Shown here: piece after piece, positions 1 to 64,000 of the stretch
How positions within the stretch are numbered: the stretch's first letter is position 1
Layout: each line of letters begins with the position of its first letter
From: an uncultured virus (IMG/VR IMGVR_UViG_3300020148_000031)
Lineage: Duplodnaviria; Heunggongvirae; Uroviricota; Caudoviricetes
Direction: 5' to 3' (one strand)
Virus record (IMG/VR): IMGVR_UViG_3300020148_000031
DNA: 64,000 nucleotides
Program-made: the position numbers and the translations under genes
The notes under the pieces: model-generated
Databases searched by the model: none
The model's input: only the letters and a program-made list of their open reading frames with translations
What the model was told of the DNA's origin: nothing

Positions 1-585
1 ATGTCTAAATTTCATATCAATCAAGAAACAGGAGAAGTAGACACTTGTAGAGCTTCTAAAGGGCGCTGTCCATTTGGTGGAAGTGAGGACCATTACTCTT
101 CAAAGAAAGAAGCAAGAACTGCTTATGAAAACAAAAAGCCTTCTTTCTCCAACACTGATTCTAAAGAAAAAGTGTATAAGGATTATAGGAGAATCCTAAA
201 GGCTCAACCAAGAAGCGTAAGTTCGCGAGCAGGTGACAGAAAACAAAAAGCGCGAGAAATTATTACTCAAAAATATGGGATATCTCACAAAGAATTAAAA
301 GGTATTGTGAGTTCATATGATGAGCAAAATAATATTCGTCACGAAGATAAACAATATATGCGCGACTTTAAAATCTTTACACTTTTAAAAGAAAAGACGG
401 ATGAGTACGAGAAAACTGGGAACCAAGAATGCCCAAAATGTAAACGTTCAGGGAAAGACGACCGCGGGCAAGATCTTATTATAAGACCAAGAATAGTTGA
501 AATGGGAAGAAAAGAAGATGAAATCCCTAAAATTGAAATCTTGTGTTATGAATGCCACTTGAGAAGAATCGGTAAGTTAAAATAA
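1..585 (+). CDS. Protein with N-terminal H-C-C-H module and C-terminal Zn-finger/HNH-like region
   Basis: N-terminus MSKFHINQETGEVDTCRASKGRCPFGGSEDHY is shared with five other ORFs; C-terminal CPKC...CYECH. Confidence 0.65.
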   Translation: MSKFHINQETGEVDTCRASKGRCPFGGSEDHYSSKKEARTAYENKKPSFSNTDSKEKVYKDYRRILKAQPRSVSSRAGDRKQKAREIITQKYGISHKELKGIVSSYDEQNNIRHEDKQYMRDFKIFTLLKEKTDEYEKTGNQECPKCKRSGKDDRGQDLIIRPRIVEMGRKEDEIPKIEILCYECHLRRIGKLK

Positions 586-836
586 TTTCTTTAAATATCT
601 TGTCTCTTATAAAGAAAGCTATATAATGTCAACTCTTGTTGACTTTAAACAGAATATACGAAAGTTCTTGTACCAGGATCAAACACCTGAACATAACCCT
701 CTGACAAAAGAACAATCTCATTAGTAATCTTAGAGCCACTAGAATCAACAAGAGGGTACCGCGAACCTATCTCCATATTTTAGTATCAATATTTCTATGG
801 TACCGAAATATATTTGATGTTATTTATGGTTGATGA

Positions 837-1658
837 TTAAATTGAAGGGATTAAACTATCGCACTCGTCTTCAGAATGATATCTCTTAAATTTTATCTGA
901 ATACGCTGATCTGGAGTAAAAACCTCTTGCTCTTTCTTAAAATCATGCAAAAATGCAGTATCAACAATCTCTGGACCCTCAACACGACCATCAGGGTAAG
1001 AGAAATAAGCAACCCAAACATGCTCGCTACCAGCAATAAAATCTTCACTCTTACCAGAAGAATCATTTGAAATCTTCATCGAAAAACGCTTCTGCTCAAC
1101 TGGTTCATACTTATTAGTAATCTTAGTTTGTTTTCCATAATTATCATAAATCATATCACCGATTTCAAGATCCTTAAGCTTTACTATACCGTAAGGAGTT
1201 GGGATGAGGGTCTCTTCAGACAGCGCTTTTACGCCGGATGGGGATAATAGTTCTCCTGCCTCGTCCACCATCACGAGCAACGCCTGACCCTTCTCTGGAA
1301 GATCCAAGAAGTTGTTTAAACCTAGTTGTTCTAGTTCTGAATAACGTTTCATCATGGTTTGTTGCGCGAAACGCAAGACTGTAAGAGCATCCTGAAGATT
1401 TGTAGCAATTCCTAAAACAACGTTAGAATAAGCACGATACTGTGACAACTCTACTCGTTTCAAGTCAATACCGAGGAATCTCCAAGAATCTGGACGAAGA
1501 ATACAAGAAATAATTATATTCCTCTGTACTACGGAATTGTGGGTCAAAATACTTGTATCATCATTTTGACTTTTGACAGAGAATAACCTGTCAGGGCTAT
1601 CAACGCTAATACACCTTGATAACTCTGGCTCTACTTCTCGTATAGATTTTATTTTCAT
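837..1658 (-). CDS. Fragment 2 of fractured FtsK/SpoIIIE-like ATPase: IntC (aa1-41) + extein (aa42-144, Walker B) + second IntN (aa145-273)
   Basis: Begins with intein blocks F/G (SRCISVDSPDRLF...ILTHN/S). Extein has FtsK motifs GIDLKRVEL, MMKRY, LLVMVDEAGELL. It then continues as ALSEETLIPTPYG...LEIGDMIYDNYGK...AGSEHVW (intein blocks A/B) with no terminal HN. Confidence 0.9.
   Translation of the reverse strand: MKIKSIREVEPELSRCISVDSPDRLFSVKSQNDDTSILTHNSVVQRNIIISCILRPDSWRFLGIDLKRVELSQYRAYSNVVLGIATNLQDALTVLRFAQQTMMKRYSELEQLGLNNFLDLPEKGQALLVMVDEAGELLSPSGVKALSEETLIPTPYGIVKLKDLEIGDMIYDNYGKQTKITNKYEPVEQKRFSMKISNDSSGKSEDFIAGSEHVWVAYFSYPDGRVEGPEIVDTAFLHDFKKEQEVFTPDQRIQIKFKRYHSEDECDSLIPSI
840..1226 (-). 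mobile_element. Split intein N-terminal fragment (IntN-2), Ala1/class 3 type
   Basis: ALSEETLIPTPYG block A with Ala1; block B EHVW with Trp; ORF ends without blocks F/G. Confidence 0.85.
1536..1658 (-). mobile_element. Split intein C-terminal fragment (IntC-1), class 3 type
   Basis: Block F Cys (RCISV), block G THN followed by Ser+1; in-frame stop four codons upstream of the ATG. Confidence 0.9.
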
Positions 1659-1725
1659 TGTCAGCCTTTACTTAGTATAGTAAGTATAGGATCAATATCA
1701 GATTTATCTTGTAGGACTCTTTCTA
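1655..1725. repeat. 71-bp direct repeat, copy 1 (other copy 3073-3143)
   Basis: tcattgtcagcctttacttagtatagtaagtataggatcaatatcagatttatcttgYaggactctttcta; one mismatch (1712 t / 3130 c). Confidence 0.95.
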
Positions 1726-3076
1726 TTGCGGATTGCACTAGTTCGTTCTTTTCATTCCAGTCATCCTCCCAAACAAAGAGCAAAGAGATTCCTTTTTTAT
1801 TAGCTAAATCAAGTTTTGATTTATGATAATCATAACTTTTGAGCCCTCTATTCTTAAAAATAATTTGATCACTGTGCCAATACATTCCGTTGTATTCAAT
1901 TCCAACTTTTAATTCTGGAATGTATATATCTATTTCCTTACCTTCTAGAGGTAAAGAAGTATTCCTATCGATCTTAAGATTTAAGTCTTTTTTTAAAATA
2001 AAATTACTTATTTGAGTCTCCCCTATAGAGGATCTACAAAGTTTACACATATTTCCTTTCATTCTATTACTAATTGAAGCCATCCATTGATGCCCATTAG
2101 AGCAGATCCAATATACTTTTTCAGATGACATTTTAGAGTAACTTTCAGGATTTTGTATATTACGATTATCCCATTCCTCTAAAATGTATTTATATTCAGA
2201 GTTTTCCTCTATGAATGTTTTTAAATCATTAAAGCCGGATTTTAACTTTTTCCCCGAGCATATAGAACATTTATCACCTCTTATGATTCTTCGTCCTATT
2301 TCAGCTTCCCATTCATGATTATTAGAGCAAATCCAATAAACTTTTTCATCACTTCCAAAAGTGTAATTTTCAGGAGCTAAATTATTTTTCGGACTCCATT
2401 CTTTGATTAATTCTTTGCTCATTCTACTTTTAGCGTCATTTACTCCAATTAGGATTACCTTTCCTTTACATACTCCACATGAATTGCTTTTTCGTAAAAA
2501 GACTGTTGATTTATAAGAATGGTTTCCTCTCTTACATTTCCACCAATATTTTTCCCGTGTTGAAAATGATTCTTCTGGAGTTATAATATTTTTATCGTAA
2601 TCCCACGTTTCAACGAGATTTGGATATCTATTTTTAATAGAAACTTTTTTATTCTGGATCTCTTTTCCCCCTGTAAAACATTTTCTACACCCAGTTTTAG
2701 CGATTGTCCTAGATCTTACTGTAGTTTTCCACTCATAATTACATTTACTACAAGTCCAATTTACTATAAGATTACTTACATAAAGAATCTCATTTATATT
2801 GATAGAGTTAGAAATAGAATATTCTTTTGCTAATTCTGGATTTTTGGTATGAAGATCATTAAATCCTTTTAACACTTTACGGTTATTACAAAAAGGGCAT
2901 ATTCTAGAAGTAGAAATAATATTTCTTATCTGCGCAGACCATTCACCATTACAATTTTGACATTTAAATAAGAAATATTTCCTATTAGACAATGAACAAG
3001 AGTAAATATCTTTTTCAGTTTTATCATAAATATAATCTTTGACAAAAGGATACAATTCTAGTAATGTTTCTCTCAT
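1661..3076 (-). CDS. Zinc-ribbon repeat protein with C-terminal Vsr/DUF559-like endonuclease domain (putative free-standing homing endonuclease)
   Basis: Repeated GFNDL...EW...KVYWICSxxHxW...CxxC units; C-terminal EIDIYIPELKVGIEYNGMYWH...WEDDW. Confidence 0.8.
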   Translation of the reverse strand: MRETLLELYPFVKDYIYDKTEKDIYSCSLSNRKYFLFKCQNCNGEWSAQIRNIISTSRICPFCNNRKVLKGFNDLHTKNPELAKEYSISNSININEILYVSNLIVNWTCSKCNYEWKTTVRSRTIAKTGCRKCFTGGKEIQNKKVSIKNRYPNLVETWDYDKNIITPEESFSTREKYWWKCKRGNHSYKSTVFLRKSNSCGVCKGKVILIGVNDAKSRMSKELIKEWSPKNNLAPENYTFGSDEKVYWICSNNHEWEAEIGRRIIRGDKCSICSGKKLKSGFNDLKTFIEENSEYKYILEEWDNRNIQNPESYSKMSSEKVYWICSNGHQWMASISNRMKGNMCKLCRSSIGETQISNFILKKDLNLKIDRNTSLPLEGKEIDIYIPELKVGIEYNGMYWHSDQIIFKNRGLKSYDYHKSKLDLANKKGISLLFVWEDDWNEKNELVQSAIERVLQDKSDIDPILTILSKG

Positions 3077-3143
3077 TGTCAGCCTTTACTTAGTATAGTA
3101 AGTATAGGATCAATATCAGATTTATCTTGCAGGACTCTTTCTA
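3073..3143. repeat. 71-bp direct repeat, copy 2
   Basis: 70/71 identical to 1655-1725. Confidence 0.95.
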
Positions 3144-3174
3144 GAGTAGGATACTTTTTAAAGATTTCTTCCAT
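3079..3174 (-). pseudogene. 31-aa remnant ORF (MEEIFKKYPTLERVLQDKSDIDPILTILSKG), probable internally deleted endonuclease paralogue
   Basis: Read manually; last 20 aa identical to the C-terminus of 1661-3076; ATG overlaps the stop of the upstream gene (TAATG). Confidence 0.5.
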
Positions 3175-3428
3175 TATCTACTTTTAGGGTGATCCCAGTC
3201 ACAATCTATGCTTGCTGTAATACCGTTGTTATTGTAGATTGCACAGTTTATTGTTATACCGTCTTTTGTTGTCACTTCTTGAATGCTTATCTCATTGTTT
3301 GTAGTGCTGGCTTTTTGTTTTTCTTGTGTATTCTTGTTAGTTTCAATTACGATAGGGAGAATAATCATTGCTAGAATTGCCATGACGATAAAAATAATGA
3401 ATAATTCTTGAGTGCGGAGCTTGTCCAT
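3174..3428 (-). CDS. Small membrane-anchored, prepilin-like protein
   Basis: TQELFIIFIVMAILAMIILP resembles a type IV pilin N-terminal helix; C-terminal Cys pair. Confidence 0.45.
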   Translation of the reverse strand: MDKLRTQELFIIFIVMAILAMIILPIVIETNKNTQEKQKASTTNNEISIQEVTTKDGITINCAIYNNNGITASIDCDWDHPKSR

Positions 3429-3445
3429 TATTATGTCCTATCTTT

Positions 3446-4483
3446 TTATAAACTGAATAAAGTAAAGTCTTCTTCTGGTTCTTGCTCGGGAAGTTCAAGA
3501 ACCCATTTGAGTTGACCGGCTGTGGAGACTTTTGTGTAACCTATTTCTTCAAGAATCATGTCGTTATGGTAGAACTCGTTACCTTTTTCTTTAAGTTCTT
3601 TCCTACTTCCAAGTTTTCCACCGTAGAATGTTTGACCGACTCCGGCACCAAAACTACCGGCCATTCTGTTCGGGTTAATGTAGGGAGTCTCAAGAACTTT
3701 TTGTAAATCTGGGTGGCGTTCTTTGCCTTCTTTGTCGATCACTTTTACGTCTTTGGGTGAGTCAGTGTTAAGTACCCACATGTATGCGTCTTCTTTGTTC
3801 GTGTCAAGTAGAGTGAAACCTTGGGCTTCTTTGTATGAACCAAGTGAGTGGCTATAGTTCACATAACTGATGATGTGGGTTGGCTTCTTGTCTTTTACGA
3901 ATTCTTTTTGAAGTCGTGAGGCTGCTCCGTAAATGTGGACTCCCGGTTTGATGGCAAGTCGTAATCCTTCCCAGATGTTTGGAGACTCTAGTTGTGTTTT
4001 CATGCTCCAGCGGTATTTACAGTATTGTTGAACTGCTAGTATTTCGCCAGTGTCTTTAATTTTTAGGGCGTAACTTACTTTTTCGGCACCGGAAGCGTTC
4101 TTTTGAATGTGGTATTTCTTTGAGAATTCGTTACCTATTTCGTTAGTTACTTTAGAAACTGCGAGTCTTTTGGCAGCAAATTTTCTTGTGTCAAGACCTA
4201 ATTTTGAGGTAAAGTGTTGAAAAATGTGGGAGAGTCTTTCGTTTTCCCATGGGTAAATATAATAGATCTCTTTACCTTGATCGTAAGCATTTTGTTTGAT
4301 GGTTCGTAATTCTTGAGTGGTTTTATCGTGTTGACTTACGATATGTATGTCAAGAGTTGTTTTGGGAGAAGTGAGGGTTGTGACATAACCATTTGTTTCA
4401 GAAATAACAGTGTCAGGTAGAGCTTTAATCCAGTTTTCTAGCTCTTCTTGAGTGGTCTGTAGATCTTTTTCAAATTGTGTCAT
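3446..4483 (-). CDS. GNAT-fold protein of the Mom/Hef-associated type
   Basis: FSKKYHIQ, GAASRL, IISYVNYSHSLG-YKxQGF, STAGQLKW motifs. Confidence 0.5.
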   Translation of the reverse strand: MTQFEKDLQTTQEELENWIKALPDTVISETNGYVTTLTSPKTTLDIHIVSQHDKTTQELRTIKQNAYDQGKEIYYIYPWENERLSHIFQHFTSKLGLDTRKFAAKRLAVSKVTNEIGNEFSKKYHIQKNASGAEKVSYALKIKDTGEILAVQQYCKYRWSMKTQLESPNIWEGLRLAIKPGVHIYGAASRLQKEFVKDKKPTHIISYVNYSHSLGSYKEAQGFTLLDTNKEDAYMWVLNTDSPKDVKVIDKEGKERHPDLQKVLETPYINPNRMAGSFGAGVGQTFYGGKLGSRKELKEKGNEFYHNDMILEEIGYTKVSTAGQLKWVLELPEQEPEEDFTLFSL

Positions 4484-4521
4484 GTTAACTTTCTTTCAAT
4501 GCTTTTATTTATTATATCTAT

Positions 4522-4866
4522 TTAGTTGAGGAAAGCTCCCATTTCGTAAGGGTATTCATCAAGAGTTTTGCCTCCTCCCCAAGAATCTTTCTCGTCACGT
4601 TCGTATTGCTCTGGAATGACTCCATTGTCGCTCATCTTCTTCCAATAAGAGAACGAGTAAAGACCATCGTATTCTTTGACTGTAGCGTCAAAATATAGAG
4701 GATTGTATTTAATGAGGTCCCATTTTTCTTGAGCTTCTTCGACTGTTTCAAGTAACCTACCAAAGTTTATTTGTAGGAAATATGAACCATCCTCGATTTT
4801 CCATAATGCTGAGTCTGGGGAACCACCGTGACCAAAGTAGAAGTCTTTGTATATTGTTTTTGACAT
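4522..4866 (-). CDS. Hypothetical protein
   Basis: 114-aa ORF, co-oriented with neighbours, purine-rich RBS. Confidence 0.6.
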   Translation of the reverse strand: MSKTIYKDFYFGHGGSPDSALWKIEDGSYFLQINFGRLLETVEEAQEKWDLIKYNPLYFDATVKEYDGLYSFSYWKKMSDNGVIPEQYERDEKDSWGGGKTLDEYPYEMGAFLN

Positions 4867-4868
4867 GT

Positions 4869-5129
4869 TTAATTTCCTTCAAGGGGAGTAAGAGTGTAGT
4901 CCTTGTTAAAGGAATTGGTGTCTTTGTTCCCCATAGAGACAAACACATAATATTTAGAGAATTTTATGATCATGTTATCTCCTAGGAGAGTTAATTCGTC
5001 AGAGTCAGAATTATAGAATTTTGATCGACATGTGAATTCGACCTCGCTATTACCAATTTTTAAATTCCACATTTGGTTAAGTTTGACTAAAGAGTGAACG
5101 AACGAATTTTTCGGGTTCTTATATTGCAT
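4869..5129 (-). CDS. Hypothetical protein
   Basis: 86-aa ORF with AGGAGG RBS. Confidence 0.6.
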   Translation of the reverse strand: MQYKNPKNSFVHSLVKLNQMWNLKIGNSEVEFTCRSKFYNSDSDELTLLGDNMIIKFSKYYVFVSMGNKDTNSFNKDYTLTPLEGN

Positions 5130-5229
5130 AAAAGCCTCCTATTTTCATATTTATTGTAACATGTTTTTTAGAAAAGTACACCCATTCGATATTTATAATA
5201 TTCTCTTTTTAAAAGTAAGGTGCTTTCAC

Positions 5230-6309
5230 ATGTCTCAAGATTTTCTTAAAGCTGGTGTTGATAGAAGCAAGATTTTTGTCCCGCATTTACGTGTGGATAG
5301 GCAGAAGGATTATAATGTAAGAGAATACGAGACGATCCCAGTTCTTTTTAAAAACGGCGGCGAACGTAACCTTTATAAGAATTTTAATATGACTATTTTT
5401 ATTGATGAACTTTGTAATGCTGATTGCAAGTTCTGCATTTCTTTACTTCGTTATGAGCACAAGAATGAGATTTACGAGAAGCAAAAGATTAAGAATCATG
5501 AAGAGTATTATCGAAGGTTGCGAAAAGTTTTAGATATTGTTGCTCCCTTGCAACCAAGCATTTCGATTACTGGTGGAGAGCCAACTATTTCCCCTCGCAT
5601 TATTGAGATTGCTAAGATTCTTGACGAATATGATATCCGTAAGAGAGTTGTCACGAGTAATTCGACCGGTCTTTTCAGAAAATTTAACGGAGAATTTGTT
5701 ATTGATGCTTTAATCGAGAATAATTTTGATCATATTAATATTTCGCGCTCTCACTATGATGATGCGTTAAATAGAGAAGTGATGCAATATAAAGCAAAGA
5801 ATTATACGAGTTTGAATCATATTGAGAAGGTCCTTACGGTTCTTAATGATTCTCCTATTAGTCACCGTCTGAGTTGCGTGTTGTTACAAGAAGGCGTCAA
5901 AAACCTTGATGATATAAAGAAATATGTTGATGTTCTTTCATCTGTTGGTGGCAATAATTTTATTTTCCGCGAAATGATGGATTTTGATAAGAATTCCGTA
6001 AATAAACCAATGATGGAATATATGGATGCTAACAAAGTCCGCTTGAATGATGTGTGGAAAGAATTCGATAATGATAGCGAAATGGAAGCTGTCATGAATA
6101 TTCTTGGATATTATTATTATGTTGAGATTTACAAATACAAGAATTTTACTGTAACAAGCGAGTCGGCTAATCTTAATCAGCAATATGTTGAGAAGGACAC
6201 TAACCCTGACATGGTTTATGAGATGATTTTTCACGAGAACGGGAACCTTAACGGGTCTTGGATTGAAAGTGAAGACATACTTGATAAATACGATGATTTT
6301 AAGGACTGA
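5230..6309 (+). CDS. Radical SAM protein
   Basis: CNADCKFC (CxxxCxxC), ITGGEPT, HINISRSHY; start placed at MSQDF after AAGGTG. Confidence 0.9.
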   Translation: MSQDFLKAGVDRSKIFVPHLRVDRQKDYNVREYETIPVLFKNGGERNLYKNFNMTIFIDELCNADCKFCISLLRYEHKNEIYEKQKIKNHEEYYRRLRKVLDIVAPLQPSISITGGEPTISPRIIEIAKILDEYDIRKRVVTSNSTGLFRKFNGEFVIDALIENNFDHINISRSHYDDALNREVMQYKAKNYTSLNHIEKVLTVLNDSPISHRLSCVLLQEGVKNLDDIKKYVDVLSSVGGNNFIFREMMDFDKNSVNKPMMEYMDANKVRLNDVWKEFDNDSEMEAVMNILGYYYYVEIYKYKNFTVTSESANLNQQYVEKDTNPDMVYEMIFHENGNLNGSWIESEDILDKYDDFKD

Positions 6310-6312
6310 AAA

Positions 6313-6987
6313 GTGAAAAAAGGTAAACGACTTTATATTTCATTAACAAATAATTGTAATACGACTTGCCCTTTCTGCAGTATGTATTCTGCAGAGGGGA
6401 AAAAGACTTATTTAACCTTTGATAAGTATAAAGAGATCATTGATACGTGTCAAGAAGATTATGAACTTCAAATAGAAGGTGGTGAACCTTTTGTTCACCC
6501 TCAATTTTGGTTATTTCTTGAGTATGGTTTGAGTACTGGGCGTTGTAAGAAGGTTCTTATTCTTACTAATGGAATACTTCTTAATGAACGTTTACAAAAG
6601 TTATTGATTATTAGAAGTGAATACCCTGAGGTTGAGTTCTCTATTAAGATTAGTGTGAATTATTGGTTGTTGAAAGATCCAGAGCATTTAAACAGAGTAA
6701 AGGCAGCTTTGCATTCAACAAAATATGTCCCTGACTTCTCCATACTTTTGAATGTGCGAGAAAGAAACAATGATGATTATACTCCTCTTCTTGAAAAAGA
6801 AGGTTTGTTAGAGTACTCTAACGTTTATAAATTGCAATCATATGGAAAGTTATCTAAAGCGGATAAGGTTTATGAGAAACCTGTAATTGTTCAGAATATT
6901 AACCAATGGGAATTATTCGGTAGCACTGGTGAAAGTTTTGGTCAAGATCTTATTGCAAGAAGTGAAGCCGAGAAATTATTACCATGA
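6313..6987 (+). CDS. Radical SAM protein
   Basis: CNTTCPFC, EGGEPFVHP, ILTNG. Confidence 0.88.
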   Translation: MKKGKRLYISLTNNCNTTCPFCSMYSAEGKKTYLTFDKYKEIIDTCQEDYELQIEGGEPFVHPQFWLFLEYGLSTGRCKKVLILTNGILLNERLQKLLIIRSEYPEVEFSIKISVNYWLLKDPEHLNRVKAALHSTKYVPDFSILLNVRERNNDDYTPLLEKEGLLEYSNVYKLQSYGKLSKADKVYEKPVIVQNINQWELFGSTGESFGQDLIARSEAEKLLP

Positions 6988-7727
6988 GAACTATTAAAGT
7001 AAATTCTCTTTATTTCCCTAATAGAGACACTATTGACAGCTCTAAAGTTTTGAAGAAAACTTTTGACTCTGGTTATATTTTGACCCCAATCACTCTCCAC
7101 GTCATCATAAAAGATTATGTACTAGGAACGCTTATAAGCAGCTTAGAGCAGATTTATCGTGATTATGGTGTAATCCCGAACATCTCTTTGTCAACTGTGG
7201 AGACTGCAGATTCTTTGTTGTATTTTCTTAAAGATGTGCAAGAGCTTGATGTAAATTATCGTACTGTTTCTCTCGATGGGAGGATACTTTTAGAAAATGA
7301 AGCCATTATTCCTCTTATGCATAAGGTTGGTTTGATTCATAATATTAATATAGAAACTAGCGGTCTGTCATCGCAGGAGAAGTATATTTTGGGGTGGAAT
7401 TTTCTTCATCATGGCGGCGATGTGAGAGAGTCAATAGATTTCACGGAAGAAGTAACCCTTGATGATCTTGTTGTGAGGTGGAAGGAGAATCGAACGTATG
7501 GTTTTGATTCTTTAATACTTCGTAAACCTTCAAATAATGTATTACGAAAATCCGAAGAGTTATTAAAACCTAATATTATTGATCAGTACGAGGGTTATCA
7601 TTATTCAGTAAAGGTATATTCGTACAAGGGGTCACTTGTGAAAGTGTATCAGGATTCTTCTTTCTCTCATGAGAATACTATTACTGCGTTTGTACTTAAA
7701 AATGGATGTGTTATTCCAAAAAGTTAG
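6984..7727 (+). CDS. Hypothetical protein, probable degenerate radical SAM paralogue
   Basis: ATGA overlap with the previous gene; EGYHYSVKVYSYKG resembles LGYYYYVEIYKYKN of 5230-6309; no Cys triad. Confidence 0.55.
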   Translation: MRTIKVNSLYFPNRDTIDSSKVLKKTFDSGYILTPITLHVIIKDYVLGTLISSLEQIYRDYGVIPNISLSTVETADSLLYFLKDVQELDVNYRTVSLDGRILLENEAIIPLMHKVGLIHNINIETSGLSSQEKYILGWNFLHHGGDVRESIDFTEEVTLDDLVVRWKENRTYGFDSLILRKPSNNVLRKSEELLKPNIIDQYEGYHYSVKVYSYKGSLVKVYQDSSFSHENTITAFVLKNGCVIPKS

Positions 7728-7831
7728 AAAGTATAATAGAGGAACAAAATAGATCAACATGTGTTGATTTTATTGTTTTATACTGATATTTACTGATCTA
7801 CGTGTTTATTCTTATGCACTTTGGAGTTCTT

Positions 7832-8677
7832 ATGACAAAATACCACATTAACCCTAAAGGGGATGTTACTCTTTGTCGAGCAAAAGTGAAATGCCGCTTT
7901 GGCTCCGAAGATGTTCATTTCTCGTCAAAGTCTGAAGCACTCACATATTTCGAAGATAACTCTCGAACCTTCACAAAAATTAAAAAAGGTCTACATGTCT
8001 CTGACTCGTTAAAGTCACTCGAACAACCACATTCTAATGTTCTTATACTTTCTGATGTTGACGGAACTCTTGTCAAAGGATCCCTCGTTCTTAATCATGC
8101 GTGTGCTCTTCATGATAAAGGAGTCATTGATTTGGGTGACTTACCAGAAAAGTGGAAAGCAGACATGAAGAATGAAGTAATTATTCAAGAGCTTGCTGAG
8201 ACATATCGTGATAAAATTATAGGCCTTCATCTTAAAGATTTAGAGACTAAAGAATTTATTGATGAAGTAGTATCAGATTCAAATAACTTTTATAGTTCTA
8301 TTGATGAGATTAGAACTATGAAGCGCGGCGGAGCTGAAGTTATCCTTATTAGTGGATCTCCTCAATATCTTGTGGGTGAACTTGCTAAGAAGTTTGGATT
8401 TAAAGGTATTGGTAGTGATTATCAAACTGACCGAACAGGGCATTTGAATGGTAAAGTTGTTGGAATGTTCTTTGCCGAGGCAAAAGAAAAGGTTGTTGCT
8501 GAGAGCATTGATCTTAATGAACATAGAGTACAAATTCATGCGTATGGAGACACTAGTAGCGATAAACCATTATTCGATAAAGCTCATCATAAAGTCATTG
8601 TTGATCCTACAAGCGAAACTTTGCGCAAGTTAAATATTCGAAAGAATAATAAAGACTACCGAATTCTTAAAGATTAA
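7832..8677 (+). CDS. HAD-superfamily (SerB/IB-like) phosphatase with N-terminal H-C-C-H module
   Basis: SDVDGTLV motif I, LISGS motif II, AYGDTSSD motif IV; MTKYHINPKG...CRAKVKCRF...H leader. Confidence 0.85.
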   Translation: MTKYHINPKGDVTLCRAKVKCRFGSEDVHFSSKSEALTYFEDNSRTFTKIKKGLHVSDSLKSLEQPHSNVLILSDVDGTLVKGSLVLNHACALHDKGVIDLGDLPEKWKADMKNEVIIQELAETYRDKIIGLHLKDLETKEFIDEVVSDSNNFYSSIDEIRTMKRGGAEVILISGSPQYLVGELAKKFGFKGIGSDYQTDRTGHLNGKVVGMFFAEAKEKVVAESIDLNEHRVQIHAYGDTSSDKPLFDKAHHKVIVDPTSETLRKLNIRKNNKDYRILKD

Positions 8678-8856
8678 AATTCTGCATCAGATACAAAAAT
8701 AAATCGTCCAAACCCTCTTTGGAGATATTCATCAAGTATTCCCTGATTCTTTTCTAGGAATAAAATTTCGTCTGCATGACTATCAGAAAATACTTTGTTT
8801 TTTCTTATTTATAAAGAAATGATATTTAAAACTATTACAATAAGAAAGTCTCGCTT

Positions 8857-9231
8857 ATGAAAAATCTTGGATTTATTATAGAATCGCTTGTCTCTTTAGA
8901 CAATGGTGTCTTTAAGGCTGAAGAATTTGATTCTTTGTGTAGCCAGAGCATCACAGAAAACTCTACTCTTGTTGAATTAAATGGTTCAACCACTATACTT
9001 TTTGACGTAATGAGGTTTGACTTCGAGGGAAGAGAAACACAAGTAATCTTCTTAAAGAAAATGATCGGTGAAGAAGTAAAATATTATATTTCTCTTCAAC
9101 AGAAACATTATGAAGCTTTTAGCGTATATGTCAAAGACGAGAATAATATAAGGGTCCATGTTTTTGAAGCGTCAGATGAGTCATGGGACAATGCAAGCTC
9201 GCTTGCCCTTTTCATTGGACTAATACTTTAA
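8857..9231 (+). CDS. Hypothetical protein
   Basis: 124-aa ORF with upstream GATATT motif. Confidence 0.6.
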   Translation: MKNLGFIIESLVSLDNGVFKAEEFDSLCSQSITENSTLVELNGSTTILFDVMRFDFEGRETQVIFLKKMIGEEVKYYISLQQKHYEAFSVYVKDENNIRVHVFEASDESWDNASSLALFIGLIL

Positions 9232-9365
9232 GAAAACTTTTCGTAAACTTCTTTCGCTTTATTATCAAAATGTGCTAATTCGTTAGAGATTGGACAGGTT
9301 CTTACAGAAGCTGTCCACACGTCAACATTACCAGTTTTAGGATTAATATGATACTTTTTAGCCAT
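9228..9365 (-). CDS. 45-aa stand-alone (possibly decayed) H-C-C-H module
   Basis: Not in the ORF track; MAKKYHINPKTGNVDVWTASVRTCPISNELAHFDNKAKEVYEKFS with GAGG RBS; first Cys replaced by Trp. Confidence 0.65.
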   Translation of the reverse strand: MAKKYHINPKTGNVDVWTASVRTCPISNELAHFDNKAKEVYEKFS

Positions 9366-9384
9366 TAGAATACCTCTGTTTCTT

Positions 9385-10131
9385 TTACAAGAAATTCAAT
9401 GGTTTGTTGAGACTTTTTATTTTGGTTAGCCAGTTATAACGGCGAATAGACTCGCTTTTATAAATCATGTTCATAAACTTCTCATTACTTTTAACACTCG
9501 TAACTAGATCATCAACAGAATTAAATTTCGTTTCCTTTAAACCTAAGATATTAAATTTTTGAATATAATAATGATCTGGCTCGTCCTTTTTAACGACTAT
9601 TGAAAGGTTAGGGTGTAGTTGAGTACCTCCATTATATTCGCTAGAAATCTCAATCATTATTCCATGTTGGAATTGATCTTTGTGATCTTTGAAGAATTTT
9701 CCGAGATTTTCCTTAAGAGTTTCTTCATTCTTAATAAAACTCATATAAGGAATAAAATCAGCATATAATCCATCAGTAGTCATTCCGTACTTATATAAAT
9801 ACTTATGAATGAATGGAATAGATTTGTCATTTAAATCAGGATTGAAAGCCTCATAACCTCTGATAAACGCTCCGAATTGCTCAGGCTTCATTTCGCTAGG
9901 GTCAGTTTCAATGAGAGAAGTAAAATCTTCGAGCTCTTTTTCGCGCTCTTTTTCGAGATTTGGTCTTTTTTGAAGAACGGCCAATAATTCTTTTTTCATT
10001 TCATTTTCAAAGCTGCGTAACGCTTCATCAAACGTATCGAAATGGTTTTCCAATCCAAGAGGGCAAACTCTTAACCTTGCTCTACACACGGAAACAAGCC
10101 CATTAGAGTTATAATGAAATTTTTGAGACAT
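9385..10131 (-). CDS. Hypothetical protein with N-terminal H-C-C-H module
   Basis: MSQKFHYNSNGLVSVCRARLRVCPLGLENHF leader. Confidence 0.7.
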   Translation of the reverse strand: MSQKFHYNSNGLVSVCRARLRVCPLGLENHFDTFDEALRSFENEMKKELLAVLQKRPNLEKEREKELEDFTSLIETDPSEMKPEQFGAFIRGYEAFNPDLNDKSIPFIHKYLYKYGMTTDGLYADFIPYMSFIKNEETLKENLGKFFKDHKDQFQHGIMIEISSEYNGGTQLHPNLSIVVKKDEPDHYYIQKFNILGLKETKFNSVDDLVTSVKSNEKFMNMIYKSESIRRYNWLTKIKSLNKPLNFL

Positions 10132-10171
10132 AAGAACCCTTCTTTAATGAAATATATAAAGATTTTTCTAA

Positions 10172-11395
10172 CTATTTTATTAAATTTAATATTTTGTTAA
10201 GAACAAGAGTTTTATCTTTCTTCCACTCGTCCTCCCAAATATGGACAAGAGTAATATTTTCTGATTCGCAAAGTTTAGTTTTCATTCTCTCGGGAGTAGT
10301 ATATGTATTGTTTTTAACGTCTTCCATAAAAGCGTTCTTATTATGCCAATAATTACCATTATATTCTATAGCAAATTTTAACTCAGGAATGTAAATGTCA
10401 AGTTCTAAGTATTTTTTATGTTTAGGCTTAAGAACAGTCTTAACAGAGTGATTAATAGTGTATTGAGGATATTTTTCTTTTAAAATTTCTATTATTTCTA
10501 ATTCTGCTCTTGAGTAGTTTTTACCAATAGCGCATTTAGGGCAACCTGAAACATGAGTGACTCTATTTTTAATATTAGCTTTCCACTCATGCCCTTTAAT
10601 ACACTTCCAGAAAGCGTATTTATGACTATTAGGAGTCACTTCGGAGGGCTTGAGAGTATTTTTAGCGTAATCCCACTGTTCTATTAAATGAGGTTTATTA
10701 TTTTTAGCCCATGATTCGAAATCGTTATCCCCAATAACTATTCTCTTACTAGCACATATAGGGCAATCTTGTGGCTTTCGCGGAATGCCTAGTTTATTAT
10801 AAGTGTTTGTTCGAGACTTGGGAGCCATTGTATAACTATGCCCCTTTGGGCATATCCAATAAACTTCTTTAATAGAGCCCCAACCTATTTTTAGAGGGTT
10901 AACAGTATTCTTTTCATAATCCCATTCACTTTTCAGATCCGCCCTTTTAGAGAAAATATCATTGAATCCAGTAAGAACTTTTCTGCCAGAACAATAATAA
11001 CAATCAAAATTTCTTATGACTCTATCATAAACTCTAGAGTCATAAGAATGCCCAATAGGGCAAATCCACCAAACTTTATCGAAAGAGGCCCCAAGACAAT
11101 TTTCTGGTTTGTAATTATTCTTTTTGTAATCCCATTCTTTTGCTATATTTGGATAGAGGGTTACTAAATCATTAAATCCAGTTAGAATCTTTTGCCCAGG
11201 TTTTGTACAGTAAGGGCAATTTATTTCTTTACTAATAGCATATTTTATTTTCTTTTTAAATCTTTCTTTATGATTTTTACAAATGAAATAGGCTTCTTCA
11301 AGAGAATTTGTTTGATAAGTTTTTGGATCTCTATTTAACTCGAAATCCCATTTTTCTTTTATTAAATCCCATCGTTTATTCTCTACAATATTCAT
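10172..11395 (-). CDS. Zinc-ribbon repeat protein with Vsr/DUF559-like endonuclease domain
   Basis: Same architecture as 1661-3076; ELDIYIPELKFAIEYNGNYWH...HIWEDEW. Confidence 0.8.
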   Translation of the reverse strand: MNIVENKRWDLIKEKWDFELNRDPKTYQTNSLEEAYFICKNHKERFKKKIKYAISKEINCPYCTKPGQKILTGFNDLVTLYPNIAKEWDYKKNNYKPENCLGASFDKVWWICPIGHSYDSRVYDRVIRNFDCYYCSGRKVLTGFNDIFSKRADLKSEWDYEKNTVNPLKIGWGSIKEVYWICPKGHSYTMAPKSRTNTYNKLGIPRKPQDCPICASKRIVIGDNDFESWAKNNKPHLIEQWDYAKNTLKPSEVTPNSHKYAFWKCIKGHEWKANIKNRVTHVSGCPKCAIGKNYSRAELEIIEILKEKYPQYTINHSVKTVLKPKHKKYLELDIYIPELKFAIEYNGNYWHNKNAFMEDVKNNTYTTPERMKTKLCESENITLVHIWEDEWKKDKTLVLNKILNLIK

Positions 11396-11413
11396 TAAAC
11401 TCTCTTTATAAGG

Positions 11414-11659
11414 TTAGCTAGTGTGGAAGGTTCTACTCAAAACATCGAGTTTTTGTTCGTGTGTAAGTTTAACGAAATTTACGGCATATCCTGACACACG
11501 TATTGTTAACTGGGGAAACTTCTCCGGGTTTTCCATAGCTTCCTCAAGGGTCTCCCTATCAAGAACATTAATGTTAGTGTGGTAAAGCCCTTTGATACCT
11601 CCGGACTCTTCTCTTTGTGCTTTCATTGATTCAAAGCGTTCCTCGAATGTTTTAGCCAT
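11414..11659 (-). CDS. grcA2: Autonomous glycyl radical cofactor (separately encoded C-terminal domain of PFL)
   Basis: [13 protein letters not shown] glycyl-radical motif; directly follows pflB. Confidence 0.88.
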
Positions 11660-11783
11660 AATATTTCTCCTTAGACTATTTTATTAATTTTCTAAAAGAA
11701 CATGAGTATTCTTTTAAAAGCTGTTGATTATTTTACCTCTTCCGCATTTAAAGTAGTTTTTTAGAGTTCATGAGTTTTACTTC

Positions 11784-13871
11784 TTATGATTGTTCCATGA
11801 ATCCTGCATCGAGTATTCCTACAAGATTAGTCACTTGTTCCTCCTTGTCTCTACCAAGACCCGATGGGACAATGGTTGAAGTGAGACTGATTCCGTCAAG
11901 GGCATCATCATAATTTAACTTACCGACTGAGAGCATTGATGGAATCATTCCATGCTTGTCGGCTCCGTTACTTGGGTTTGCTCCTGGAGCGAAAGGTTCA
12001 CCTTTGCGGTGACCGTCTGGGAAGTTACCTGTATTGCGACCATACACCACGTTTGAGGTAATTGTAAGTACGCTCTGAGTAGGGATAGCATCCCTATACA
12101 AAGGTTGTTCTTTAATTTTAGACATGACTGTGTGAACTATTGTTGCTGCAATGTCGTCAACTCTATCATCATCGTTTCCGTAGCGTGGGAAGTCACCTAT
12201 TGTCTTGTAATCAACAATGAGTCCGCTTTCGTCTCTAATTGGGTAGACTTTAGCGTATTTGATTGCTGAAAAACTATCGGCAACGATGGAAAGTCCGGCA
12301 ATTCCACAACCAAGAGTTCGGATGATATCACTGTCATGGAGAGCCATTTCTATTGCTTCATAAGCATATTTGTCGTGGCTATAGTGAATGATATTGAGAG
12401 CCTCAACGTATGTTCCCACTACCCAGTCGAGCATGTCCTCGTATTTTTCCCAAGCTTCATCAAAGTCGATTGGAGTGTTCTCATCAGCGGTGATTGGTTC
12501 ATAGCCAGATACGATTTGTTTTCCAGTTATTTCATCTTTACCGCCATTGAAAGCATAAAGCAATGCTTTAGCAGAATTTACTCGAGCGCCAAAGAATTGC
12601 ATTTGTTTTCCAACTGCCATTGGTGATACACAACATGCGATTGCTGAATCATCACCCCAGTGGCAGAGGATTTGATCATCGGCTTCATATTGGAGAGCGC
12701 TTGTTTCTATACTGATAGCACTACAGAACCTCTTATAACCTTCTGGTAAGTTTGGTGACCAGAATATAGTGATGTTTGGTTCTGGAGCAGGACCGAGGTT
12801 TCGTAATGTTTGAAGTAATCTGAATGAAGTCTTAGTGACTTGCGGACGGCCGTCTTCTGAGAATCCTCCATCACTCCATGTTGCCCAGTATGGGTCTCCA
12901 GAGAAGATTTGGTCATAGTCCTTAGTTCTTAAGAACCTTACAATTCTTAATTTGATAACAAGGGCATCAATGATTTCTTGAGCTTCAGTTTCGGTAAGAG
13001 TTCCTTCAGCAAAATCTCTTTCAGAGTAAATGTCAAGGAATGCACTTAATCGACCTAAACTCATGGCTGCACCGTCTTGCGATTTGATAGAGGCGAGGTA
13101 ACCCATGTATGTCCATTGAACGGCTTCTTTAAAGTTTCTTGCTGGGCGCCCAAGTTCTAGACCGTATTCTTCTCCAAGATTTTTTAATTTTTTGAGAGCC
13201 TTTATTTGCTCTGAATGTTCTTCGCGGTATCGAGCCCAGTGTTCTGAGAATCCTTGGTTTACATTCTTGTCTTTGTCTTTAGTTTTTTCTTGAATAAGTG
13301 TATCAACACCATAGAGAGCAACTCGTCGGTAGTCGCCAATGATTCGACCGCGACCGTAAGCATCTGGAAGTCCAGTAATGATGTGACTTGATCGGGCTGC
13401 TCGGATTCTTGGGGTATATATGTCAAAGACTCCATCGTTGTGAGTCTTACGATATTTTGTAAAGATTTCTTTCACTTTTTCATTGTGTTCTAGTCCTGCT
13501 TCATTAATGGCAGTTTCGACCATTCTCCACCCACCGTTTGGCATCATTGCTCTTTTGAGTGGTACATCTGTTTGTAACCCTACAATTACATCATCTTCGT
13601 CATTGATGTAACCAGCTTTGAAGGCATCAATGTCTGATGGAACATTTACATCAACATCAAAGACTCTTTTCTTTCTTTCGACTGAAAGGTAGTTTTCTTC
13701 CAAGTATTTCCATGTTCGGAGAGTTTTTTCGGTTGGACCCGAGAGGAAACTTTCATCACCGTGGAATGGTGTGTAATGTTTTTGAATAAAATCTCTAAGA
13801 TCAACAGTTGTTGACCAAGAGCCTGGAGTGAAATTTCTGTGTTCTTCCGAACGATAAAGGGATTCAGTCAT
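11784..13871 (-). CDS. pflB: Pyruvate formate-lyase lacking the C-terminal glycyl-radical domain
   Basis: GLPDAYGRGRIIGDYRRVALYG, IACCVS active-site cysteines, TITSNVVYG; ends at GILDAGF. Confidence 0.95.
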   Translation of the reverse strand: MTESLYRSEEHRNFTPGSWSTTVDLRDFIQKHYTPFHGDESFLSGPTEKTLRTWKYLEENYLSVERKKRVFDVDVNVPSDIDAFKAGYINDEDDVIVGLQTDVPLKRAMMPNGGWRMVETAINEAGLEHNEKVKEIFTKYRKTHNDGVFDIYTPRIRAARSSHIITGLPDAYGRGRIIGDYRRVALYGVDTLIQEKTKDKDKNVNQGFSEHWARYREEHSEQIKALKKLKNLGEEYGLELGRPARNFKEAVQWTYMGYLASIKSQDGAAMSLGRLSAFLDIYSERDFAEGTLTETEAQEIIDALVIKLRIVRFLRTKDYDQIFSGDPYWATWSDGGFSEDGRPQVTKTSFRLLQTLRNLGPAPEPNITIFWSPNLPEGYKRFCSAISIETSALQYEADDQILCHWGDDSAIACCVSPMAVGKQMQFFGARVNSAKALLYAFNGGKDEITGKQIVSGYEPITADENTPIDFDEAWEKYEDMLDWVVGTYVEALNIIHYSHDKYAYEAIEMALHDSDIIRTLGCGIAGLSIVADSFSAIKYAKVYPIRDESGLIVDYKTIGDFPRYGNDDDRVDDIAATIVHTVMSKIKEQPLYRDAIPTQSVLTITSNVVYGRNTGNFPDGHRKGEPFAPGANPSNGADKHGMIPSMLSVGKLNYDDALDGISLTSTIVPSGLGRDKEEQVTNLVGILDAGFMEQS

Positions 13872-14025
13872 GGGGACCTCCTGTAGGAGTTAACAATAGA
13901 GGACGAATTTTTGACCATCCTGTATATTATATATTATATCAATACAGTTTTCAGTTTGATATGCGACTTAGGTCGTGGTTTCCGAAAAATTTGTTAGAAA
14001 GGTTTTTATATTTTTGGAGTTATTA

Positions 14026-14283
14026 ATGAAACGTTACCATGTTAATCCTAAAACTGGGAATCCTAATATTTGTCAAGCTAAAATAGGTTTTTGTCCTTTT
14101 GGGGCAGATGAACCACATTACCTTTCAAAAGATGAAGCAAGGAAGGCCACTGAAAATAAATATAATGAGGTTTATGGCTTTTTTGGGTCTCCCGTAGATG
14201 AGATTCTTGAAATGGAGTCAATTGTAGAAATTGCAGACAAAAAGAATAAATCTGTTACAATATTTAGTAAAGATTTAGATTAA
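14026..14283 (+). CDS. Small protein consisting mostly of the H-C-C-H module
   Basis: MKRYHVNPKTGNPNICQAKIGFCPFGADEPHY; GGAG RBS before the ATG at 14026. Confidence 0.7.
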   Translation: MKRYHVNPKTGNPNICQAKIGFCPFGADEPHYLSKDEARKATENKYNEVYGFFGSPVDEILEMESIVEIADKKNKSVTIFSKDLD

Positions 14284-14463
14284 AGCCCTTCAGAATTACC
14301 CAGAATTAAAAGAAGAGAGGGTCCCTCTATTTTTAGTGTTTTTAGAAGGTCTTAGTCTTTATTCTAAACATATAACGATAGAGTCCATACAATTACATTC
14401 ATCATACATAAAACCCGCTCTAACTGCAGTCTAAATACGTTAGGGAGCAATATAAGGGTAATT

Positions 14464-15282
14464 TTAATGAATACGTTGAGTCTGAGTGTTTACTCTTTCA
14501 AGAAGGTCAGAATTAGAGAGATATGGAGTGTCAAATTCAATCCAATCGCTTTCCTCCATTACAAAAGAGTTAGTCTCATTGTTAAATTTGGGGTAAGATT
14601 TCCTCACCCAGTTAAGTTTACGCGAAACTTCATTTGTTACTGGGTTCACTCGCGAATAATGGAAAACTGTGCAATTGTAAATCTTCTCTTGAGGGTCAGA
14701 GTCTTTCATAAGATATTCTTCGTCACTCCAGCGCTCCAGGATAAGCCGCATCGCCCACATGAATTCTCCGTGAGTAACAAGAAGAACATTCTCCTCTTCA
14801 TTCTCACGATGAAGAGTTGAGAGAAGATTTCTTACGCGATTATCAGCAACTGATGCAATAGATTCACCAGCAGGAGGAGTCCAGTAAAGAGGGTCCTTCT
14901 TTTTAAGAATAGCGTTCTGTGGGTATTCCTCAGCAAATTGCTTGAGAGGAATTGAATCAATTTCTCCCCATGAGCGCTCACGAATGACACGGTTTTCTTC
15001 CCATCGAGGGTCAGAAAGATTTAAGCATGCTGCGGTTTCACGAGTGCGCGTAAAAGGCGAAACAAAGTAACGATCAATTCCACTAGAGAATTCTTTAGAG
15101 ATCCACTCTCCAGCGCAACTCGCTTGTTCTCTACCAGTGTCTGTAAGTCTCCAAGACCGATCGGGGACAGTCATGAACTCTTCAGTGTTCAATCTGAAAT
15201 CATCATTCTTGAATGATTCTTGACGAAGATTAGACTCACTTTGTCCGTGGCGAACGAGAATAAGGTTCTTAGGCATTGACAT
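14464..15282 (-). CDS. Histidine phosphatase / phosphoglycerate mutase family protein
   Basis: LVRHGQS, SPFTRTRET, LLVTHG. Confidence 0.9.
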   Translation of the reverse strand: MSMPKNLILVRHGQSESNLRQESFKNDDFRLNTEEFMTVPDRSWRLTDTGREQASCAGEWISKEFSSGIDRYFVSPFTRTRETAACLNLSDPRWEENRVIRERSWGEIDSIPLKQFAEEYPQNAILKKKDPLYWTPPAGESIASVADNRVRNLLSTLHRENEEENVLLVTHGEFMWAMRLILERWSDEEYLMKDSDPQEKIYNCTVFHYSRVNPVTNEVSRKLNWVRKSYPKFNNETNSFVMEESDWIEFDTPYLSNSDLLERVNTQTQRIH

Positions 15283-15526
15283 GAGAGATAACCTCCAGTG
15301 AGAGGGGAGGGCTTGGAATAAGGTATTTGAGATCCTCTTGAGAAATTACATCGTTCTTTTTGTATCTACCCCAAAGAGTGATTTGGATATCCTTAGAGCT
15401 AGAGAATTTAACATAATCGTCTACTTTAAAAGGGTTTTTGACTGAAGTGCGAAGAAATGTTGCACCTCGAAGAGTAACAAGGCTTTTCCCATTCTCATAC
15501 TTGAGCACTTCAGAAACAAAAATCAT
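15269..15526 (-). CDS. Hypothetical protein
   Basis: 85-aa ORF overlapping the start of the phosphatase gene. Confidence 0.5.
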   Translation of the reverse strand: MIFVSEVLKYENGKSLVTLRGATFLRTSVKNPFKVDDYVKFSSSKDIQITLWGRYKKNDVISQEDLKYLIPSPPLSLEVISHVNA

Positions 15527-15594
15527 TTTATTCTCAATTCTTTCAAAGTTTTACCATGTTGCATATAATAACACAAGATTAAGAATTTAACAAA

Positions 15595-16221
15595 TTATTT
15601 TTGAACTAATGTGGGGATATTAATATTTTCTCCTAAAAGAAGCAATTGTTCAGTGTTAACAACTTTACCGATGATAACTTTCCACTTTTTTCTATATTGA
15701 CGCTTACCTGTGAGTGATAGCATTTGTTGACAAAATTGTCTAGCATCATAAGTTCTAAAACCCTTTTGGATTTCAATTTCTTCATATGTGTCAAGATCGC
15801 TATAAGAGAGGTTAGTTTCGGCAATATGCCCTAAAGATTCTGCTATACGGACAGTAAGGTTTTGTATTTTGTTATCTTTTTCTCCACCAACGAGATATAC
15901 CATGTCAATAAGAGAAGTTTCAACTTCATCTTCACTGTTAGCTACATTAAGTAAAAGTTGTATTGACTCTTTAGGTAGATTCTTCAATGTTTTCTTCGCT
16001 TCTTTCACTCGAAGATAATGAAGCTCTTTATCAATTTCAGTTTCAATATACCACAAGTGATTACCCGATGCTTTAATAATTGATCCATTGTCAAGAGTAA
16101 TTTCATATGTTTTCTCTGGAATGTGTGGGTCATAAGCATCAGTTACGGTAACAGGTTTTCCATTTTTCCCTATGATTCTATCACCAGGTTTAATTTCTGA
16201 TAATTTTTTATATTTTGTCAT
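15595..16221 (-). CDS. Free-standing central Hint (intein) fragment, putative IntM of a three-piece split intein
   Basis: KKLSEIKPGDRIIGKNGKPVTV...TYEITLDNGSIIKASGNHLW (post-block-A strands plus block B); lacks block A and blocks F/G; in-frame stop three codons upstream of the ATG. Confidence 0.82.
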   Translation of the reverse strand: MTKYKKLSEIKPGDRIIGKNGKPVTVTDAYDPHIPEKTYEITLDNGSIIKASGNHLWYIETEIDKELHYLRVKEAKKTLKNLPKESIQLLLNVANSEDEVETSLIDMVYLVGGEKDNKIQNLTVRIAESLGHIAETNLSYSDLDTYEEIEIQKGFRTYDARQFCQQMLSLTGKRQYRKKWKVIIGKVVNTEQLLLLGENINIPTLVQK

Positions 16222-17063
16222 ATTTTCTTACCTTCGTCTAGTGACTCTAACATATATTTATATATCTCGTCTTCTGCTTTTAAAGCAGCCTCTTTAGAAA
16301 TTAACCAATCAGATTTTGTAAATTTAAGAGGGTGAATAATTTGAAGTCTTGAATCGTTCACATTAAAAGTCATTCCTATCACTTTTTGCCTAACAGAGAA
16401 ATAACTATCATCTTTCTCCGGATAAAGATTCTTTAATAATTGGGAATTTTCTAGTTCTAAAAAGGTCGCCCATGTTAAATTCTTTAAAACACTTTCATCA
16501 AGATCTTTTGCAAAAGGCATAATAAGGAATAAATACATTCTCTCACGAGAACTATTAGAAAGAAGATCATTGATCATGTCAATATTTTCAGGTTTGTTTA
16601 ATTCATCAGTAATAAGACTTAGGTCTAAGAAGATAAGAGTCACTTTTCGTCCGGGTGGCTCCAAAAAACCGGAGCCCTTATTTGCATTTCTTATGTGTTC
16701 TCGAAATGCTATCAGATCTTTTAGACATTGTGTAAGACCCTCTTGATAATTTTTGTAGGAATAGAAATTCTTATAAGTTTTCGAAAGTATTGAGCAAATG
16801 TCTTCAGAAGATTCATTGAAATCAAAGAATGCTATTTCTGCACTATTACTAAATTTGCTTGTTTGATCAGCAATATTTTTAATGAATGTTATTTTTTCTA
16901 GCTCGCTCTCGCCATAAAAAAGAGCAGCATTAGAATGAGTGATAGGAGACCAATAAAGGAATTTACGGAAAGTTCTGTAAAGTTTAAAATTTACATCTAC
17001 TTTAGACACTCTCAAACCATTCCTTAGGCGAGGGTCTATCAGTAATCTAGGGTAATATTCCAT
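16218..17063 (-). CDS. Possible degenerate FtsK/P-loop-fold protein
   Basis: HSNAALFYGESELEK (decayed Walker A), AFFDF, TLIFLD, RERMYLFL in FtsK-like order; ATGA overlap with the Hint-fragment gene. Confidence 0.4.
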   Translation of the reverse strand: MEYYPRLLIDPRLRNGLRVSKVDVNFKLYRTFRKFLYWSPITHSNAALFYGESELEKITFIKNIADQTSKFSNSAEIAFFDFNESSEDICSILSKTYKNFYSYKNYQEGLTQCLKDLIAFREHIRNANKGSGFLEPPGRKVTLIFLDLSLITDELNKPENIDMINDLLSNSSRERMYLFLIMPFAKDLDESVLKNLTWATFLELENSQLLKNLYPEKDDSYFSVRQKVIGMTFNVNDSRLQIIHPLKFTKSDWLISKEAALKAEDEIYKYMLESLDEGKKI

Positions 17064-17153
17064 ATAATAAAATCATTTCTTTTTTAAAAAATATCAAGAA
17101 GTAAAAAGAACTATTACCTCTTATCATAATATTTTATCAAAAACAAATTTTAT

Positions 17154-18278
17154 TCAATCTCTAAAATCAACACGTCCAGTAGTTGAAGTATCATAAGTAT
17201 TGTTTTTAGAGTAACTCTTTTTCCCTAAAGATTTTGGAATATTCTTGTCCCCAAGGATTCTTCGCCATACTGCTTGAGAACCCTCTGTTTGTATCGTTGA
17301 TTCTGAAAGATATAAGCCTTTTTGTTTTAACATCCGCGCTGTATAAATATAAAGGGAAACACCTAAGCCGTTTCCTTTATGCGAATCATTTAATGAAACA
17401 TAATCGACAGTTGGTGTTGAATGATTTTCTTTGAATTGAGAATATAATTCTGACGCTCTATCCTGAACTTTTTTTAATTCTTTATCGAGTATCTTTTCAT
17501 CTTTTGGAGCCATATCTTCACTTAAATTAATTAGCATTCCCCAGGGAAGAGAAGATCGATCAACACTTTCGGGTAACAAATTAAGACCCTTGTGTGCTTT
17601 AGCCCAAATTAACGATTTTTTAATTAATCTTTCTTTATCAGTGTCATCTTTTAATAATGGCGATCTATATGGAGAATATTTCACTTCATTGAAAGGGTCT
17701 TGTTCCATTCCAAAACTGGACCCCTCCCATTCATTGCAATAACAAAGAGCAGACCACTCGTCCTCACCCCATGATCTTTTAACTGAAGAATCATCAGCCC
17801 ACTCTGTTGTTAAGAAACCCTTAAGTTCTCCAGTATTAAAATCACGATAAACTAAACGTGACATATGACAACCTCTTTCTATTTGGATAGTTAAATCTCT
17901 AGAGCTAAGAGAATCATCTTCCCAAATTACTGCAAGTTTTCCTAGATTTTCATCCTCTATTACATCAATTATTTCGGGAGATTTATATCCGCGAGGCATA
18001 AGAAAATTCTGATAATTTTTAAAATCATCAATTTCTTGAAACCATTGGGGGATAGGTCCGTCGTATTCTAATGATGAATTTAAAGCATGTAATGTATATT
18101 TAGAGCTTTTATATGTACCATTTTTAATGAGATCTTCTTTTTCCATGAATCTCTCATAGTCTTTTCGCGCTGATTCTGGATTATGGTAATGTTCATTTAG
18201 CGGAGCAAATGGGCACTTTTTTGTTGCTTTACAAACGCCAACTTCTCCAGTTTCGCTATTGATATGGTATTTGTTCAC
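17154..18278 (-). CDS. H-C-C-H module plus C-terminal GNAT acetyltransferase-like domain
   Basis: MNKYHINSETGEVGVCKATKKCPF...H leader; VDYVSLNDSHKGNGLGVSLY...QTEGSQAVW. Confidence 0.7.
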   Translation of the reverse strand: MNKYHINSETGEVGVCKATKKCPFAPLNEHYHNPESARKDYERFMEKEDLIKNGTYKSSKYTLHALNSSLEYDGPIPQWFQEIDDFKNYQNFLMPRGYKSPEIIDVIEDENLGKLAVIWEDDSLSSRDLTIQIERGCHMSRLVYRDFNTGELKGFLTTEWADDSSVKRSWGEDEWSALCYCNEWEGSSFGMEQDPFNEVKYSPYRSPLLKDDTDKERLIKKSLIWAKAHKGLNLLPESVDRSSLPWGMLINLSEDMAPKDEKILDKELKKVQDRASELYSQFKENHSTPTVDYVSLNDSHKGNGLGVSLYIYTARMLKQKGLYLSESTIQTEGSQAVWRRILGDKNIPKSLGKKSYSKNNTYDTSTTGRVDFRD

Positions 18279-18383
18279 GAAAGATCGCCCTCTGCTTTTT
18301 ATATCAAAAAATTAATACTTTTTCTATAATAAGCTTGCAATAAAAGACACTTTTATGTTTCTAAATATAAAAGTAATAACTCT

Positions 18384-19406
18384 TTATTCTTCGTCAGCCA
18401 TTTCAACGAGAGTATCAACTGGGAGAGCCTTTCCACCACCAGTACCACCACCAATAAAGACCTGTGGAGAAGTAGTAATTTTTTGGTGCATCTTTAATCC
18501 TCGCTCTTTTGATAATTTTTCTTGCTCTCCAGATAAATCAAAACCAAGAACATTTTCGACTTGACCGGTTTTTGGATTAGTGATTTCTACACCGTTTTCA
18601 ACACCAAGTCCAATTGGGAAAAATGACCAAGCAATATCATCTGAAAGAACATAACTTTCATCCCAAAGTGCTATCTTTGGGAGAGGAGGTACCGCATAGA
18701 TAGTGACAATACCTTTTTCATAGTCCCATCCGTATATTTTCTTATCTGGGTCAATCAAAGGAACCCAAGTTGTTTCAACTCCAAAAACTTGATTATATTG
18801 TTTTAAGAAGCCTTCTTGGCCTTCAGCACTGAATGTTGTAGGAACATCGATTTCTACAATTTCGGGGACAACATAATCTTTCCATTTTTGAATACGAATA
18901 ACTGCTCCTGGATTCTGTTCATATTCTATAGAGGCGCCAAGCTTTGAACGTACAATTTCAAACATTTTAGACATTACTGATTGTCGCGTTTTAAGTACTG
19001 GATCAGCTGATTTTATAGCAAAAACAATACCACCAAAAAATAATGCATATCCAAGAGGGATTAAAAAGTTGGGGAATAAATTAAAGAAAACAGAACCTAC
19101 GGAAAGAACCAAACCTGATAAATAAAGAATAATAAAAAGTTGACTTCTTGTTACTCCGCTTGGATTCTCATTGTCTTTACCTGTTGAAAACATTCTTTTA
19201 TCTTTGAAAGTGAAGCTAATTCTTTCTTTCCATTGTGGCCACACTGGTCGTGGGATATTCTTAAGCGCTGCTTTGTTATTCCCTAAAGAAGCTGCTTTTC
19301 TATCAACAATGAGTTTCTTTTGAGCAAAGGCTATAAGACGAAAAATTATAGGTAATACAATGATGTAACCTATTGCAACAATTATTACGAGAGTGTTTCT
19401 TTCCAT
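18384..19406 (-). CDS. Fragment 1 of fractured membrane-anchored FtsK/SpoIIIE-like ATPase, ending in Walker A plus a 14-aa IntN
   Basis: Three TM segments, FPIGLG, then SPQVFIGGGTGGGK/ALPVDTLVEMADEE-stop. Confidence 0.85.
   Translation of the reverse strand: MERNTLVIIVAIGYIIVLPIIFRLIAFAQKKLIVDRKAASLGNNKAALKNIPRPVWPQWKERISFTFKDKRMFSTGKDNENPSGVTRSQLFIILYLSGLVLSVGSVFFNLFPNFLIPLGYALFFGGIVFAIKSADPVLKTRQSVMSKMFEIVRSKLGASIEYEQNPGAVIRIQKWKDYVVPEIVEIDVPTTFSAEGQEGFLKQYNQVFGVETTWVPLIDPDKKIYGWDYEKGIVTIYAVPPLPKIALWDESYVLSDDIAWSFFPIGLGVENGVEITNPKTGQVENVLGFDLSGEQEKLSKERGLKMHQKITTSPQVFIGGGTGGGKALPVDTLVEMADEE
18387..18428 (-). mobile_element. Very short split intein N-fragment (IntN-1, block A only)
   Basis: ALPVDTLV directly after the P-loop Lys; matches Ala1 block A of class 3 inteins and IntN-2 (ALSEETLI). 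Confidence 0.8.
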
Positions 19407-19409
19407 TAA

Positions 19410-20189
19410 TTAACGATCACTTTCTTGAACACTTATCTTATTGATAATAGAAGTAATATCATTTTTGTCAGAACTAAGAATCATTAGACCACTTGAATCA
19501 GACATAACGATACATAAAGCATATTTATTTTCTCCCCCGAAATTAGAGTTGAAAGAGCCTGAAATTGTTGAGTTAGGTATTTCTACTTGAGAGAAATTTG
19601 TCGAATTTTCGATAAATTTTGAATGAGCAAGATCAGCAAAATAATAATAATCAGACTTTTTGGTAGAGTTAAGGTAAGTAAAGTCTTGAGGGTCTGAAAT
19701 TTGAGAAGTTGAAGAACCTAATACAAAATTTTCGGGTGCTGTAAAAACAAAAGACTTTTCTGGAGTCGTAACTTGTATAGAGTTCTTAGATATAGAAATA
19801 TTTATCTGTTTTGAAATTACATCAGGAGCTTCTGTCCAAATTTTAAGAAGAGGATTTATCACATTAGTTTCAGTAATTGGATCTCCCTCGGAAGTGGGGT
19901 TATTTGATGGTAACTCTTCTACTTTTGTAAGTATAACATCATTGTTTGAATTATTCTCAAAAGTTTGTTTATCATAATTTAAGATTGATGAAAATATAAA
20001 GAAACTAAAAGCAATAATAGGTAAGGCAATAGAGAGAGTAAGTGCAATCTTTTTAATTCTTCTTTTTAAATTGTTTTTATTAATAAGAGTATTAGCAAGA
20101 GTGTCGTCTTTCTCAAAGAGATGATCATCTATTGAAATAGTATTTTCGTCCTCAATATAAAAGACAAAGTTGTCATCTGAAGTGCTCAT
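19410..20189 (-). CDS. Single-pass membrane protein
   Basis: Basic patch followed by a TM helix at about aa48-70. Confidence 0.65.
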   Translation of the reverse strand: MSTSDDNFVFYIEDENTISIDDHLFEKDDTLANTLINKNNLKRRIKKIALTLSIALPIIAFSFFIFSSILNYDKQTFENNSNNDVILTKVEELPSNNPTSEGDPITETNVINPLLKIWTEAPDVISKQINISISKNSIQVTTPEKSFVFTAPENFVLGSSTSQISDPQDFTYLNSTKKSDYYYFADLAHSKFIENSTNFSQVEIPNSTISGSFNSNFGGENKYALCIVMSDSSGLMILSSDKNDITSIINKISVQESDR

Positions 20190-20249
20190 TTTACCCTTTA
20201 CTTTTGTTTAATAATTTTAATAATTTTATTTAAATAATATCAGTTCATA

Positions 20250-20292
20250 AAGTAAAAGCGGAAGAGCATTTAAGCACTTCCGCCTTCACTTT
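20250..20292 (-). terminator. Probable intrinsic terminator after ssb
   Basis: gcggaag...cttccgc stem with flanking A/T runs. Confidence 0.6.
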
Positions 20293-20311
20293 TATATTTA
20301 AAGATGAATCT

Positions 20312-20830
20312 TTAGAATGGGGGCTCGTCAGAGCTGTCATCTAATGAGAAGTCGAGATCATCATCGTCTGAGCTAAAAATGTCATCTTTTGGAACAGGCT
20401 TACTTTCTGAGGCTGGTTTGCTTGCTGCCGCTGGACGAGCTGCAGGAGAGCTGTCAGACTTTACAACACGGTCAGAATGAGCTGGATGGTAACCAACCTC
20501 AAGACCAGCAAAATCAGCAATAATAATGTCACGAGGTGGAGCCTCAGTACCATCGTTACGAGTGAAGCCAGGTTTTACGCTCTTTCTACCGATGACGAAA
20601 ACTCTATCTCCTTGACGGAATGAATCCTCAATATTATCAGCGAGCCTACCCCAAGCTGTAACAAGAGCCCAATAAGTTTCAGCGTCAACCCATTCCCCGT
20701 CTTGCATTTTACGGGGAGTCACAGCAACATTAAAATCGATTACTGATTTCTTGTCAGATCCAACTACTCTTTTTTCATAAACTCTTGAAACATTTCCTAC
20801 GATTGTTTCTTGTGCTAATACACTTGCCAT
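20312..20830 (-). CDS. ssb: Single-stranded DNA-binding protein
   Basis: OB-fold motifs IVGN, FNVAVTPR, TAWGRLADN, GDRVFVIGR; acidic tail ending DEPPF. Confidence 0.92.
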   Translation of the reverse strand: MASVLAQETIVGNVSRVYEKRVVGSDKKSVIDFNVAVTPRKMQDGEWVDAETYWALVTAWGRLADNIEDSFRQGDRVFVIGRKSVKPGFTRNDGTEAPPRDIIIADFAGLEVGYHPAHSDRVVKSDSSPAARPAAASKPASESKPVPKDDIFSSDDDDLDFSLDDSSDEPPF

Positions 20831-20903
20831 ATTAATTGTCCTTCTTACTTGAATTGTTTTAACTTACTGGCTTTTATTAAGGAAAACCGGCAAACCTGTT
20901 GTT

Positions 20904-20912
20904 ATTTTACCA
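20904..20912 (-). promoter_or_regulatory. Extended -10-like element TGGTAAAAT upstream of ssb
   Basis: Identical 9-mer at 45156-45164 upstream of the sigma-70 gene. Confidence 0.5.
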
Positions 20913-20942
20913 AAAATTTTAAAAAACTCTATTTTTAGAAAA

Positions 20943-22490
20943 CTATGAATTTATTATATCTTCTATGCTTGCCCAACTATCAGGAATAGTAATATTACTA
21001 GGAATTATTGGTTCTATTGGTTCTGTCGGCTTTTCTTCATTGAGAATACTTGGTTCTATTGGATACTCAGTACAATATTCTTCAACAGTTGGAGAAGGAC
21101 TTGGGCTCGGGCTCGGACTTGGAGACACAGGTGTCATTGTATCATTAATAGGGGGTTGATGAGCGTCACAATATGCTACATCGTTTAAATACTTTTCTAA
21201 AGCAGACGCCTTTGTTTCGTCAAAAGTATACCAATATGAATAATCAGAAATATATTTATCCCATATAGGTTTAAAATCTTCTCTTGCCTGATTGAAAGAA
21301 TCCCACGCTGAATATACTTTATTTAGTTTTTCTACATACGAGTTCCACTGATAAATTTGAGGTAAAGAAATTAACATTGAGCCAGACCAATTATTTCTTT
21401 TTGTGATGTAATTTGTTGCGTCAGAATTAACACGGTTCTGTGCTTCTGACAAAAGAGTGTTTTTATTTTCTTCTAAAGTAGATTCGTCTGTTTCTGGAGC
21501 AATTTGATTAGACCATCTCCACCCGCATCCTGGACCTTCGTTATCTGGTACTTGAATTTTTACAATTTCGGAAAAATCATCTTTTTTCGGTACCTCCGTA
21601 GGAAGGACAGGTTTATTAATTTTTTCTGGAACTGTTGGAAAACCTTCAGGAAGTGGCGCTTCTGGCTGCTCTATTTTGTCATTTTCTTCTAGAAGTGATG
21701 GGTAAATAGGTGTATGAAGCCCTGTAAAGTCAACAGTTGTTGTTACTCTCTCCGCTATAAGAAAACCTGTATAATCATCAGGGTGATAATAGATATTCCT
21801 GTATTGATGATCATCTGATTCTAAAAGATTAACACATTGATATGTTCTCAAAGAGCTTTCAAAAAGTTCTGAATATTTTAAAAGATTCTCATCAGAGAGA
21901 AGGGTAGAGTCTGAAGTATTAATAAAGAGAACTGCGTCTCCAGAGGTCATGATAATATTGTTATTAAACCTTGTCAAGGATACTTCTTGCTGTTCTCCAT
22001 ATGATTTACTGACTGATGAGCACGCACTAAGTGTGTCGAGATATTTATCATATGACGCCTTAGCCTGACCAGCACCATATGTCTGAATAATGAGATTAGT
22101 GTTACTATTTTGAGCTGAAAGAGTAGCCATTACTGTGTATGGTGTTTCTAAACTCACTCGACATGAAGAAATATCTATTTTTCTTGAAGTAAGATCAGAA
22201 GAGACTATCCATTCAGAATCACTATTAAAAGGGTCGTTTTGTATGAAGTCTTTAGCCCATAAAACACCAAGGGGGTCTTCCGGCTCGTAGGGTAAATATT
22301 TACTTTCTTCATTTACTGTATAGTTCTCCATAGAGGAGTAAGCATCAATTCCGCCTTTGATGAAGCCAGAAACAATAATAATTGAAATAATAATTACTGG
22401 ATAATAAAACCAACCTCTATCTAAAATCCATGATAATTCTGGAAAAACATATTGAGGATGTCTTTCGTAATATTCTAGTTTTTTCTTCAT
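20943..22490 (-). CDS. Membrane-anchored extracellular protein with Pro-rich segments
   Basis: N-terminal TM, paired Cys, SPSPSPSPSP tract. Confidence 0.65.
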   Translation of the reverse strand: MKKKLEYYERHPQYVFPELSWILDRGWFYYPVIIISIIIVSGFIKGGIDAYSSMENYTVNEESKYLPYEPEDPLGVLWAKDFIQNDPFNSDSEWIVSSDLTSRKIDISSCRVSLETPYTVMATLSAQNSNTNLIIQTYGAGQAKASYDKYLDTLSACSSVSKSYGEQQEVSLTRFNNNIIMTSGDAVLFINTSDSTLLSDENLLKYSELFESSLRTYQCVNLLESDDHQYRNIYYHPDDYTGFLIAERVTTTVDFTGLHTPIYPSLLEENDKIEQPEAPLPEGFPTVPEKINKPVLPTEVPKKDDFSEIVKIQVPDNEGPGCGWRWSNQIAPETDESTLEENKNTLLSEAQNRVNSDATNYITKRNNWSGSMLISLPQIYQWNSYVEKLNKVYSAWDSFNQAREDFKPIWDKYISDYSYWYTFDETKASALEKYLNDVAYCDAHQPPINDTMTPVSPSPSPSPSPSPTVEEYCTEYPIEPSILNEEKPTEPIEPIIPSNITIPDSWASIEDIINS

Positions 22491-22522
22491 GAATTTTCTT
22501 TCTTTGGTTAATACTTTATATT

Positions 22523-23245
22523 TTAACTAACTGGATCAGGTGTAACTGTTGGTTCCGTTGGTTGATCATTCTGAGAATTAATATTATCAATTTGATTTTG
22601 TAAATCTTCTATCAGTAAAAGATAATCTTCTCTCTGTGCTTCTAATTCTTCTGAGAGTTTTATCATTGAATCTGAAAGATTAGAGCTTTCTAATTCTTGA
22701 TTCTTAATAGATTCTTGTAAAGAAAGTATTTCTTGAATAAGTTCGTTTTTTGTTTTATCTGAAGCTTCATTAATAATTGATTCTTTTTCTTCATCAGTTA
22801 AATTACTTTCAAAAGTACTTATTTGATACTCATTAATAACTGAATCTTTTTCAGTAAAAGATGAAACCCCGTAACTAACTCCAATAGTAATCAAAGAAAA
22901 TAAACTAAAAATAAAAGCAAACTTTGTAAAAGAAGTAACCTTTGACTGATTAGAGAGTTCCTCTTCAAATATTTCATCTTCAGGATCTTCAACTCTTTTA
23001 GAAAGAGGTTTAATTATTTTCTTAGTGTTATCTGCCGTTAAGAAAATAATAATTCTATATGCTTCAACGATGAGAGCTGTAGTTATAGAGAGAATTCCAG
23101 CAATAATAAATGTACTAAATAATGAGGTAAGGTAACTTGATAACAAAGACATACTAATAGCGGCGAGGGCAGTAGCTGTAATTCTTATTGGAGAAAGTGT
23201 TGAATCTTTCTTGATCTTTTTAAAGAGTATTTTTGCGTTTCCCAT
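22523..23245 (-). CDS. Membrane protein with C-terminal coiled coil
   Basis: Three hydrophobic helices and a heptad-rich tail. Confidence 0.65.
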   Translation of the reverse strand: MGNAKILFKKIKKDSTLSPIRITATALAAISMSLLSSYLTSLFSTFIIAGILSITTALIVEAYRIIIFLTADNTKKIIKPLSKRVEDPEDEIFEEELSNQSKVTSFTKFAFIFSLFSLITIGVSYGVSSFTEKDSVINEYQISTFESNLTDEEKESIINEASDKTKNELIQEILSLQESIKNQELESSNLSDSMIKLSEELEAQREDYLLLIEDLQNQIDNINSQNDQPTEPTVTPDPVS

Positions 23246-23256
23246 GATTTCTCACT

Positions 23257-23292
23257 ATAATGGAGGAGCTCGGTATTGAGCCCCTCCATTAT
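23257..23292 (-). terminator. Stem-loop after the 733-aa secreted protein gene
   Basis: ataatggaggagctc...gagcccctccattat. Confidence 0.55.
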
Positions 23293-23302
23293 TATACTTA
23301 AT

Positions 23303-25504
23303 TTATTCGGTAGTTGCTCTAACGAATGTAATGACAAGATTATGACTGTCAGTTTCTTGACCTGCAGGGTTAAGAATGTTAGAGTCAAATGTGTTTGTAG
23401 TTCCCGTTCCAGTGTAATTTTGGAAATAAGAACTTAAATCCTCTGGAGTGTTAGTTCCGAATTGTGCTACACATTTACCTTCGATGGTAGTCGCAATTGG
23501 AGTGTTAGTTCCAGAAGTTTGGCCACCTGATGCATTGAACCCAATACCATTTGCTGGGAATTGAGTAGTGATTGTTGGGGCATATTCCCACTTAATGTTA
23601 AGTATTTGTGGATATGCTTCTTCACTTGGCCAGTTTGCTTTCACTATAAATTCATTTTGAGTTCCTGCGACTTTACCCGAAAGAAGTGAATGGAAACTCG
23701 TTGAGTTCCAGTTCCTTTGTGTAAGTGCTGAAGTATCGGTTCCAAAAATTGGTGTTCCAGTCTTAGTAAGCATTGTAAATTGACCACCATCTGAACCATC
23801 AGCCTTTGGAGTTCCTTCAGACCATCGAGTAACAGTGGTTGAAAGGGCAGCAGCTCCATTGTAAGTGATACCGTTAGATCCAGTGATTGGATACCATGTG
23901 TCAACTTTTATAATTCTGTTCTCGTTATCTCTAAAGATTTCGTAGTAATTAGTATTAATACCATCACCCATTGTTGCCCCGTAAAGATCTTGAACATTAA
24001 GGGTATTTCCAATGTTACTAGTTCCTCCGTTAGCAGTTGTTGGAACTGCAGACGAACTTCCTGTTGATGAATTAGTACATACATATGAACATTCTTTATC
24101 ATAGAACCCAAGGCTTCCAGATGCGGCGCGAGCAGCATTTGAACTTGAAAGATCTCCGAACATTAATGCACCACCGTTATCATTACGCATAACCGTTGAA
24201 GCAGGAGTTGCCCCACTGTTGTTATATGTTCTTGTAATTGCATACGCAGTGAATTTACCGTTAGCTGAGTCTGGGTATGAAACAGAAGCGATTCGACCTC
24301 CGGAGAAACTTGAAATCAAATCAGAGAAACCAAGAGGGTTACAGTGAACAAGAATCATTTGATAGAAACCAGTTTGAAGTGGTGTTGAAACAACTTTTGA
24401 TGTAACACTCTTTGAGGTAGATGTAGTCGTCCATTCACTCCAAGCTCCGCATGAGGAGCTTGTGTTGTACCAACTTCCCCATGACCAAGTACTAGCGTTC
24501 CAATCTCTCTTTTGTTGAACATTGCAACTTCTCGTACGTTGTTGATTCTCAACAGTTCCTACATTAATTGTTGCTGTAGTAGTGTTTTCTGACACGTTGA
24601 GAACTCCACCTTCAGCAAGAGATGTTTTATTCTGAGTTGAAAGATCAAGTGTAGAATGGTTTGTAGTTGTTCCACTATTAATTGCATTAACTATTGCTGT
24701 TTCGTCAGCTGCAGTAATATTTTGATTAGTTGCATAAGAATTATACAATGTACCAAAAGGTGTTGTAATAGAATTTAATTGTGGAACAAAACTAGTTGTT
24801 CCAATAGGGTCAGAACCACTTACAAGTATTTGTGGACTTACTTGTGTAACGTAAGAAATTGGAGCAGTATAAGGAGTCCCAGTAGTAATTTGTCGTGTTT
24901 GTGTTTCTGTAATAGTATTAGTTCTTGTTTGCAAATAACCAGTGACACCTGCACTACAAATAACGTTATATGAATAAATTCCGTTTCTATTTTGAGTGTT
25001 ATATAATCTAGGTGTACTTCTACTAAGTGTAGAATCCCAAGTAGATATTGCTGAAATACTTTCAGATGGAGGATTTGAGTTTCCATATCTAAAAGGGTTA
25101 GTAAGAGGGGCCATCATATCGGGCTGTGTATTACTATATGTTCCGTATCTAGAATTAAGGTTCCAAACCCAACCGAAACCTCCTCTAGTCCATGTAGCTT
25201 CGTACCACCAAATATAATTTGATCTTTGACAGATAGCAAGATCTGCCCCAGTATTATTTAAAGCGGTAGTAGTGTAATTTCCCATTCCATTATAATGGAC
25301 AAAATTGCCATAACCTGAAGCTACAGCCCAACCCATAGGTGTACGCATACTTCCACTTACTATAGATCCACCACCACCACCAGCAGAGTGATCAGATGCA
25401 GTAGCTGATGAACTAAGGGTAAGTAAAGCTGTAATAAATGTTACAATTATTAATGAAGAGAAAAGTATTGTTTTTCTTTCTTTCAATATATTAATTTTTG
25501 ACAT
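23303..25504 (-). CDS. Large secreted Ser/Thr/Gly/Asn-rich surface protein (adhesin-like)
   Basis: Signal peptide ending ATA-S; WSWGSW...CGAWSEW motif; beta-rich composition. Confidence 0.65.
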   Translation of the reverse strand: MSKINILKERKTILFSSLIIVTFITALLTLSSSATASDHSAGGGGGSIVSGSMRTPMGWAVASGYGNFVHYNGMGNYTTTALNNTGADLAICQRSNYIWWYEATWTRGGFGWVWNLNSRYGTYSNTQPDMMAPLTNPFRYGNSNPPSESISAISTWDSTLSRSTPRLYNTQNRNGIYSYNVICSAGVTGYLQTRTNTITETQTRQITTGTPYTAPISYVTQVSPQILVSGSDPIGTTSFVPQLNSITTPFGTLYNSYATNQNITAADETAIVNAINSGTTTNHSTLDLSTQNKTSLAEGGVLNVSENTTTATINVGTVENQQRTRSCNVQQKRDWNASTWSWGSWYNTSSSCGAWSEWTTTSTSKSVTSKVVSTPLQTGFYQMILVHCNPLGFSDLISSFSGGRIASVSYPDSANGKFTAYAITRTYNNSGATPASTVMRNDNGGALMFGDLSSSNAARAASGSLGFYDKECSYVCTNSSTGSSSAVPTTANGGTSNIGNTLNVQDLYGATMGDGINTNYYEIFRDNENRIIKVDTWYPITGSNGITYNGAAALSTTVTRWSEGTPKADGSDGGQFTMLTKTGTPIFGTDTSALTQRNWNSTSFHSLLSGKVAGTQNEFIVKANWPSEEAYPQILNIKWEYAPTITTQFPANGIGFNASGGQTSGTNTPIATTIEGKCVAQFGTNTPEDLSSYFQNYTGTGTTNTFDSNILNPAGQETDSHNLVITFVRATTE

Positions 25505-25505
25505 A

Positions 25506-26462
25506 TTAACTAACCTCCAGTGAAGCGTCAGAGATTAATACTCTTGGGGAATCAGAAAGATCAGGGTTCGAGACTAAGTGAAGAGTTAATATTCCATTCT
25601 TTATTTCTTTACCTTGATCAGTATTCCATGCAGTAAATGTAATGTGAGATACCAAGTCAACTTCGTATTGACTAATTGACTCGTTATATATAAAAGAAAC
25701 TTCAGAATTATTAATAGTTCCAAACCATCTTCCGTCAGATTGAAGAAGAACATCACTCATTCCATAATCATTTGAGTTCCAGTCGGCATATACTGGGACC
25801 CATTCAGAATATGGTTGCGAAGAATGAGATTCTAAATATTCATTTGTAAACATATCTGAAATAAGTGATACCTGGAAATATTCTCCTGCATTAGTGGATG
25901 GGTATTGGAACATATACCAGCCTCCATAAATTGGATTCAATAATCTTTCTAAATAATTTCCAACTTCTTTATTAAAGATCTCTGAAGTCCAATAACTAAA
26001 AAGAGGGTTATAGGCTCCATTAATTGTTTGTTTATTCAAATCAGAAGTATATCCTGCATTTTCACTGGGAAGAATTGAAGTAGAAATAGACCCTATGTTA
26101 CTTGAGTTATCATTCATAGAGTTAATAAAATATTCGTCGGCTTCTGAAGAATTAGACGAATTATGCTCCTCCGTCTGCCAGTCTTTTAAAACTATGGGGT
26201 AGGGGTTTTCTTCTAACCATTGTTGGTCTTCTAAGAAGTTTAAGTCCTCTTCAGTTAATGTGTGAGGCGCCACACTTATTTCTGGATCTTCTGTTACAAT
26301 TACATTATTTTCATCACCAGAGAAAGGTTTAAAGACAACGACCGATACAGCTAAAGCAATTAACAATAATATTGCAATAACATAATAAAATATAGGTAAT
26401 ATCTTCTTCTTCTGCAACGATTTAATGATTTCGTCTTCAGTAAGCTGGCGTTTTTGTTTCAT
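25506..26462 (-). CDS. Single-pass membrane protein
   Basis: TM at aa22-44 and an acidic extracellular domain. Confidence 0.65.
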   Translation of the reverse strand: MKQKRQLTEDEIIKSLQKKKILPIFYYVIAILLLIALAVSVVVFKPFSGDENNVIVTEDPEISVAPHTLTEEDLNFLEDQQWLEENPYPIVLKDWQTEEHNSSNSSEADEYFINSMNDNSSNIGSISTSILPSENAGYTSDLNKQTINGAYNPLFSYWTSEIFNKEVGNYLERLLNPIYGGWYMFQYPSTNAGEYFQVSLISDMFTNEYLESHSSQPYSEWVPVYADWNSNDYGMSDVLLQSDGRWFGTINNSEVSFIYNESISQYEVDLVSHITFTAWNTDQGKEIKNGILTLHLVSNPDLSDSPRVLISDASLEVS

Positions 26463-26566
26463 TATAAAACCTCTTGGTATCTTGCTATATTAATATCAAT
26501 TAATTATACCTAATTAACGTAGAGTTATATTATTTTATTTCTTATAATGCATTTGAAAGAGAATTA

Positions 26567-27619
26567 TTAATTATTCCAGTCTTTCATAAGCTTTTCAATT
26601 TCATCGTCATCTTCCTCATCATCGAGATAAGTAAGTTTTGGTGCGCCATCAGAATCGCCCATAAAACTTATAAATGATTCATCATCGTCATCTATAGAGA
26701 AAGCAGAATTAGTAATTGGTTTAATGTCATCAACATTAATAGAGTCTTTATTGCTTTCTATTTCTGGAAGACTAAGATCATCTTCATCATCTGGTAAAGA
26801 GAATGATTCTGACACTTTAGAATCATTGACATTTTTATATAATTCTTTATCTTTTGAATTATCTTCAATCATTGAGGCAATTTGAGACTTTAAAATAGAA
26901 ATTTCATTATCTCTTTCTTCAATTTCTCTTTGAGCTATAGAAAGATTATCTTGTAATGCGTCAAATTTTTCTCTTTCAGCGTTACTAAGTGGTTTATTTC
27001 CAGAATTATTAATTTCGTCTTCTAATCTTTTTATGTAAAGCCTTGCTGTCATTAGTTCACTTTCAAGAGCGTCAGTTGACTGAGTCGGCATAACGTTGAT
27101 TCCATTAGCAATCTCTCTCTCGAATTTAATATTGTTCAGATCCACTTGTAATCTATCGATAACTGTAGCTAGTCTCGCAACATGTTCGTTTCTTTGTCTT
27201 AATAATTTAACATACCTTTTAACAGACACTTTTGTTCTTTCAAGGAAGGCTTGCACTTCACCCATATCATATCCATATGGAGCTTGTGTGGAAAAGTCTA
27301 TATCAACTAAATCTTCAGGGAGAAAAATATCCGAATCTAATTCAAATGTAGGAGGTATTCGTAAGGTAACAAGAATATCCTCTGCTGGGTTATCATTAAC
27401 TTCTGGAATATGTATATCTTGAGACTCTTTTTTGTTCTTTTTTTGAGTTTCTTCATGTTCTACCATGAATCTCGTCTCTGATTCATCTATTGAAAACGCG
27501 CTAGAAAGTTGATCTTGATAATCAGTTGAATCTGAATCAAATGTACCTAAAGTTTCTTCTCCAAATGACTTTGGAACCGAATCTTTAATTTTCTCTTTCG
27601 CTTTATCAAATAAACCCAT
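26567..27619 (-). CDS. DivIVA-domain coiled-coil protein
   Basis: LPEDLVDIDFSTQAPYGYDMGEVQAFLE matches the DivIVA motif (F...GY...EV..FL), followed by a coiled coil. Confidence 0.65.
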   Translation of the reverse strand: MGLFDKAKEKIKDSVPKSFGEETLGTFDSDSTDYQDQLSSAFSIDESETRFMVEHEETQKKNKKESQDIHIPEVNDNPAEDILVTLRIPPTFELDSDIFLPEDLVDIDFSTQAPYGYDMGEVQAFLERTKVSVKRYVKLLRQRNEHVARLATVIDRLQVDLNNIKFEREIANGINVMPTQSTDALESELMTARLYIKRLEDEINNSGNKPLSNAEREKFDALQDNLSIAQREIEERDNEISILKSQIASMIEDNSKDKELYKNVNDSKVSESFSLPDDEDDLSLPEIESNKDSINVDDIKPITNSAFSIDDDDESFISFMGDSDGAPKLTYLDDEEDDDEIEKLMKDWNN

Positions 27620-27663
27620 GAGTAAGACCTTACTTTCTAATCATGTAAATAATATTAAGAATA

Positions 27664-30561
27664 TCAATCATTTTCATTTGGATAACTTTCATCTGTCGAT
27701 TCATTATCGTAATCTTTTACCAGAGGTCTTCCGTTTGAAATTCTTTCATAAATAGAATTAACATTGTAGTTATCTGGGAGAGTATCCCCTTCTTGAAGAA
27801 CACTTATTATCTTTCGATAAACAGCGAAGGAAATAGCTCTTTCAATATAATCAAAGTTGTTCATCTTATATGCATTGTTAAGAGTGTTCATATCAATAAA
27901 TGGAGCGAGCTGTGGATCAATATTAACACTTGCTGACAAATCAAAACGCTTAGCGTTGTCTATAGTTTCAACAGCGCTCTTCTCAGCGCTAGATATATAA
28001 GAGTCAATACTTTCATCCATAGATCTTTCGCGCATTCTTTCAAGACGGTCCGGAGCTTCAATCTTCTCATTTCTAAAGACTTCACTATTGTCAATTAAGA
28101 TTTCTCTAATGTCTGGATTGTTAGATTCTTCCATACACATTCGACAATAGTAGTTACCCGCACCGTCACGCCCTACAATGATATCTTCTCCACCTTTTTC
28201 GCTTCTTAGATTTACACCACAAAGAGAACAAATGAAGTCTTGATCTGCAAGTTCTCTATTGTGATCAATATTAATGTCATCGTATGCAGTAAGAGCGCTT
28301 CTAGAAAATTCACTATTATTCTTATAAAGCTGAGACTTCAATTCAGTTTTAGCGCCACTCAAAGCACCATCAGAGAAAGCTCCACCGTATCGTTTAGCAG
28401 AAACCCCTCCGGCAACAGCGGATCCAGCCATTCGTCCAGAACTCTTCAAAATTCCTGTAGTAGAACTAGAAACTTTATTAGCAATTTGACCAAAGGAGGA
28501 GCTAGAAAGTCGAATAGCTCCTAAGGTGTCGAATATTTGCTTTCTTCCTCTAATAAGAATAAAAGACATGATAATAAGAAGAGCAACTCCTTCAATCCAA
28601 CCTGTTGTTTGCATCATTTCTATAGCCGCCGAAGTGAAAGAAATTGAAAGAGCAAGAAGAAGTGCTACTACGATTCTCTTAATAACATTATTAATGAGTA
28701 ATTCTGCCCAACCCTTGAAGAATTCCCATCCCCGATTTCCCCAAATTCCAATAAGGAACATAATAGGAGATATTGACATAAGAAGAGCAATTCCTATTGA
28801 ATATACTGCAGAAGATAATGCGAAAAAGAATGGTGCGGCGAGACCGATTGCTGCAATAATTAATGAAGATAATGCGATAAGAATCTTATTATATGAATTA
28901 TTTCCAACCCAGTCTCCCCATACCTCAGTTGTAGGGTTATTCTTTGGAACATTATATTGTATAGAGAATTGTTTGTTATTACCAGAACCAGAAACAGAAG
29001 TTTCAACGTTTTCCTCTTGATAATTAGATGTTGCATCTACTATACGCCACCAGTCATTTGCTACACCTGATGAATACTTTGATAATTGACCCTCAAGACC
29101 TGTTGGTGCGTGAGCGTTAGTTTGAGTGCTGAGTTGATATAACGCCCAATTATTAACAATTGTTCCATCCCCAAGAGGGACACCAGCATCTCCAACCATT
29201 TCAGTATTAAGATTTCCTAAAGTGTTTGAACCTTCGGGAGCCCATTCTGGAATCATGTCATTAGCCCATAATTGATCCCAAGTAGTCCCCCATTGCCCTT
29301 GAACCCATGGATCAAATAGGAAAGTTTCCCAATATTGGCACCCTACTTGAGAGCTCATAGTCTTTGAGGCTTGGCTTAATATTGATTGGTTTTCCTCAAC
29401 TTTTGTTGTTACTTGACCAGTCGATGAGTCGATTATATTAACAGTATTGAAATCGCCGACCTCAGTCGCACAAATTTCACTATTGTTCTGAAGCCCCATA
29501 TTCATAGTATTAAGAATGATAGTTTGTCCAAGGACAGCAGCATTATTAGGCAAAGCAATCATAAAAGTGGGCGTGATAGAAAAAATGATAGCAGCCATGT
29601 AAAGAGATATGGAACGAACAAGAGTACTCATTGCCTCTCTATATTGTTTCTTAACAATTCCATTCCATAACATGGAGCCAGCAGTCATTGCAAAAGCAAT
29701 AAGAATAAAAGGTGTAAATATTCCATTAAAGAACTGTTCAAAAATTCCATTCTCAGAACCAATCATATCATTAATTCCGAAAAGAGTAACAATGTCAGAG
29801 AAAGAAATATTAATAAAAGTAATCGTAAGAACTACCATTGTTTTAGTAACTGAGAATATAATATTAGCAATGAGATTGATCAATGTATTTTGAAAAATAA
29901 GGGGAGAAGAGGACCCAAATTGTGCAGTTCTTACATCTTTTGTTTTTAGAATGTCACTCCATGTTGATTCGGGTTCTAACCTTCCTGTATAATAGAGTCC
30001 AGCGTGAGGGTCAATTGGGTCAGTTCCAGCGCAGGCATCAACAACTAGATATTTCCATTCCCCCATATAGTAAGAGAAGTTTAATCCAGAAACTCCAAAT
30101 CTATCAAATGGGTTAACTCTCACACCTTGATTATAAGTAACATCCGTATTAGTATTAGCACTACTTACACCGTCTAGAGAAACACCTAATATTGATTCGT
30201 TGATTTCTTTAAAGTTTGAGCCAGTAATATTTAATAAACTGTTTAGTCCAGAATCAACGTTACTATCAGCAGTATATGTAACAGCACTTCTTGATAAAGT
30301 AGAGAATTGTAAATCAGACGACTGGGTTGTTTGATAAATATAAGCTGTTGGTGAATCATCACCGAAATAGCACATGAACCATTGAATTGGATCGTCAGCT
30401 GACGCTACTTCTACTGATTTTGTCGTGTTGAACATACTTATAATGAATGTAAACCCTACAAAGAAAGTAAGTAATAGAGAGACTAAAAGAGAAAACTTTG
30501 AAAATCTTTTGTAAGAAGTCTGATTCGAAGAGGAGAGATATAAAGATGACATTTTATTCAT
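27664..30561 (-). CDS. Large VirB6/TrbL-like polytopic conjugation membrane protein
   Basis: Multiple TM clusters, FLFDPWVQGQWG, NWALYQL, Gly/Ala-rich tail; paralogue of 30554-34387 and 49883-52918. Confidence 0.65.
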   Translation of the reverse strand: MNKMSSLYLSSSNQTSYKRFSKFSLLVSLLLTFFVGFTFIISMFNTTKSVEVASADDPIQWFMCYFGDDSPTAYIYQTTQSSDLQFSTLSRSAVTYTADSNVDSGLNSLLNITGSNFKEINESILGVSLDGVSSANTNTDVTYNQGVRVNPFDRFGVSGLNFSYYMGEWKYLVVDACAGTDPIDPHAGLYYTGRLEPESTWSDILKTKDVRTAQFGSSSPLIFQNTLINLIANIIFSVTKTMVVLTITFINISFSDIVTLFGINDMIGSENGIFEQFFNGIFTPFILIAFAMTAGSMLWNGIVKKQYREAMSTLVRSISLYMAAIIFSITPTFMIALPNNAAVLGQTIILNTMNMGLQNNSEICATEVGDFNTVNIIDSSTGQVTTKVEENQSILSQASKTMSSQVGCQYWETFLFDPWVQGQWGTTWDQLWANDMIPEWAPEGSNTLGNLNTEMVGDAGVPLGDGTIVNNWALYQLSTQTNAHAPTGLEGQLSKYSSGVANDWWRIVDATSNYQEENVETSVSGSGNNKQFSIQYNVPKNNPTTEVWGDWVGNNSYNKILIALSSLIIAAIGLAAPFFFALSSAVYSIGIALLMSISPIMFLIGIWGNRGWEFFKGWAELLINNVIKRIVVALLLALSISFTSAAIEMMQTTGWIEGVALLIIMSFILIRGRKQIFDTLGAIRLSSSSFGQIANKVSSSTTGILKSSGRMAGSAVAGGVSAKRYGGAFSDGALSGAKTELKSQLYKNNSEFSRSALTAYDDINIDHNRELADQDFICSLCGVNLRSEKGGEDIIVGRDGAGNYYCRMCMEESNNPDIREILIDNSEVFRNEKIEAPDRLERMRERSMDESIDSYISSAEKSAVETIDNAKRFDLSASVNIDPQLAPFIDMNTLNNAYKMNNFDYIERAISFAVYRKIISVLQEGDTLPDNYNVNSIYERISNGRPLVKDYDNESTDESYPNEND

Positions 30562-33500
30562 TCTTTTCTCCTTTTTCATCATCAGAAATGTATTCATAAG
30601 ATTCTAATTCTTCATTAGCGAGACGCTCTTGCAAAGCAAGTTCATCTTTCATTTGATCTCTAATATCTTCTCCAGATCTTGCAGAAATTTTATCAGCGAG
30701 TTCATTATTAACACGTTCGAGAATATCACGTTGGAATTCTTTGTATTCTTCAAGCTTTGTTGAATACCTTTCTTCTAGATCTTTTCTTTCGATATCAGTC
30801 AAATGATTATCTTTTTGATCAAGAAGTTTTTCATAGTTAACATCTTGAAGTTCTTGATACTTCTTTTCAAGATCCATAAGATCTCTTGTTATTTTTGGAG
30901 TAAGAGCATCATGATCTAATCCATTAGGAATAAGGGTTTTTTCTCGAAGATCTTGAATACTTTCATTTTCATTAAGAACTTTACGTTTAAGATCATCACG
31001 AACAGTATCAGAAGCGTTGTCAAATGTTCTTAATAAACCGAAACCTTTGCGTCTTTGATTACGTTTTTCTTTGTTACCTTCAATATGAGCAGCCTGACCC
31101 GCAAGATTTCTAGCGGCATCTAGTCGACTTATTCTATTTCCATTGGAATCAACACCACCAGTAATATAACCAGCAATGAACCCTCCAGCGGCACCAGTCA
31201 CTTTCGCAGAACCTTCATAATAAAGATTCTGGACACTCTTTGGAGCGAACCCCATAAGTCTGTCAAAGTTTCCGCGATAACCCTCGCCGCCCATGAAAGA
31301 CCCCATCTTTCCATCAAAGGCTCTTTCAACTTCACCTAATACTTCTTTCTTGTATTTTAAGAATACTACACAAATAATAATAAGGAAGATCCCGTTAAGG
31401 ATAAAGTTTTCCGAACTGTTTCCAAAAGCCATAAGCAATCTTAACATAATAATAAGCATTACAACAAGAATTATTCTTTGCATCAAAAGACCTAAAATAG
31501 TTCCCATATATGCTTTTAATTTTGATCTTCCTTGGGTTGGATGTAAACCGATAAGGAAGACAAAAGGAAGCAAAAGAACCATTAAGGAGGCCATAGTTGT
31601 AACAAATATTTTACTTGCTGAGTAACTGATAACAGTAACAGCTCCAATAACTGTTGCTATTGTACCTAAGAATGTTGTCTCTAATCTTGTTGAATTATTC
31701 CCCATAGATCCTGACCAAGCACTAAAATATCTTGAATCAGTCCCTTCTCCATTATTAGGGCCTGCTTGCATATCAACAATTCTGTAAAAATCAGGAGACA
31801 CTTTTCCGCTTACTGCATATGGGTCAGTACTTGTAGTAGTTCCGGAAGTTGTTACATCTAGCTGATATAAAGCCCAATTTCTTTCAATAATACCTGCACC
31901 TAAATTAACAGAAGCATCCCCCACAAGATCACCATTAGTGTTATTCATTTTAGTAATTGATGCGCTTTCAGCTGAATAGAGATTATTGTATCCAGTTCCC
32001 CATTGTCCATTAACCCATGTATTAAAGACGAATACTCTCCAGTTCTCACACATAAGATTTCTTACAGAATCATCAGTGTTGTATGAAAGAAGATCCCCAT
32101 TAATGCTAAAATAATTAGCAGAATTAGAGGTTAGAGAACTTGTTGCCGTACATATTTGATTAGTATCTTCATATCCAATGTTAAATGCGAGACCAAGTAC
32201 CGCTGATTCTACTTTTGATGGAACCGCTTCTACTGCATTAATAGTAGCTTCTGGATTATACATAAGAGCTAAACCTGTAATGTATGTCAGTAAGATAAAT
32301 AGAATGCTTTTAAATTGTTGTGAATAGTTTTTTCTTCTTCCTGCTTCAACAAGTAATTGAATTCCACCTATTGCAATGACAAGAAGGGAAAGGGGCATAA
32401 ATAAGCTATTTTTAAAACTTGTAATAAGGTTTACCATGAGGTCTTTAAGCCCGAGATGTGTTAATGGTTCGCCAAATGATAATTTGATCATAAAGTTACT
32501 AATAGAATTTACGAAACCAGAAAAAGTTAAAAGATTATTTGCAAGAGAGTTTCTAAAATCGCTTTGCATTTGTAAGAATACGCTTAATATTGTGGTATTT
32601 TCAAAAGAGAATCTTGTATCAGGTTCGGGTTTTTCTTGATATTTTGTATATCCATTTCCAAAAACTCCATTCTGTACAGGAGAACGAACTTCTGAACATA
32701 GTGAATTAAGGTCTCCGTTAGAGCTATAAAGGTAAACAAAGCTTCCATTTGTGATCATATCTGAACCATCAGGATTGAGACAAATATATCTATTCCATGG
32801 AGCATTAAAATTATTTGCTGGATCGGAGTACCATTTTCTCATCTGATGTTCTTGTAATCTTTCAGCCCACCAATCTGTATTATTTTTGGACTGTATATCA
32901 TAGAGAAGTTCATTCGAAACTCTCGCCCATTCAGTACTCCAACAAGATTGTAATTCTGAAACTTCAGTTGATGGATCTGTCGAATTAACATTAACTTGAC
33001 ATGTCATTCCATAAGCTGCAGAAATATCAAAATAATTCTTATTGTTGTCATACCATTCTTGAAGGGTTTCCGCTTGTTGTTTCCCTTCAGGGTCATATTC
33101 ATACCAAGATTCAGCTACAGTTGACGCATCTTGTCCGTTGTTTTCAGCTTTTATAACCCTTGAACTATAAGCATAATCTGCTCGCGCTGAACAGGTACCT
33201 TCAGTTACTCCAGGAGGATTGTCATAACCTGTTAGTTCGACTTTCTCCCCATCTGAATTAAGATAAATACAGCTAGAGATTGCTTCTAATGGTTCAGGGG
33301 GACCTCCAGATATCGATACAAAGTCATCCGGAAGAGTAGCATTTTCTGGAGAATTTTGAGTAATCATGTCATAGAAAGATTGCATTAATAACGCAGAAAT
33401 TTCTATGTCAGTTAATTCTCTTGCTCCATAAAGAGTATTAGAATAATTTACTCGATACCAGGCATTAGTATTTGCAACGTTAAGATCTGAAGTGTCAAGG

Positions 33501-34387
33501 ATTGTGTTAACTCCAGCACTTACTCCAGACTCCCCACCAGAGAAAAGAGCACCTACAGCACTTAATATATCCTTATTTTTTAAAGCATTCCCAACATTGT
33601 TTACTACCGTATTAAGAGCAGCGGTCACTCCGTCTACAACAGCACTTGCCCCTAATCTTATGTTATCCATCAACCCGAAGTTAGACATCGTTCTCGCTGA
33701 GTTGAGAACTTTTATATGGTCCCATTCTCCATAATAAGATGTATATTTGAGATTATAACCGTAAATTTCATAAGCAGTATATTTTATGCTTCTATCATCA
33801 GGGTTGATTGGAATTTCACCCAAACCTGTTGGGAGAGCGTAATTAGCAAACATTTTATTACTTGTTACTTGAGCATCAGCTGAAGCTCCACTTGTGACAT
33901 AAAGAGAAAGAACATCTTGAAAGAATTCTGCAGTAATATTCGGGATATCACAATTGTGATAAAGTAAGGTCCCAGCATTAGGGTCGTTCACATCACAAAG
34001 CATTCCTGAGCTTGGTTTTGAATAACCGCTAGAAGCTACACCGTCACTTACATCATTTAAATAATGAGCGGACACTAAACGTTGGAAAACCTGAGCAAAA
34101 GAATCAGGGTCAGTATCAGAACTTGACCGATCAAGTCCCTCTAGGAAACTATCTGTTGTTTGCTCAAGACCATAATCGCTTGCTAAATCATCATAATCTT
34201 CAGCAGCATTAGCGATAATAGTTGGAGAAATTAAGGAAGAGATTATAGCGATGAGGATAAGAACTGACATAGATAAAGAGATTAAAGTTTTTGAAATCCC
34301 TTTATTAAATGTTGTATAAACACTTCTCTTATTTCTGAAATCATTATCCAGATATTCAGAATGTTGTGTAGAGAAAGCCTTTCGCAT
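30554..34387 (-). CDS. Large VirB6/TrbL-like polytopic conjugation membrane protein
   Basis: FVFNTWVNGQWG, NWALYQL, TM cluster with GLHPTQGR. Confidence 0.65.
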   Translation of the reverse strand: MRKAFSTQHSEYLDNDFRNKRSVYTTFNKGISKTLISLSMSVLILIAIISSLISPTIIANAAEDYDDLASDYGLEQTTDSFLEGLDRSSSDTDPDSFAQVFQRLVSAHYLNDVSDGVASSGYSKPSSGMLCDVNDPNAGTLLYHNCDIPNITAEFFQDVLSLYVTSGASADAQVTSNKMFANYALPTGLGEIPINPDDRSIKYTAYEIYGYNLKYTSYYGEWDHIKVLNSARTMSNFGLMDNIRLGASAVVDGVTAALNTVVNNVGNALKNKDILSAVGALFSGGESGVSAGVNTILDTSDLNVANTNAWYRVNYSNTLYGARELTDIEISALLMQSFYDMITQNSPENATLPDDFVSISGGPPEPLEAISSCIYLNSDGEKVELTGYDNPPGVTEGTCSARADYAYSSRVIKAENNGQDASTVAESWYEYDPEGKQQAETLQEWYDNNKNYFDISAAYGMTCQVNVNSTDPSTEVSELQSCWSTEWARVSNELLYDIQSKNNTDWWAERLQEHQMRKWYSDPANNFNAPWNRYICLNPDGSDMITNGSFVYLYSSNGDLNSLCSEVRSPVQNGVFGNGYTKYQEKPEPDTRFSFENTTILSVFLQMQSDFRNSLANNLLTFSGFVNSISNFMIKLSFGEPLTHLGLKDLMVNLITSFKNSLFMPLSLLVIAIGGIQLLVEAGRRKNYSQQFKSILFILLTYITGLALMYNPEATINAVEAVPSKVESAVLGLAFNIGYEDTNQICTATSSLTSNSANYFSINGDLLSYNTDDSVRNLMCENWRVFVFNTWVNGQWGTGYNNLYSAESASITKMNNTNGDLVGDASVNLGAGIIERNWALYQLDVTTSGTTTSTDPYAVSGKVSPDFYRIVDMQAGPNNGEGTDSRYFSAWSGSMGNNSTRLETTFLGTIATVIGAVTVISYSASKIFVTTMASLMVLLLPFVFLIGLHPTQGRSKLKAYMGTILGLLMQRIILVVMLIIMLRLLMAFGNSSENFILNGIFLIIICVVFLKYKKEVLGEVERAFDGKMGSFMGGEGYRGNFDRLMGFAPKSVQNLYYEGSAKVTGAAGGFIAGYITGGVDSNGNRISRLDAARNLAGQAAHIEGNKEKRNQRRKGFGLLRTFDNASDTVRDDLKRKVLNENESIQDLREKTLIPNGLDHDALTPKITRDLMDLEKKYQELQDVNYEKLLDQKDNHLTDIERKDLEERYSTKLEEYKEFQRDILERVNNELADKISARSGEDIRDQMKDELALQERLANEELESYEYISDDEKGEKNE

Positions 34388-34411
34388 TTATCTTTTTTCC
34401 TTTATTTGACA

Positions 34412-34960
34412 TTAGTCTTCTTCGCTATCATTAATTGCATAGAGAACAGCTTTACAAGTATCAGGTTTGTTACCGCAAAATATACAGTCGTATCCATATT
34501 GAATAGAGCGCTTAGAATAATACTCATGGAACATTTGTATTTTTCTAAAACCTAAACAGAACAGTAACTCTTCATTTCCTATAAGCGGTACGCCTGGTTC
34601 TCCGTCTCTATCATCAGTCGAAGGAGTTTTCAACAAGAGTTCAACGCGGTCAGCTCCATATGCTGACATTTTTCGTAAAGTTCCAAATGTAAGCAGTGTT
34701 CCGAAACCTTCTCCGCGATATGCAGTTGATACGCAAACTGCGTCAATGACTCCAGTTACATATGTTTCACCATTCTTCATTTTAGTGTTTTTAAAATGAT
34801 AGAGCGCAAACCCAATAAAAGCGCCATCGCTAATTTTAATCATAAGATGATAAGTGTTAGAATATGAAAAAATTGATTTTAAAACGCCAAGTCCAAGTGA
34901 CTCATTCGCTATCTTTTTAATCTCTAATGGAAGAGAAGAATAGGTGAGTTTTGGTTGCAT
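34412..34960 (-). CDS. GNAT family acetyltransferase
   Basis: VCVSTAYRGEGFGTLL motif A; LGF..YY; C-terminal CxxC. Confidence 0.8.
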   Translation of the reverse strand: MQPKLTYSSLPLEIKKIANESLGLGVLKSIFSYSNTYHLMIKISDGAFIGFALYHFKNTKMKNGETYVTGVIDAVCVSTAYRGEGFGTLLTFGTLRKMSAYGADRVELLLKTPSTDDRDGEPGVPLIGNEELLFCLGFRKIQMFHEYYSKRSIQYGYDCIFCGNKPDTCKAVLYAINDSEED

Positions 34961-35004
34961 GTATTTCTCTTTTCTTTAAATATTACTTTTTTAATATCAG
35001 CTTA

Positions 35005-35421
35005 TTAATCTTCATCATCATTCAAGAATGGGTTTTCTGAAGATATTGAATATTTATTTTTCCTATAATCCTCATATTTATCTACTACTTCTTTTGTAAT
35101 GAGTTTAGACCAATTATCTCTTGTGAGAACCCCATGATCATTAGAATAAGGACCAAATGCTTTGAATAAAGATTTTATCTTTTTACTAAGTCTCACTGTT
35201 AATCTATAATGAGGAGGTATTTCTTTACCGTCTAACTGATAACCTTTCCAGCTAGAACTACTGATGGAAAGTACGTTAGTGATATGAAATTCACCCTTGT
35301 TTACTATCTCTTCGACAATTACATCAGTGTATTTATTAATAACATCTTCAACTACATCTCGTCTAATCATTAAGTCTTTTGATAACTTAGTTATTATTTC
35401 ATCTTTACTTGTTTTAGCCAT
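35005..35421 (-). CDS. HU/IHF-like DNA-binding protein (divergent)
   Basis: SKDEIITKLSKDL...KGEFHITNVLSI...EIPPHYRLTVRLSKKIK. Confidence 0.6.
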   Translation of the reverse strand: MAKTSKDEIITKLSKDLMIRRDVVEDVINKYTDVIVEEIVNKGEFHITNVLSISSSSWKGYQLDGKEIPPHYRLTVRLSKKIKSLFKAFGPYSNDHGVLTRDNWSKLITKEVVDKYEDYRKNKYSISSENPFLNDDED

Positions 35422-35434
35422 AATTTCACTCTTC

Positions 35435-35887
35435 TTAGTTAGCGTATGATCCGACACCATAATAAACAGCAGTGCGTAACCACTTTTCTATAGAATTTTT
35501 CATGAAAGTATCAAATTGAGAAACATTTATTGCTTCTTCTCTTCCTTCAAAGTCTACTTCCCAACCATCTCTTAAAAGAATGAAGCTAGTCTTGCAAGAA
35601 TCGTATTTCTTATCAGGGAGATGAAAAGTTTCATATTCCTTTAGAGAATTCATTCTTATGCAAAGTTCGTTCTCTAACTTCCACTCGATATGAGATATTT
35701 CGGAAACTTTTCTAGAGAGTTGGATTTTCGCATTACTCTTAATCAGATTCCTTTTTTCTGTGTTAAGGGACAAATTCCATTTTTTCTCAGCTATGGCCAT
35801 TTCGTCATCCATTATTCTTTCAAAAGAATTAAGGAAAGAATTTTCTAGTTTGATGTTAACGAAAATTTTATTAATATTGTTTTTCAT
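35435..35887 (-). CDS. Hypothetical protein
   Basis: 150-aa ORF in a co-oriented gene run. Confidence 0.6.
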   Translation of the reverse strand: MKNNINKIFVNIKLENSFLNSFERIMDDEMAIAEKKWNLSLNTEKRNLIKSNAKIQLSRKVSEISHIEWKLENELCIRMNSLKEYETFHLPDKKYDSCKTSFILLRDGWEVDFEGREEAINVSQFDTFMKNSIEKWLRTAVYYGVGSYAN

Positions 35888-35941
35888 GAAGCTTTTTTCT
35901 CCAAATAAAGTTTATTATCTTTATTTTACAAACTATTTCTA

Positions 35942-36238
35942 TTATTCTTCAGAATGACTGTTAAGTATTTCTTTAAAAACTTTAGACACTTTTATTCTTA
36001 CGGTCTTACTAGAAGGAACTATTGAATTTTCTCCAGTTTTTGGGTTCTTCATTACTCTACCCATTCTTTGGTGCGGAGCAAGAGAGATAAAACCAGTTAA
36101 TCTTACTTCATCACCTCTATCAATTGCATCAATAATAGAGTCTTGAAGAGCGTCTATAAAACGTTCAGTAGAAGCTTTAGACATCTTTGTCTTCTTTGAA
36201 ATCTCGTTTACAAGAGAAGCTTTATTAAAAAGAGACAC
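35942..36238 (-). CDS. hup: HU family DNA-binding protein
   Basis: NKASLVNEISKKT...GDEVRLTGF...RMGRVMKNPKTGE. Confidence 0.88.
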   Translation of the reverse strand: MSLFNKASLVNEISKKTKMSKASTERFIDALQDSIIDAIDRGDEVRLTGFISLAPHQRMGRVMKNPKTGENSIVPSSKTVRIKVSKVFKEILNSHSEE

Positions 36239-36609
36239 TAAAATTCTCCGTTCTTTTGTTGATTATTAAATGGATTATTGAGGAATGGGTTTTCATCAAA
36301 GTTATATTCAATAACTTCATCTGACGGTATATCATCTTCTTGAGATAAAGAAGAACTTTGATCAATCTCTGGTAAGGAAAAATCATCTTCTTCAATAAAG
36401 AAGTTTGAAGACTCCTCTTCGTCACTGAGTTCTTCCTCTTCATCACTTACTAAATTAGGAAGTGATGCATGATTATATCTTACTTGATTGATAATACTTT
36501 TGATAAAAAGAAACATTGTAATAATAAAAATTAATCCAATAAATCCTAGAAAACCATAAGCTGTATATTCCTGAAGATCAGTTATTCCTAAATAAAAAAT
36601 ATTAAACAT
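36238..36609 (-). CDS. Small membrane protein with acidic tail
   Basis: TM at aa17-40. Confidence 0.6.
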   Translation of the reverse strand: MFNIFYLGITDLQEYTAYGFLGFIGLIFIITMFLFIKSIINQVRYNHASLPNLVSDEEEELSDEEESSNFFIEEDDFSLPEIDQSSSLSQEDDIPSDEVIEYNFDENPFLNNPFNNQQKNGEF

Positions 36610-37702
36610 TCTTTACCACTCTCTTTTCTTCAAAAAGAACTAGATATTTATCAATTCCTACGTTTTTATTTTGTTTCTCAATTTGTGAAATAATTGCCCC
36701 TACATCAAATTGATCAAAAGAGTCATCCTGTACAGAAATAAGGAATTTGTAAAAAGGGCCAGAAATATCTTTCATTAAATCTTTCCACCTGTTGGACAGA
36801 ATCCTATATTCAGAAGAAGTAAGAGTATCAGTTATTTCTTTTACATCAAAATCTCGAGAAGTAGCTTGAAGATCAGACATAAGAACAGCAGTTGCTTCAG
36901 GTGTGAAGTTGTATTTATTTAAAAATACTCCAAAAATAGTTTGACTGAAAGGATCATCGTCTTCTCTAGAAAGCTGAATCTCAGCAGAATAATCTTCAAT
37001 AGGATCTAAAAGATTGACGGTTGAAAGGTTCTTCTCAAAATCTTCTTGTTCTTTAATAATGTCTAACGTCATTGAAAGATTGGCGCGCGAAGGTTTGTCC
37101 GAGCTTCCTACTGGACCGTTAAGATTTTTCAAGTCAGCCTTTCCGCTTAGGAAATACTCTAAAACCTCTTCATTTTCGGCATATCTTCCAAGATTAGATG
37201 ACATTTTTTTTCGCACTGCAGATATTTTTTTATATCTTTGGAATCTTGATGGAGCAACTCCAAAAGGAGCTTCAATAACACTTAATTCTTTTTTAGCGTA
37301 AGTGACAATCCATTGAAATAAATAATTAGTACTTGATTGATTAATCTTGGTTACATCAAAATGTCTTAACCCTTTAGTCATCCCATTAATTCCCGCGTAA
37401 TAAAGAATGTCAAAGAGATCATCTTTATTCTTTAGGTGAGAGTTCATAATAATTTTATTAAGTTCTCTTGTAATAAGAGGACCACTTAAGGCCGCGATTT
37501 TATTAACAACAAGTTCTTTTAATCTGGATTGATTTTCATGAAAATTCTTTTCCGAAGGCGTAAGATTTCCATTAAGAAGCTTCTCTAAAGATTCTTCCCC
37601 AAGGTGAAAGAGAGGTACGAAATATTTAAGAGTTTCAATAGTAATTCTATCATTAGTATTCTTACGACGAGGCTTCTGGCTGATTTTTATATCATCTTTC
37701 AT
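36602..37702 (-). CDS. Divergent sigma-70-like protein
   Basis: DILYYAGINGMTKGLRHFD...TNYLFQWI (region 2-like); LGRYAENEEV (region 3-like). Confidence 0.6.
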   Translation of the reverse strand: MKDDIKISQKPRRKNTNDRITIETLKYFVPLFHLGEESLEKLLNGNLTPSEKNFHENQSRLKELVVNKIAALSGPLITRELNKIIMNSHLKNKDDLFDILYYAGINGMTKGLRHFDVTKINQSSTNYLFQWIVTYAKKELSVIEAPFGVAPSRFQRYKKISAVRKKMSSNLGRYAENEEVLEYFLSGKADLKNLNGPVGSSDKPSRANLSMTLDIIKEQEDFEKNLSTVNLLDPIEDYSAEIQLSREDDDPFSQTIFGVFLNKYNFTPEATAVLMSDLQATSRDFDVKEITDTLTSSEYRILSNRWKDLMKDISGPFYKFLISVQDDSFDQFDVGAIISQIEKQNKNVGIDKYLVLFEEKRVVKNV

Positions 37703-38901
37703 AAGTTCCTCGTTTCATTAGATAAAGGTAAACCTCGCGGCGGTATTACACTGGGTTCAGTTTGTAAAGACCCATGACCTGGAGATATTGTTTTAACAGA
37801 TGAGTTTGTTATACGAAGAATATCAATATTTTTTCTAAGGAATTTCTTACGAAGATTATCTGTCATTGATGAAACTTTTTCAAAGCCGTCTCTTGTTGGG
37901 TCATATTTGTATAGTGGGTTTGTTGTAATGCTCGCACTTTCATCATTTCCGATTGTTGGAGTTATTTCTTGTATGTGACTGACGCGATGCTTTCCATTAG
38001 GGAGTATGGTTAATTGAACGATAAGATCGATAGCATTTGCTATACTAGTATTGATTGATCTAATGGGAATATTAGGTGAACCTTCTGAAGCAAATAATGT
38101 CATTTTTCTAAGGCATGCTACTGGATCATCAGCGTGAATAGTAGTAAGAGACCCTTCCATTCCAGAATTAGCGGCGACCAAGAAGTCGGCAAATTCTTTA
38201 CCTCTTGTTTCTCCTACAATAATTTTGTCTAATCTCATTCTTTGAAATTGAGAAACAACCCATGAAAGAGTAGCTACTTTATTTGGATCCATTCCAGGTC
38301 TCCAGGGAACTGAATGAAGATAAGTGACATTTGGTTGACTAAGAACCAATTCAGGAGTGTCCTCAGCCACACCAATTCGTTGATCTTTACGAATGAGTTT
38401 AGTTAAAGCTTCGAGAGTAGTAGTTTTACCAGACCCTGTAGAACCACTTAAGACAATGGTTACATTTGCTTGAACAGCAGCTGAAAGAAAATTAAACATC
38501 TCTGAACTCATAGACCCCTTAAGAGCTATATCTTCTAAACCTAAAAGATTTGGGCTCTTCTTTGCAATAGTAATTTGAGGAGAGTCAGATGCAGGCGGTA
38601 AAACAATATGACAACGCCCTTTTACTTCAAGGTCTCCCGCTTTGTAATAAAGTGGACCTTCATATAAATATGAGTTTTTTTCAAAAGGTATAGTTGATCG
38701 TATAAAAGGGATAAGACCTTCATCAAGACTTTCAATGTATCTACTTTCACTTGCAAAAGAAGCGTTTGGAAATTTTATTCTCTGCCCATCCTTTTTAAAG
38801 AAGATTTCATCTGGACCATTAATCTGAAGTTCTGATACTGTAGGGTCTAACAAAACATTAAGACACATGTTCCATTCTGGAACTTGAGTAATTGTATACA
38901 T
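37699..38901 (-). CDS. CpaF/TadA (VirB11-family) secretion ATPase
   Basis: SGSTGSGKTT, EDTPEL, RMRLDKIIVGETRG, GSLTTIHA. Confidence 0.92.
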   Translation of the reverse strand: MYTITQVPEWNMCLNVLLDPTVSELQINGPDEIFFKKDGQRIKFPNASFASESRYIESLDEGLIPFIRSTIPFEKNSYLYEGPLYYKAGDLEVKGRCHIVLPPASDSPQITIAKKSPNLLGLEDIALKGSMSSEMFNFLSAAVQANVTIVLSGSTGSGKTTTLEALTKLIRKDQRIGVAEDTPELVLSQPNVTYLHSVPWRPGMDPNKVATLSWVVSQFQRMRLDKIIVGETRGKEFADFLVAANSGMEGSLTTIHADDPVACLRKMTLFASEGSPNIPIRSINTSIANAIDLIVQLTILPNGKHRVSHIQEITPTIGNDESASITTNPLYKYDPTRDGFEKVSSMTDNLRKKFLRKNIDILRITNSSVKTISPGHGSLQTEPSVIPPRGLPLSNETRNL

Positions 38902-38933
38902 AGAAACTCCTTAAGGAATATATTTAATATCGC

Positions 38934-41228
38934 TTAAAGTTCTACAACCTTATCAGCAATTGAATCCATATTCTCGTTATGAGCAATAAGAACTACTTGA
39001 CCTTTACACACTTCTTTAATAGTTGAGAGAATCACTTCAGCGCGAGCTTCGTCTTGAGAAACTAGAACTTCATCAAGAATAATAAGGTTTTTGCTGGCTC
39101 CAGAATTTAAAAGCATAGAAATAGCAAGACGCAATGACATACTTGCCGCACTTAATTCTCCACCAGATAACAATCCAACAGGTCGTTCAGAACCGTCTGA
39201 TAAGACAACGGTAGCGTTGAATTTATGATCAAGTTTAAGTCTGCTAAATTTACCTTCAGTAAATCGGTTAAGAAGATCACTAGCATATACTTCGATAACG
39301 GGAATAGAATTTCTTATACGATCTTCCCTAAACTCTTCAATAAGATTTGTAGAGTGCGATGTAATTTCGATTGATTTTAAGAGATTCTTGTATTTCTCAA
39401 TTTCTTTCTCAGATTTTTCAATCTTTTCAATTAAAAACTCATCTTTTTGCGCAAGAAGATTTTTGTCATTTCTGGCATCGGAGTGTTCTTTAATAAGAAT
39501 ATTATGTTTTTGTCTTAAATCTTCAAGTTCTTGTTTTAACTTTTTGAAAGAAGATGTAGACATTATTTTAATTTCTTTCAAAAGACTCTCAATTTCAATA
39601 ACTCTTCTTTTGTCATTTTCAATTTCACTTGAAAGGCTTTGGACTGATTTAAGAATTTGGTCATATTCAGTTTTAAATTCTTCTGAGCGTTTTGCTTCAG
39701 AATATAATTTATCAAGACCTTTTAATTCTTGCTCTATTGCTGTCTTCTCATTTTTTAATATAAAGATATCACGTTCTTTAATGGATTTTTCTGAAAGGAT
39801 TCTTTCGGATTCTTCTAGTGCTTTTATAAGAACTTCAAATTTATCAATAATTATTTGAGAGTTTTCAATCTTTTGATCAGCACTTGAAATAACATTTTGC
39901 TCTTTAAGAATTTCATCTAGAAGAGAACTCTTTTTCTTATTAAGTTCAGGTATTACTAATTCTGGATGATCAACATGCTGTAGGCATGTCGGACAAGTTC
40001 GATCATCGCTATTAATAATACTAATGGCATTTTCAATTTGATCAATTCCAGATTGATGTTTAATAATCTCTTGCTTTTTCTTTTCTTTAAATCTAGTAAC
40101 TTTTGATAATTCTGACCTTTTTTCTTCTAGCATAGAAATAGCAATTTTAAGATCTTTAACTTTAGCAGAATCAATAAGGTCTGAGTATTCTTTAAAAGAT
40201 TTTGAATCTTTTTCTAGATCAGTTACAAGACGGTCAAGTTTTATATCAACACTAAGTAAATCATTCTTTAAAGAATTCACTTTTGGTTCTATTTCAGAAA
40301 GAGAAATAGAGCTAGAAAGATTTGAAAGTCTCTTTTGTTTTTCTTTTTTCTCAGCGCTGAGTTTTATAAAATCGTTCTCTCTAATTTTAATTTTCTCTTC
40401 AAGTACTGCTTTTTCACTTTTTAAACTAGAAGAATCTTCTTCCTTCTTAGTTTCTTCATCAACTCTTTCTTTTAAAGAAACCCCTTTATCTTTTACAATT
40501 TCTAGCTCTTCCGATAAGGATTTAAATTTTAAAGAAATTTCGTCCAGTTTCTTTGAGTTTTCTTTTTGTTCCTTCTTCAAGGCTTTTAGAGAATCCTCAT
40601 CAACATCTGTAAATGTAGCAGACTTTTTTAGAAGATTTAACTCTTGTCTTGATTCAACAAGAGCACTTGTAATACTAGAGATTCCCGTAAGTTTTTCAAT
40701 AACCTGGGCACGCTCACGAGGCCCAGAACTAATAAGTTGATCAACTTGTTTTTGCTGAACAAGTATAGCGGCTAAGAAACCCGCTTCATCCATTTTTAAC
40801 CTTTTACGAATATAAGGTTCTGAATGCGACACTGATGGCCCAGCAACTTGTTTATAAGTTTTATTATTATATGTGTAGTCACCTGAATCAGACTCTTCCC
40901 ACACTTCACATTCTACTCCACCAGTCTTAGAGACAATTCTTCTTTCAACGAGAATCTCTAAACCGTCAACCTCTAAAAGAAGCTTAGCGAAAAATTTATC
41001 TTTACCAAATTCGGCTTTGTCGCGCATAATAGAGGCTGCTTTTGGAACACCCGTAGGTTTAGTCCCATAAAGTATCCATGAAATACTATCAACTATTGTT
41101 GACTTTCCTGCCCCGTTTGCACCACTGATAGCAGTGATACCTTCTGATTCTGGAGTGAATATTGTATGCGTATGAGAGCGTATATTGGAGAGCTCTACTC
41201 GATTTAATTTAATAGTCATATTGTTCAT
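38934..41228 (-). CDS. SbcC/Rad50-like SMC ATPase
   Basis: GANGAGKST, long coiled coil with CPTC zinc hook, LSGGE signature, IILDE Walker B. Confidence 0.9.
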   Translation of the reverse strand: MNNMTIKLNRVELSNIRSHTHTIFTPESEGITAISGANGAGKSTIVDSISWILYGTKPTGVPKAASIMRDKAEFGKDKFFAKLLLEVDGLEILVERRIVSKTGGVECEVWEESDSGDYTYNNKTYKQVAGPSVSHSEPYIRKRLKMDEAGFLAAILVQQKQVDQLISSGPRERAQVIEKLTGISSITSALVESRQELNLLKKSATFTDVDEDSLKALKKEQKENSKKLDEISLKFKSLSEELEIVKDKGVSLKERVDEETKKEEDSSSLKSEKAVLEEKIKIRENDFIKLSAEKKEKQKRLSNLSSSISLSEIEPKVNSLKNDLLSVDIKLDRLVTDLEKDSKSFKEYSDLIDSAKVKDLKIAISMLEEKRSELSKVTRFKEKKKQEIIKHQSGIDQIENAISIINSDDRTCPTCLQHVDHPELVIPELNKKKSSLLDEILKEQNVISSADQKIENSQIIIDKFEVLIKALEESERILSEKSIKERDIFILKNEKTAIEQELKGLDKLYSEAKRSEEFKTEYDQILKSVQSLSSEIENDKRRVIEIESLLKEIKIMSTSSFKKLKQELEDLRQKHNILIKEHSDARNDKNLLAQKDEFLIEKIEKSEKEIEKYKNLLKSIEITSHSTNLIEEFREDRIRNSIPVIEVYASDLLNRFTEGKFSRLKLDHKFNATVVLSDGSERPVGLLSGGELSAASMSLRLAISMLLNSGASKNLIILDEVLVSQDEARAEVILSTIKEVCKGQVVLIAHNENMDSIADKVVEL

Positions 41229-41297
41229 ATTATACCAACATCACTATCATCAAACTGTATAGATAATTTTATATACTATCTATTTTAAGGAGCAAAG

Positions 41298-41438
41298 ATG
41301 CTAATTATTGTTGATAAAGAACATGAGATATGGAAAGAAATTTCATATAATACATTTTCTTATTCTAGAAATAAAAATGTTATTCTTTCGAAAGAAGCTC
41401 TTGAAAGAGCATGGGGACCTCTTAAAGCTCTAGAATAA
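41298..41438 (+). CDS. 46-aa hypothetical protein
   Basis: Not in the ORF track; AAGGAG RBS; MLIIVDKEHEIWKEISYNTFSYSRNKNVILSKEALERAWGPLKALE fills the intergenic gap. Confidence 0.5.
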   Translation: MLIIVDKEHEIWKEISYNTFSYSRNKNVILSKEALERAWGPLKALE

Positions 41439-41442
41439 TCTA

Positions 41443-42045
41443 TTAAGAAGTAAGAGAGGATGACAATCTAACTTCTTCTACTAATGAGTAAGGTGCAAGT
41501 TTCCATTCACCATCAACGTATAGGAACTCTAATGAGAAATAACTTTGTGTTCCAGTGAATGCGCTTAGAGGTACAAAAGCCTGACCATTCTCTTTATCTA
41601 GATATATAGTAGAATATGCAACATCATTATAAGGTGTTATTTCACTATTCTCGTTATTTGTGATAATAGCTTGCGAAAGAGCAATAAGAGTCTGATAAAG
41701 ATCAATAGTATTGCTAGAGCTTCCTGAGAACTCCTCTGTAAGAATTATTTTATCATTAAGTTCTTCATTAATAACGGATAAGTCACCTGAGTCAAGTTTT
41801 TGTAATCTTGCATCAAAAGTATCATCATTGGGTGATGCGGATGCTATTTGCAATAATTCTGTAGCGGATAAGAGAATATCCTTCTTTACGTCAGTAGAAT
41901 TTTCATTTATTAATGAATTTTCTTTAAGCAAAGAAGTAGAATTATCTGATGTGTCTCTATTTAACACTATAAAGAAAGAAATAGAAAGAATAATTATCCC
42001 AATTACAGAACCAACAATAATCTTTAAATATGTTTTATTATTCAT
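41443..42045 (-). CDS. Membrane-anchored protein
   Basis: N-terminal TM; C-terminal YVDGEWKL. Confidence 0.6.
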   Translation of the reverse strand: MNNKTYLKIIVGSVIGIIILSISFFIVLNRDTSDNSTSLLKENSLINENSTDVKKDILLSATELLQIASASPNDDTFDARLQKLDSGDLSVINEELNDKIILTEEFSGSSSNTIDLYQTLIALSQAIITNNENSEITPYNDVAYSTIYLDKENGQAFVPLSAFTGTQSYFSLEFLYVDGEWKLAPYSLVEEVRLSSSLTS

Positions 42046-42490
42046 TTTCTATCTTCCTTTGTCTAAGATAATCTATATAAATAAGAATAAGAGAAATGAG
42101 AAGAAAAAGCCCAAAAGTAGAAAATATAATAACATTTCTATAAGAATAAAGGGTGACTAATTGAGGTACGAATTCTAATCCATTAGCAGTCATATCTTGA
42201 AGAAGAGCATCACTTATATCATTCGTGGAAAGTAAATTTAAAGAACCCTTGCCTAATACTGATTCTATTTTATTAAACTGGTAGACTAGACTTGTAATAA
42301 GAAAAACTGGAATAACAAGTACGGCACCTGCCCAAAAAATAGGACGCCTAAATAAAGGGAATCTTACATGTTTTTTCTTTTTTACTTTTGAAATTGAAAA
42401 ATTGTCTTTCTCCTCAACAACTTTTATTGTTTCTTTAACAGAAAGTTGTTTCTTAATAAAATTCTTTTCTTGGGGAGAAAGTTCTCTCAT
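42038..42490 (-). CDS. Two-TM membrane protein
   Basis: Two hydrophobic helices. Confidence 0.6.
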   Translation of the reverse strand: MRELSPQEKNFIKKQLSVKETIKVVEEKDNFSISKVKKKKHVRFPLFRRPIFWAGAVLVIPVFLITSLVYQFNKIESVLGKGSLNLLSTNDISDALLQDMTANGLEFVPQLVTLYSYRNVIIFSTFGLFLLISLILIYIDYLRQRKIENE

Positions 42491-43773
42491 TATAATGCTT
42501 CCTCATTTCCCATTGAAGTTAAATAGTTTCCAAGTTCTTGAACAAAGTCCTCTGAAATTTCTTTAATTTTTCCAAGGTTCAACTCACTAGAGTCAACTTG
42601 TGAAAGAATCGAAAATGCATCATCATATAATCCGGTTCTAATAGCTGATTCAATGATAGAGTATGAAAGCTTATTAGCGAGAGAAATATCTGAGGCTACT
42701 ACTTCATTTGGTACAGCACTACCTGAAAGATTTCCAGTTGCTAACTTCTCGTCAGAATTTTCTTCCCACGTAAGAGTTGTAGCTGTTTTAGATTTAGTCC
42801 AAGCTCTATGCTTTTCTTCAAGATCATTAAATTTATCTTGTGCTATATCCATTTGAATAGCTATTTCTTGAGGTGTAAATACTCTTTCTCCAAGTTTTTC
42901 CTTTAGGGAATCAATAGCTTTTGCTCGTTGACGTTGGAATACACTAAGATCTTCACCAAGATGAATATTTGGAAGATCATAAGGCCATCGTTTTAAAACA
43001 GAATTAAGGTATCCGCTGAAGGGGACACTTGTAGATTCATCAAATTTTTCAATAGCCGTTAAAACCCAAAGTATAATTTGCGATTCTTGATCTTCGGGCT
43101 CTGGAAGGAATAAACGAATTGTCTCCATTTCTCTTTTTACTAAACTTTTACTAAAGTTTTTATAAAAAACTACAAGTCCGTTAGCAAAAGCTGGAGTAAA
43201 ATCAACAATTTCTCTTCTTCTAGCAACTGATCTGGAGTATATCTTTCCAATTTCAGTTGAAGAGTGATTTTTAAATACTTCTTCTATTTTTTCTTTTACA
43301 AAAGACGAATTAAGACTATATGCCTTATACTTTCCCGGTTCGGATTCTCTTACTTTTGCGATTCCTCTTAATGCTTCAATAATTTCTGAAGCAACAGTAG
43401 ACGAGCAAACAAAAGAAACAATACCCACTTCTCTTAGTGGAGCATTAAGGAAGCCTTCAGTTTCAGTCATGTCATCCCAGATTCTTGGTGGGAACAAGAA
43501 GTCAACTATTTGATCTCCTACATTAAGTGAGTTTTCTCTATACCATTTATATATAGAAGATAAAGGGAACCGATATGATTTTGCACCAGTTGGCGATTGA
43601 ACAAGAGTTCCATCTTCTAAATGAGCTTCAACCCATTCGTTAATTTCTTCTTCAGAAACTTTAGAAAGCTTTCTCCATTTGGTAAGGGAATACCACATAC
43701 CGTCTGAAACAATAGCACCAATGCGAAATTCTGGTGGCTGTTTTTTAAAGGTTTCTCTTGTAAGAGTAATCAT
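42490..43773 (-). CDS. Sigma-70-like protein with N-terminal extension
   Basis: LTAIEKFDESTSVPFSGYL (region 2), LGERVFTPQEIAIQMDI (region 3); possible N-terminal HTH. Confidence 0.65.
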   Translation of the reverse strand: MITLTRETFKKQPPEFRIGAIVSDGMWYSLTKWRKLSKVSEEEINEWVEAHLEDGTLVQSPTGAKSYRFPLSSIYKWYRENSLNVGDQIVDFLFPPRIWDDMTETEGFLNAPLREVGIVSFVCSSTVASEIIEALRGIAKVRESEPGKYKAYSLNSSFVKEKIEEVFKNHSSTEIGKIYSRSVARRREIVDFTPAFANGLVVFYKNFSKSLVKREMETIRLFLPEPEDQESQIILWVLTAIEKFDESTSVPFSGYLNSVLKRWPYDLPNIHLGEDLSVFQRQRAKAIDSLKEKLGERVFTPQEIAIQMDIAQDKFNDLEEKHRAWTKSKTATTLTWEENSDEKLATGNLSGSAVPNEVVASDISLANKLSYSIIESAIRTGLYDDAFSILSQVDSSELNLGKIKEISEDFVQELGNYLTSMGNEEAL

Positions 43774-43799
43774 ATATTTACTTATACCTTATCTAGTTA

Positions 43800-44102
43800 T
43801 TAATGAACTTGTGTGAAGTGTGGGGTAAAACGATCAGTTGTTCTAAAAACAGTTCTTAAATTTTCGAAGAAAGAAAGAACGTCTTCATTTGAAGCAACAA
43901 GAGGTTTTTGTATTTTATAGATCATTTCATAGCTCTCACTAAATTCAGGATCTATTGTTTTAAATGTCGAGTCTTGAAAATACTGATTCATTATATTAGT
44001 AATATTATTAATATGCAGTTGTGAATCAGAATCATCAGGAATATGGAATGCTAAGAAAACGTAAAGATCGTTTTCGTTGGATAATGTTTTTAACTTACTC
44101 AT
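43800..44102 (-). CDS. Hypothetical protein
   Basis: 100-aa ORF with TGATATAAT just upstream. Confidence 0.55.
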   Translation of the reverse strand: MSKLKTLSNENDLYVFLAFHIPDDSDSQLHINNITNIMNQYFQDSTFKTIDPEFSESYEMIYKIQKPLVASNEDVLSFFENLRTVFRTTDRFTPHFTQVH

Positions 44103-44147
44103 AGTAAAAATTATATCAAAATAAAAACGTTTTTTATTCCTTATTTG

Positions 44148-44186
44148 TATACTCTTAAAGCACCCGTAGGTGCCTTTAAGAGTATA
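44148..44186 (-). terminator. Long stem-loop after the sigma-70 gene
   Basis: tatactcttaaagcacc-cgta-ggtgcctttaagagtata. Confidence 0.7.
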
Positions 44187-44194
44187 AGTACGAT

Positions 44195-45091
44195 TTATTC
44201 TATAAAGTCAGTAAATGAAACATCATAATCTTTTAGTTCCATTTTGATCTTTACGAGAGAGTTATTAAGAATTTTCTTGAAACGGGAGGGCGGAAGGCTG
44301 TATTTTTCACGAACAAGTTTAGGGGTAAGAACTTCATCAACAATTCCGTCCATTGAGAATGATGATGCAATGACGTTTCTTTCAACTTCTGTAAGAGAAT
44401 TCATAATATCCATTAGGATAGATGACATTTCAGTTTTAAGGAAGTTGTCTTCAGCAGCTTCTTGAGCATTATCTTCACCAACAAAATCAATAAGCTCTTT
44501 AGTGCTTCCATTTTCTGAAGAAATTACTTTATTAAGACTTGCGGGAGTAAGCGCTGCAGCTCGAATATCAGCAATCTCAACAGATGAAAGTTTAGTTTCT
44601 TGTTTAATCTTCTCATCTAATTGAGCCTGTGAAAGATCATGAGATTCGTAACGGTTTGAGATTTTTGACATTTTCATAAAGTCAGCAATGCGATTTTCGG
44701 GAAGTCTGACGAGGCGGCCATTTTTATTAGTCCCTCGACCAATTGCTTGACTTACCCAATAGAAGGCGACAGTTGAAAATTTATTTTCAAGATTAGGGTC
44801 AAATTTATAAGCTGCGGTAACTAGACCTGTCATTCCTTCTTGGATAAGATCCTCAAGGTCCGGAGCCGCAGGAAATTTGCTCTTGAATATGCGCGCTCGA
44901 TCATAAACTAAACCTGTATTAGCGTTAATCAACTTATCAAGAGCTTGCTTACCATCTTCAATGATGAGATTTAGATTAGCGATATCCTCGGGATTGTTTG
45001 ATTCGCTCAATTTATCTTTAGCGGAAATCATTGCTTGAATTTTTCCACCGAGTTCGAGTTCAACCTCTTTAGTTAAATGCTTACTTGCCAT
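44195..45091 (-). CDS. RNA polymerase sigma-70 family factor (RpoD/SigB-like)
   Basis: LTKEVELELG (1.2), LINANTGLV, DLIQEGMTGLVTAAYKFDP, KFSTVAFYWV, RLVRLP. Confidence 0.9.
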   Translation of the reverse strand: MASKHLTKEVELELGGKIQAMISAKDKLSESNNPEDIANLNLIIEDGKQALDKLINANTGLVYDRARIFKSKFPAAPDLEDLIQEGMTGLVTAAYKFDPNLENKFSTVAFYWVSQAIGRGTNKNGRLVRLPENRIADFMKMSKISNRYESHDLSQAQLDEKIKQETKLSSVEIADIRAAALTPASLNKVISSENGSTKELIDFVGEDNAQEAAEDNFLKTEMSSILMDIMNSLTEVERNVIASSFSMDGIVDEVLTPKLVREKYSLPPSRFKKILNNSLVKIKMELKDYDVSFTDFIE

Positions 45092-45188
45092 TTTTACCTC
45101 ACTTAAACTTTATCACTTACTTAATTGTATCTTACTTTCTTAAGGTTACATACACATTTTACCAAAAATAATGATAATAATGTCACAC

Positions 45189-45767
45189 TTACAATATTTT
45201 TCCTGTGATTTTTGTTCCATCAGGAAGGGTTATTACAGTTTCATATTCCTTATCAGCAGATGATGATATAACGCCATTAGAGTAAATAAAATTCCCTCTT
45301 TCTGAAATTTCCTTTAATTCTTTTGACCTTTCATTATTATTATAATTGATATTTTGTTTTTGGTCAAATCCTTCTAGTAAAGGATTAATAACATTATCTG
45401 TCTGAATAGATTCTGTAAAATCTACTTTGTTCTTCTCATAATCAGGGTCATAATCTTCTTCTGAAGAGCTACTTTTTTGAGCGGCCTCAAACATGAGTTT
45501 TAACTCTTCAGCGCTTTGAACTTTAAGAACTTTATCTTTTTCTTCTTTAGTGAGAGCTCCAGAATTTAATAATTCTGACCTTAATGATTCTAAAAGAATA
45601 AGATCTTTGGGGATTAAAGTTTTCTGCCTTGGGAAATTTCTCTCAATTAATTCTGGAGTTTCTCTATGAATCTTAATAATTTCTTTATCTTCGTTTTCTT
45701 TACTCTTTAAGAAATCTTCTCTTTTTTTCAAAGACTCTTTAGCTTTTTTTCTTTTACTCCAAAACAT
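45189..45767 (-). CDS. Hypothetical protein
   Basis: 192-aa charged ORF. Confidence 0.6.
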   Translation of the reverse strand: MFWSKRKKAKESLKKREDFLKSKENEDKEIIKIHRETPELIERNFPRQKTLIPKDLILLESLRSELLNSGALTKEEKDKVLKVQSAEELKLMFEAAQKSSSSEEDYDPDYEKNKVDFTESIQTDNVINPLLEGFDQKQNINYNNNERSKELKEISERGNFIYSNGVISSSADKEYETVITLPDGTKITGKIL

Positions 45768-45776
45768 AAGAGCTCC

Positions 45777-46193
45777 TTAAAGAAGTTCGCTATTGCGAAA
45801 TTGAACAGTATTAATTGAAATATCGTTAAAGATTTCATCTATTCCACGAGATTTTAATTCTCTCAAGATTTGTATTGCGATATCTTTATAATATTCTTTA
45901 TCTGAATTAAGATCATCAGATAAGAACGTAATTCCTAATGCTACCTTATATAAATTATCCGTATCTTTATATGGAGCAATTCTTAATGAAGAATATTCGC
46001 TGTTTAAAATAGTAATAAGATCAAGAGGACCTTTACGTGATACTAACTCTAAAAGACGATAAATGTATCCAGATAAATTCCGAGATTGTTCTTTTTCAAG
46101 CAATTCGCTAATTTTTTTAATAATAGCTTCTTTTTGAATGCCCGACGAATCTTTCAATTCATTAAGCAGTAAGAGAAAGTTTTCTTGATTCAT
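45777..46193 (-). CDS. Hypothetical protein
   Basis: 138-aa ORF, translationally coupled. Confidence 0.6.
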   Translation of the reverse strand: MNQENFLLLLNELKDSSGIQKEAIIKKISELLEKEQSRNLSGYIYRLLELVSRKGPLDLITILNSEYSSLRIAPYKDTDNLYKVALGITFLSDDLNSDKEYYKDIAIQILRELKSRGIDEIFNDISINTVQFRNSELL

Positions 46194-46426
46194 TATGCTC
46201 CGATGAAAAGCTTTATCCCATAGAAAATAGCGCCACCAATAACACCAATAATTAAAAGCCCCACAATTATACCAATTGTTTGTGAAGTTCGTCTATAAGT
46301 TTTCATACTGACTGAGGAACTCTTTGACTTTATTTTTTTTGGTTTTTCTACTCTACGTAGATCCTCAGGTACTCTAGCCTCAGGATCTTCCATTTTTTTG
46401 TTATTTATTAAACCTTCGAATAACAT
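46193..46426 (-). CDS. Small C-terminally anchored membrane protein
   Basis: C-terminal TM. Confidence 0.6.
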   Translation of the reverse strand: MLFEGLINNKKMEDPEARVPEDLRRVEKPKKIKSKSSSVSMKTYRRTSQTIGIIVGLLIIGVIGGAIFYGIKLFIGA

Positions 46427-46429
46427 TAT

Positions 46430-46981
46430 TTAACTCCCTCCTGAGATTGGAATTCCAAAAATATTTTCTGAACTAATAATAAAAGTAGAACCTGGTTCAC
46501 ATCCACCTGAGATACAAATAACAATGTAATCATTTTCAAGGAATTCTTGATTCGGTTCATTAGGATAATTAACATTTAAAGGCTCATTGTCAACAGCGAT
46601 AATTCCCGGTTCTGCCCATGTAATCTTTCCATAAGGCCCTGCAAGTACTTGAACCTCACCAGTACCATTATGAAGTGTAAAAGCTTGTTGTAGTCTATCT
46701 CCCATAGATGTCTTTTGCTCTTGATTGAAAGAAACAAAAACATTTTCACCGGCGGGGATTACCCCTCCAGTGAAGGTATTATTCTTGACGAGAACAATAC
46801 CTGAATCATCTGTAGGAATAAAACGAACTATTGTTGCTGCAAAGCTAGTATAAATAATAATAATACTTAAAAGCCCAAAACCCACTACCTTTCTAATAGT
46901 AGAAAATAGCATCCGATTAAAAGCACTTTTAGCTATTCTTATATTAGATTGATCCTGTAGAATTTTCGTATTTTCAGACAT
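46430..46981 (-). CDS. Membrane-anchored protein, weakly signal-peptidase (S26/TraF)-like
   Basis: TM followed by a beta domain ending LENDYIV...ISSENIFG; catalytic residues not evident. Confidence 0.4.
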   Translation of the reverse strand: MSENTKILQDQSNIRIAKSAFNRMLFSTIRKVVGFGLLSIIIIYTSFAATIVRFIPTDDSGIVLVKNNTFTGGVIPAGENVFVSFNQEQKTSMGDRLQQAFTLHNGTGEVQVLAGPYGKITWAEPGIIAVDNEPLNVNYPNEPNQEFLENDYIVICISGGCEPGSTFIISSENIFGIPISGGS

Positions 46982-47013
46982 AAAGTTCCGTTCTTTTATT
47001 CGTTATCTTAATA

Positions 47014-47574
47014 TCAAATAAAGTTTGGAATAACCATAAGAAGAATCAATGCTGAAACAATAGTTGATTTGACAGGGTTAGTTTTTATCCAGCTCTTTAC
47101 TCTATTAAAAGAATTTTTAAAAGTAAGAGGTTCAGCGTTCTTTTCTAGAGAATTAATACCTATATAAGCATTGTGAACATTAGTAAAGATAACGCTTAAG
47201 CTTTTACTTAATTCTTTTGTTAGAACAAATTCCACTTCGTCACCGCTAGCGGATTTAATGACGAAAAGTGGTGGGTCATTTCTTAGAGCAAGACGATTCC
47301 TTGGTTTTCCGTTCTCTTTTAACAAACCAAGAACCTCCCAAGAAATAACATGACTTTCTTGTTGAAATATTCCAGAATCTAAGTCTTCATGGAGAAGAAC
47401 ATCATCACCAGCAAGAACTCTTTCATCATCTAACAGATAATCTTCAGTTTGAGAGGATTCTTTTTGATCCAATTGGGATTCATCAATAGGGTTGTTATCT
47501 GCTGATAGACTGTCGTACTCCGCGTTTAGTGATGACACCTTGGCAGTTCTTGCTTTTTTATTTTTATTGGACAT
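47014..47574 (-). CDS. Tail-anchored hypothetical protein
   Basis: C-terminal TM. Confidence 0.6.
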   Translation of the reverse strand: MSNKNKKARTAKVSSLNAEYDSLSADNNPIDESQLDQKESSQTEDYLLDDERVLAGDDVLLHEDLDSGIFQQESHVISWEVLGLLKENGKPRNRLALRNDPPLFVIKSASGDEVEFVLTKELSKSLSVIFTNVHNAYIGINSLEKNAEPLTFKNSFNRVKSWIKTNPVKSTIVSALILLMVIPNFI

Positions 47575-47609
47575 AAAAACCTTCTTATCTTCTTTCCTTT
47601 ATTATTATA

Positions 47610-48380
47610 TCAATTATTTGAAGGGTGTATTACTTCCTGACTAGTAAAATCAGACGAGAAATCCTTATAAAAAGTTTCATAATCTGGGTTTTTCCACAAA
47701 GCTAAAAGGTAAGGATTAGTGAAATTATCAGCAGAATAAAGAAGCCATTCGCTATTATCTTTTATAAAGGAAAGAGTAACAGAATTATTATTAGATGAAA
47801 GTGAATTCTTATAGTAACTTCCGTCCCATCCAGAATCATCAGCTGTAGGGACAAACATTGTAATTGTTGAAGAAAAAGTAAGAGTTCCAGTTATGAAAGC
47901 GTAAGTAGAATCTCCATCTTGAATTAATTCTCCCTTATCGTTAGGAATGAACTCGAAAGAATCAATGGTATACCCCATAAGATTTTCTTTTTCTGGAGTG
48001 AATGTATCCCAATTGTCCGTAATACTTGAATCATAGAATGCTGGACTTCCTACTTTTATGAAATCTCTTATAGTATAATAAGCGTTTTCTCGGGAAATAA
48101 ATTCATTAGAATTGTTATCCTCAATGTCTCTTTTTATTGTAGAAACATTCTGAGGATTAATCGTGTCTGAAATAACTCCAAAATTTCCAACTGAATTCAT
48201 TAGAATTTCATTCAAACTTTGTATTGAAAGAATGTCAGTAGAACTTATTTCATAAGTGTCATTAGTAATTTCTTCTTGAGTAGGATTAAAAAATCGTAGA
48301 ATAAGGAATGTAAATCCTGCTAAAATTAGCAAAATTATTGTCCCTACAATAAATAACCCCTTTTTATTTTCTCTATTCAT
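47610..48380 (-). CDS. Membrane-anchored protein in the conjugation region
   Basis: N-terminal TM; adjacent to the peptidoglycan hydrolase. Confidence 0.6.
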   Translation of the reverse strand: MNRENKKGLFIVGTIILLILAGFTFLILRFFNPTQEEITNDTYEISSTDILSIQSLNEILMNSVGNFGVISDTINPQNVSTIKRDIEDNNSNEFISRENAYYTIRDFIKVGSPAFYDSSITDNWDTFTPEKENLMGYTIDSFEFIPNDKGELIQDGDSTYAFITGTLTFSSTITMFVPTADDSGWDGSYYKNSLSSNNNSVTLSFIKDNSEWLLYSADNFTNPYLLALWKNPDYETFYKDFSSDFTSQEVIHPSNN

Positions 48381-49868
48381 TTATCCACCTACATATCTAA
48401 AGCCAGCATATTTTCTTCCAAGAGTATCAGTAAAATCTGAACCTATCCATTCAGCGTAATCAAGACCTCCAACTCGATCATGGAAAGATGCGTGAGCGAT
48501 AAGATCTTCCCCTCCAACTTCACCTAGATAAAAAACAATGTGACCTCTATTAACAGTGACCCATACATCACCAGGTTGTCTTAAAGAATAATCATCATAT
48601 CTTTGCCATTTACTAGAGTTATTAAGATATTCATATTGCACTCCAGTATGACCCCAAGGGAAATCAGGATCCATTGTAAGAAGAACAATAGTCCCCACAA
48701 ACTTATCACAAGATGCATAAAGACCTGATCCATCTGGTTTGATTGCCTCAGCCTGAGCTTTAGCATCAGCGTAGGCTGGAAGAACATTAAGCAAACCTTT
48801 TGGGTCTCCTGAAGCAACATCATCGTCATGGCTTCCAAGTGGGTATGCCATAGAAATCGCAAGTTGAACAGCGTCACTCGTGTCAACTGAATACAAAAGA
48901 CATGATCCGCCGGCGTTAGAAGTATAATTTCCAGAATAATTAGAGAGAGAGTCGTTAGCTCTTTCTGCTTGCGATACGACTATTGATTCTTTCTCAGAAT
49001 CGTTAGCGTCTTTGTATTCAGAATTGTATGAGTATACTTCATTGAAAATAGAAATAAGGACATTTGAGTTAGAAGAAGCATCATCAAACCCTTTATCTTT
49101 CATTTCTGAAGAAACTGAAGATTCTTCAATATTGCTCTTAATAAAATCTAATTGAAGTTGTAAATCATCCCATTCTTTACCGTTTGAATCAGCATATTCT
49201 GCGAGTTCTAAACGTTCAGATCCGTCCCAATGTAAAAGTCCTATTTGAATCCCGTTAGAACTACCTAGATTTTTTATATCAACATTTGTTGAATCTTTAT
49301 TAATAGAGCTAGAAGTAGACGCCGATGGATTCAACCCTGACTCTTCCCACATTACACCTACAAGAGAAGAAGCCTGTATTTTATTCATCGGCCCATTACT
49401 TGATGCAAAATTATTAGAGGTTAACCAAGCCATTATTGAATTAGACGTATCAACCTGATTTTGACTATAAGTAACGGTAGTCATTCCCCCGATTCCATAA
49501 CATCCATCAGCATTGTCGTTTCTTCCAATAAATGTGAAGAGATTCCAAACATATAAAGCAAGAACAAGTATTAAAACAATAATCCAAGTAATAGGGTTAC
49601 CTAGTATTGCTACTAAACTCGATCCTAGAGTTTGCAAACCTCCAGCAATATTTCTTATTGCTGGAACCGCTTCCATCACTTTATTAGCAACATTAACAAC
49701 TTTACTTGTCGTTTCTCCACCAGGAAGTTCACTAGCCAAAGTTTTAGTAATATTTTTCTTTATATCCGAAACATTTCCAGATTTAATGTCTTCAGAAATA
49801 GAATCAGCTGCTTTTCCTGCTAAATTCTTTTTACTGTCTACAGATTCATCATTTAGTTCTTCGTCCAT
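48381..49868 (-). CDS. Conjugative peptidoglycan hydrolase (phage-tail-type lysozyme plus NlpC/P60-CHAP-like domain; VirB1 role)
   Basis: GVMWEESGLNP...GLLHW...DLQLQLDFI; SCDKFV...PGDVW...GHIVFY. Confidence 0.8.
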   Translation of the reverse strand: MDEELNDESVDSKKNLAGKAADSISEDIKSGNVSDIKKNITKTLASELPGGETTSKVVNVANKVMEAVPAIRNIAGGLQTLGSSLVAILGNPITWIIVLILVLALYVWNLFTFIGRNDNADGCYGIGGMTTVTYSQNQVDTSNSIMAWLTSNNFASSNGPMNKIQASSLVGVMWEESGLNPSASTSSSINKDSTNVDIKNLGSSNGIQIGLLHWDGSERLELAEYADSNGKEWDDLQLQLDFIKSNIEESSVSSEMKDKGFDDASSNSNVLISIFNEVYSYNSEYKDANDSEKESIVVSQAERANDSLSNYSGNYTSNAGGSCLLYSVDTSDAVQLAISMAYPLGSHDDDVASGDPKGLLNVLPAYADAKAQAEAIKPDGSGLYASCDKFVGTIVLLTMDPDFPWGHTGVQYEYLNNSSKWQRYDDYSLRQPGDVWVTVNRGHIVFYLGEVGGEDLIAHASFHDRVGGLDYAEWIGSDFTDTLGRKYAGFRYVGG

Positions 49869-49882
49869 TAGACTTTAAATCC

Positions 49883-52800
49883 TTATCTTGGGTAAGATCC
49901 ACCATCAGTTTCTGGATCGAATTCTTCATATATTCTTCTTCTATCTTCATCAGGAACTGAAGCCTTTGTTTCGGTGCGAGAAACTTCAGGTTTTGTAGTA
50001 GGAAGACCTGTCGCTATTCTTTCTCCTGAGGATGGTGATTCCTGGCCTGTCATGTTTATCTTTATTGCTTTTCCATTAGTATTAATGATAATATCGTTTA
50101 TCTTAGATTCAAGAACTTCGAAAGACTTTTGATTATCTTTTACTTGTTGGTAGATCTTTTCATATTCTTTATCTCCTTCAGAAATCTTATGATCAACCTT
50201 ATCATTTCCAACAAAGTCAGTTGCAAGAATCTTTTCATTTTCCTCTTTAAGAGTTTTTGCCTTATGTTCTGCTGCAGCTTTTGCTGCAGTATGATCAGCA
50301 TAGTTTCTCCCTGCTTCGTTATACTTATCAAGAGCAATCTCATACTCTCTCTTATTTTCAAAAGCGCGGGAAATAGTATCAACATAAGTATTTGCTATTT
50401 CAGAAGCAGAAGCTCCGAGAGTATCTTGCATTGACGAGTTCAATCGTGAATTGAATTCATCAGTCACTCTATCAAGGCTTTCAGAATTGAATTTACTTGA
50501 TATCTCATTGATCCTTTGGTTCAATTCCTTCTCTTTCTCATCATAAGAATTATAAAGATCTTGATCTTGAGCAGCAATAGCTATTCTCTTATTTGATTCA
50601 ATAACTTGTCTATCACCCTTTAGTTCAAAGAGCTGTCGAAGATCATCATTGTTAATTCCTACTGTTAAACTCTGGTGCATTTTCATTGCTTGATCAAAGT
50701 TGTTAGATGCTTGATCAAGTTCTGTTTGCGTTGGCATTTCTTGTGAAGCTTTTTCAATAACATTTTGAGACTTTTCAATAACATTTCTATTTTCTTCATA
50801 AGTTTCTCTAGCGCGAGCAGCCTCTTGATTAGCCTCTGAAGCCTTAGACTTAAGAAGTTGCTTATTAGCAGCAGAACCTCTTTCAGCTTGACGGAACGTA
50901 TTTCCAACAAACCCTCCTCCTCGCTTAAGATCACGACGAGCTCCATCACCTGCACCAGAAAGGGCAGCTTTAACACTACCGCCGCTAGCAACAAACGCTC
51001 CGACTGCGGAACCAGCGCTAGTTTCAGCTAGACTCTTTGCCTTCTGCCCAACGTTTCCAAATTTGTTAGCAATCTTTTCCCCGCCCATGTTAGCTCTACC
51101 AAGAAGATTAATAATTTCTTTACGATAAAGGAACAAAGCAACAGACATTACTATAAGAAGTATAAGAGTAAATCCAATGTTAGTCATTCCAGCAAATAAA
51201 CCTGAATAGACCCCTAAAGCAATAACTAAGAATACAGCAGATGCAAGATATTTAAGGAGGAAAGAGACAAGAGTTTCTACCCAACCTAAGAATAGTTTTT
51301 TACCTCTGCCTGGATGTAATGCGAGAAGGAAGAATACTGGAGCAAGAGCCATTAATAAGATTGAACTAAAGATATAAATTAAAGCCATAATACCAGTGAA
51401 ACCTAATAGACTTCCACCTATAAGAGTTGCAAGAACTGACATGCTTGAAACAGCTATTTTGTCAACCGAACCGCTAATGTTATATGACCAATGATCCCAC
51501 ATATAATCGTCTGAAGCCATTACAGTAATAAGAGGGTACCATCTTTCATCTAGTTCTCCATTAACAGGGATTGTATCTCCATCTGTAAGAATCCTCTTCT
51601 GCAAACTTAATTGATATGCAGCTAGATTACATACTTGCTTATATCCTGAATTAGTAATGAAGTACTCAGATCGGTCTTGAGCATTCCAACTAGAGCTTGA
51701 GTAAAGGTCAACACAGAACATATCTTTACTATCACCAAATCCTGCAGATTCGATTGCATTAGATACTTCGCCTGTATATACATCTAATTCTTCAAATGAA
51801 TATCCGAACTGTGCTTTACTCCATGGTTCAAGAACAAAAGCTTTCCAAATGCTACAATTAAGACTATTAAGCGTAAGCTGCATCCTTTCATCGATTCCCA
51901 AACTTGAATCATCAGAAGAAGAATAACAAATATTAGTAGATGTTCCTTCCTCAACATTAGATTCGAAAGAAGAATTAGAGAAACAATTTTCTCCACTAAC
52001 TGCTCCTACGATGCATGTTCCTAAGGTATTAGTAATAGCCATTGGAGCTCTAGTAAGCAAAGATGGATTAAGAAGAAGGATAATACCAGCAATTGCAGCT
52101 GATAAAATCCAAATAACACCAAAGAGAGACTCTCTAAATTTTCTTTTTACAAGCCCATTATAAGCGACCCAAATACCAGTAAAAGCAATCATGATTGCAA
52201 TAAGGGGGAAATATAAACTTTGTGTAAGGGCTCCAATAAGACCCTGTGTTGCATTTCCTTTATTACGATAATCATTTGAAGGATCACCCCCAATGATTCC
52301 CATTAAGTCAATACAGTTTGCTTGAGGTCCATTATCACAAATAAGGCTACTATCAAAAGACCATGTAACTATTTTAGAAACAAACATGCTATAGACGTTA
52401 GAAACCATGAACACAGATGTAGTAAAGTTAGCTGATGCTCCACCAATGATACAAGTAGACATATTTCTAGTATTATTAAGTCTATCTCTTACATTCTCAA
52501 TGTTACCTACAGATGGAACCCTATCTTCTGGTATTTCTCTAACGAAAAAACTTGCATCGGTGGAGCCAGAGTTTTCTCCCTCATAATTAATAATATAAGT
52601 ATTATTTCCAAAGAGTTCTTGAAGAGTCCAGTAGCGAGCTCTAGAATCTGGAAGATTTACTTCAGCTAATGAAGTTTTTTTGATAGCTGAACTTTCCATA
52701 TATGGGCCAAGACTGTTAGAGTCTGAACAAAAAAGATTTAAACTATAAGCAGAAGCCTCTTCTTTAATAGGAGATATAAAGCTTGTAATTGAAGCTCCTA

Positions 52801-52918
52801 CAAGTAAAGTGAGGGACAAGAGGGTCATAATAATCTTTACAAAATTAAGCTTTCCATTAAATAAAGAGATTTTTGAGCTCTCTTCAATATAAAACGATCC
52901 ATTTTTGCTAAAATTCAT
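49883..52918 (-). CDS. Large VirB6/TrbL-like conjugation membrane protein
   Basis: WKAFVLEPWSKAQFG, TM cluster ALHPGRGKKLFLGW, Gly/Ala-rich region then coiled coil. Confidence 0.7.
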   Translation of the reverse strand: MNFSKNGSFYIEESSKISLFNGKLNFVKIIMTLLSLTLLVGASITSFISPIKEEASAYSLNLFCSDSNSLGPYMESSAIKKTSLAEVNLPDSRARYWTLQELFGNNTYIINYEGENSGSTDASFFVREIPEDRVPSVGNIENVRDRLNNTRNMSTCIIGGASANFTTSVFMVSNVYSMFVSKIVTWSFDSSLICDNGPQANCIDLMGIIGGDPSNDYRNKGNATQGLIGALTQSLYFPLIAIMIAFTGIWVAYNGLVKRKFRESLFGVIWILSAAIAGIILLLNPSLLTRAPMAITNTLGTCIVGAVSGENCFSNSSFESNVEEGTSTNICYSSSDDSSLGIDERMQLTLNSLNCSIWKAFVLEPWSKAQFGYSFEELDVYTGEVSNAIESAGFGDSKDMFCVDLYSSSSWNAQDRSEYFITNSGYKQVCNLAAYQLSLQKRILTDGDTIPVNGELDERWYPLITVMASDDYMWDHWSYNISGSVDKIAVSSMSVLATLIGGSLLGFTGIMALIYIFSSILLMALAPVFFLLALHPGRGKKLFLGWVETLVSFLLKYLASAVFLVIALGVYSGLFAGMTNIGFTLILLIVMSVALFLYRKEIINLLGRANMGGEKIANKFGNVGQKAKSLAETSAGSAVGAFVASGGSVKAALSGAGDGARRDLKRGGGFVGNTFRQAERGSAANKQLLKSKASEANQEAARARETYEENRNVIEKSQNVIEKASQEMPTQTELDQASNNFDQAMKMHQSLTVGINNDDLRQLFELKGDRQVIESNKRIAIAAQDQDLYNSYDEKEKELNQRINEISSKFNSESLDRVTDEFNSRLNSSMQDTLGASASEIANTYVDTISRAFENKREYEIALDKYNEAGRNYADHTAAKAAAEHKAKTLKEENEKILATDFVGNDKVDHKISEGDKEYEKIYQQVKDNQKSFEVLESKINDIIINTNGKAIKINMTGQESPSSGERIATGLPTTKPEVSRTETKASVPDEDRRRIYEEFDPETDGGSYPR

Positions 52919-52978
52919 AAACCCTCTTGGTCCTCACTTTTAAAAGCACGGGCTTTTCTATAAAGAATATCAGATATT

Positions 52979-54406
52979 TTATCCTTCTAATATTCTAGAG
53001 GCTAGCTCTGCAACACGCGATCTTTCAGTCTTTTGTAATGTGATATGAGCAAAAAGATCTTCACTTTTAAGGCTGTCAATTACAGACCAAATATCAGAGT
53101 TTTTACCTGATTGTAAGAACTTGTTATCAACCTGCGCGGCATCAAAAGTAAGAACAATTTTTGAACCTTCTCCTGCCCTAGAGAGGATATTAAGAATTTC
53201 ATTACGTGAAAAATTCTGAGCCTCTTCAAGAACAATATAAGTATTAGAAAGAGATCGACCGCGAAGATAAGTAATAGGACTTACTTCAATCATTTCTCTC
53301 AACTTTTTCGATTCTTCTTTCAAAGCGAGCTCAGCGTGAGGTCCGGCATTCTTCTTGATGGTTTTCTTTGCGGCAGCTAGAACATCTAATGCATCAAATA
53401 CAGCTCCAGCCCAAGCTTCCATCTTATCATTAACGTCACCTGGGAGGAATCCCATTTCTTGACCTTGCCCCATTTCGTGGAGAGATCTGAATACGATAAC
53501 TTTTTGATAATGCTTTGCCCTTAGTTCATCAAGACCTACAGCAATAGTAAGAAGAGTTTTTCCTGTACCGGCGCCACCACCAAGAGAAACAATAGGCAAA
53601 TTGTCTGGGCTTTCCTTTAAGTAAGCGAGAGCAATATCCTGCTCTAAAGTTCTAGCAGTAATATTTGAAGCTTTATTCTTTCTTTTTACTTCTTGAACTT
53701 CACCGTTTGAAATAATAAAATCACCAGCAGATCCACCTTCAACGTATTCGACTTGAACATATGCTGATTTTGAATAGTTCTTAGGAAGATAATTAATTAT
53801 AGTGAAATAAAGATCTTTCGAGTTTTCAAATTCCTTGAAAGGAATTTGAATCGAGTATCTTCCATCAAAAGGTTTTGCTCCTACAATTTGAGTAGCATTG
53901 AATTCAAATGCTCCAAGAGAAAGATCAAGAGTTGCAGCAATTCTCATTGGAACATCATTTGAAAGAATAATCACTTCTTCTGACCTTCCTTCTTCTTGGA
54001 GTTCAAGAGAGAGATTATTTGCTACAGCAAGGATGGTGCTGTCATTGCTCCCATCTTGCAAGTGAGAAGGTAAAGTTTTTTGATTAGTATGATTAGGTTC
54101 TACCCTTAAAGTAATATCCTTATATTCTTTTAATACTACACCTTTAGAGAGCTCTTTACCACTTTCAACACGAATTGATTCAATAAGATTAAGCCATTCT
54201 CTAGCCATAAAACCTATTGTTGAATGAGTGCGTTTATTCTCTAATTCTTTAATAACTATTGCTGGTATTATTACTGTACTTTTTGGAAGTACTGTAAGTA
54301 GTTTTGTACCCGCCATTAAAAGGGATGACGTGTCTATGACGATCACTTTCCCTTTCAACTCGTTTGTTATTTGCGCAGTTCTTTTAAGGGAATCAGTCAT
54401 GTTCAC
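52979..54406 (-). CDS. phoH: PIN-PhoH (PhoH2) family protein
   Basis: VIDTSSL PIN motif, NDSTILA; GGAGTGKT, GFLPG, YLRGRSL, EEAQN. Confidence 0.9.
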   Translation of the reverse strand: MNMTDSLKRTAQITNELKGKVIVIDTSSLLMAGTKLLTVLPKSTVIIPAIVIKELENKRTHSTIGFMAREWLNLIESIRVESGKELSKGVVLKEYKDITLRVEPNHTNQKTLPSHLQDGSNDSTILAVANNLSLELQEEGRSEEVIILSNDVPMRIAATLDLSLGAFEFNATQIVGAKPFDGRYSIQIPFKEFENSKDLYFTIINYLPKNYSKSAYVQVEYVEGGSAGDFIISNGEVQEVKRKNKASNITARTLEQDIALAYLKESPDNLPIVSLGGGAGTGKTLLTIAVGLDELRAKHYQKVIVFRSLHEMGQGQEMGFLPGDVNDKMEAWAGAVFDALDVLAAAKKTIKKNAGPHAELALKEESKKLREMIEVSPITYLRGRSLSNTYIVLEEAQNFSRNEILNILSRAGEGSKIVLTFDAAQVDNKFLQSGKNSDIWSVIDSLKSEDLFAHITLQKTERSRVAELASRILEG

Positions 54407-54506
54407 CGTTCCTAATCTGATAGTAGTTGGTTTTTATTTATTTATTTTTGAAAACTTTTTAAGGTTTTCGTTGATTACTTTTCTAAATGAAAAGCAACTC
54501 TTACAT

Positions 54507-54562
54507 GAAAGAGAGACAAAATAAATGATATTTTTTCACATCAATTTTCGTGTCTCTCTTTC
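54507..54562. terminator. Inverted repeat between the tad-like gene and phoH
   Basis: gaaagagagaca (54507-54518) / tgtctctctttc (54551-54562), perfect 12-bp arms. Confidence 0.5.
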
Positions 54563-54589
54563 TAAAAATTTGTTTTTATTTTTTGAACT

Positions 54590-55198
54590 TTAAACATCAG
54601 TGTTAATACGGAATGTAGTAGCACTCACCTCACTTGCGAATTGTTGACAAGGCATTCCAAACATACCTAGAATAATATTTTCAGCGGTATCATAAACAGT
54701 AGCAGTAACAACTTTATATTTTACTGAGTTATTAAATGTGTCAGAAGTAGTCATTGACCCGTCTGCTTCAATATAATAAGTTACAGAACTAGAAGAAACA
54801 ATTCCAGAACCTCTTTCAGAGTCAAGAGTAAGAACTATATATGGTGCTGTGTGCTCTACACCATTGACTGTAACAACTCTACAAGCTCCATCTTGATAAG
54901 GGGTCGTCTCATTACTAGATATTAATTCTGAAGGGGAGGGGTTTCTTTGAGCTATATATTCGTTATATACAGCTATTGGGGTATTAGCATTTAAGGATCC
55001 ATTAGAATTAATAGTCTTTACTCCAGTTTCAACTGATTGTTGAGCCATAGTAGAATAATTTGACCTTAACATTGCATTTTTGCTAACGTCTAAAGCGAAC
55101 CCTACAAGAAGAGCTACAAAAAGAGTAGAAATAAGAGCCATTGTAAGAATAGAATCTCCGGATTCGTTTCTTAATCTTTTTAATAAAATATTCGTCAT
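54590..55198 (-). CDS. TadG-like pseudopilin
   Basis: RLRNESGDSILTMALI...LLVGFALDVS. Confidence 0.75.
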   Translation of the reverse strand: MTNILLKRLRNESGDSILTMALISTLFVALLVGFALDVSKNAMLRSNYSTMAQQSVETGVKTINSNGSLNANTPIAVYNEYIAQRNPSPSELISSNETTPYQDGACRVVTVNGVEHTAPYIVLTLDSERGSGIVSSSSVTYYIEADGSMTTSDTFNNSVKYKVVTATVYDTAENIILGMFGMPCQQFASEVSATTFRINTDV

Positions 55199-55205
55199 AA
55201 CAGTA

Positions 55206-55790
55206 TTACCTCGATACAAGAGAAATTCCTGTCATATTTACTTCAGATTCGGAAGTACCTGTAGTTGTATTGTTGGAAAGTGCAGGAGGGGCTGAATAAC
55301 TTGGTTCTTCTCTCACAAGAGATAATGCTGAACCAGGAACTGAATTATAGCTCCATTCTATTGTGCAAGTTGTTCTTTGCCCAATAGAGCTTGTAATTTC
55401 AGGAGTGCAATGAACAGAAGTTACATCAACAGCAACAAGACCTTTATTCATATTTAAGGTAGAAAGAATATTACATTCAACTGCTGATGAAGTAGAAGTA
55501 ACAGCATCAGTCCATCCATTAGCAGCTTCAGCACATGAAGCATCTCGATCCAGTCCATATTGCACTTCAAGAGGAGTTGCTTGTGTAGCATTACCATTTC
55601 CACCGAGAATAGCAATTGTTCTTGCTCCATCTCTTGCTACACTTTGAATGATGGATCTATTTGAGAAATAAATCGAAACATCAATAAGAGTAATCATGAC
55701 TGCAAAGACTATAGGGAAGAGAATAATCATAGAGACGATGCTCGAATCTGCTTTATCAGATTTACGTCTTTTATTTAAATAATTCATCAT
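55206..55790 (-). CDS. TadE-like pseudopilin
   Basis: DKADSSIVSMIILFPIVF...SVARDGARTIA. Confidence 0.8.
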   Translation of the reverse strand: MMNYLNKRRKSDKADSSIVSMIILFPIVFAVMITLIDVSIYFSNRSIIQSVARDGARTIAILGGNGNATQATPLEVQYGLDRDASCAEAANGWTDAVTSTSSAVECNILSTLNMNKGLVAVDVTSVHCTPEITSSIGQRTTCTIEWSYNSVPGSALSLVREEPSYSAPPALSNNTTTGTSESEVNMTGISLVSR

Positions 55791-55829
55791 ATAAAATTCA
55801 CCTTAATCTATAACTATAATTAATATCAG

Positions 55830-56675
55830 TTATGAGAAGTTTTCTAACTGTTTTATTCTATCTTGTAATCTATCAATTTCATCAAGATAGTTAGCGCATT
55901 GTGAGCATTCATAAATAGTATTTGGTTCTCCCCAACCATTGTTAGCAACATCAATGATAGAGATATAAAAACGACGTTTAGCGTCTAGGCTTAAGTGAGC
56001 ATCAGCTTTAGTGTTAGGTTCAAGATTAAAAATCATCATTCTTAAATAATCGCTGGATGATAAACATAACCTTTGGGCTCTCCATTTAATAATTTCTGAT
56101 TCTTGCATACTCATTCGCCCGGATAGTCTATTATTTCTTTTCTCGTTCTGGGAAATAATTTTTCTTAGCTTTTCATTAATTTTGTATATTTCTTGTTGAA
56201 GATAGTCAATACGCTCATCGTCTTCTTCCTCATCAAGAGATACCATTAAATTATTCTTCTGCTCGCGTAATTCTTTCTTATTTGAAGCAATATCTTCAAT
56301 TTCAACAATTGCTTTTTCGGCAATTTCTTTCCAACCTTGAATATCTACACTACCTATAGCTCTATTGCGGATAAAAGTAGACATAGTGACTTTTTCCCCA
56401 GAAGCTTTAATTGCTTTTAATTCGTTATCAAGAATTACTCTTTCAGAGTCAGTAACTGTAATTGAAACTTTTTGATCCAGAGGTGCAGCTTTTTTCTTTT
56501 TAAGAGTCTGCTTAGGTTTCCATTCTTTAAAAATATCTATAAGATCTTCGCGCCCCATTTTCTCAAGAATCGCAAGTTTTTCATTTATGCCCATACTTTC
56601 AGAAACTACAGAATAAGAAGTGTCTTTTTCAGTCTTTTTTGGGAAGTGAGTGTGTTGCCCTTGAACAGTTTGCAT
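55830..56675 (-). CDS. Tandem ribbon-helix-helix (MobC-like) DNA-binding protein
   Basis: KVSITVTDSER...MSTFIRNRAI and RLSGRMSMQESEIIKWRAQRLCLSSSDYLR. Confidence 0.6.
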   Translation of the reverse strand: MQTVQGQHTHFPKKTEKDTSYSVVSESMGINEKLAILEKMGREDLIDIFKEWKPKQTLKKKKAAPLDQKVSITVTDSERVILDNELKAIKASGEKVTMSTFIRNRAIGSVDIQGWKEIAEKAIVEIEDIASNKKELREQKNNLMVSLDEEEDDERIDYLQQEIYKINEKLRKIISQNEKRNNRLSGRMSMQESEIIKWRAQRLCLSSSDYLRMMIFNLEPNTKADAHLSLDAKRRFYISIIDVANNGWGEPNTIYECSQCANYLDEIDRLQDRIKQLENFS

Positions 56676-56683
56676 ATTTTCCT

Positions 56684-57478
56684 CTATTCTACTTCACAGT
56701 ATGAAAGACCTTTTTCTAAAGCACTTTCATCATCTTGAGTAATTGAAATATCATATTTGATAGCTGTAGCAATCCAAATCTTTGAATACTCACATTGGAA
56801 AGATTGAATTGGCATATATTCACTTGGCCCGCTATCACTTTTTGATCTATTTTCAGATGCTGATACAGCGAGTAATTGACTCATATCGTTAGCGAATTGC
56901 TCTTTTCTTTCAAGAGTCCAATTCTGACCACCGTGAGAAGCAGCATAACCTAATGGGATAACGTGATCAATATCTAGGTCACTAGAATTAGTAAAAGTAG
57001 CTCCAGAGTATGGGTCAATCCAGGTTCCAGAGGTTGCCTTACACGTATTTGGATCAGACACTACGTTTTCACCTTGAAGAGAAAGAATAGTTTCTCTTGT
57101 GTCACAAGATCCACTTACTTTGCTCCAATGCTTCCACTCTGATCTGTCATATTCGACCTCTTCAGAATCTGCTATTGTTATCCCTTGAAGAGCAAGTAAT
57201 AATTCTGAAGACGATGATTCATTTGTTACTTCATCGGGAGTTTCAGAAATTTGAGGATCCTCGGTTCCGCTAGGGTTAGAAGTATCTGGAGAACAGTTCC
57301 AATCTACATCATCTGCTCCACATTCATTAATTTTATCAGAAGCTGATTTAAAATAATTATAAACATCATCAAGCCCAGTGATATTATTAACTCTCATCCA
57401 AGCAAGAATAACACCAATAAGAACTATAATAATAATTATAGTCATAGCATTCCCGCCTGCACCACCTTGTTTTTTCAT
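56684..57478 (-). CDS. Membrane-anchored extracellular HNH nuclease (DUF1524-like)
   Basis: YDRSEWKHW, CDTRE, LDIDHVIPL, LLAVSASENRSKSDSGP. Confidence 0.85.
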   Translation of the reverse strand: MKKQGGAGGNAMTIIIIIVLIGVILAWMRVNNITGLDDVYNYFKSASDKINECGADDVDWNCSPDTSNPSGTEDPQISETPDEVTNESSSSELLLALQGITIADSEEVEYDRSEWKHWSKVSGSCDTRETILSLQGENVVSDPNTCKATSGTWIDPYSGATFTNSSDLDIDHVIPLGYAASHGGQNWTLERKEQFANDMSQLLAVSASENRSKSDSGPSEYMPIQSFQCEYSKIWIATAIKYDISITQDDESALEKGLSYCEVE

Positions 57479-57480
57479 AT

Positions 57481-58890
57481 TTATCTTGCCTCTCCATCAG
57501 AACCATAGATAGGATCTCCAACATTAGAACTAAAGTTGAAACCTGAAGTCCCTAGCATATTAATATTAGTTAATTGTTGGAATGATTTGATTCGTAATCT
57601 ATCTCCAGGCATTTGTTCTAAGAATAATTCAGCTTGATCACCTGAAGACCAAGTGACATTAATACCTATTCCAGAGAACTCATTTTTAACAAGGGAGCAG
57701 TACTTTCTTAGAACGTCCTCTCTTGGTGTTTCGACCACAATTCTATAAGAACCTTCAACCCATGGTGTCTTATCATTAGTAAGTATTTCATCTAATATTT
57801 GAATAGACTCAATAGAATCAGAAACATCAGTAGGTGTTCCACTAACAGCATTATCAATGGCAGATCTAGCGCCCGCCATATTTTCTAGTTCGTCTTTTTG
57901 TTCCATTCTCTTTTTGTCAACTTGCTTTTTCATTGCCGAACTAGGATGTAATGTAAAACGCGAGTACATAGTAAAAGGTAATTGTAAACTTGCTGGGAAA
58001 TAAAAGAATGGGAACCCTTGGTTTGGATAATCTGAGAATTTATGAAACTTTGAAAGTGTGAGGCATGCTCTATATCCAGTAAAGGTATGTTCTCCTATTT
58101 GTTGGGTAATCTCTAACCAGCGATACTTATTCTTTATAGAAGAATATAATTCTAGATCAAGGTCACCAGGACCTAATCTTTCTCCATGATCAATGTCAAG
58201 ATATGGAACTGGCATTCTAGGATAAAACTGTCTTTTTATGAGAAGAAGTAATTCTTCACTATTACATTTCTCAACATTCAAATAACCTGTTGATAATTGT
58301 GTATATAATTCTTTTTCTTTTGCTCGGAATGATCGCTCTTCATCTGCTGATACTTCGTGATCTGGAATAACAAGAATTTGATTAAACCATTTCTTTAATG
58401 TTTCTAGAGCTCCCTTGAAACCTCTTTCAAGAATATTAAGATCTGAAAAGTTTAAAGCACCGCGTTTTCCTAAACTTATTCCTAAATAAGTAATCTTATA
58501 CATATATTCTTCTTGCGAGAGGAATTCTTTTTGTTCTTTTAGATATTTTTCAAATGAGGGAGATGTTTCCCAATTAGAAACTGTTTCTCGTACTTGTGAT
58601 TCCCATGCATCAAGATCAATAGGGACATTAGTTACAATAAAATGCCCATCTAGAGATTCTCTTTTATCTTCCATAAGATTAATGAAAGCAAGGTTAGTTC
58701 GTTGAGCTAATTCAACTCTTCCGACTGTTGAAAGATAATCGAAGACACGATTCCCGACTCTATAATACGCAAAGACTTCATCTTTGTTGAAAACAATATT
58801 GTCAATAACTGCTGATGCTGATATTTCTAGCCTCTTCTTCTTGGAAGACTCTTTTTTCGGCTTCTTTATCTTTTCTTGATTTTCAGACAT
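57481..58890 (-). CDS. VirB4/TcpF-like N-terminal half without ATPase domain
   Basis: NIVFNKDEVFAYY start and GDQAELFLEQMPG...VGDPIYG end resemble the pre-ATPase half of Gram-positive VirB4; no Walker A; follows tcpC/tcpD-like genes. Confidence 0.6.
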   Translation of the reverse strand: MSENQEKIKKPKKESSKKKRLEISASAVIDNIVFNKDEVFAYYRVGNRVFDYLSTVGRVELAQRTNLAFINLMEDKRESLDGHFIVTNVPIDLDAWESQVRETVSNWETSPSFEKYLKEQKEFLSQEEYMYKITYLGISLGKRGALNFSDLNILERGFKGALETLKKWFNQILVIPDHEVSADEERSFRAKEKELYTQLSTGYLNVEKCNSEELLLLIKRQFYPRMPVPYLDIDHGERLGPGDLDLELYSSIKNKYRWLEITQQIGEHTFTGYRACLTLSKFHKFSDYPNQGFPFFYFPASLQLPFTMYSRFTLHPSSAMKKQVDKKRMEQKDELENMAGARSAIDNAVSGTPTDVSDSIESIQILDEILTNDKTPWVEGSYRIVVETPREDVLRKYCSLVKNEFSGIGINVTWSSGDQAELFLEQMPGDRLRIKSFQQLTNINMLGTSGFNFSSNVGDPIYGSDGEAR

Positions 58891-58938
58891 TTATCTCATC
58901 TTTCCAGTCATTATGTAATTAATATTAATATCGCTTTA

Positions 58939-58985
58939 AACTAACTTAGAGGCCCAGATTTTCATCGTAGGCCTCTAAGTTGGTT
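58939..58985 (-). terminator. Stem-loop after the pilin-like gene
   Basis: aactaacttagaggcc...ggcctctaagttggtt. Confidence 0.7.
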
Positions 58986-58990
58986 AATTT

Positions 58991-59284
58991 TTATAAGTGA
59001 AATGCTATAGCATTAACTTCGCCGGCTACTTCTTCAGCAACACCTTTAAGAGAGCCTTCTGAACCAAAGAGAGATTCACCACCGAAGACAAGAACACCAA
59101 CAACTGCAGCAATACCAATGAAGGTAACGAGAGCAGTCCATTGACGATCTTTAATGAATTTAATTGCGAAGATAGCAATCATTGCAAGAAAGATTGGTTG
59201 AATCCAGTTCCCAAGAACTGTATCCCAAAGACCGTTAAGTCCCCCATCTGTAGCCGCAATCGTTAAATGGTTTAATAAATCCAT
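58991..59284 (-). CDS. TcpD/VirB2-like small conjugation membrane protein
   Basis: Two TM helices around KFIKDRQWT; strong RBS and its own terminator. Confidence 0.65.
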   Translation of the reverse strand: MDLLNHLTIAATDGGLNGLWDTVLGNWIQPIFLAMIAIFAIKFIKDRQWTALVTFIGIAAVVGVLVFGGESLFGSEGSLKGVAEEVAGEVNAIAFHL

Positions 59285-59369
59285 GTGTATTGACTCCTTT
59301 TCAAATAATCTGTACAGATTTTGATTAAATATCTAACTAGTATCTTTATTTATTCAATCAAAATTAATA

Positions 59370-60941
59370 TCAACTTGCGGAATCCTCAGGAACATAGTAG
59401 AATGGGGCAAATTTGCTTACTCTATAAGTTCCATCAGCTTGAACATTTAAAGTCATAACGTATGAAGAGCTATAAAGTATTGAGTCAGATGATGCATTTT
59501 CATCTTCCCACTTTACGTCAACTTTTACTTTTATCACTGACGGATCATCAGTATAATATGAGGTATAAGCAATATTATTTTCATCAAGACTTAAGTTTCC
59601 ACCCATACCAGCAAGAAGATCAAGTGATGGAGAAGGTACTACATATTGATCTAACTGTTGGTGATTATTAATAGTAGAAACAGCATATCCATTCATGTAA
59701 CCAATAACTACTGAACGTACTTGATTATTTAGTTCAGAACTTGTTTTGCCGTTTCCAAGAGCTTTACTATCTGGGACCTCGCTAGTACCTTGAATTCTTA
59801 AATCCGGAAGCAAAGTAGGGGAATCTGGAGTAATACTCATAGCATTAGCTTTTTCATCATAATAAACATTTACATTAAAATAAAGCCACTGAGTGTCTGG
59901 ATCTTGAGTATTGACAATCTCATTTCCAAATTCATCAACAGTCGGTCTGCTTTCTCCAGCAGAAGTTTTTGATACTAGAACAGCAACAGTATATGATGCC
60001 GAAGAGCTTGAAAGTATTGAGCTGTCATATATTGTTGGGCCATAAAGTATTTCTTGATTGAAGTTTCGTGCATATGAAATTTTATTAGAAGAATCATATG
60101 ATCTTCCGTCAGATCCAGAGAAATAATAGGCAAGAACTTCAGAATCGACACTGTTATTATTGATACTCAAATAAGACTGCATAAAGTCTTTTGCAAAACC
60201 AGACCCGCGGTCAATAGGGAATCTTTCCGACGTTTGTGAGTTTATTAATGCTAATACTTGATCTTGAGATATAGATTGCGATGGAAAAATCACTGTTTTA
60301 ATCCCAAAACCGACAAGAGCAACAAGAAGTATAATAATAATGGTTTGAATAAGTTTTGCCTTTTGTCTTAAATTCTTTCTATTATCATAATCATTAACTT
60401 TTATCTTTTTTCTATTTTTCCCACCAAAAGGCTCTAACTTTTTATTTTCTTTATCAATAAAAGTATTCTTCTGAGGAATTTCTCTTTTCGGTATGTTATC
60501 TTTAGATATTGGTGTTTCATCATTAAAATGATTGCTTTGAGAAATATTAGTAACAGGGTCATTTCGTTTAACTTCCTCTTCAAAATTATGGAAATTTGGT
60601 ATTAATGGTGATTCGACCCTTGGAGTTTCTTCTATTTTTGGAGTTTCTATCACGGGAGGAGATATTTTTTCTTCTAATGATTCATAGACAAATGGCTTTT
60701 GCTCTACTTTTTGTTCTACTTTTTCTTCTTTTATATAAGGAGTAAAAGTCTCATCATCTTCTGAATCAAAAGGGTTTATAATAGGCTTTTTCGTCTCTAT
60801 AAAATCTTCATTTTCATCTGAAAATGGGTTAGAGATGTTATTCTGTTGATTCCTATTCATCATAGGGTTAGATGTTGGTAAACCACCACCTCGTGCATTT
60901 TGCCCGTTATTATGAGAATTAGGGTTAATAGGTATAGCCAT
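59370..60941 (-). CDS. TcpC (VirB8-like) conjugal transfer protein
   Basis: Disordered N-terminus, one TM, GFAKDFMQSYL, two NTF2-like halves. Confidence 0.75.
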   Translation of the reverse strand: MAIPINPNSHNNGQNARGGGLPTSNPMMNRNQQNNISNPFSDENEDFIETKKPIINPFDSEDDETFTPYIKEEKVEQKVEQKPFVYESLEEKISPPVIETPKIEETPRVESPLIPNFHNFEEEVKRNDPVTNISQSNHFNDETPISKDNIPKREIPQKNTFIDKENKKLEPFGGKNRKKIKVNDYDNRKNLRQKAKLIQTIIIILLVALVGFGIKTVIFPSQSISQDQVLALINSQTSERFPIDRGSGFAKDFMQSYLSINNNSVDSEVLAYYFSGSDGRSYDSSNKISYARNFNQEILYGPTIYDSSILSSSSASYTVAVLVSKTSAGESRPTVDEFGNEIVNTQDPDTQWLYFNVNVYYDEKANAMSITPDSPTLLPDLRIQGTSEVPDSKALGNGKTSSELNNQVRSVVIGYMNGYAVSTINNHQQLDQYVVPSPSLDLLAGMGGNLSLDENNIAYTSYYTDDPSVIKVKVDVKWEDENASSDSILYSSSYVMTLNVQADGTYRVSKFAPFYYVPEDSAS

Positions 60942-60980
60942 TTAAACTCCAAAAAGTATATATATTAAAATATCAAAACA

Positions 60981-63326
60981 TCAATCTATATCTGGTAATT
61001 CGATAATATCTGGTAATCCACCATCATTTATCTTACGAACTTGAGGTTTAGTTTTTTCATTGAATAAACTAATGAATGAAGATTCAGTGCGATTTTGCTG
61101 AGCTGAGTGTATTTCTCTTTTTTGTTCTTTTGGTTGTTGAGGTAACCTAGCTGGAGCATTAAAATCTATCTTTGGAATATCAATTTCTTCTTCAACTTTT
61201 TCAAAAATGAAACCACCATCATCCTCATCTTCTTGAGAATAAGGATTAATAATAGTAGAATCTATCTTAGGGATATCTGGGAGAGGAAGATTTCTATTAA
61301 TAATAATCTTTTCTTCTCTAGATTCGCTAGCCGGTATTCGTGAAACAATAGAATCAGAATACATGATCTTTTCTTCTTCTTTAACAAGAGGTAATAATGG
61401 TTGGTTATTAGAAGAATAATATGTGTCTAATAATGCATCATTAGGAATTATCCATACTCTTCTTGCTATAGCTCCACCTTTTTTATCTATTGATGGATCG
61501 TCTGAAGTTTTGTTAACAAAAATAGCGGTAGCTTTATATCCATTCGATGCTGAAGGTGATGAAAGTTTCATAAATTCTTGTGGTTCAAAAACCCAACGTT
61601 CTTCCTGGAAAGTTTGCACAGTTTGATTACGCTTATTACTCCAGTTTAAGGAGAATAAGAAATTCTCATTTTTATTAGAAGATCTATATGATGTTACCCA
61701 TTCTTTACCTAAGATCTTTGATAATCTTTCAGCAGAGTCATGAGTAGTACCATTATGAACAATGAAGTTTGAACAAGTATCTAAAATACTAAGAAGATAT
61801 GCTTCTCCGTTTCTTTCACTTGCTGCAATAACTTGTTCAAATGACTGCTGTGCTAGAGTAAGAGCAAGCTTTGACTCTCTTGACTTTTCAAGTAGTGATG
61901 TAACAGACGTTGGATTAACTGCTTGGAACTCATCAACATAAACATTTACTTGATTTTTTAAACCGGCATTACGACGATTAGCAGAAACAGTTGTAAGGTC
62001 TGAAAGGATAATTGATCCAATATAACTAGCAAATTCTGGTTCAGAATCAGAATTAAGGGAGAATAAAATAACTGTACCTGGTTTTTGAGTTAACTCGAAA
62101 ATGTTAATATTCTGACCTTCAGGCCCTCGTTTTAACCATTCTCCATATTCAGAAGCAACAATAGTTCTTAGTTGCCCTTTTAATTCTTCTATTGCGCGTG
62201 TAGTACCTGAAGTTTTTGAGCGGGAGGCCATGTCTATTTGTTCAGCAGACTTTTGAATAGGTGTACCCTCACAAGCGGCAGCTAATTCTGTTAAATTTGC
62301 CCCATATAATGCACTAGCGAGTCTTAATATACCTCCACTTTCCCATTCAATATGAGGAGCTTTCTTTCGATCAGCATATTCTAACATTGAAAATAATACT
62401 TGAAGAAGCTCTTGCATGTATCCTTTATATACTGCTGATGCAGTATCATATTCTCTCATACCTAGAATCATGTCAGCATTAGTTGTAGGTGATCCGCCTA
62501 TAAGAGGGTCATAATAAGATTGCCCTTTACTTCCCTCAATATTATATTTTTCTTTTTTACCATTGACAAAATGATAAAAATCTCCACCATTTTCTTCTGT
62601 CCATTTAGCGACTTTCGATGCTAACTCAGGTGATCTCTTAAAGTCAATAATAACAAGAGGTTTTCTACTTTCAATGTCGTTAAGAATCAGAGAAAGCATG
62701 GTAAAAGTTTTACCAGAACCAGATGCTCCAACAATAAGTGTATGTTTTTGAGCTTCAGTATCATAACGATAAACAATGTTGTCTCTCTTATATGTTTCAT
62801 CTAAACCAAGAGGCGCTTTTTCCTGAGATGAATACAAACCTTTTTTCAAATTCTCAATTTTTTTCTTTAATTTAAAAATTTCTAGAGGAGTTCGCTCATA
62901 TTTAAATTGATATGTCCAAGTTCCTGGAAGCTGTAATCGATGAGGATTTTGCTTCATTTGGTAAACTTCCCAATGGGTAAGACCTAACCCTATGACCCCA
63001 CCAAGAGCTATATTAATGATAATAGCTAGAGGAAGAAGATTTGTCCAATTATCTTGAATTTCAGTAATATGTTGAATAACATCAAGACCTTTATCAAAAG
63101 GTTTTATTATTATCCAGGATATGACTAATATTACATCAATAAGAATTACAGTTGACCATATAACTGATAGTCTTTGTCTCTTTTTTACTAGTAATAGCCT
63201 AAAAAGTATTCCAATGAGAACAGCTGGAAGAAATAAAATCCCTAGAAGAATAAGTAATCCATTGTTTCTTCTACCGGAATCTTCGAAATTATTTTCGTTT
63301 TCTTCCATTTCTTTACTACTGAACAT
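60981..63326 (-). CDS. Type IV coupling protein (VirD4/TraD-like ATPase)
   Basis: N-terminal TMs; HTLIVGASGSGKT, IIDFK, YVDEFQ, LLEKSRES, AERLSKILG. Confidence 0.88.
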   Translation of the reverse strand: MFSSKEMEENENNFEDSGRRNNGLLILLGILFLPAVLIGILFRLLLVKKRQRLSVIWSTVILIDVILVISWIIIKPFDKGLDVIQHITEIQDNWTNLLPLAIIINIALGGVIGLGLTHWEVYQMKQNPHRLQLPGTWTYQFKYERTPLEIFKLKKKIENLKKGLYSSQEKAPLGLDETYKRDNIVYRYDTEAQKHTLIVGASGSGKTFTMLSLILNDIESRKPLVIIDFKRSPELASKVAKWTEENGGDFYHFVNGKKEKYNIEGSKGQSYYDPLIGGSPTTNADMILGMREYDTASAVYKGYMQELLQVLFSMLEYADRKKAPHIEWESGGILRLASALYGANLTELAAACEGTPIQKSAEQIDMASRSKTSGTTRAIEELKGQLRTIVASEYGEWLKRGPEGQNINIFELTQKPGTVILFSLNSDSEPEFASYIGSIILSDLTTVSANRRNAGLKNQVNVYVDEFQAVNPTSVTSLLEKSRESKLALTLAQQSFEQVIAASERNGEAYLLSILDTCSNFIVHNGTTHDSAERLSKILGKEWVTSYRSSNKNENFLFSLNWSNKRNQTVQTFQEERWVFEPQEFMKLSSPSASNGYKATAIFVNKTSDDPSIDKKGGAIARRVWIIPNDALLDTYYSSNNQPLLPLVKEEEKIMYSDSIVSRIPASESREEKIIINRNLPLPDIPKIDSTIINPYSQEDEDDGGFIFEKVEEEIDIPKIDFNAPARLPQQPKEQKREIHSAQQNRTESSFISLFNEKTKPQVRKINDGGLPDIIELPDID

Positions 63327-63387
63327 ATATTTCCCTAACTCTTTGAGAACTAATATTCAATATCAAAGATATTACAATAAAGAAAAC

Positions 63388-63975
63388 TTAATTAATTCCT
63401 TTCCTTAAATTTGAGAGCGGATCGAATCCATATTCTTCAACAAGTTGACTATAAATAGGCGGATCAAATTCCTCAAGCATCTTATTATATTCTTCAACAG
63501 CTTTAGAGTTATTTTTCATACTAAAGAATGCAAGATTATCTATTTCTTCAATAAATGTTAATCTCTTTTTAACTTTAGAGATAATATCAACAGCACTCTC
63601 ATCATCAATTAAGTTAAGGAGGGAAAGCATCTCTTCTAAAATCTCTTGCCTCTTTATATTAATTGAATCTCTTGATTCCTCAAGAGGCAAAATTAAATAA
63701 AAGTTGTTTTTTATTTCTTTTCGAGTATGAGAAAAACCATCAATATGTGTCTCTAGATTAATTCTTTCAGAAGTTTCTTCATAATCTTCATTCTCAATCA
63801 TAAACTTAATTCTCATCTCTTCAAGATTTTGAACAAGTTCAGAATAGATTGATGAGTAATATTCAATCTCTTCCTCAATAGGAACTAAAGTCTTTTCATA
63901 ATCATCATTAACTTTAGATAGATTAAGAAGGTCTTCCTTATAAGGGCTGTTAAGACTTTGTATAGAGTCTGTCAA
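63388..63975 (-). CDS. Hypothetical acidic helical protein
   Basis: 195-aa ORF with TTG start. Confidence 0.55.
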   Translation of the reverse strand: MTDSIQSLNSPYKEDLLNLSKVNDDYEKTLVPIEEEIEYYSSIYSELVQNLEEMRIKFMIENEDYEETSERINLETHIDGFSHTRKEIKNNFYLILPLEESRDSINIKRQEILEEMLSLLNLIDDESAVDIISKVKKRLTFIEEIDNLAFFSMKNNSKAVEEYNKMLEEFDPPIYSQLVEEYGFDPLSNLRKGIN

Positions 63976-64000
63976 AGATATACTTAATGATTCTTCCTCC

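Follow-up and report, generated by a model that had tools for sequence, protein, structure and literature searches.

A conserved N-terminal His/Cys module on many unrelated enzymes of giant transfer elements and its possible role as a docking handle

In polymorphic toxins and effectors, as in the T4SS effectors of Xanthomonas, one short conserved domain recurs on many unrelated enzymatic payloads, and the genes cluster on replicons encoding the matching secretion machine. The recurring domain is N-terminal in polymorphic systems (LXG for type VII secretion; MIX, FIX or PAAR for type VI) and C-terminal in Xanthomonas, where the XVIPCD binds VirD4; known T4SS signals are C-terminal or internal (relaxase-type). 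According to the parts of the source papers available to us, the polyvalent proteins of phages and conjugative elements instead combine 2-15 effector domains in one polypeptide and have been proposed to be early-acting effectors that travel with the DNA (Iyer et al. 2017, PMC5512222), while Bacillus phage G underwent a lineage-specific expansion to ~35 zinc ribbon copies, which stand alone and may be transcription factors (PMC7824862). The same applies to two giant elements: Inocle, which is circular, oral and Streptococcus-hosted, with ~350 kb, ~32% GC, Pol III, gyrase, a RecD-like helicase and a sigma factor (PMC12340149), and Hodor, a plasmid-like element of ~350 kb with VirB4/VirD4-type transfer genes (PMC12934698). 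The module described below is not mentioned in those parts of the polyvalent-protein, Inocle and Hodor papers.

The 64-kb stretch of viral-catalog DNA analyzed here (the window) contains six ORFs, starting at 1, 7832, 9365 (minus strand), 10131 (minus), 14026 and 18278 (minus), that open with an H-C-C-H module of ~45 aa. An initial annotation had proposed this set and suggested an HMM-based copy count; translations, alignments and HMM searches all agree with it. A profile of the six copies, run against 1,195 stop-to-stop frames of the window, recovered these ORFs at E 2e-21 to 7e-27 and no other frame (next best E 0.66), and a second HMM, trained on 149 family members including 4 window proteins, matched the same six only (E 2e-11 to 4e-24). 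Residues H5, N7, G11, A18, C23, H31, A38 and E43 are invariant in the alignment of the six copies. The motif as first written holds broadly, with exceptions at the first Cys of one copy (ORF 3, below) and in ORF 14026, which ends in ATE rather than [YF]E.

The six proteins differ widely behind the module. In ORF 1 (194 aa; 1..585, plus strand; six-copy HMM E 9e-27), whose ATG begins the window so that its upstream region lies outside, the module (nt 1-135) precedes a payload with CPKC...CYEC motifs that is 32% identical to P0077, itself module-bearing. The Zn-finger/HNH-like label given earlier to this payload draws on a Lambda_ea8_5 match (Pfam, E 0.0014) that falls below the cut-off, and an HNH/Zn-ribbon-like assignment is weakly supported. 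The HAD phosphatase call for ORF 2 (281 aa; 7832..8677, plus; module nt 7832-7960) was borne out: its HAD-IB payload matches PF12710 (E 9e-12), phrog_23509 (E 6e-36) and TIGR01488 (63 bits against a cut-off of 45). Because a homologue of this payload (212 aa, 48% identity) occurs without the module in the giant element G002, the module is optional for the enzyme. ORF 3 (45 aa; 9228..9365, minus; E 6e-24) is a stand-alone module in which W replaces the first Cys, and it is probably degenerate. ORF 4 (248 aa; 9385..10131, minus; E 2e-21) joins the module (nt 9997-10131) to a 200-aa payload for which payload comparison gave a self-match only and Pfam gave none. The second stand-alone module is ORF 5 (85 aa; 14026..14283, plus; E 7e-27), in which the module (nt 14026-14160) is followed by a 40-aa tail; with pLDDT ~90 for residues 1-50 and 54-58 in the tail, AlphaFold2 predicts the latter to be disordered. 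Finally, ORF 6 (374 aa, GTG start; 17154..18278, minus; E 2e-22) carries the module (nt 18147-18278) ahead of a 330-aa payload and adjoins the first backbone gene. This payload is 47% identical to P0072, itself module-bearing, but its earlier reading as a GNAT stays tentative, with no Pfam match and a payload pLDDT <50 in AlphaFold2.

AlphaFold2 models of two different proteins gave pLDDT 88-95 for residues 1-40, 85 for residues 41-50 and low values beyond 50, with a beta-hairpin, a loop and a helix, so that the module is predicted to be an autonomously folding mini-domain of ~45 residues. A single metal ion, putatively zinc, is likely held by His5, Cys16, Cys23 and His31. The Zn binding proposed in the initial annotation is thus plausible, its support coming from ligand conservation (H 100%, C 99%, C 100% and H 100% across 149 sequences) and the confidently modeled mini-fold. 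That annotation also depended on the module being unlike characterized domains, and no entry of Pfam, NCBIfam, PHROGs or the PDB sequences was found to cover it. Against the six window modules, Pfam, NCBIfam and PHROG profiles gave nothing at E<=0.1 except DUF7227 (E 0.059, one protein); when the 149 family members were compared with Pfam at E<=1, DUF7552 came up most often (7/149, best E 0.041), and the module profile against PDB sequences returned at best a 13-residue match (E 0.61). Foldseek of the module model against the PDB found nothing at E<=1e-3, with Kunitz-like neighbors at E ~1, and Kunitz-like chains were also the best VIA-align hits among 48,161 chains (Z 4.5). In both the module and the Kunitz fold, ~45 residues form a beta-hairpin and then a C-terminal helix (VIA Z 3.5-4.5, rmsd 1.8-2.5 over 39-43 residues). 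However, Kunitz domains are secreted and built on three disulfides from six Cys, whereas the module is cytoplasmic with two conserved Cys; homology is lacking, Z <=4.5 lies within the tool's common-arrangement range, and a Kunitz/BPTI identity was rejected.

Searching 1.84 billion public proteins with the six-copy profile yielded 4,532 cluster representatives at E<=1e-3 and 1,012 at E<=1e-10, and by these sequence matches the module is the hallmark of a very large, previously undescribed protein family. Architecture was examined for the best 150 of the 4,532 matches: the module starts at or before residue 10 in 149, and the 142 payloads of at least 40 aa form 102 BLASTP clusters (80 of them singletons). 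A conserved domain with variable C-terminal domains, the arrangement of polymorphic systems, is therefore what these proteins have, in agreement with the polymorphic cargo family first proposed. The remaining eight have <40 aa after the module, and among the same best 150 matches two proteins have tandem modules and one a C-terminal module. Post-module linkers across the family are mildly S/T/P/K-rich only. The module shares with polymorphic systems and the XVIPCD both the sharing of one domain among payloads and the clustering beside a transfer machine, yet it has no sequence or fold relation to their domains and is far smaller (45 aa) and His/Cys-based. Its payloads, in contrast to those of polymorphic toxins, are mostly repair- or modification-like, and no immunity genes have so far been identified next to module genes.

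Conservation extends well past the ligands: across 149 sequences, G12, A19 and A40 are 100% conserved, E45 98%, G27 95% and N8 93%, and ~17 module positions are kept across contigs of 31-62% GC. Because this far exceeds the need of four metal ligands, it suggests one conserved interaction, and we consider a single partner common to the module proteins slightly the better bet. Many of these conserved positions lie on the surface and suggest a specific partner, which speaks against the improbable alternative of a regulatory switch or stability tag, in which a metal- or redox-sensitive cap would keep potentially toxic enzymes inactive or protease-marked until triggered, for example by oxidative stress or on reaching a new cell. 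Zinc-thiol switches use labile sites of two Cys and two His, as the module may by analogy; the module is also separable from its enzyme, and several payloads that Pfam detects among the best matches resemble toxins (Zeta toxin in 4 proteins, plus one ADP-ribosyltransferase exoenzyme). Nevertheless, harmless payloads such as HAD phosphatases and ligases carry the module too, and no protease or sensor partner was identified for such a switch.

Our preferred, though still tentative, reading is that the module is a new zinc-stabilized docking handle through which various enzymes bind one partner encoded by the element. A common N-terminal handle would link many unrelated enzymes to that single partner: RNA and DNA ligases, 2H and HD phosphoesterases, P-loop kinases, HAD phosphatase, NUDIX, exonucleases, HNH, ADP-ribosyltransferases, a metallopeptidase and ~100 unknown domains. 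The module sits at the extreme N-terminus, and in the one short-tailed member that was modeled, a low-confidence tail comes behind it. Payload identities come from a minority of the proteins: Pfam detected a payload at E<=1e-4 in only 10 of the 150 best matches (140 without), and wherever it did there was one enzymatic domain per protein. Families among the best matches include HD, NUDIX, RNase T and P-loop kinases of Zeta/AAA_33 type, and elsewhere on family-bearing contigs we found HNH payloads (Pfam) and a NAD-dependent DNA ligase (L021:7683-9953). Payloads of G002 include a T4-type RNA ligase, a 2H phosphoesterase, an RNase T exonuclease, a YqaJ-like nuclease and an HD domain. By sequence, the identified payloads lean towards RNA and DNA repair and modification.

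This lean bears on the main rival to docking, which we regard as unlikely but by no means negligible: a nucleic-acid-targeting finger that reads a feature of RNA or DNA (broken end, nick, tRNA or modified base) and brings the enzymes to it, much as the N-terminal PARP-type zinc finger of eukaryotic DNA ligase III targets that enzyme to its substrate. Identified payloads are largely nucleic-acid enzymes and resemble the kinase/phosphatase/ligase/phosphoesterase set of RNA repair; their dominance would favor such targeting, although it fits delivery equally well. Tandem and stand-alone modules also suit a binding domain. Conversely, the median net charge of the module is 0 (mean +0.18, 149 sequences) and an acidic stretch precedes the second His, unlike most such fingers, and no known finger was matched by sequence or fold. 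The ADP-ribosyltransferases, the M78/IrrE-like metallopeptidase and LRV repeats, which have no obvious nucleic-acid role, together with the 140 of 150 matches without a Pfam payload, are likewise unexpected. Furthermore, a universal substrate predicts wide spread, whereas tblastn with two module proteins found nothing among 50,697 phage records (a collection that may or may not include phage G), and the module was absent from 72,556 plasmid records, in which 5 matches cover payload residues 59-217 only. It was present in 1 of 401 sampled Actinomycetota genomes, the one serving as search center, and not in the other 400.

The module is tied to a lineage of giant transfer elements (345-437 kb and larger) with a T4SS backbone and a replisome, consistent with the association claimed in the initial annotation: copies occur in the window (6), G002 (10, or 13 with the family HMM) and G001 (20, several mirrored in end repeats), all three with VirD4-like and TrbL homologues. 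Each of the module-bearing giant elements (345-437 kb) has its own replisome; G001 and G002, both from IMG/VR, are linear and end in inverted terminal repeats. In the window, the conserved transfer backbone (18384..63975, minus strand; defined by Pfam and colinearity with G002) encodes SSB, two TrbL/VirB6 proteins, a T2SSE-type ATPase, an SbcC-like protein, sigma-70, two HU, lysozyme, PIN-PhoH, TadE, NikA, GmrSD_C and a VirD4-like protein (60981-63326). The window's 18.4-64 kb is colinear with G002 152,370-203,027 over 39 ORFs (22-77% identity), the gene-for-gene colinearity of the T4SS backbone being shown for G002; the VirD4-like protein has 51% identity in G002 and 44% in G001, and TrbL homologues are present in both. 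As first noted, the backbone itself is free of the module (HMM, Pfam and colinearity); module genes adjoin it, lying at its edge in the window and in G002. An FtsK-like gene lies beside module genes in the window, G002, L021 and L024, called as FtsK/SpoIIIE by Pfam in L021 and L024 and by homology only, with no Pfam match, in the window and G002. Tandem arrays reach 12 copies in 20.3 kb (L014), 7 in 20.1 kb (L021), 5 in 5.2 kb (L023) and 4 in 3.5 kb (L001).

By description in the available parts of the papers, these elements share with Inocle and Hodor a size of ~350 kb and VirB4/VirD4-type transfer genes, and the window and G002 share with Inocle ~32% GC, Pol III, gyrase, a RecD-like helicase and a sigma factor. 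Inocle differs in being circular and oral, whereas the linear G001 and G002 carry inverted terminal repeats and window DNA was detected in runs labeled ant, compost, skin and fungus metagenomes; two Inocle primers are absent from the window. Like the zinc ribbons of Bacillus phage G, as far as the source at hand describes them, the module is a small Cys/His domain in tens of copies on one giant mobile replicon, but the ribbons stand alone and the module is a fusion partner.

Could the giant elements be jumbo phages in which the module marks proteins for packaging into the capsid and ejection from it? In phage T4, the internal proteins and Alt are packed in the capsid and injected with the DNA. 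Taxon-labeled family members are filed under Viruses/Uroviricota, the fold occurs on seven proteins of one record ('Siphoviridae sp. ctHip2'), and G001 and G002 are themselves IMG/VR records with inverted terminal repeats. G002 also has three ORFs with rIIA/rIIB-family matches, SbcC/D-like proteins, PIN-PhoH and a Pol III-type replisome, which the accessible part of one source describes as typical of jumbo phages (PMC7824862). Still, we judge a virion tag quite improbable, as the conserved backbone encodes a T4SS, NikA-type accessory protein and VirD4-like protein included, and no major capsid protein, portal or full-length terminase was found in the 113 largest non-backbone G002 ORFs or 38 window ORFs. 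Neither 16S, ribosomal protein L2 nor clear capsid genes were found on the giant elements. 'Terminase' matches mostly overlap an intein region or P-loop stretch, one standing apart (L037:5248-6432, phrog_2666, E 7.5e-11), and the 'tail' and 'head' virion-category PHROG matches of G002 are partial, covering peptidase or Ig-like domains; these few partial matches may leave room for a phage-like nature.

For the docking handle, the purpose we favor is hand-over to the VirD4-like or FtsK-like ATPases of the transfer machinery, whereby counter-defense and repair enzymes would enter the recipient cell along with the DNA, much as proposed for the polyvalent proteins of conjugative elements. Delivery through the T4SS is itself rather unlikely, and it is similarly doubtful that the module is an N-terminal zinc-finger-like signal for these coupling ATPases and the handle of a new effector superfamily. 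If it were, each element would inject a dozen or more repair, counter-defense and host-modifying enzymes with its DNA, the module would be the first T4SS substrate signal to be N-terminal and metal-dependent, and thousands of 'hypothetical proteins' would become a catalog of translocated effectors. The payloads overlap the polyvalent-protein repertoire (ART-PolyVal, E 2e-14; Zeta toxin; HNH; GNAT-like; a weak LPD29 match, E 5e-4) on T4SS elements, a habitat that the available part of the polyvalent-protein work also describes, and this overlap would count for docking or delivery, although module proteins carry one payload behind a common N-terminal module rather than 2-15 domains (PMC5512222). 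By sequence position, however, a module at the N-terminus in 149 of 150 matches would count against delivery, known T4SS signals being C-terminal or internal. Furthermore, a module standing alone has no obvious use as a cargo tag, and tandem and C-terminal modules resemble a binding domain rather than a signal.

Alternatively, and with the least probability of the readings weighed here, the module proteins may share no partner, the module being a cap for folding or expression at the N-terminus, passed between paralogues by recombination, that gives newly captured gene fragments a working start and ribosome site. Among the six window copies, third codon positions are the least conserved (0.47, versus 0.58 and 0.59 for the other two), which indicates selection at the protein level; together with a protein identity of 42%, this divergence suggests that the copies are old and not recently recombined. 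Conservation of ~17 positions also goes well beyond a cap's need. The nearly strict N-terminal location and the tandem arrays, which invite recombination, would nonetheless suit a cap, as would an upstream GTTAGAAA motif common to three module genes. This motif occurs six times in the window, on both strands, and three of the six lie within 110 nt upstream of module genes: 7723..7730 (plus), 109 nt upstream of ORF 2, and 13993-14000 (plus) and 10165-10172 (minus), each upstream of a module gene. A GGAG/GAGG-like ribosome site lies 6-10 nt upstream of all five module starts with visible upstream DNA.

As the initial annotation had proposed, an H-C-C-H segment of about 45 residues opens six ORFs of the window, from residue 1 or 2 in the translations and alignments: 1-585(+), 7832-8677(+), 9228-9365(-), 9385-10131(-), 14026-14283(+), and 17154-18278(-), here ORFs 1 to 6. 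H5, N7, G11, A18, C23, H31, A38, and E43 are identical in all six aligned modules, and the first cysteine, C16, is present in five, with W in its place in the 45-aa ORF 9228-9365(-). An HMM built from the six copies, as initially suggested, and scored on every one of the window's 1,195 stop-to-stop frames recovered these ORFs at E values of 2e-21 to 7e-27 (next frame, E 0.66), and a family HMM built on 149 members, four of them the window's own, matched the same six and no others. All copies lie within 1-18,278, and the claim that the module is absent from the transfer backbone holds. Each of the five starts with visible upstream DNA has a Shine-Dalgarno-like GGAG/GAGG 6-10 nt upstream. Since protein identity among the six copies is 42% and conservation is lowest at third codon positions (0.47 vs 0.58 and 0.59), the copies must be ancient paralogues maintained by selection on the protein rather than products of recent DNA duplication. 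The octamer GTTAGAAA, of which the window has six copies counting both strands, lies 33-109 nt upstream of three module genes, at 7723-7730(+), 13993-14000(+), and 10165-10172(-), in each case followed by a TATAAT/TATATT-like box, and may represent a common promoter or operator of module genes.

The observation is thus confirmed, and the family proved far larger than the window shows. A word-index search with the module alone recovered only the query itself, as did one with ORF 6; a profile of the six modules, scored against 1.84 billion representatives, matched 4,532 proteins at E<=1e-3, of which 1,012 reached E<=1e-10. The family thus numbers at least 4,532 clusters at 50% identity. In the best 150 of the 4,532 matches, on which all architecture figures rest, the module starts at or before residue 10 in 149 and is C-terminal in one (P0022), and two carry tandem modules. 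The sequence that follows has a median length of 204 aa and is shorter than 40 aa in eight; BLASTP groups the remaining 142 payloads (>=40 aa) into 102 clusters, of which 80 are singletons. A polymorphic cargo family, as the annotation had it, is therefore borne out, with more than 100 unrelated payloads behind one module that is also amplified in arrays. That this module serves merely as an expression or folding cap seems the least credible of the readings we weighed.

The module is a small domain that folds independently and sits strictly at the N-terminus; its consensus is M-x-K-Y-H-I-N-P-x-T-G-N-P-G-x-C-R-A-x(3-4)-C-P-F-G-G-x(3)-H-Y-x-S-K-E-E-A-R-x-A-Y-E. Its conservation reaches far beyond the presumptive ligands: across 149 sequences, H, C, C, and H are conserved at 100, 99, 100, and 100% and about 12 more positions at >80%; about 17 of the 45 residues are near-invariant, and Y4, N7, R39, Y42, and E43 are assigned to a conserved face. 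This pattern suggests that the module probably binds metal (Zn); that it acts as a redox or metal switch is improbable. AlphaFold2, given the 149-sequence alignment, placed strands at 3-6 and 13-16, C23 on a loop, and H31 directly ahead of a helix at 35-51, followed by a disordered tail (block pLDDT 85-95 for residues 1-50). The model of ORF 17154-18278 was likewise confident for the module alone (pLDDT 91-95 over residues 1-40).

Judged by sequence comparison, the module is a new domain that matches no described family. Pfam, NCBIfam, and PHROGs gave no match on it in the six window proteins, and profile scans of the 149 members at E<=1 returned nothing recurrent, the best candidate being DUF7552 (7/149, E>=0.041). 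PDB sequences yielded one 13-residue match to the profile, at chance level, and Foldseek of the module model against the PDB nothing at E<=1e-3. An exhaustive VIA search had Kunitz/BPTI domains as its best match at Z 4.5, a range classed as common arrangement; homology was rejected on these results, and the module is not a Kunitz domain. A viral model library yielded high-probability matches only in 'Siphoviridae sp. ctHip2', a metagenomic record: seven of its proteins matched at probability 0.97-1.00, with 24-36% identity across 46-61 columns, and these are members of the family. Atlas neighbours belong to unnamed, Zeta-toxin, or LRV clusters, their few labelled members being filed under Viruses/Uroviricota. 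Literature searches, and main-text passages on giant plasmid-like elements, jumbo phages, and polyvalent proteins, brought up no mention of the module.

Payloads could be named by Pfam in just 10 of the best 150 matches: Zeta toxin/AAA_33 in four, and HD, NUDIX, RNase T, ADP-ribosyltransferase exoenzyme, PGDYG, and LRV in one each. Other loci with module genes add an NAD-dependent DNA ligase (L021), HNH (L014), a weak GNAT match (L005), and HD (L030), and the giant IMG/VR element G002 adds a T4-type RNA ligase, 2H phosphoesterase, RNase T, YqaJ-like nuclease, HD_4, M78/IrrE-like peptidase, and ART-PolyVal. Of the payloads initially assigned in the window, the HAD domain of ORF 7832-8677 was confirmed by Pfam, PHROG, and NCBIfam profiles, and has a homologue in G002 without the module (48% identity). 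The 'HNH-like' payload of ORF 1 has a Pfam match, but a sub-threshold one, and the 'GNAT' payload of ORF 17154-18278 found no support, with no Pfam match and pLDDT <50 over most of its length. By these annotations, the recognisable payloads are strongly biased towards ADP-ribosylation and towards RNA/DNA end repair and modification. This spectrum would fit the main rival to a docking function, a nucleic-acid finger that targets enzymes to their substrate, as would the tandem and stand-alone modules; the near-zero net charge of the module (149 sequences) and its narrow distribution weaken that reading, which we consider unlikely.

ADP-ribosylglycohydrolase genes lie within module-gene arrays at L014:1974-2897(-) and at G002 233052-234095 (L047:5052-6095), and ADP-ribosyltransferase payloads occur in the same arrays. 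Their co-occurrence hints at a writer/eraser pair.

Tandem arrays reach 12 copies in 20.3 kb (L014), seven in 20.1 kb (L021), five in 5.2 kb (L023), and four in 3.5 kb (L001), on metagenome contigs of 31% to 62% GC. Neighbouring genes in these loci include FtsK/SpoIIIE, T2SSE, T2SSF, HerA-like ATPases, NucS, and DUF3039. A contig scan with one narrow peptide pattern found at least four loci and is no census. In tblastn searches with two module proteins, 50,697 phage records contained no module match, nor did 72,556 plasmid records, where five matches covered the payload alone. Among 401 sampled Actinomycetota genomes the module was present in one, Nocardioides sp. Root140, on which the sampling was centred. 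Two tandem module genes lie at 6001-8286 of contig_13 of this isolate genome (L004), with an HTH_17 excisionase-like gene about 2.4 kb away; 7939-8286 holds a possible third, divergent copy (LHRSPDG...C...CPF...H).

The module is in essence restricted to a single lineage of giant elements bearing type IV secretion (T4SS) genes. A pattern scan of IMG/VR picked out two records that have inverted terminal repeats: G001 (437,576 bp; 20 module matches, of which several are mirrored in the end repeats) and G002 (344,889 bp; 10 matches, or 13 by the family HMM). Both encode TrbL and a close homologue of the window's VirD4-like protein (60981-63326), at 44% identity in G001 (E 6e-165) and 51% in G002 (E 5e-242). 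Moreover, 39 window ORFs (18,384-63,975) are colinear with G002 152,370-203,027 at 22-77% identity, and in both, the module genes and an FtsK-like gene pair stand directly at the edge of this backbone. In the window, FtsK-like proteins are encoded at 15595-16221, 16218-17063, and 837-1658, and NikA at 55830-56675. The anticipated association with an element family is thus upheld. The shared backbone includes two giant TrbL-domain proteins (977-1,277 aa), a sigma-70 family protein, two HU proteins, PIN-PhoH, an SbcC-like ATPase, and a GNAT at 77% identity between window and G002. This 46-kb backbone spans elements of 34% (window) vs 42% GC (G002).

A search with the VirD4-like protein gave 163 relatives at E<=1e-20, on contigs as long as 828 kb that come from Logan, JGI, ENA and, in three cases, NCBI; identity is 40-67% in the 120 matches listed. 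Intein-type insertions appear to be present in many of these relatives (1,031-1,338 aa; two with PF14528). The best PLSDB match to the VirD4-like protein was at 26% identity, and the phage collection gave none. The length of the relatives' contigs prompted a cellular, small-genome origin to be considered for G001 and G002. It was rejected for these two: neither a 16S rRNA gene nor ribosomal protein L2 was found in either, so they are not cellular genomes, whereas the longer contigs may yet be cellular.

In a PHROGs scan of the 113 largest ORFs outside its backbone, G002 encodes a replisome (Pol III-type polymerase, clamp, clamp loader, DnaB, primase, type II topoisomerase), NAD-ligase, ribonucleotide reductase, RecA-like protein, ParA, polynucleotide kinase, RNA ligase, and rIIA/rIIB-family matches in three ORFs. 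Capsid, portal, and full-length terminase were not found among them, the few virion-category matches being partial (intein region, peptidase, Ig-like), and none of 38 window ORFs matched a virion protein. A role for the module as a virion-packaging tag appears very doubtful.

The two ends of G001 mirror each other in module and VirD4 matches to a depth of at least 107.6 kb, which implies either inverted terminal repeats of >100 kb or a palindromic assembly artefact; the perfect terminal inverted repeat of G002 is just 55 bp. Near its right end, G002 carries thirteen tandem paralogues of ~351-417 aa (304-321 kb; L051:356-17069) without PHROG matches, a second expanded family distinct from that of the module.

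The initial interpretation, a Zn-binding addressing tag on polymorphic cargo, is supported in part: it holds for the cargo family, for a probable Zn module, and for the association with the element family, while translocation would be a conjectural role. A single interaction partner common to module proteins is somewhat favoured by the sequence data, and we infer that it is element-encoded rather than universal, because other mobile elements and genomes lack the module. The reading we favour is a docking handle, by which enzymes would be coupled to the transfer apparatus and might be co-delivered with element DNA. Comparable co-delivery has been proposed for polyvalent proteins (PMC5512222). 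Delivery of module proteins through the transfer apparatus would itself be a long shot. Known T4SS signals are C-terminal, which the N-terminal module does not fit. Module proteins bear one payload each and so are not polyvalent proteins in the strict sense. Their architecture is instead like that of polymorphic effector families, which join a shared trafficking domain to varied payloads; the principle is known, while the domain itself is new.

The elements resemble recently reported giant plasmid-like elements such as Inocle, described as ~350 kb at 32% GC with VirB4/VirD4, Pol III, and gyrase. Habitat labels differ, since the sequencing runs in which window DNA occurs are labelled as metagenomes of ant, compost, skin, and fungus; no RNA run is listed among them, and contigs obtained from these runs were short and of low depth. 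The window lacks two published Inocle primers, which is uninformative as the visible part of the element is 64 kb.

The module offers a cheap, highly specific marker of a very large uncharted protein family and, through that family, of giant mobile elements whose class is poorly described and missing from current phage and plasmid collections. Were it a docking or delivery handle, a reporter joined to its 45 residues would open a route to the elements' effects on hosts and recipients, and the hundred-plus unknown payloads would be candidate counter-defence and nucleic-acid-repair activities. Were it a nucleic-acid-sensing finger, it would be a new small recognition domain on RNA/DNA ligases, kinases, and phosphoesterases, of interest to RNA-repair biology and as a tool.

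No tRNAs were found in the window, and its first 20,000 nt gave no Rfam match at E<=0.01. A pyruvate formate-lyase-like gene at 11414-13871(-), in a region of 41% GC vs 34% for the window, is split just ahead of the glycyl-radical loop: a 695-aa ORF (11784-13871(-)) matches the Gly_radical profile up to position 65, where it stops, and an 81-aa ORF in another frame (11414-11659(-)) resumes at position 66 after a gap of 124 nt, with no Rfam match to an intron in the split region. The FtsK/SpoIIIE-like ORF at 837-1658(-) has a part resembling G002 62207-63313 (78% identity over 144 aa) and then a Hint/intein-like segment. Next to it, in the stretch that includes 1661-4483(-), come a DUF4379 treble-clef repeat protein and an ORF of homing/HNH-endonuclease-like character. 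By its sequence, this looks like an FtsK-like ATPase gene invaded by an intein or homing endonuclease.

What the first reader, a model, noticed from the sequence alone, without database searches (positions are those of the whole stretch)
837..1658. Same ATPase is split again: an IntC-extein-IntN cassette implies at least four gene products for one enzyme
Seen: the 103-aa extein carrying Walker B (VDEAGELL) lies between IntC-1 and a second, 129-aa Ala1 IntN (block B EHVW) that has no C-terminal HN. The post-Walker-B part of the FtsK fold is not in the window. Inference: a further gene (IntC-2 plus the last extein) lies outside the window. The mature motor would need two orthogonal trans-splicing reactions, acting like an AND gate over several transcription units, and IntN-2 must avoid pairing with IntC-1 on its own chain (which would cyclise the extein).
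Basis: partly seen in the sequence, partly recalled or inferred. Interest (0 to 1): 0.85.

Follow-up and report, generated by a model that had tools for sequence, protein, structure and literature searches.

The report
Four-gene DNA pump, two split inteins
This gene is the middle piece of a DNA-pumping enzyme that a large mobile element encodes in four separate genes, apparently stitched together by two self-splicing protein elements, one of which is itself broken into three pieces, a layout I found reported only for engineered proteins.

Summary
ORF 837-1658 (-), 273 aa, consists of a 41-aa C-intein, a 103-aa FtsK/TcpA-like extein (from the Walker A serine through Walker B), and a 129-aa Ala1 N-intein with no C-terminal splice motif.

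The layout is a conserved family, not a relic. In 114 of 114 short relatives the splice residues are invariant. That includes the block F Cys, the His-Asn-Ser junction, and the block B His and Trp.

The predicted missing gene exists. P0182 (282 aa) is a C-intein followed by the ...GRAAGVHLVIATQRPD half. It is recorded on a 436,884-bp contig, the same length as the contig carrying the window's own protein. It is not in the window. Relatives carry both genes 6.5-8 kb apart on one strand.

Both inteins carry the class 3 signature: Ala1, the Trp/Cys/Thr triplet, and Ser/Thr at +1.

The first intein is in three pieces. These are a 14-aa tail on the N-extein gene (18384-19406), a free 208-aa middle piece (15595-16221), and the 41-aa C-piece. 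This holds in 6 of 6 elements examined.

Splicing itself is inferred, not shown.

The parts
1536..1658 (-). IntC-1: the 41-aa C-terminal piece of intein 1. Cys16 is at block F position 4; the piece ends Thr39-His40-Asn41.
   Evidence: C16, H40 and N41 are invariant in 114 of 114 relatives; position 39 is T in 66 and S in 48.
1227..1535 (-). Middle extein, 103 aa. It starts with Ser42, the Ser of Walker A GKS, and runs through Walker B (VDEAGELL) to Lys144.
   Evidence: Pfam FtsK_SpoIIIE positions 53-140 of 221, E 5.7e-7. Family profile against FtsK 2ius, E 3.2e-9. S42 and K144 are invariant in 114 of 114.
840..1226 (-). IntN-2: the 129-aa N-terminal piece of intein 2. Key residues are Ala145, Leu146, Thr150, block B His213 and Trp215. 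It has a basic tail (...IKFKR) and no His-Asn end.
   Evidence: A145 in 111 of 114, L146 in 113 of 114, and T150, H213 and W215 in 114 of 114. Profile match to the gp41-1 intein 6riz, E 7.1e-7. The same segment is contiguous with an IntC-2 in P0090 and in the L029 ORF.
1661..3076 (-). Free-standing homing-endonuclease-like gene (471 aa) directly upstream of gene C. Its stop lies 2 bases before gene C's ATG.
   Evidence: Pfam DUF4379 E 7.1e-59. PHROG 'HNH endonuclease' phrog_559 E 4.7e-42 and 'homing endonuclease' phrog_3339 E 1.2e-30. Weak match to 3r3p 'mobile intron protein', E 0.21. Homologues sit upstream of gene C in L026 and L029.
15595..16221 (-). Gene B: a free 208-aa middle piece of intein 1. 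It begins near intein position 14-17, carries block B (...SGNHLWY), and has no extein.
   Evidence: tblastn with the N part of P0053 gave E 8e-24; in P0053 this piece is fused to IntC-1. Six-sequence profile against gp41-1 intein 6riz, E 2.9e-5, profile 5-60 to chain 17-70. hhalign to IntN-2 residues 158-217, probability 89.5%, E 2e-6. It is a separate ORF in 5 of 5 IMG/VR relatives.
18387..18428 (-). IntN-1a: a 14-aa N-terminal piece of intein 1 (ALPVDTLVEMADEE, then stop), fused to the N-extein.
   Evidence: Relatives end ...TGGGK plus 14-20 aa with the same [A/S]xxx[D/N]T pattern. The Thr at intein position 6 is invariant in 5 of 5 aligned sequences.
18429..19406 (-). N-extein, 326 aa. It has a hydrophobic N-terminus and ends in the Walker A loop ...GGGTGGGK.
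   Evidence: G320, T322, G323-G325 and K326 invariant. Homologues found in 5 of 5 IMG/VR relatives, E 4e-86 to 3e-112.
16218..17063 (-). 281-aa ORF of unknown function. Its stop overlaps gene B's start. It is a conserved neighbour of gene B and possibly not part of the splicing system.
   Evidence: Homologues lie directly upstream of gene B in L046, L048 and L049, E 4e-51 to 4e-58. No Pfam or PHROG match.

Best explanation
The window's replicon encodes one membrane-anchored FtsK/TcpA-like DNA translocase of about 666 aa as four polypeptides. Gene A (18384-19406) gives the N-extein ending ...GGGTGGGK plus a 14-aa intein piece. Gene B (15595-16221) gives a free 208-aa middle piece of the same intein. 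Gene C (837-1658, the finding) gives IntC-1, then 103 aa of extein, then IntN-2. Gene D lies outside the window and is represented by P0182. It gives IntC-2 plus the 237-aa C-extein.

In the first reaction, the A tail, B and IntC-1 would assemble into one HINT domain. Cys16 of gene C (block F position 4) would attack the Lys326-Ala327 bond. The acyl group would pass to Ser42, and Asn41 would cyclise. This rebuilds the P-loop GGGK-S.

In the second reaction, IntN-2 and IntC-2 would pair. Cys24 of gene D would attack the Lys144-Ala145 bond. The acyl group would pass to Thr46, and Asn45 would cyclise.

Both inteins carry the class 3 signature and are related to each other. The basic tail of IntN-2 faces a strongly acidic first strand in IntC-2, whereas the first strand of IntC-1 is net positive. 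This would disfavour pairing of IntN-2 with IntC-1 on the same chain.

What is shown: the anatomy, the conservation and the co-occurrence of the genes. What is inferred: assembly, chemistry, order of reactions and orthogonality. Homing-endonuclease genes next to the breaks suggest how the gene came to be fractured.
For: Anatomy.

Family: 332 relatives of gene C at E<=0.001, best 120 listed. Of those 120, 115 matched my Walker B pattern. Of the 115, 114 end in IntN-2 alone and 1 (P0090) has intein 2 contiguous.

Invariance: in 114 of 114 relatives, C16, H40, N41, S42, K144, T150, H213 and W215 are invariant. Mean pairwise identity in IntN-2 is only 0.47, against 0.71 in the extein.

Partner family: of the best 120 hits to the C-extein, 79 are IntC-2 plus C-extein, 40 are IntC-1 plus unsplit C-extein, and 1 is a fragment. 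All 79 have the block F Cys and Ser/Thr at +1. Fourteen contig lengths are shared between the two families, including 436,884, and all 14 pair with the split type.

Both genes on one record: L026 and G006, which has direct terminal repeats and a CheckV completeness of 100%.

The same intein 2 occurs in other states. It is a contiguous mini-intein in P0090. It is full length with a large insert in L029. It is absent in 5 of 5 of the first IMG/VR relatives.

Three-piece intein 1: found in 6 of 6 elements (window plus G001-G005). Piece B starts at intein position about 14-17 by two independent alignments. B is fused to IntC-1 in P0053.

Charges: IntN-2 tail mean +3.6. IntC-2 first strand mean -6.8 (n=79). 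IntC-1 first 15 aa mean +1.8.

Selection: a 95-99% alike relative in another run shows 10 substitutions in gene C and no indels. Eight are synonymous.

RNA splicing is unlikely: no Rfam intron in the window.

Precedent: synthetic three-piece inteins splice (abstract of bioRxiv 10.1101/2023.01.30.526203). One natural split class 3 intein splices (PMC7891396, abstract and passages).
Against: No splicing, protein or RNA evidence of any kind exists.

Gene D was not seen on the window's own DNA.

For intein 1, position 1 is Ser rather than Ala in 3 of 6 elements. Block G position 5 is Ser in 48 of 114. One relative's B piece has Met instead of Trp at block B position 12. So class 3 chemistry is less certain for intein 1.

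IntC-1 and IntC-2 share the core C[IL]xVDS...F...[ST]HN closely enough that MAFFT aligned them to each other. Cross-reaction therefore cannot be excluded.

Genes A, B and C lie 14-17 kb apart here and about 90-107 kb apart in relatives. Co-expression is therefore unproven.

In G006 intein 1 is organised differently, and my B query found nothing there.
Confidence: 0.75

Rival explanations
1. Only the second, two-piece intein splices. The three-piece arrangement of intein 1 is not functional, so the N-terminal membrane domain (gene A) is never covalently joined. It either associates non-covalently or is dispensable. Gene B is then a leftover.
For: No natural three-piece intein was found in print. 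Genes A/B and C are 14 kb apart here and about 90-107 kb apart in relatives. Intein 1's class 3 signature is less strict: Ser1 in 3 of 6, and Ser at block G position 5 in 48 of 114.
Against: The motor would lack its Walker A lysine, which lies at the end of gene A. IntC-1's C16, H40, N41 and S42 are invariant in 114 of 114. The A tail keeps the block A Thr in 5 of 5 aligned relatives. Piece B is kept as an intact ORF with block B in 6 of 6 elements, at 38-43% identity to the window's copy.
Confidence: 0.12
2. The intein pieces act only as non-covalent docking modules. The ATPase works as an assembled complex of separate chains without peptide ligation.
For: Split intein halves bind tightly before reacting, so docking alone could in principle reconstitute a fold. 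No ligated product has been observed.
Against: Residues needed only for chemistry, not for docking, are invariant: the block F Cys, the terminal Asn and the +1 Ser/Thr. This holds in 114 of 114 for intein 1 and 79 of 79 for intein 2. An intein parked inside the P-loop would block ATP binding unless excised.
Confidence: 0.06
3. Decaying relic: gene C is a remnant of a once intact, intein-bearing gene, and no functional enzyme is made.
For: Homing-endonuclease-like genes crowd the locus. One HEG-like gene in L026 is itself broken into two ORFs.
Against: The same 259-273-aa architecture recurs in 114 of 115 classified relatives with invariant catalytic residues. The partner gene family is equally common and co-occurs. 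Eight of 10 substitutions against a close relative are synonymous, with no indels.
Confidence: 0.03
4. Gene C's own two intein pieces pair with each other. This cyclises or cleaves the 103-aa extein, producing a by-product or regulator instead of the motor.
For: IntC-1 and IntC-2 share the block F/G core. IntC-extein-IntN is the layout used in engineered backbone cyclisation; that point is recalled, not checked here.
Against: The first strand of IntC-1 and the tail of IntN-2 are both net positive, while IntC-2 is strongly negative. IntC-1 belongs to an intein whose N part is supplied by A and B. A 103-aa fragment of a RecA-like fold has no evident function.
Confidence: 0.04

Closest known systems
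Fractured genes with split inteins and free-standing homing endonucleases (Dassa et al. 2009, PMC2677866; abstract and passages read)
   Same: A host enzyme gene is broken at an intein. The intein halves lie on separate ORFs, with a free-standing endonuclease gene at the break. Charge complementarity between the halves is noted there too.
   Different: Those 26 loci each show one split, with the two halves flanking the endonuclease. Here one gene has two split inteins, one of them in three pieces. The pieces are spread over 14 kb or more. FtsK-like ATPases are not among the host enzymes named in the passages I read.
AceL NrdHF intein, reported as the first naturally split class 3 intein (Hoffmann et al. 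2020, PMC7891396; abstract and passages read)
   Same: A naturally split intein that uses an internal block F Cys, with a non-nucleophilic first residue, in a fractured-gene setting.
   Different: AceL NrdHF has a variant of the Trp/Cys/Thr triplet, with Met at the Trp position. The inteins here keep the canonical triplet: W in 114 of 114 and C in 79 of 79 for intein 2. They sit in a different host protein, and two of them occur in tandem.
Synthetic three-piece split inteins (Weis et al. 2023, bioRxiv 10.1101/2023.01.30.526203, abstract read; Sun, Yang and Liu 2004, seen only as a reference-list entry and split-site nomenclature in PMC13014065)
   Same: One HINT domain is divided into a short N piece, a free middle piece and a C piece that together splice. 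gp41-1, one of the inteins split this way, is also the closest solved relative here by sequence.
   Different: Those are laboratory constructs. The 2023 abstract states that natural inteins had been found encoded by one gene or by two. Here the three pieces are natural and conserved in 6 of 6 elements examined.
Atypically split natural inteins with short N pieces: PolB16 (15 aa), VidaL (16 aa), AceL TerL (25 aa) (passages of PMC13014065)
   Same: The break lies close to the intein N-terminus, near the published S1 site. The 14-20-aa tail on gene A resembles this.
   Different: Those are two-piece inteins. At 14 aa the window's piece would be one residue shorter than the 'record-short' 15 aa cited there. 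The remainder is broken again at the canonical site.
Class 3 intein prototype MP-Be DnaB (Tori et al. 2010, PMC2807308; abstract and passages read)
   Same: A non-nucleophilic first residue, Trp at block B position 12, Cys at block F position 4, Thr at block G position 5, and Ser/Thr at +1.
   Different: The prototype is contiguous and sits in a helicase. The inteins here are split and sit in an FtsK/TcpA-like ATPase.
Engineered tandem protein trans-splicing with an IntC-insert-IntN cassette (PMC7210297; search listing and abstract only)
   Same: A middle segment flanked by the C half of one split intein and the N half of another is ligated between two partners by two orthogonal reactions.
   Different: That system is engineered with unrelated orthogonal inteins. 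Here the layout is natural and the two inteins are related to each other.
FtsK and the conjugative coupling translocase 6o1w ('DNA translocase coupling protein')
   Same: The relative P0090 matches 6o1w at E 5.3e-11 and FtsK 2ius at E 1.3e-8. Walker A, Walker B and the ...ATQRPD region are all present across genes A, C and D.
   Different: The reading frame is divided over three extein-bearing genes. The N-terminal 326 aa has no Pfam match.

Membership tests
Split intein (HINT splicing domain in separate polypeptides) | An N-terminal splice motif (block A) directly follows the extein. | tested here: met
   A145 in 111 of 114, L146 in 113 of 114, T150 in 114 of 114. The gene A tail has the form [A/S]xxx[D/N]T in 6 of 6.
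Split intein (HINT splicing domain in separate polypeptides) | Block B His, and blocks F/G ending His-Asn followed by a nucleophile. | tested here: met
   H213, H40, N41 and S42 are invariant in 114 of 114. IntC-2 ends HN followed by T (59) or S (20) in 79 of 79.
Split intein (HINT splicing domain in separate polypeptides) | Significant similarity to inteins of known structure. | tested here: met
   6riz gp41-1 intein: E 7.1e-7 for the gene C profile and E 2.9e-5 for the gene B profile. DnaB inteins 6rix/6riy: E 2e-4 to 5e-4. This is by sequence only; no structure was modelled.
Split intein (HINT splicing domain in separate polypeptides) | The complementary half is encoded elsewhere on the same replicon. 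| tested here: inconclusive
The feature is met directly in L026 and in G006.
Split intein (HINT splicing domain in separate polypeptides) | Trans-splicing activity. | not testable with these tools
A biochemical test is needed.
Class 3 inteins (Tori et al. 2010) | The first residue is not Cys, Ser or Thr. | tested here: inconclusive
   Intein 2: Ala in 111 of 114 and Ser in 3. Intein 1: Ala in 3 of 6 and Ser in 3 of 6. The 2010 paper lists three triplet-bearing inteins that begin with Ser or Cys as unresolved.
Class 3 inteins (Tori et al. 2010) | The Trp (B:12) / Cys (F:4) / Thr (G:5) triplet. | tested here: met
   Intein 2: W215 in 114 of 114, Cys in 79 of 79, Thr in 77 and Ser in 2 of 79. Intein 1: Trp in 5 of 6 B pieces and Met in 1, Cys16 in 114 of 114, Thr in 66 and Ser in 48. 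The definition was checked.
Class 3 inteins (Tori et al. 2010) | [quoted passage not shown] | tested here: met
   S42 in 114 of 114. T or S in 79 of 79.
Class 3 inteins (Tori et al. 2010) | A branched thioester forms on the block F Cys. | not testable with these tools
   Requires mutagenesis and trapping of the intermediate.
Fractured genes sensu Dassa et al. 2009 | The two intein halves are on neighbouring ORFs that flank one free-standing endonuclease gene. | tested here: not met
   An endonuclease-like gene abuts gene C. However, the other intein 1 pieces lie 14-17 kb upstream, and no IntC-2 gene lies in the 836 bases downstream. In L026, C and D are 6.5 kb apart with five intervening ORFs. 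The system works like a fractured gene but is more dispersed.
Fractured genes sensu Dassa et al. 2009 | The endonuclease is of the GIY-YIG or Vsr-like type. | tested here: inconclusive
   PHROG homing-endonuclease families at E 1e-30 to 5e-42. The match to 3r3p 'mobile intron protein' is weak at E 0.21. That 3r3p is a Vsr-like homing endonuclease is recalled, not checked.
FtsK/SpoIIIE/TcpA-like P-loop translocases | Walker A, Walker B and the C-terminal motor motifs, with a Pfam score above the cut-off. | tested here: met
   GGGTGGGK at the end of gene A plus S42. Walker B with PF01580 at 29.6 bits, cut-off 24. ...ATQRPD in P0182. P0090 against 6o1w E 5.3e-11 and against FtsK E 1.3e-8.
Three-piece split intein (so far only synthetic) | Three separate polypeptides that together supply blocks A, B, F and G of one intein. 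| tested here: met
   Block A is on the gene A tail, block B on gene B, and blocks F/G on gene C. They are separate ORFs in 6 of 6 elements. Piece B begins at intein position about 14-17. Activity was not tested.

The most novel reading that the evidence does not exclude
A natural three-piece class 3 split intein and a related two-piece class 3 split intein act in tandem to build one conjugation-type DNA translocase from four polypeptides. Charge-reversed docking strands keep the two related inteins orthogonal. The family would then offer ready-made natural parts: a 14-aa N-tag intein, a free 'key' piece that gates splicing, and an orthogonal pair. It would also show that inteins can be fragmented further than anyone has reported in nature.
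Probability: 0.55. Interest if true: 0.9.

Novelty: new variant of a known kind. Interest (0 to 1): 0.8.

Why it matters
Split inteins are core tools of protein engineering. Tandem trans-splicing, three-piece inteins and very short N-fragments have all had to be engineered.

This family suggests nature already uses all three in one enzyme, and does so with the rare class 3 chemistry. Only one natural split class 3 example is in print (PMC7891396).

It gives a directly testable system for three questions:
- How do related inteins avoid cross-reaction?
- Can a free intein piece gate assembly of an enzyme?
- How do homing endonucleases progressively shatter a gene while selection keeps the product?

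It also marks the P-loop of FtsK/TcpA-like translocases as an intein hot spot. Three different intein positions were seen within about 10 residues in relatives.

Tried and rejected
- No whole genome is held for the window, so the rest of the replicon could not be searched.
- Megablast of window 1-20000 against plasmids and phages found nothing.
- Metagenome loci could not be used as handles for whole-record searches.
- Complex prediction (A tail + gene C head + gene B) was not available. No binding test was made.
- I made no structure prediction or fold search. The mixed alignment meant to support one (A5) misaligned IntC-2 onto IntC-1, so I dropped it.
- No RNA holder was listed among the sequencing runs.
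- Rfam found no family and ARAGORN found no tRNA in the window.
- The promoter scan of 1-5200 was uninformative: 23 sites against 18.6 +/- 3.9 in shuffles, and no terminator-like site.
- The genome-contig scan gave one 3.2-kb MAG contig only, which does not identify a host.
- Terminase_6N was found in 0 of 5 IMG/VR relatives. Whether the element is a phage or a plasmid-like conjugative element stays open.
- Earlier-findings look-ups by place and by sequence were empty.
- I first took Walker-A hits in the IMG/VR relatives (L012, L021) for the N-extein. They are other ATPases.
- I considered a frameshift joining ORF 16218-17063 to gene B. I rejected it because an in-frame stop lies 9 bases upstream of gene B's ATG (read by eye). 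Also, the ORF 16218-17063 protein ends without a P-loop.
Full report
**What is at 837-1658.** The minus strand carries one ORF of 273 aa.

- Residues 1-41 (1536-1658) read ...SRCISVDSPDRLF...ILTHN and are followed by Ser42. This is a C-terminal intein piece with blocks F and G.
- Residues 42-144 (1227-1535) match Pfam FtsK_SpoIIIE positions 53-140 of 221 (E 5.7e-7, 29.6 bits, cut-off 24) and include Walker B (VDEAGELL).
- Residues 145-273 (840-1226) begin ALSEETLIPTP..., carry ...GSEHVW, and end without His-Asn.

A 56-sequence profile of the family matches FtsK (2ius, E 3.2e-9, profile positions 41-122). It also matches the solved gp41-1 intein (6riz, E 7.1e-7, profile positions 144-216 to chain 4-70). 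In the phage collection, 14 of 15 matching records matched only residues 137-249, mostly inside genes annotated as large terminase. That is what intein similarity looks like.

**Not a relic: a large conserved family.** The protein search returned 332 relatives at E<=0.001, of which the best 120 are listed. My Walker B pattern matched 115 of the 120. Of these 115, 114 end in the N-intein alone, and one (P0090) continues through a contiguous intein 2 into the rest of the ATPase.

I aligned the 114 listed proteins of 300 aa or fewer. The following residues are invariant in 114 of 114: Cys16, His40, Asn41, Ser42, Lys144, Thr150, Gly210, His213 and Trp215. Ala145 is present in 111 of 114. Mean pairwise identity is 0.56 in IntC-1, 0.71 in the extein and only 0.47 in IntN-2. 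Invariant chemistry on a drifting background indicates selection for splicing.

Contigs of a coded run, 95-99% alike, cover 806-1765 in four pieces. They show no insertion or deletion and have 10 listed substitutions inside gene C, of which 8 are synonymous.

**The missing fourth gene.** The window does not encode the post-Walker-B half. tblastn with the C part of P0090 and with P0182 gave only a weak cross-match of their C-intein to IntC-1 (E 0.065; E 0.22).

I searched with the C-extein of an unsplit relative (L001) and obtained 323 proteins, of which the best 120 are listed. These 120 comprise 79 of the form 'short C-intein + C-extein', 40 of the form 'IntC-1 + unsplit C-extein', and 1 fragment. 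All 79 have Cys at block F position 4, and their +1 residue is Thr in 59 and Ser in 20.

One of the 79 is P0182 (282 aa). It reads M...EEWFTLDDIEESD...LYCISVDSPEEQF...VPTHN|TDEGK...LGRAAGVHLVIATQRPD....

P0182 is listed on 2 contigs, the longest 436,884 bp. The window's own protein P0001 has exactly the same entry. In all, 14 contig lengths are shared between the two lists, and every one pairs a gene-C-type protein with a split-type partner.

Direct co-location is visible in two relatives:
- In L026, a 727-kb metagenome contig, gene C lies at 2682-3497 and gene D at 9965-10855 on the same strand.
- In IMG/VR record G006 (419,707 bp, direct terminal repeats, CheckV 100%), gene C lies at 100.9-101.7 kb and gene D at about 91.6-92.7 kb, both on the minus strand.

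In the window, only 836 bases lie downstream of gene C. Contigs of two runs continue 5.9 and 8.0 kb beyond position 1. A gene D just outside the window is therefore plausible, but I did not see it.

**Intein 2 in all its states.** The same insertion point (...SPSGVK | S/T-EE...) occurs in four states:
- Empty: in 5 of 5 of the first IMG/VR relatives and in 9 of 13 metagenome loci.
- Contiguous mini-intein: in P0090.
- Contiguous with an insert of roughly 230 aa at the canonical endonuclease site: in L029. That ORF gave no Pfam hit other than FtsK_SpoIIIE at E<=0.05.
- Split: in the window, L026, L027, L028 and G006.

In P0090 the end of the IntN-2 part (...IKIKRR) runs straight into the start of the IntC-2 part (...EEWFTIDNI). 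The natural break is therefore clean and sits at the canonical site.

**Intein 1 is in three pieces.** Ser42 is the Ser of the Walker A GKS motif, so the upstream extein must end in ...GxGK. A scan for G.GK found ORF 18384-19406 (-), 340 aa, ending ...SPQVFIGGGTGGGK|ALPVDTLVEMADEE-stop. That is a 326-aa N-extein followed by only 14 intein residues.

The rest of the N part is a separate ORF, 15595-16221 (-), 208 aa. It starts MTKYKKLSEIKPGD... and contains ...SGNHLWY. I found it because P0053, a relative in which this piece is fused to IntC-1 in one ORF, matches it at E 8e-24.

Several results agree on where the middle piece begins:
- A six-sequence profile of the middle piece matches gp41-1 intein chain positions 17-70 (E 2.9e-5) and DnaB intein chain positions 16-68 (E 4.5e-4).
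- hhalign places its residues 4-59 on IntN-2 residues 158-217, which are intein positions 14-73 (probability 89.5%, E 2e-6).

So the middle piece lacks just the stretch that the 14-aa tail supplies.

The arrangement is conserved. All five IMG/VR relatives have the N-extein gene ending ...TGGGK plus 14-20 residues of the form [A/S]xxx[D/N]T.... All five also have the middle piece as its own ORF a few kb downstream on the same strand. The Thr at intein position 6 is invariant in 5 of 5 aligned sequences.

The order A, B, C along one strand is colinear with the protein in all six elements. No Rfam intron lies in the window. An in-frame stop lies 9 bases upstream of gene B's ATG (read by eye). RNA splicing or simple read-through is therefore unlikely.

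**Class 3 signature.** The definition comes from passages of PMC2807308: no Cys/Ser/Thr at position 1; a Trp two residues after the block B His; Cys at block F position 4; Thr at block G position 5; and Ser or Thr at +1.

- Intein 2 meets all of these: Ala1 in 111 of 114, Trp in 114 of 114, Cys in 79 of 79, Thr in 77 of 79, and +1 Thr/Ser in 79 of 79.
- Intein 1 meets the triplet less strictly. Trp is present in 5 of 6 B pieces and Met in one. Cys16 is present in 114 of 114. Block G position 5 is Thr in 66 and Ser in 48. Position 1 is Ala in 3 and Ser in 3 of 6 elements.

**Orthogonality.** The two inteins are related. IntC-1 and IntC-2 share C[IL]xVDS...F...[ST]HN closely enough that MAFFT aligned one on the other.

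The docking strands differ in charge:
- The IntN-2 tail has a mean charge of +3.6 (range 0 to +7).
- The 22 residues before block F of IntC-2 have a mean of -6.8 (range -12 to -2, n=79).
- The first 15 residues of IntC-1 have a mean of +1.8.

Charge pairing of split-intein halves is a known recognition principle (Dassa 2009 figure legend; abstract of bioRxiv 10.1101/546465 in the listing). This is an argument for orthogonality, not a test of it.

**Surroundings.** A 471-aa gene (1661-3076) ends 2 bases before gene C's ATG. It matches DUF4379 (E 7.1e-59) and PHROG homing-endonuclease families (E 4.7e-42 and 1.2e-30). Homologues precede gene C in L026 and L029.

The window also carries type IV secretion-like genes: two TrbL/VirB6, a T2SSE ATPase, a TraG/VirD4-like protein, TadE and NikA-like. 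It has no PHROG structural hit among the 36 ORFs tested. Terminase_6N was found in 0 of 5 relatives, although IMG/VR lists them as viral. By PDB sequence search, the spliced enzyme is closest to a conjugative 'DNA translocase coupling protein' (6o1w, E 5.3e-11) and to FtsK (E 1.3e-8). A role in DNA transfer or partition of the element is my inference.

**Comparison with print.**
- Fractured genes with one split intein and a free-standing endonuclease are known (PMC2677866).
- One natural split class 3 intein is reported as the first of its kind; that study also found no split variants among 1701 class 3 inteins (PMC7891396, abstract).
- Natural atypical N pieces are 15-37 aa (PMC13014065, passages).
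- A 2023 preprint abstract states that natural inteins had been found encoded by one gene or by two (10.1101/2023.01.30.526203).
- My full-text searches found three-piece inteins and tandem IntC-insert-IntN cassettes only as engineered systems. The library lacks most subscription journals, so this is not proof of absence.
- Earlier unchecked notes of this scan report three-gene NrdA with two split inteins in several phages, and a contiguous class 3 intein in the Walker A loop of a Bifidobacterium FtsK/TcpA-like ATPase. The tandem layout as such is therefore probably not rare in metagenomes.
- The new elements here are the three-piece intein, the canonical class 3 split pair, their relatedness to each other, and the host protein.

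**Limits.** Nothing here shows splicing. I modelled no structure. No RNA data were available. Gene D was not seen on the window's own DNA.

Noticed in passing
window 11784-13871 (-), about 11414-11659 (-), 10172-11395 (-), 5161-6987 (+): The pyruvate formate-lyase-like gene (Pfam PFL-like, E 4.5e-192) stops before the glycyl-radical motif. An ORF of about 81 aa, roughly 120 bases downstream, carries ...RVSGYAV... A second DUF4379 endonuclease-like gene follows. Two radical SAM genes lie nearby. This is either a gene split without an intein or a spare-part radical domain.
   Followed up: partly
window 1-585 (+), 9385-10131 (-), 17154-18278 (-); L001 3256-4539 and 6843-7238; L029 3219-5276: A short N-terminal module (...[FY]H[IV]N..[ST]G....C.A....CP[FL]G....H[FY]....EA...) heads many otherwise unrelated ORFs of these elements. 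One in L029 looks to me like an NAD-dependent DNA ligase, judged by eye and not checked. Its function is unknown.
   Followed up: no
L041 (record G001, about 86.4-87.9 kb): In this relative the N-extein gene carries an additional contiguous mini-intein (Cys1 ... VHN|C) about 10 residues upstream of the P-loop junction. It also keeps the short tail of intein 1. There are thus two intein sites within the same loop.
   Followed up: partly
L114 and L120 (record G006): Here intein 1 is organised differently. Gene C begins with block B (...EEHLWTV), its extein starts TGGGKS, and the N-extein gene ends ...TTPM followed by about 50 intein-like and acidic residues. No separate middle piece was found.
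   Followed up: partly
record G002 (L042/L044, L050/L051): The N-extein gene and the middle intein piece lie inside the long inverted terminal repeats of this 437.6-kb linear record. They are therefore present twice, at about 71-74 kb and about 363-366 kb.
   Followed up: no
window 3446-4483 (-); L026 3638-5467 and 8054-9820; L001 8027-9922 and 11216-13210: Large zinc-ribbon-rich ORFs cluster around the break points. They match the C-terminal part of PHROG homing-endonuclease families, and weakly match Pfam DUF7487 and Mom. They may be a further family of selfish genes.
   Followed up: partly
window 27664-63326: A type IV secretion-like gene set lies here: two TrbL/VirB6, a VirB11-like ATPase, a TraG/VirD4-like protein, TadE and NikA-like. 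Alongside are a sigma factor, SSB, HU, SbcC and PIN-PhoH genes. Relatives are filed as viral in IMG/VR, yet 0 of 5 have Terminase_6N. The nature of the element is unresolved.
   Followed up: partly
window 16218-17063 (-): A 281-aa ORF overlaps gene B's start by 4 bases and is conserved directly upstream of gene B in three relatives. It has no family match. It may be a partner of the translocase or of the intein piece.
   Followed up: partly
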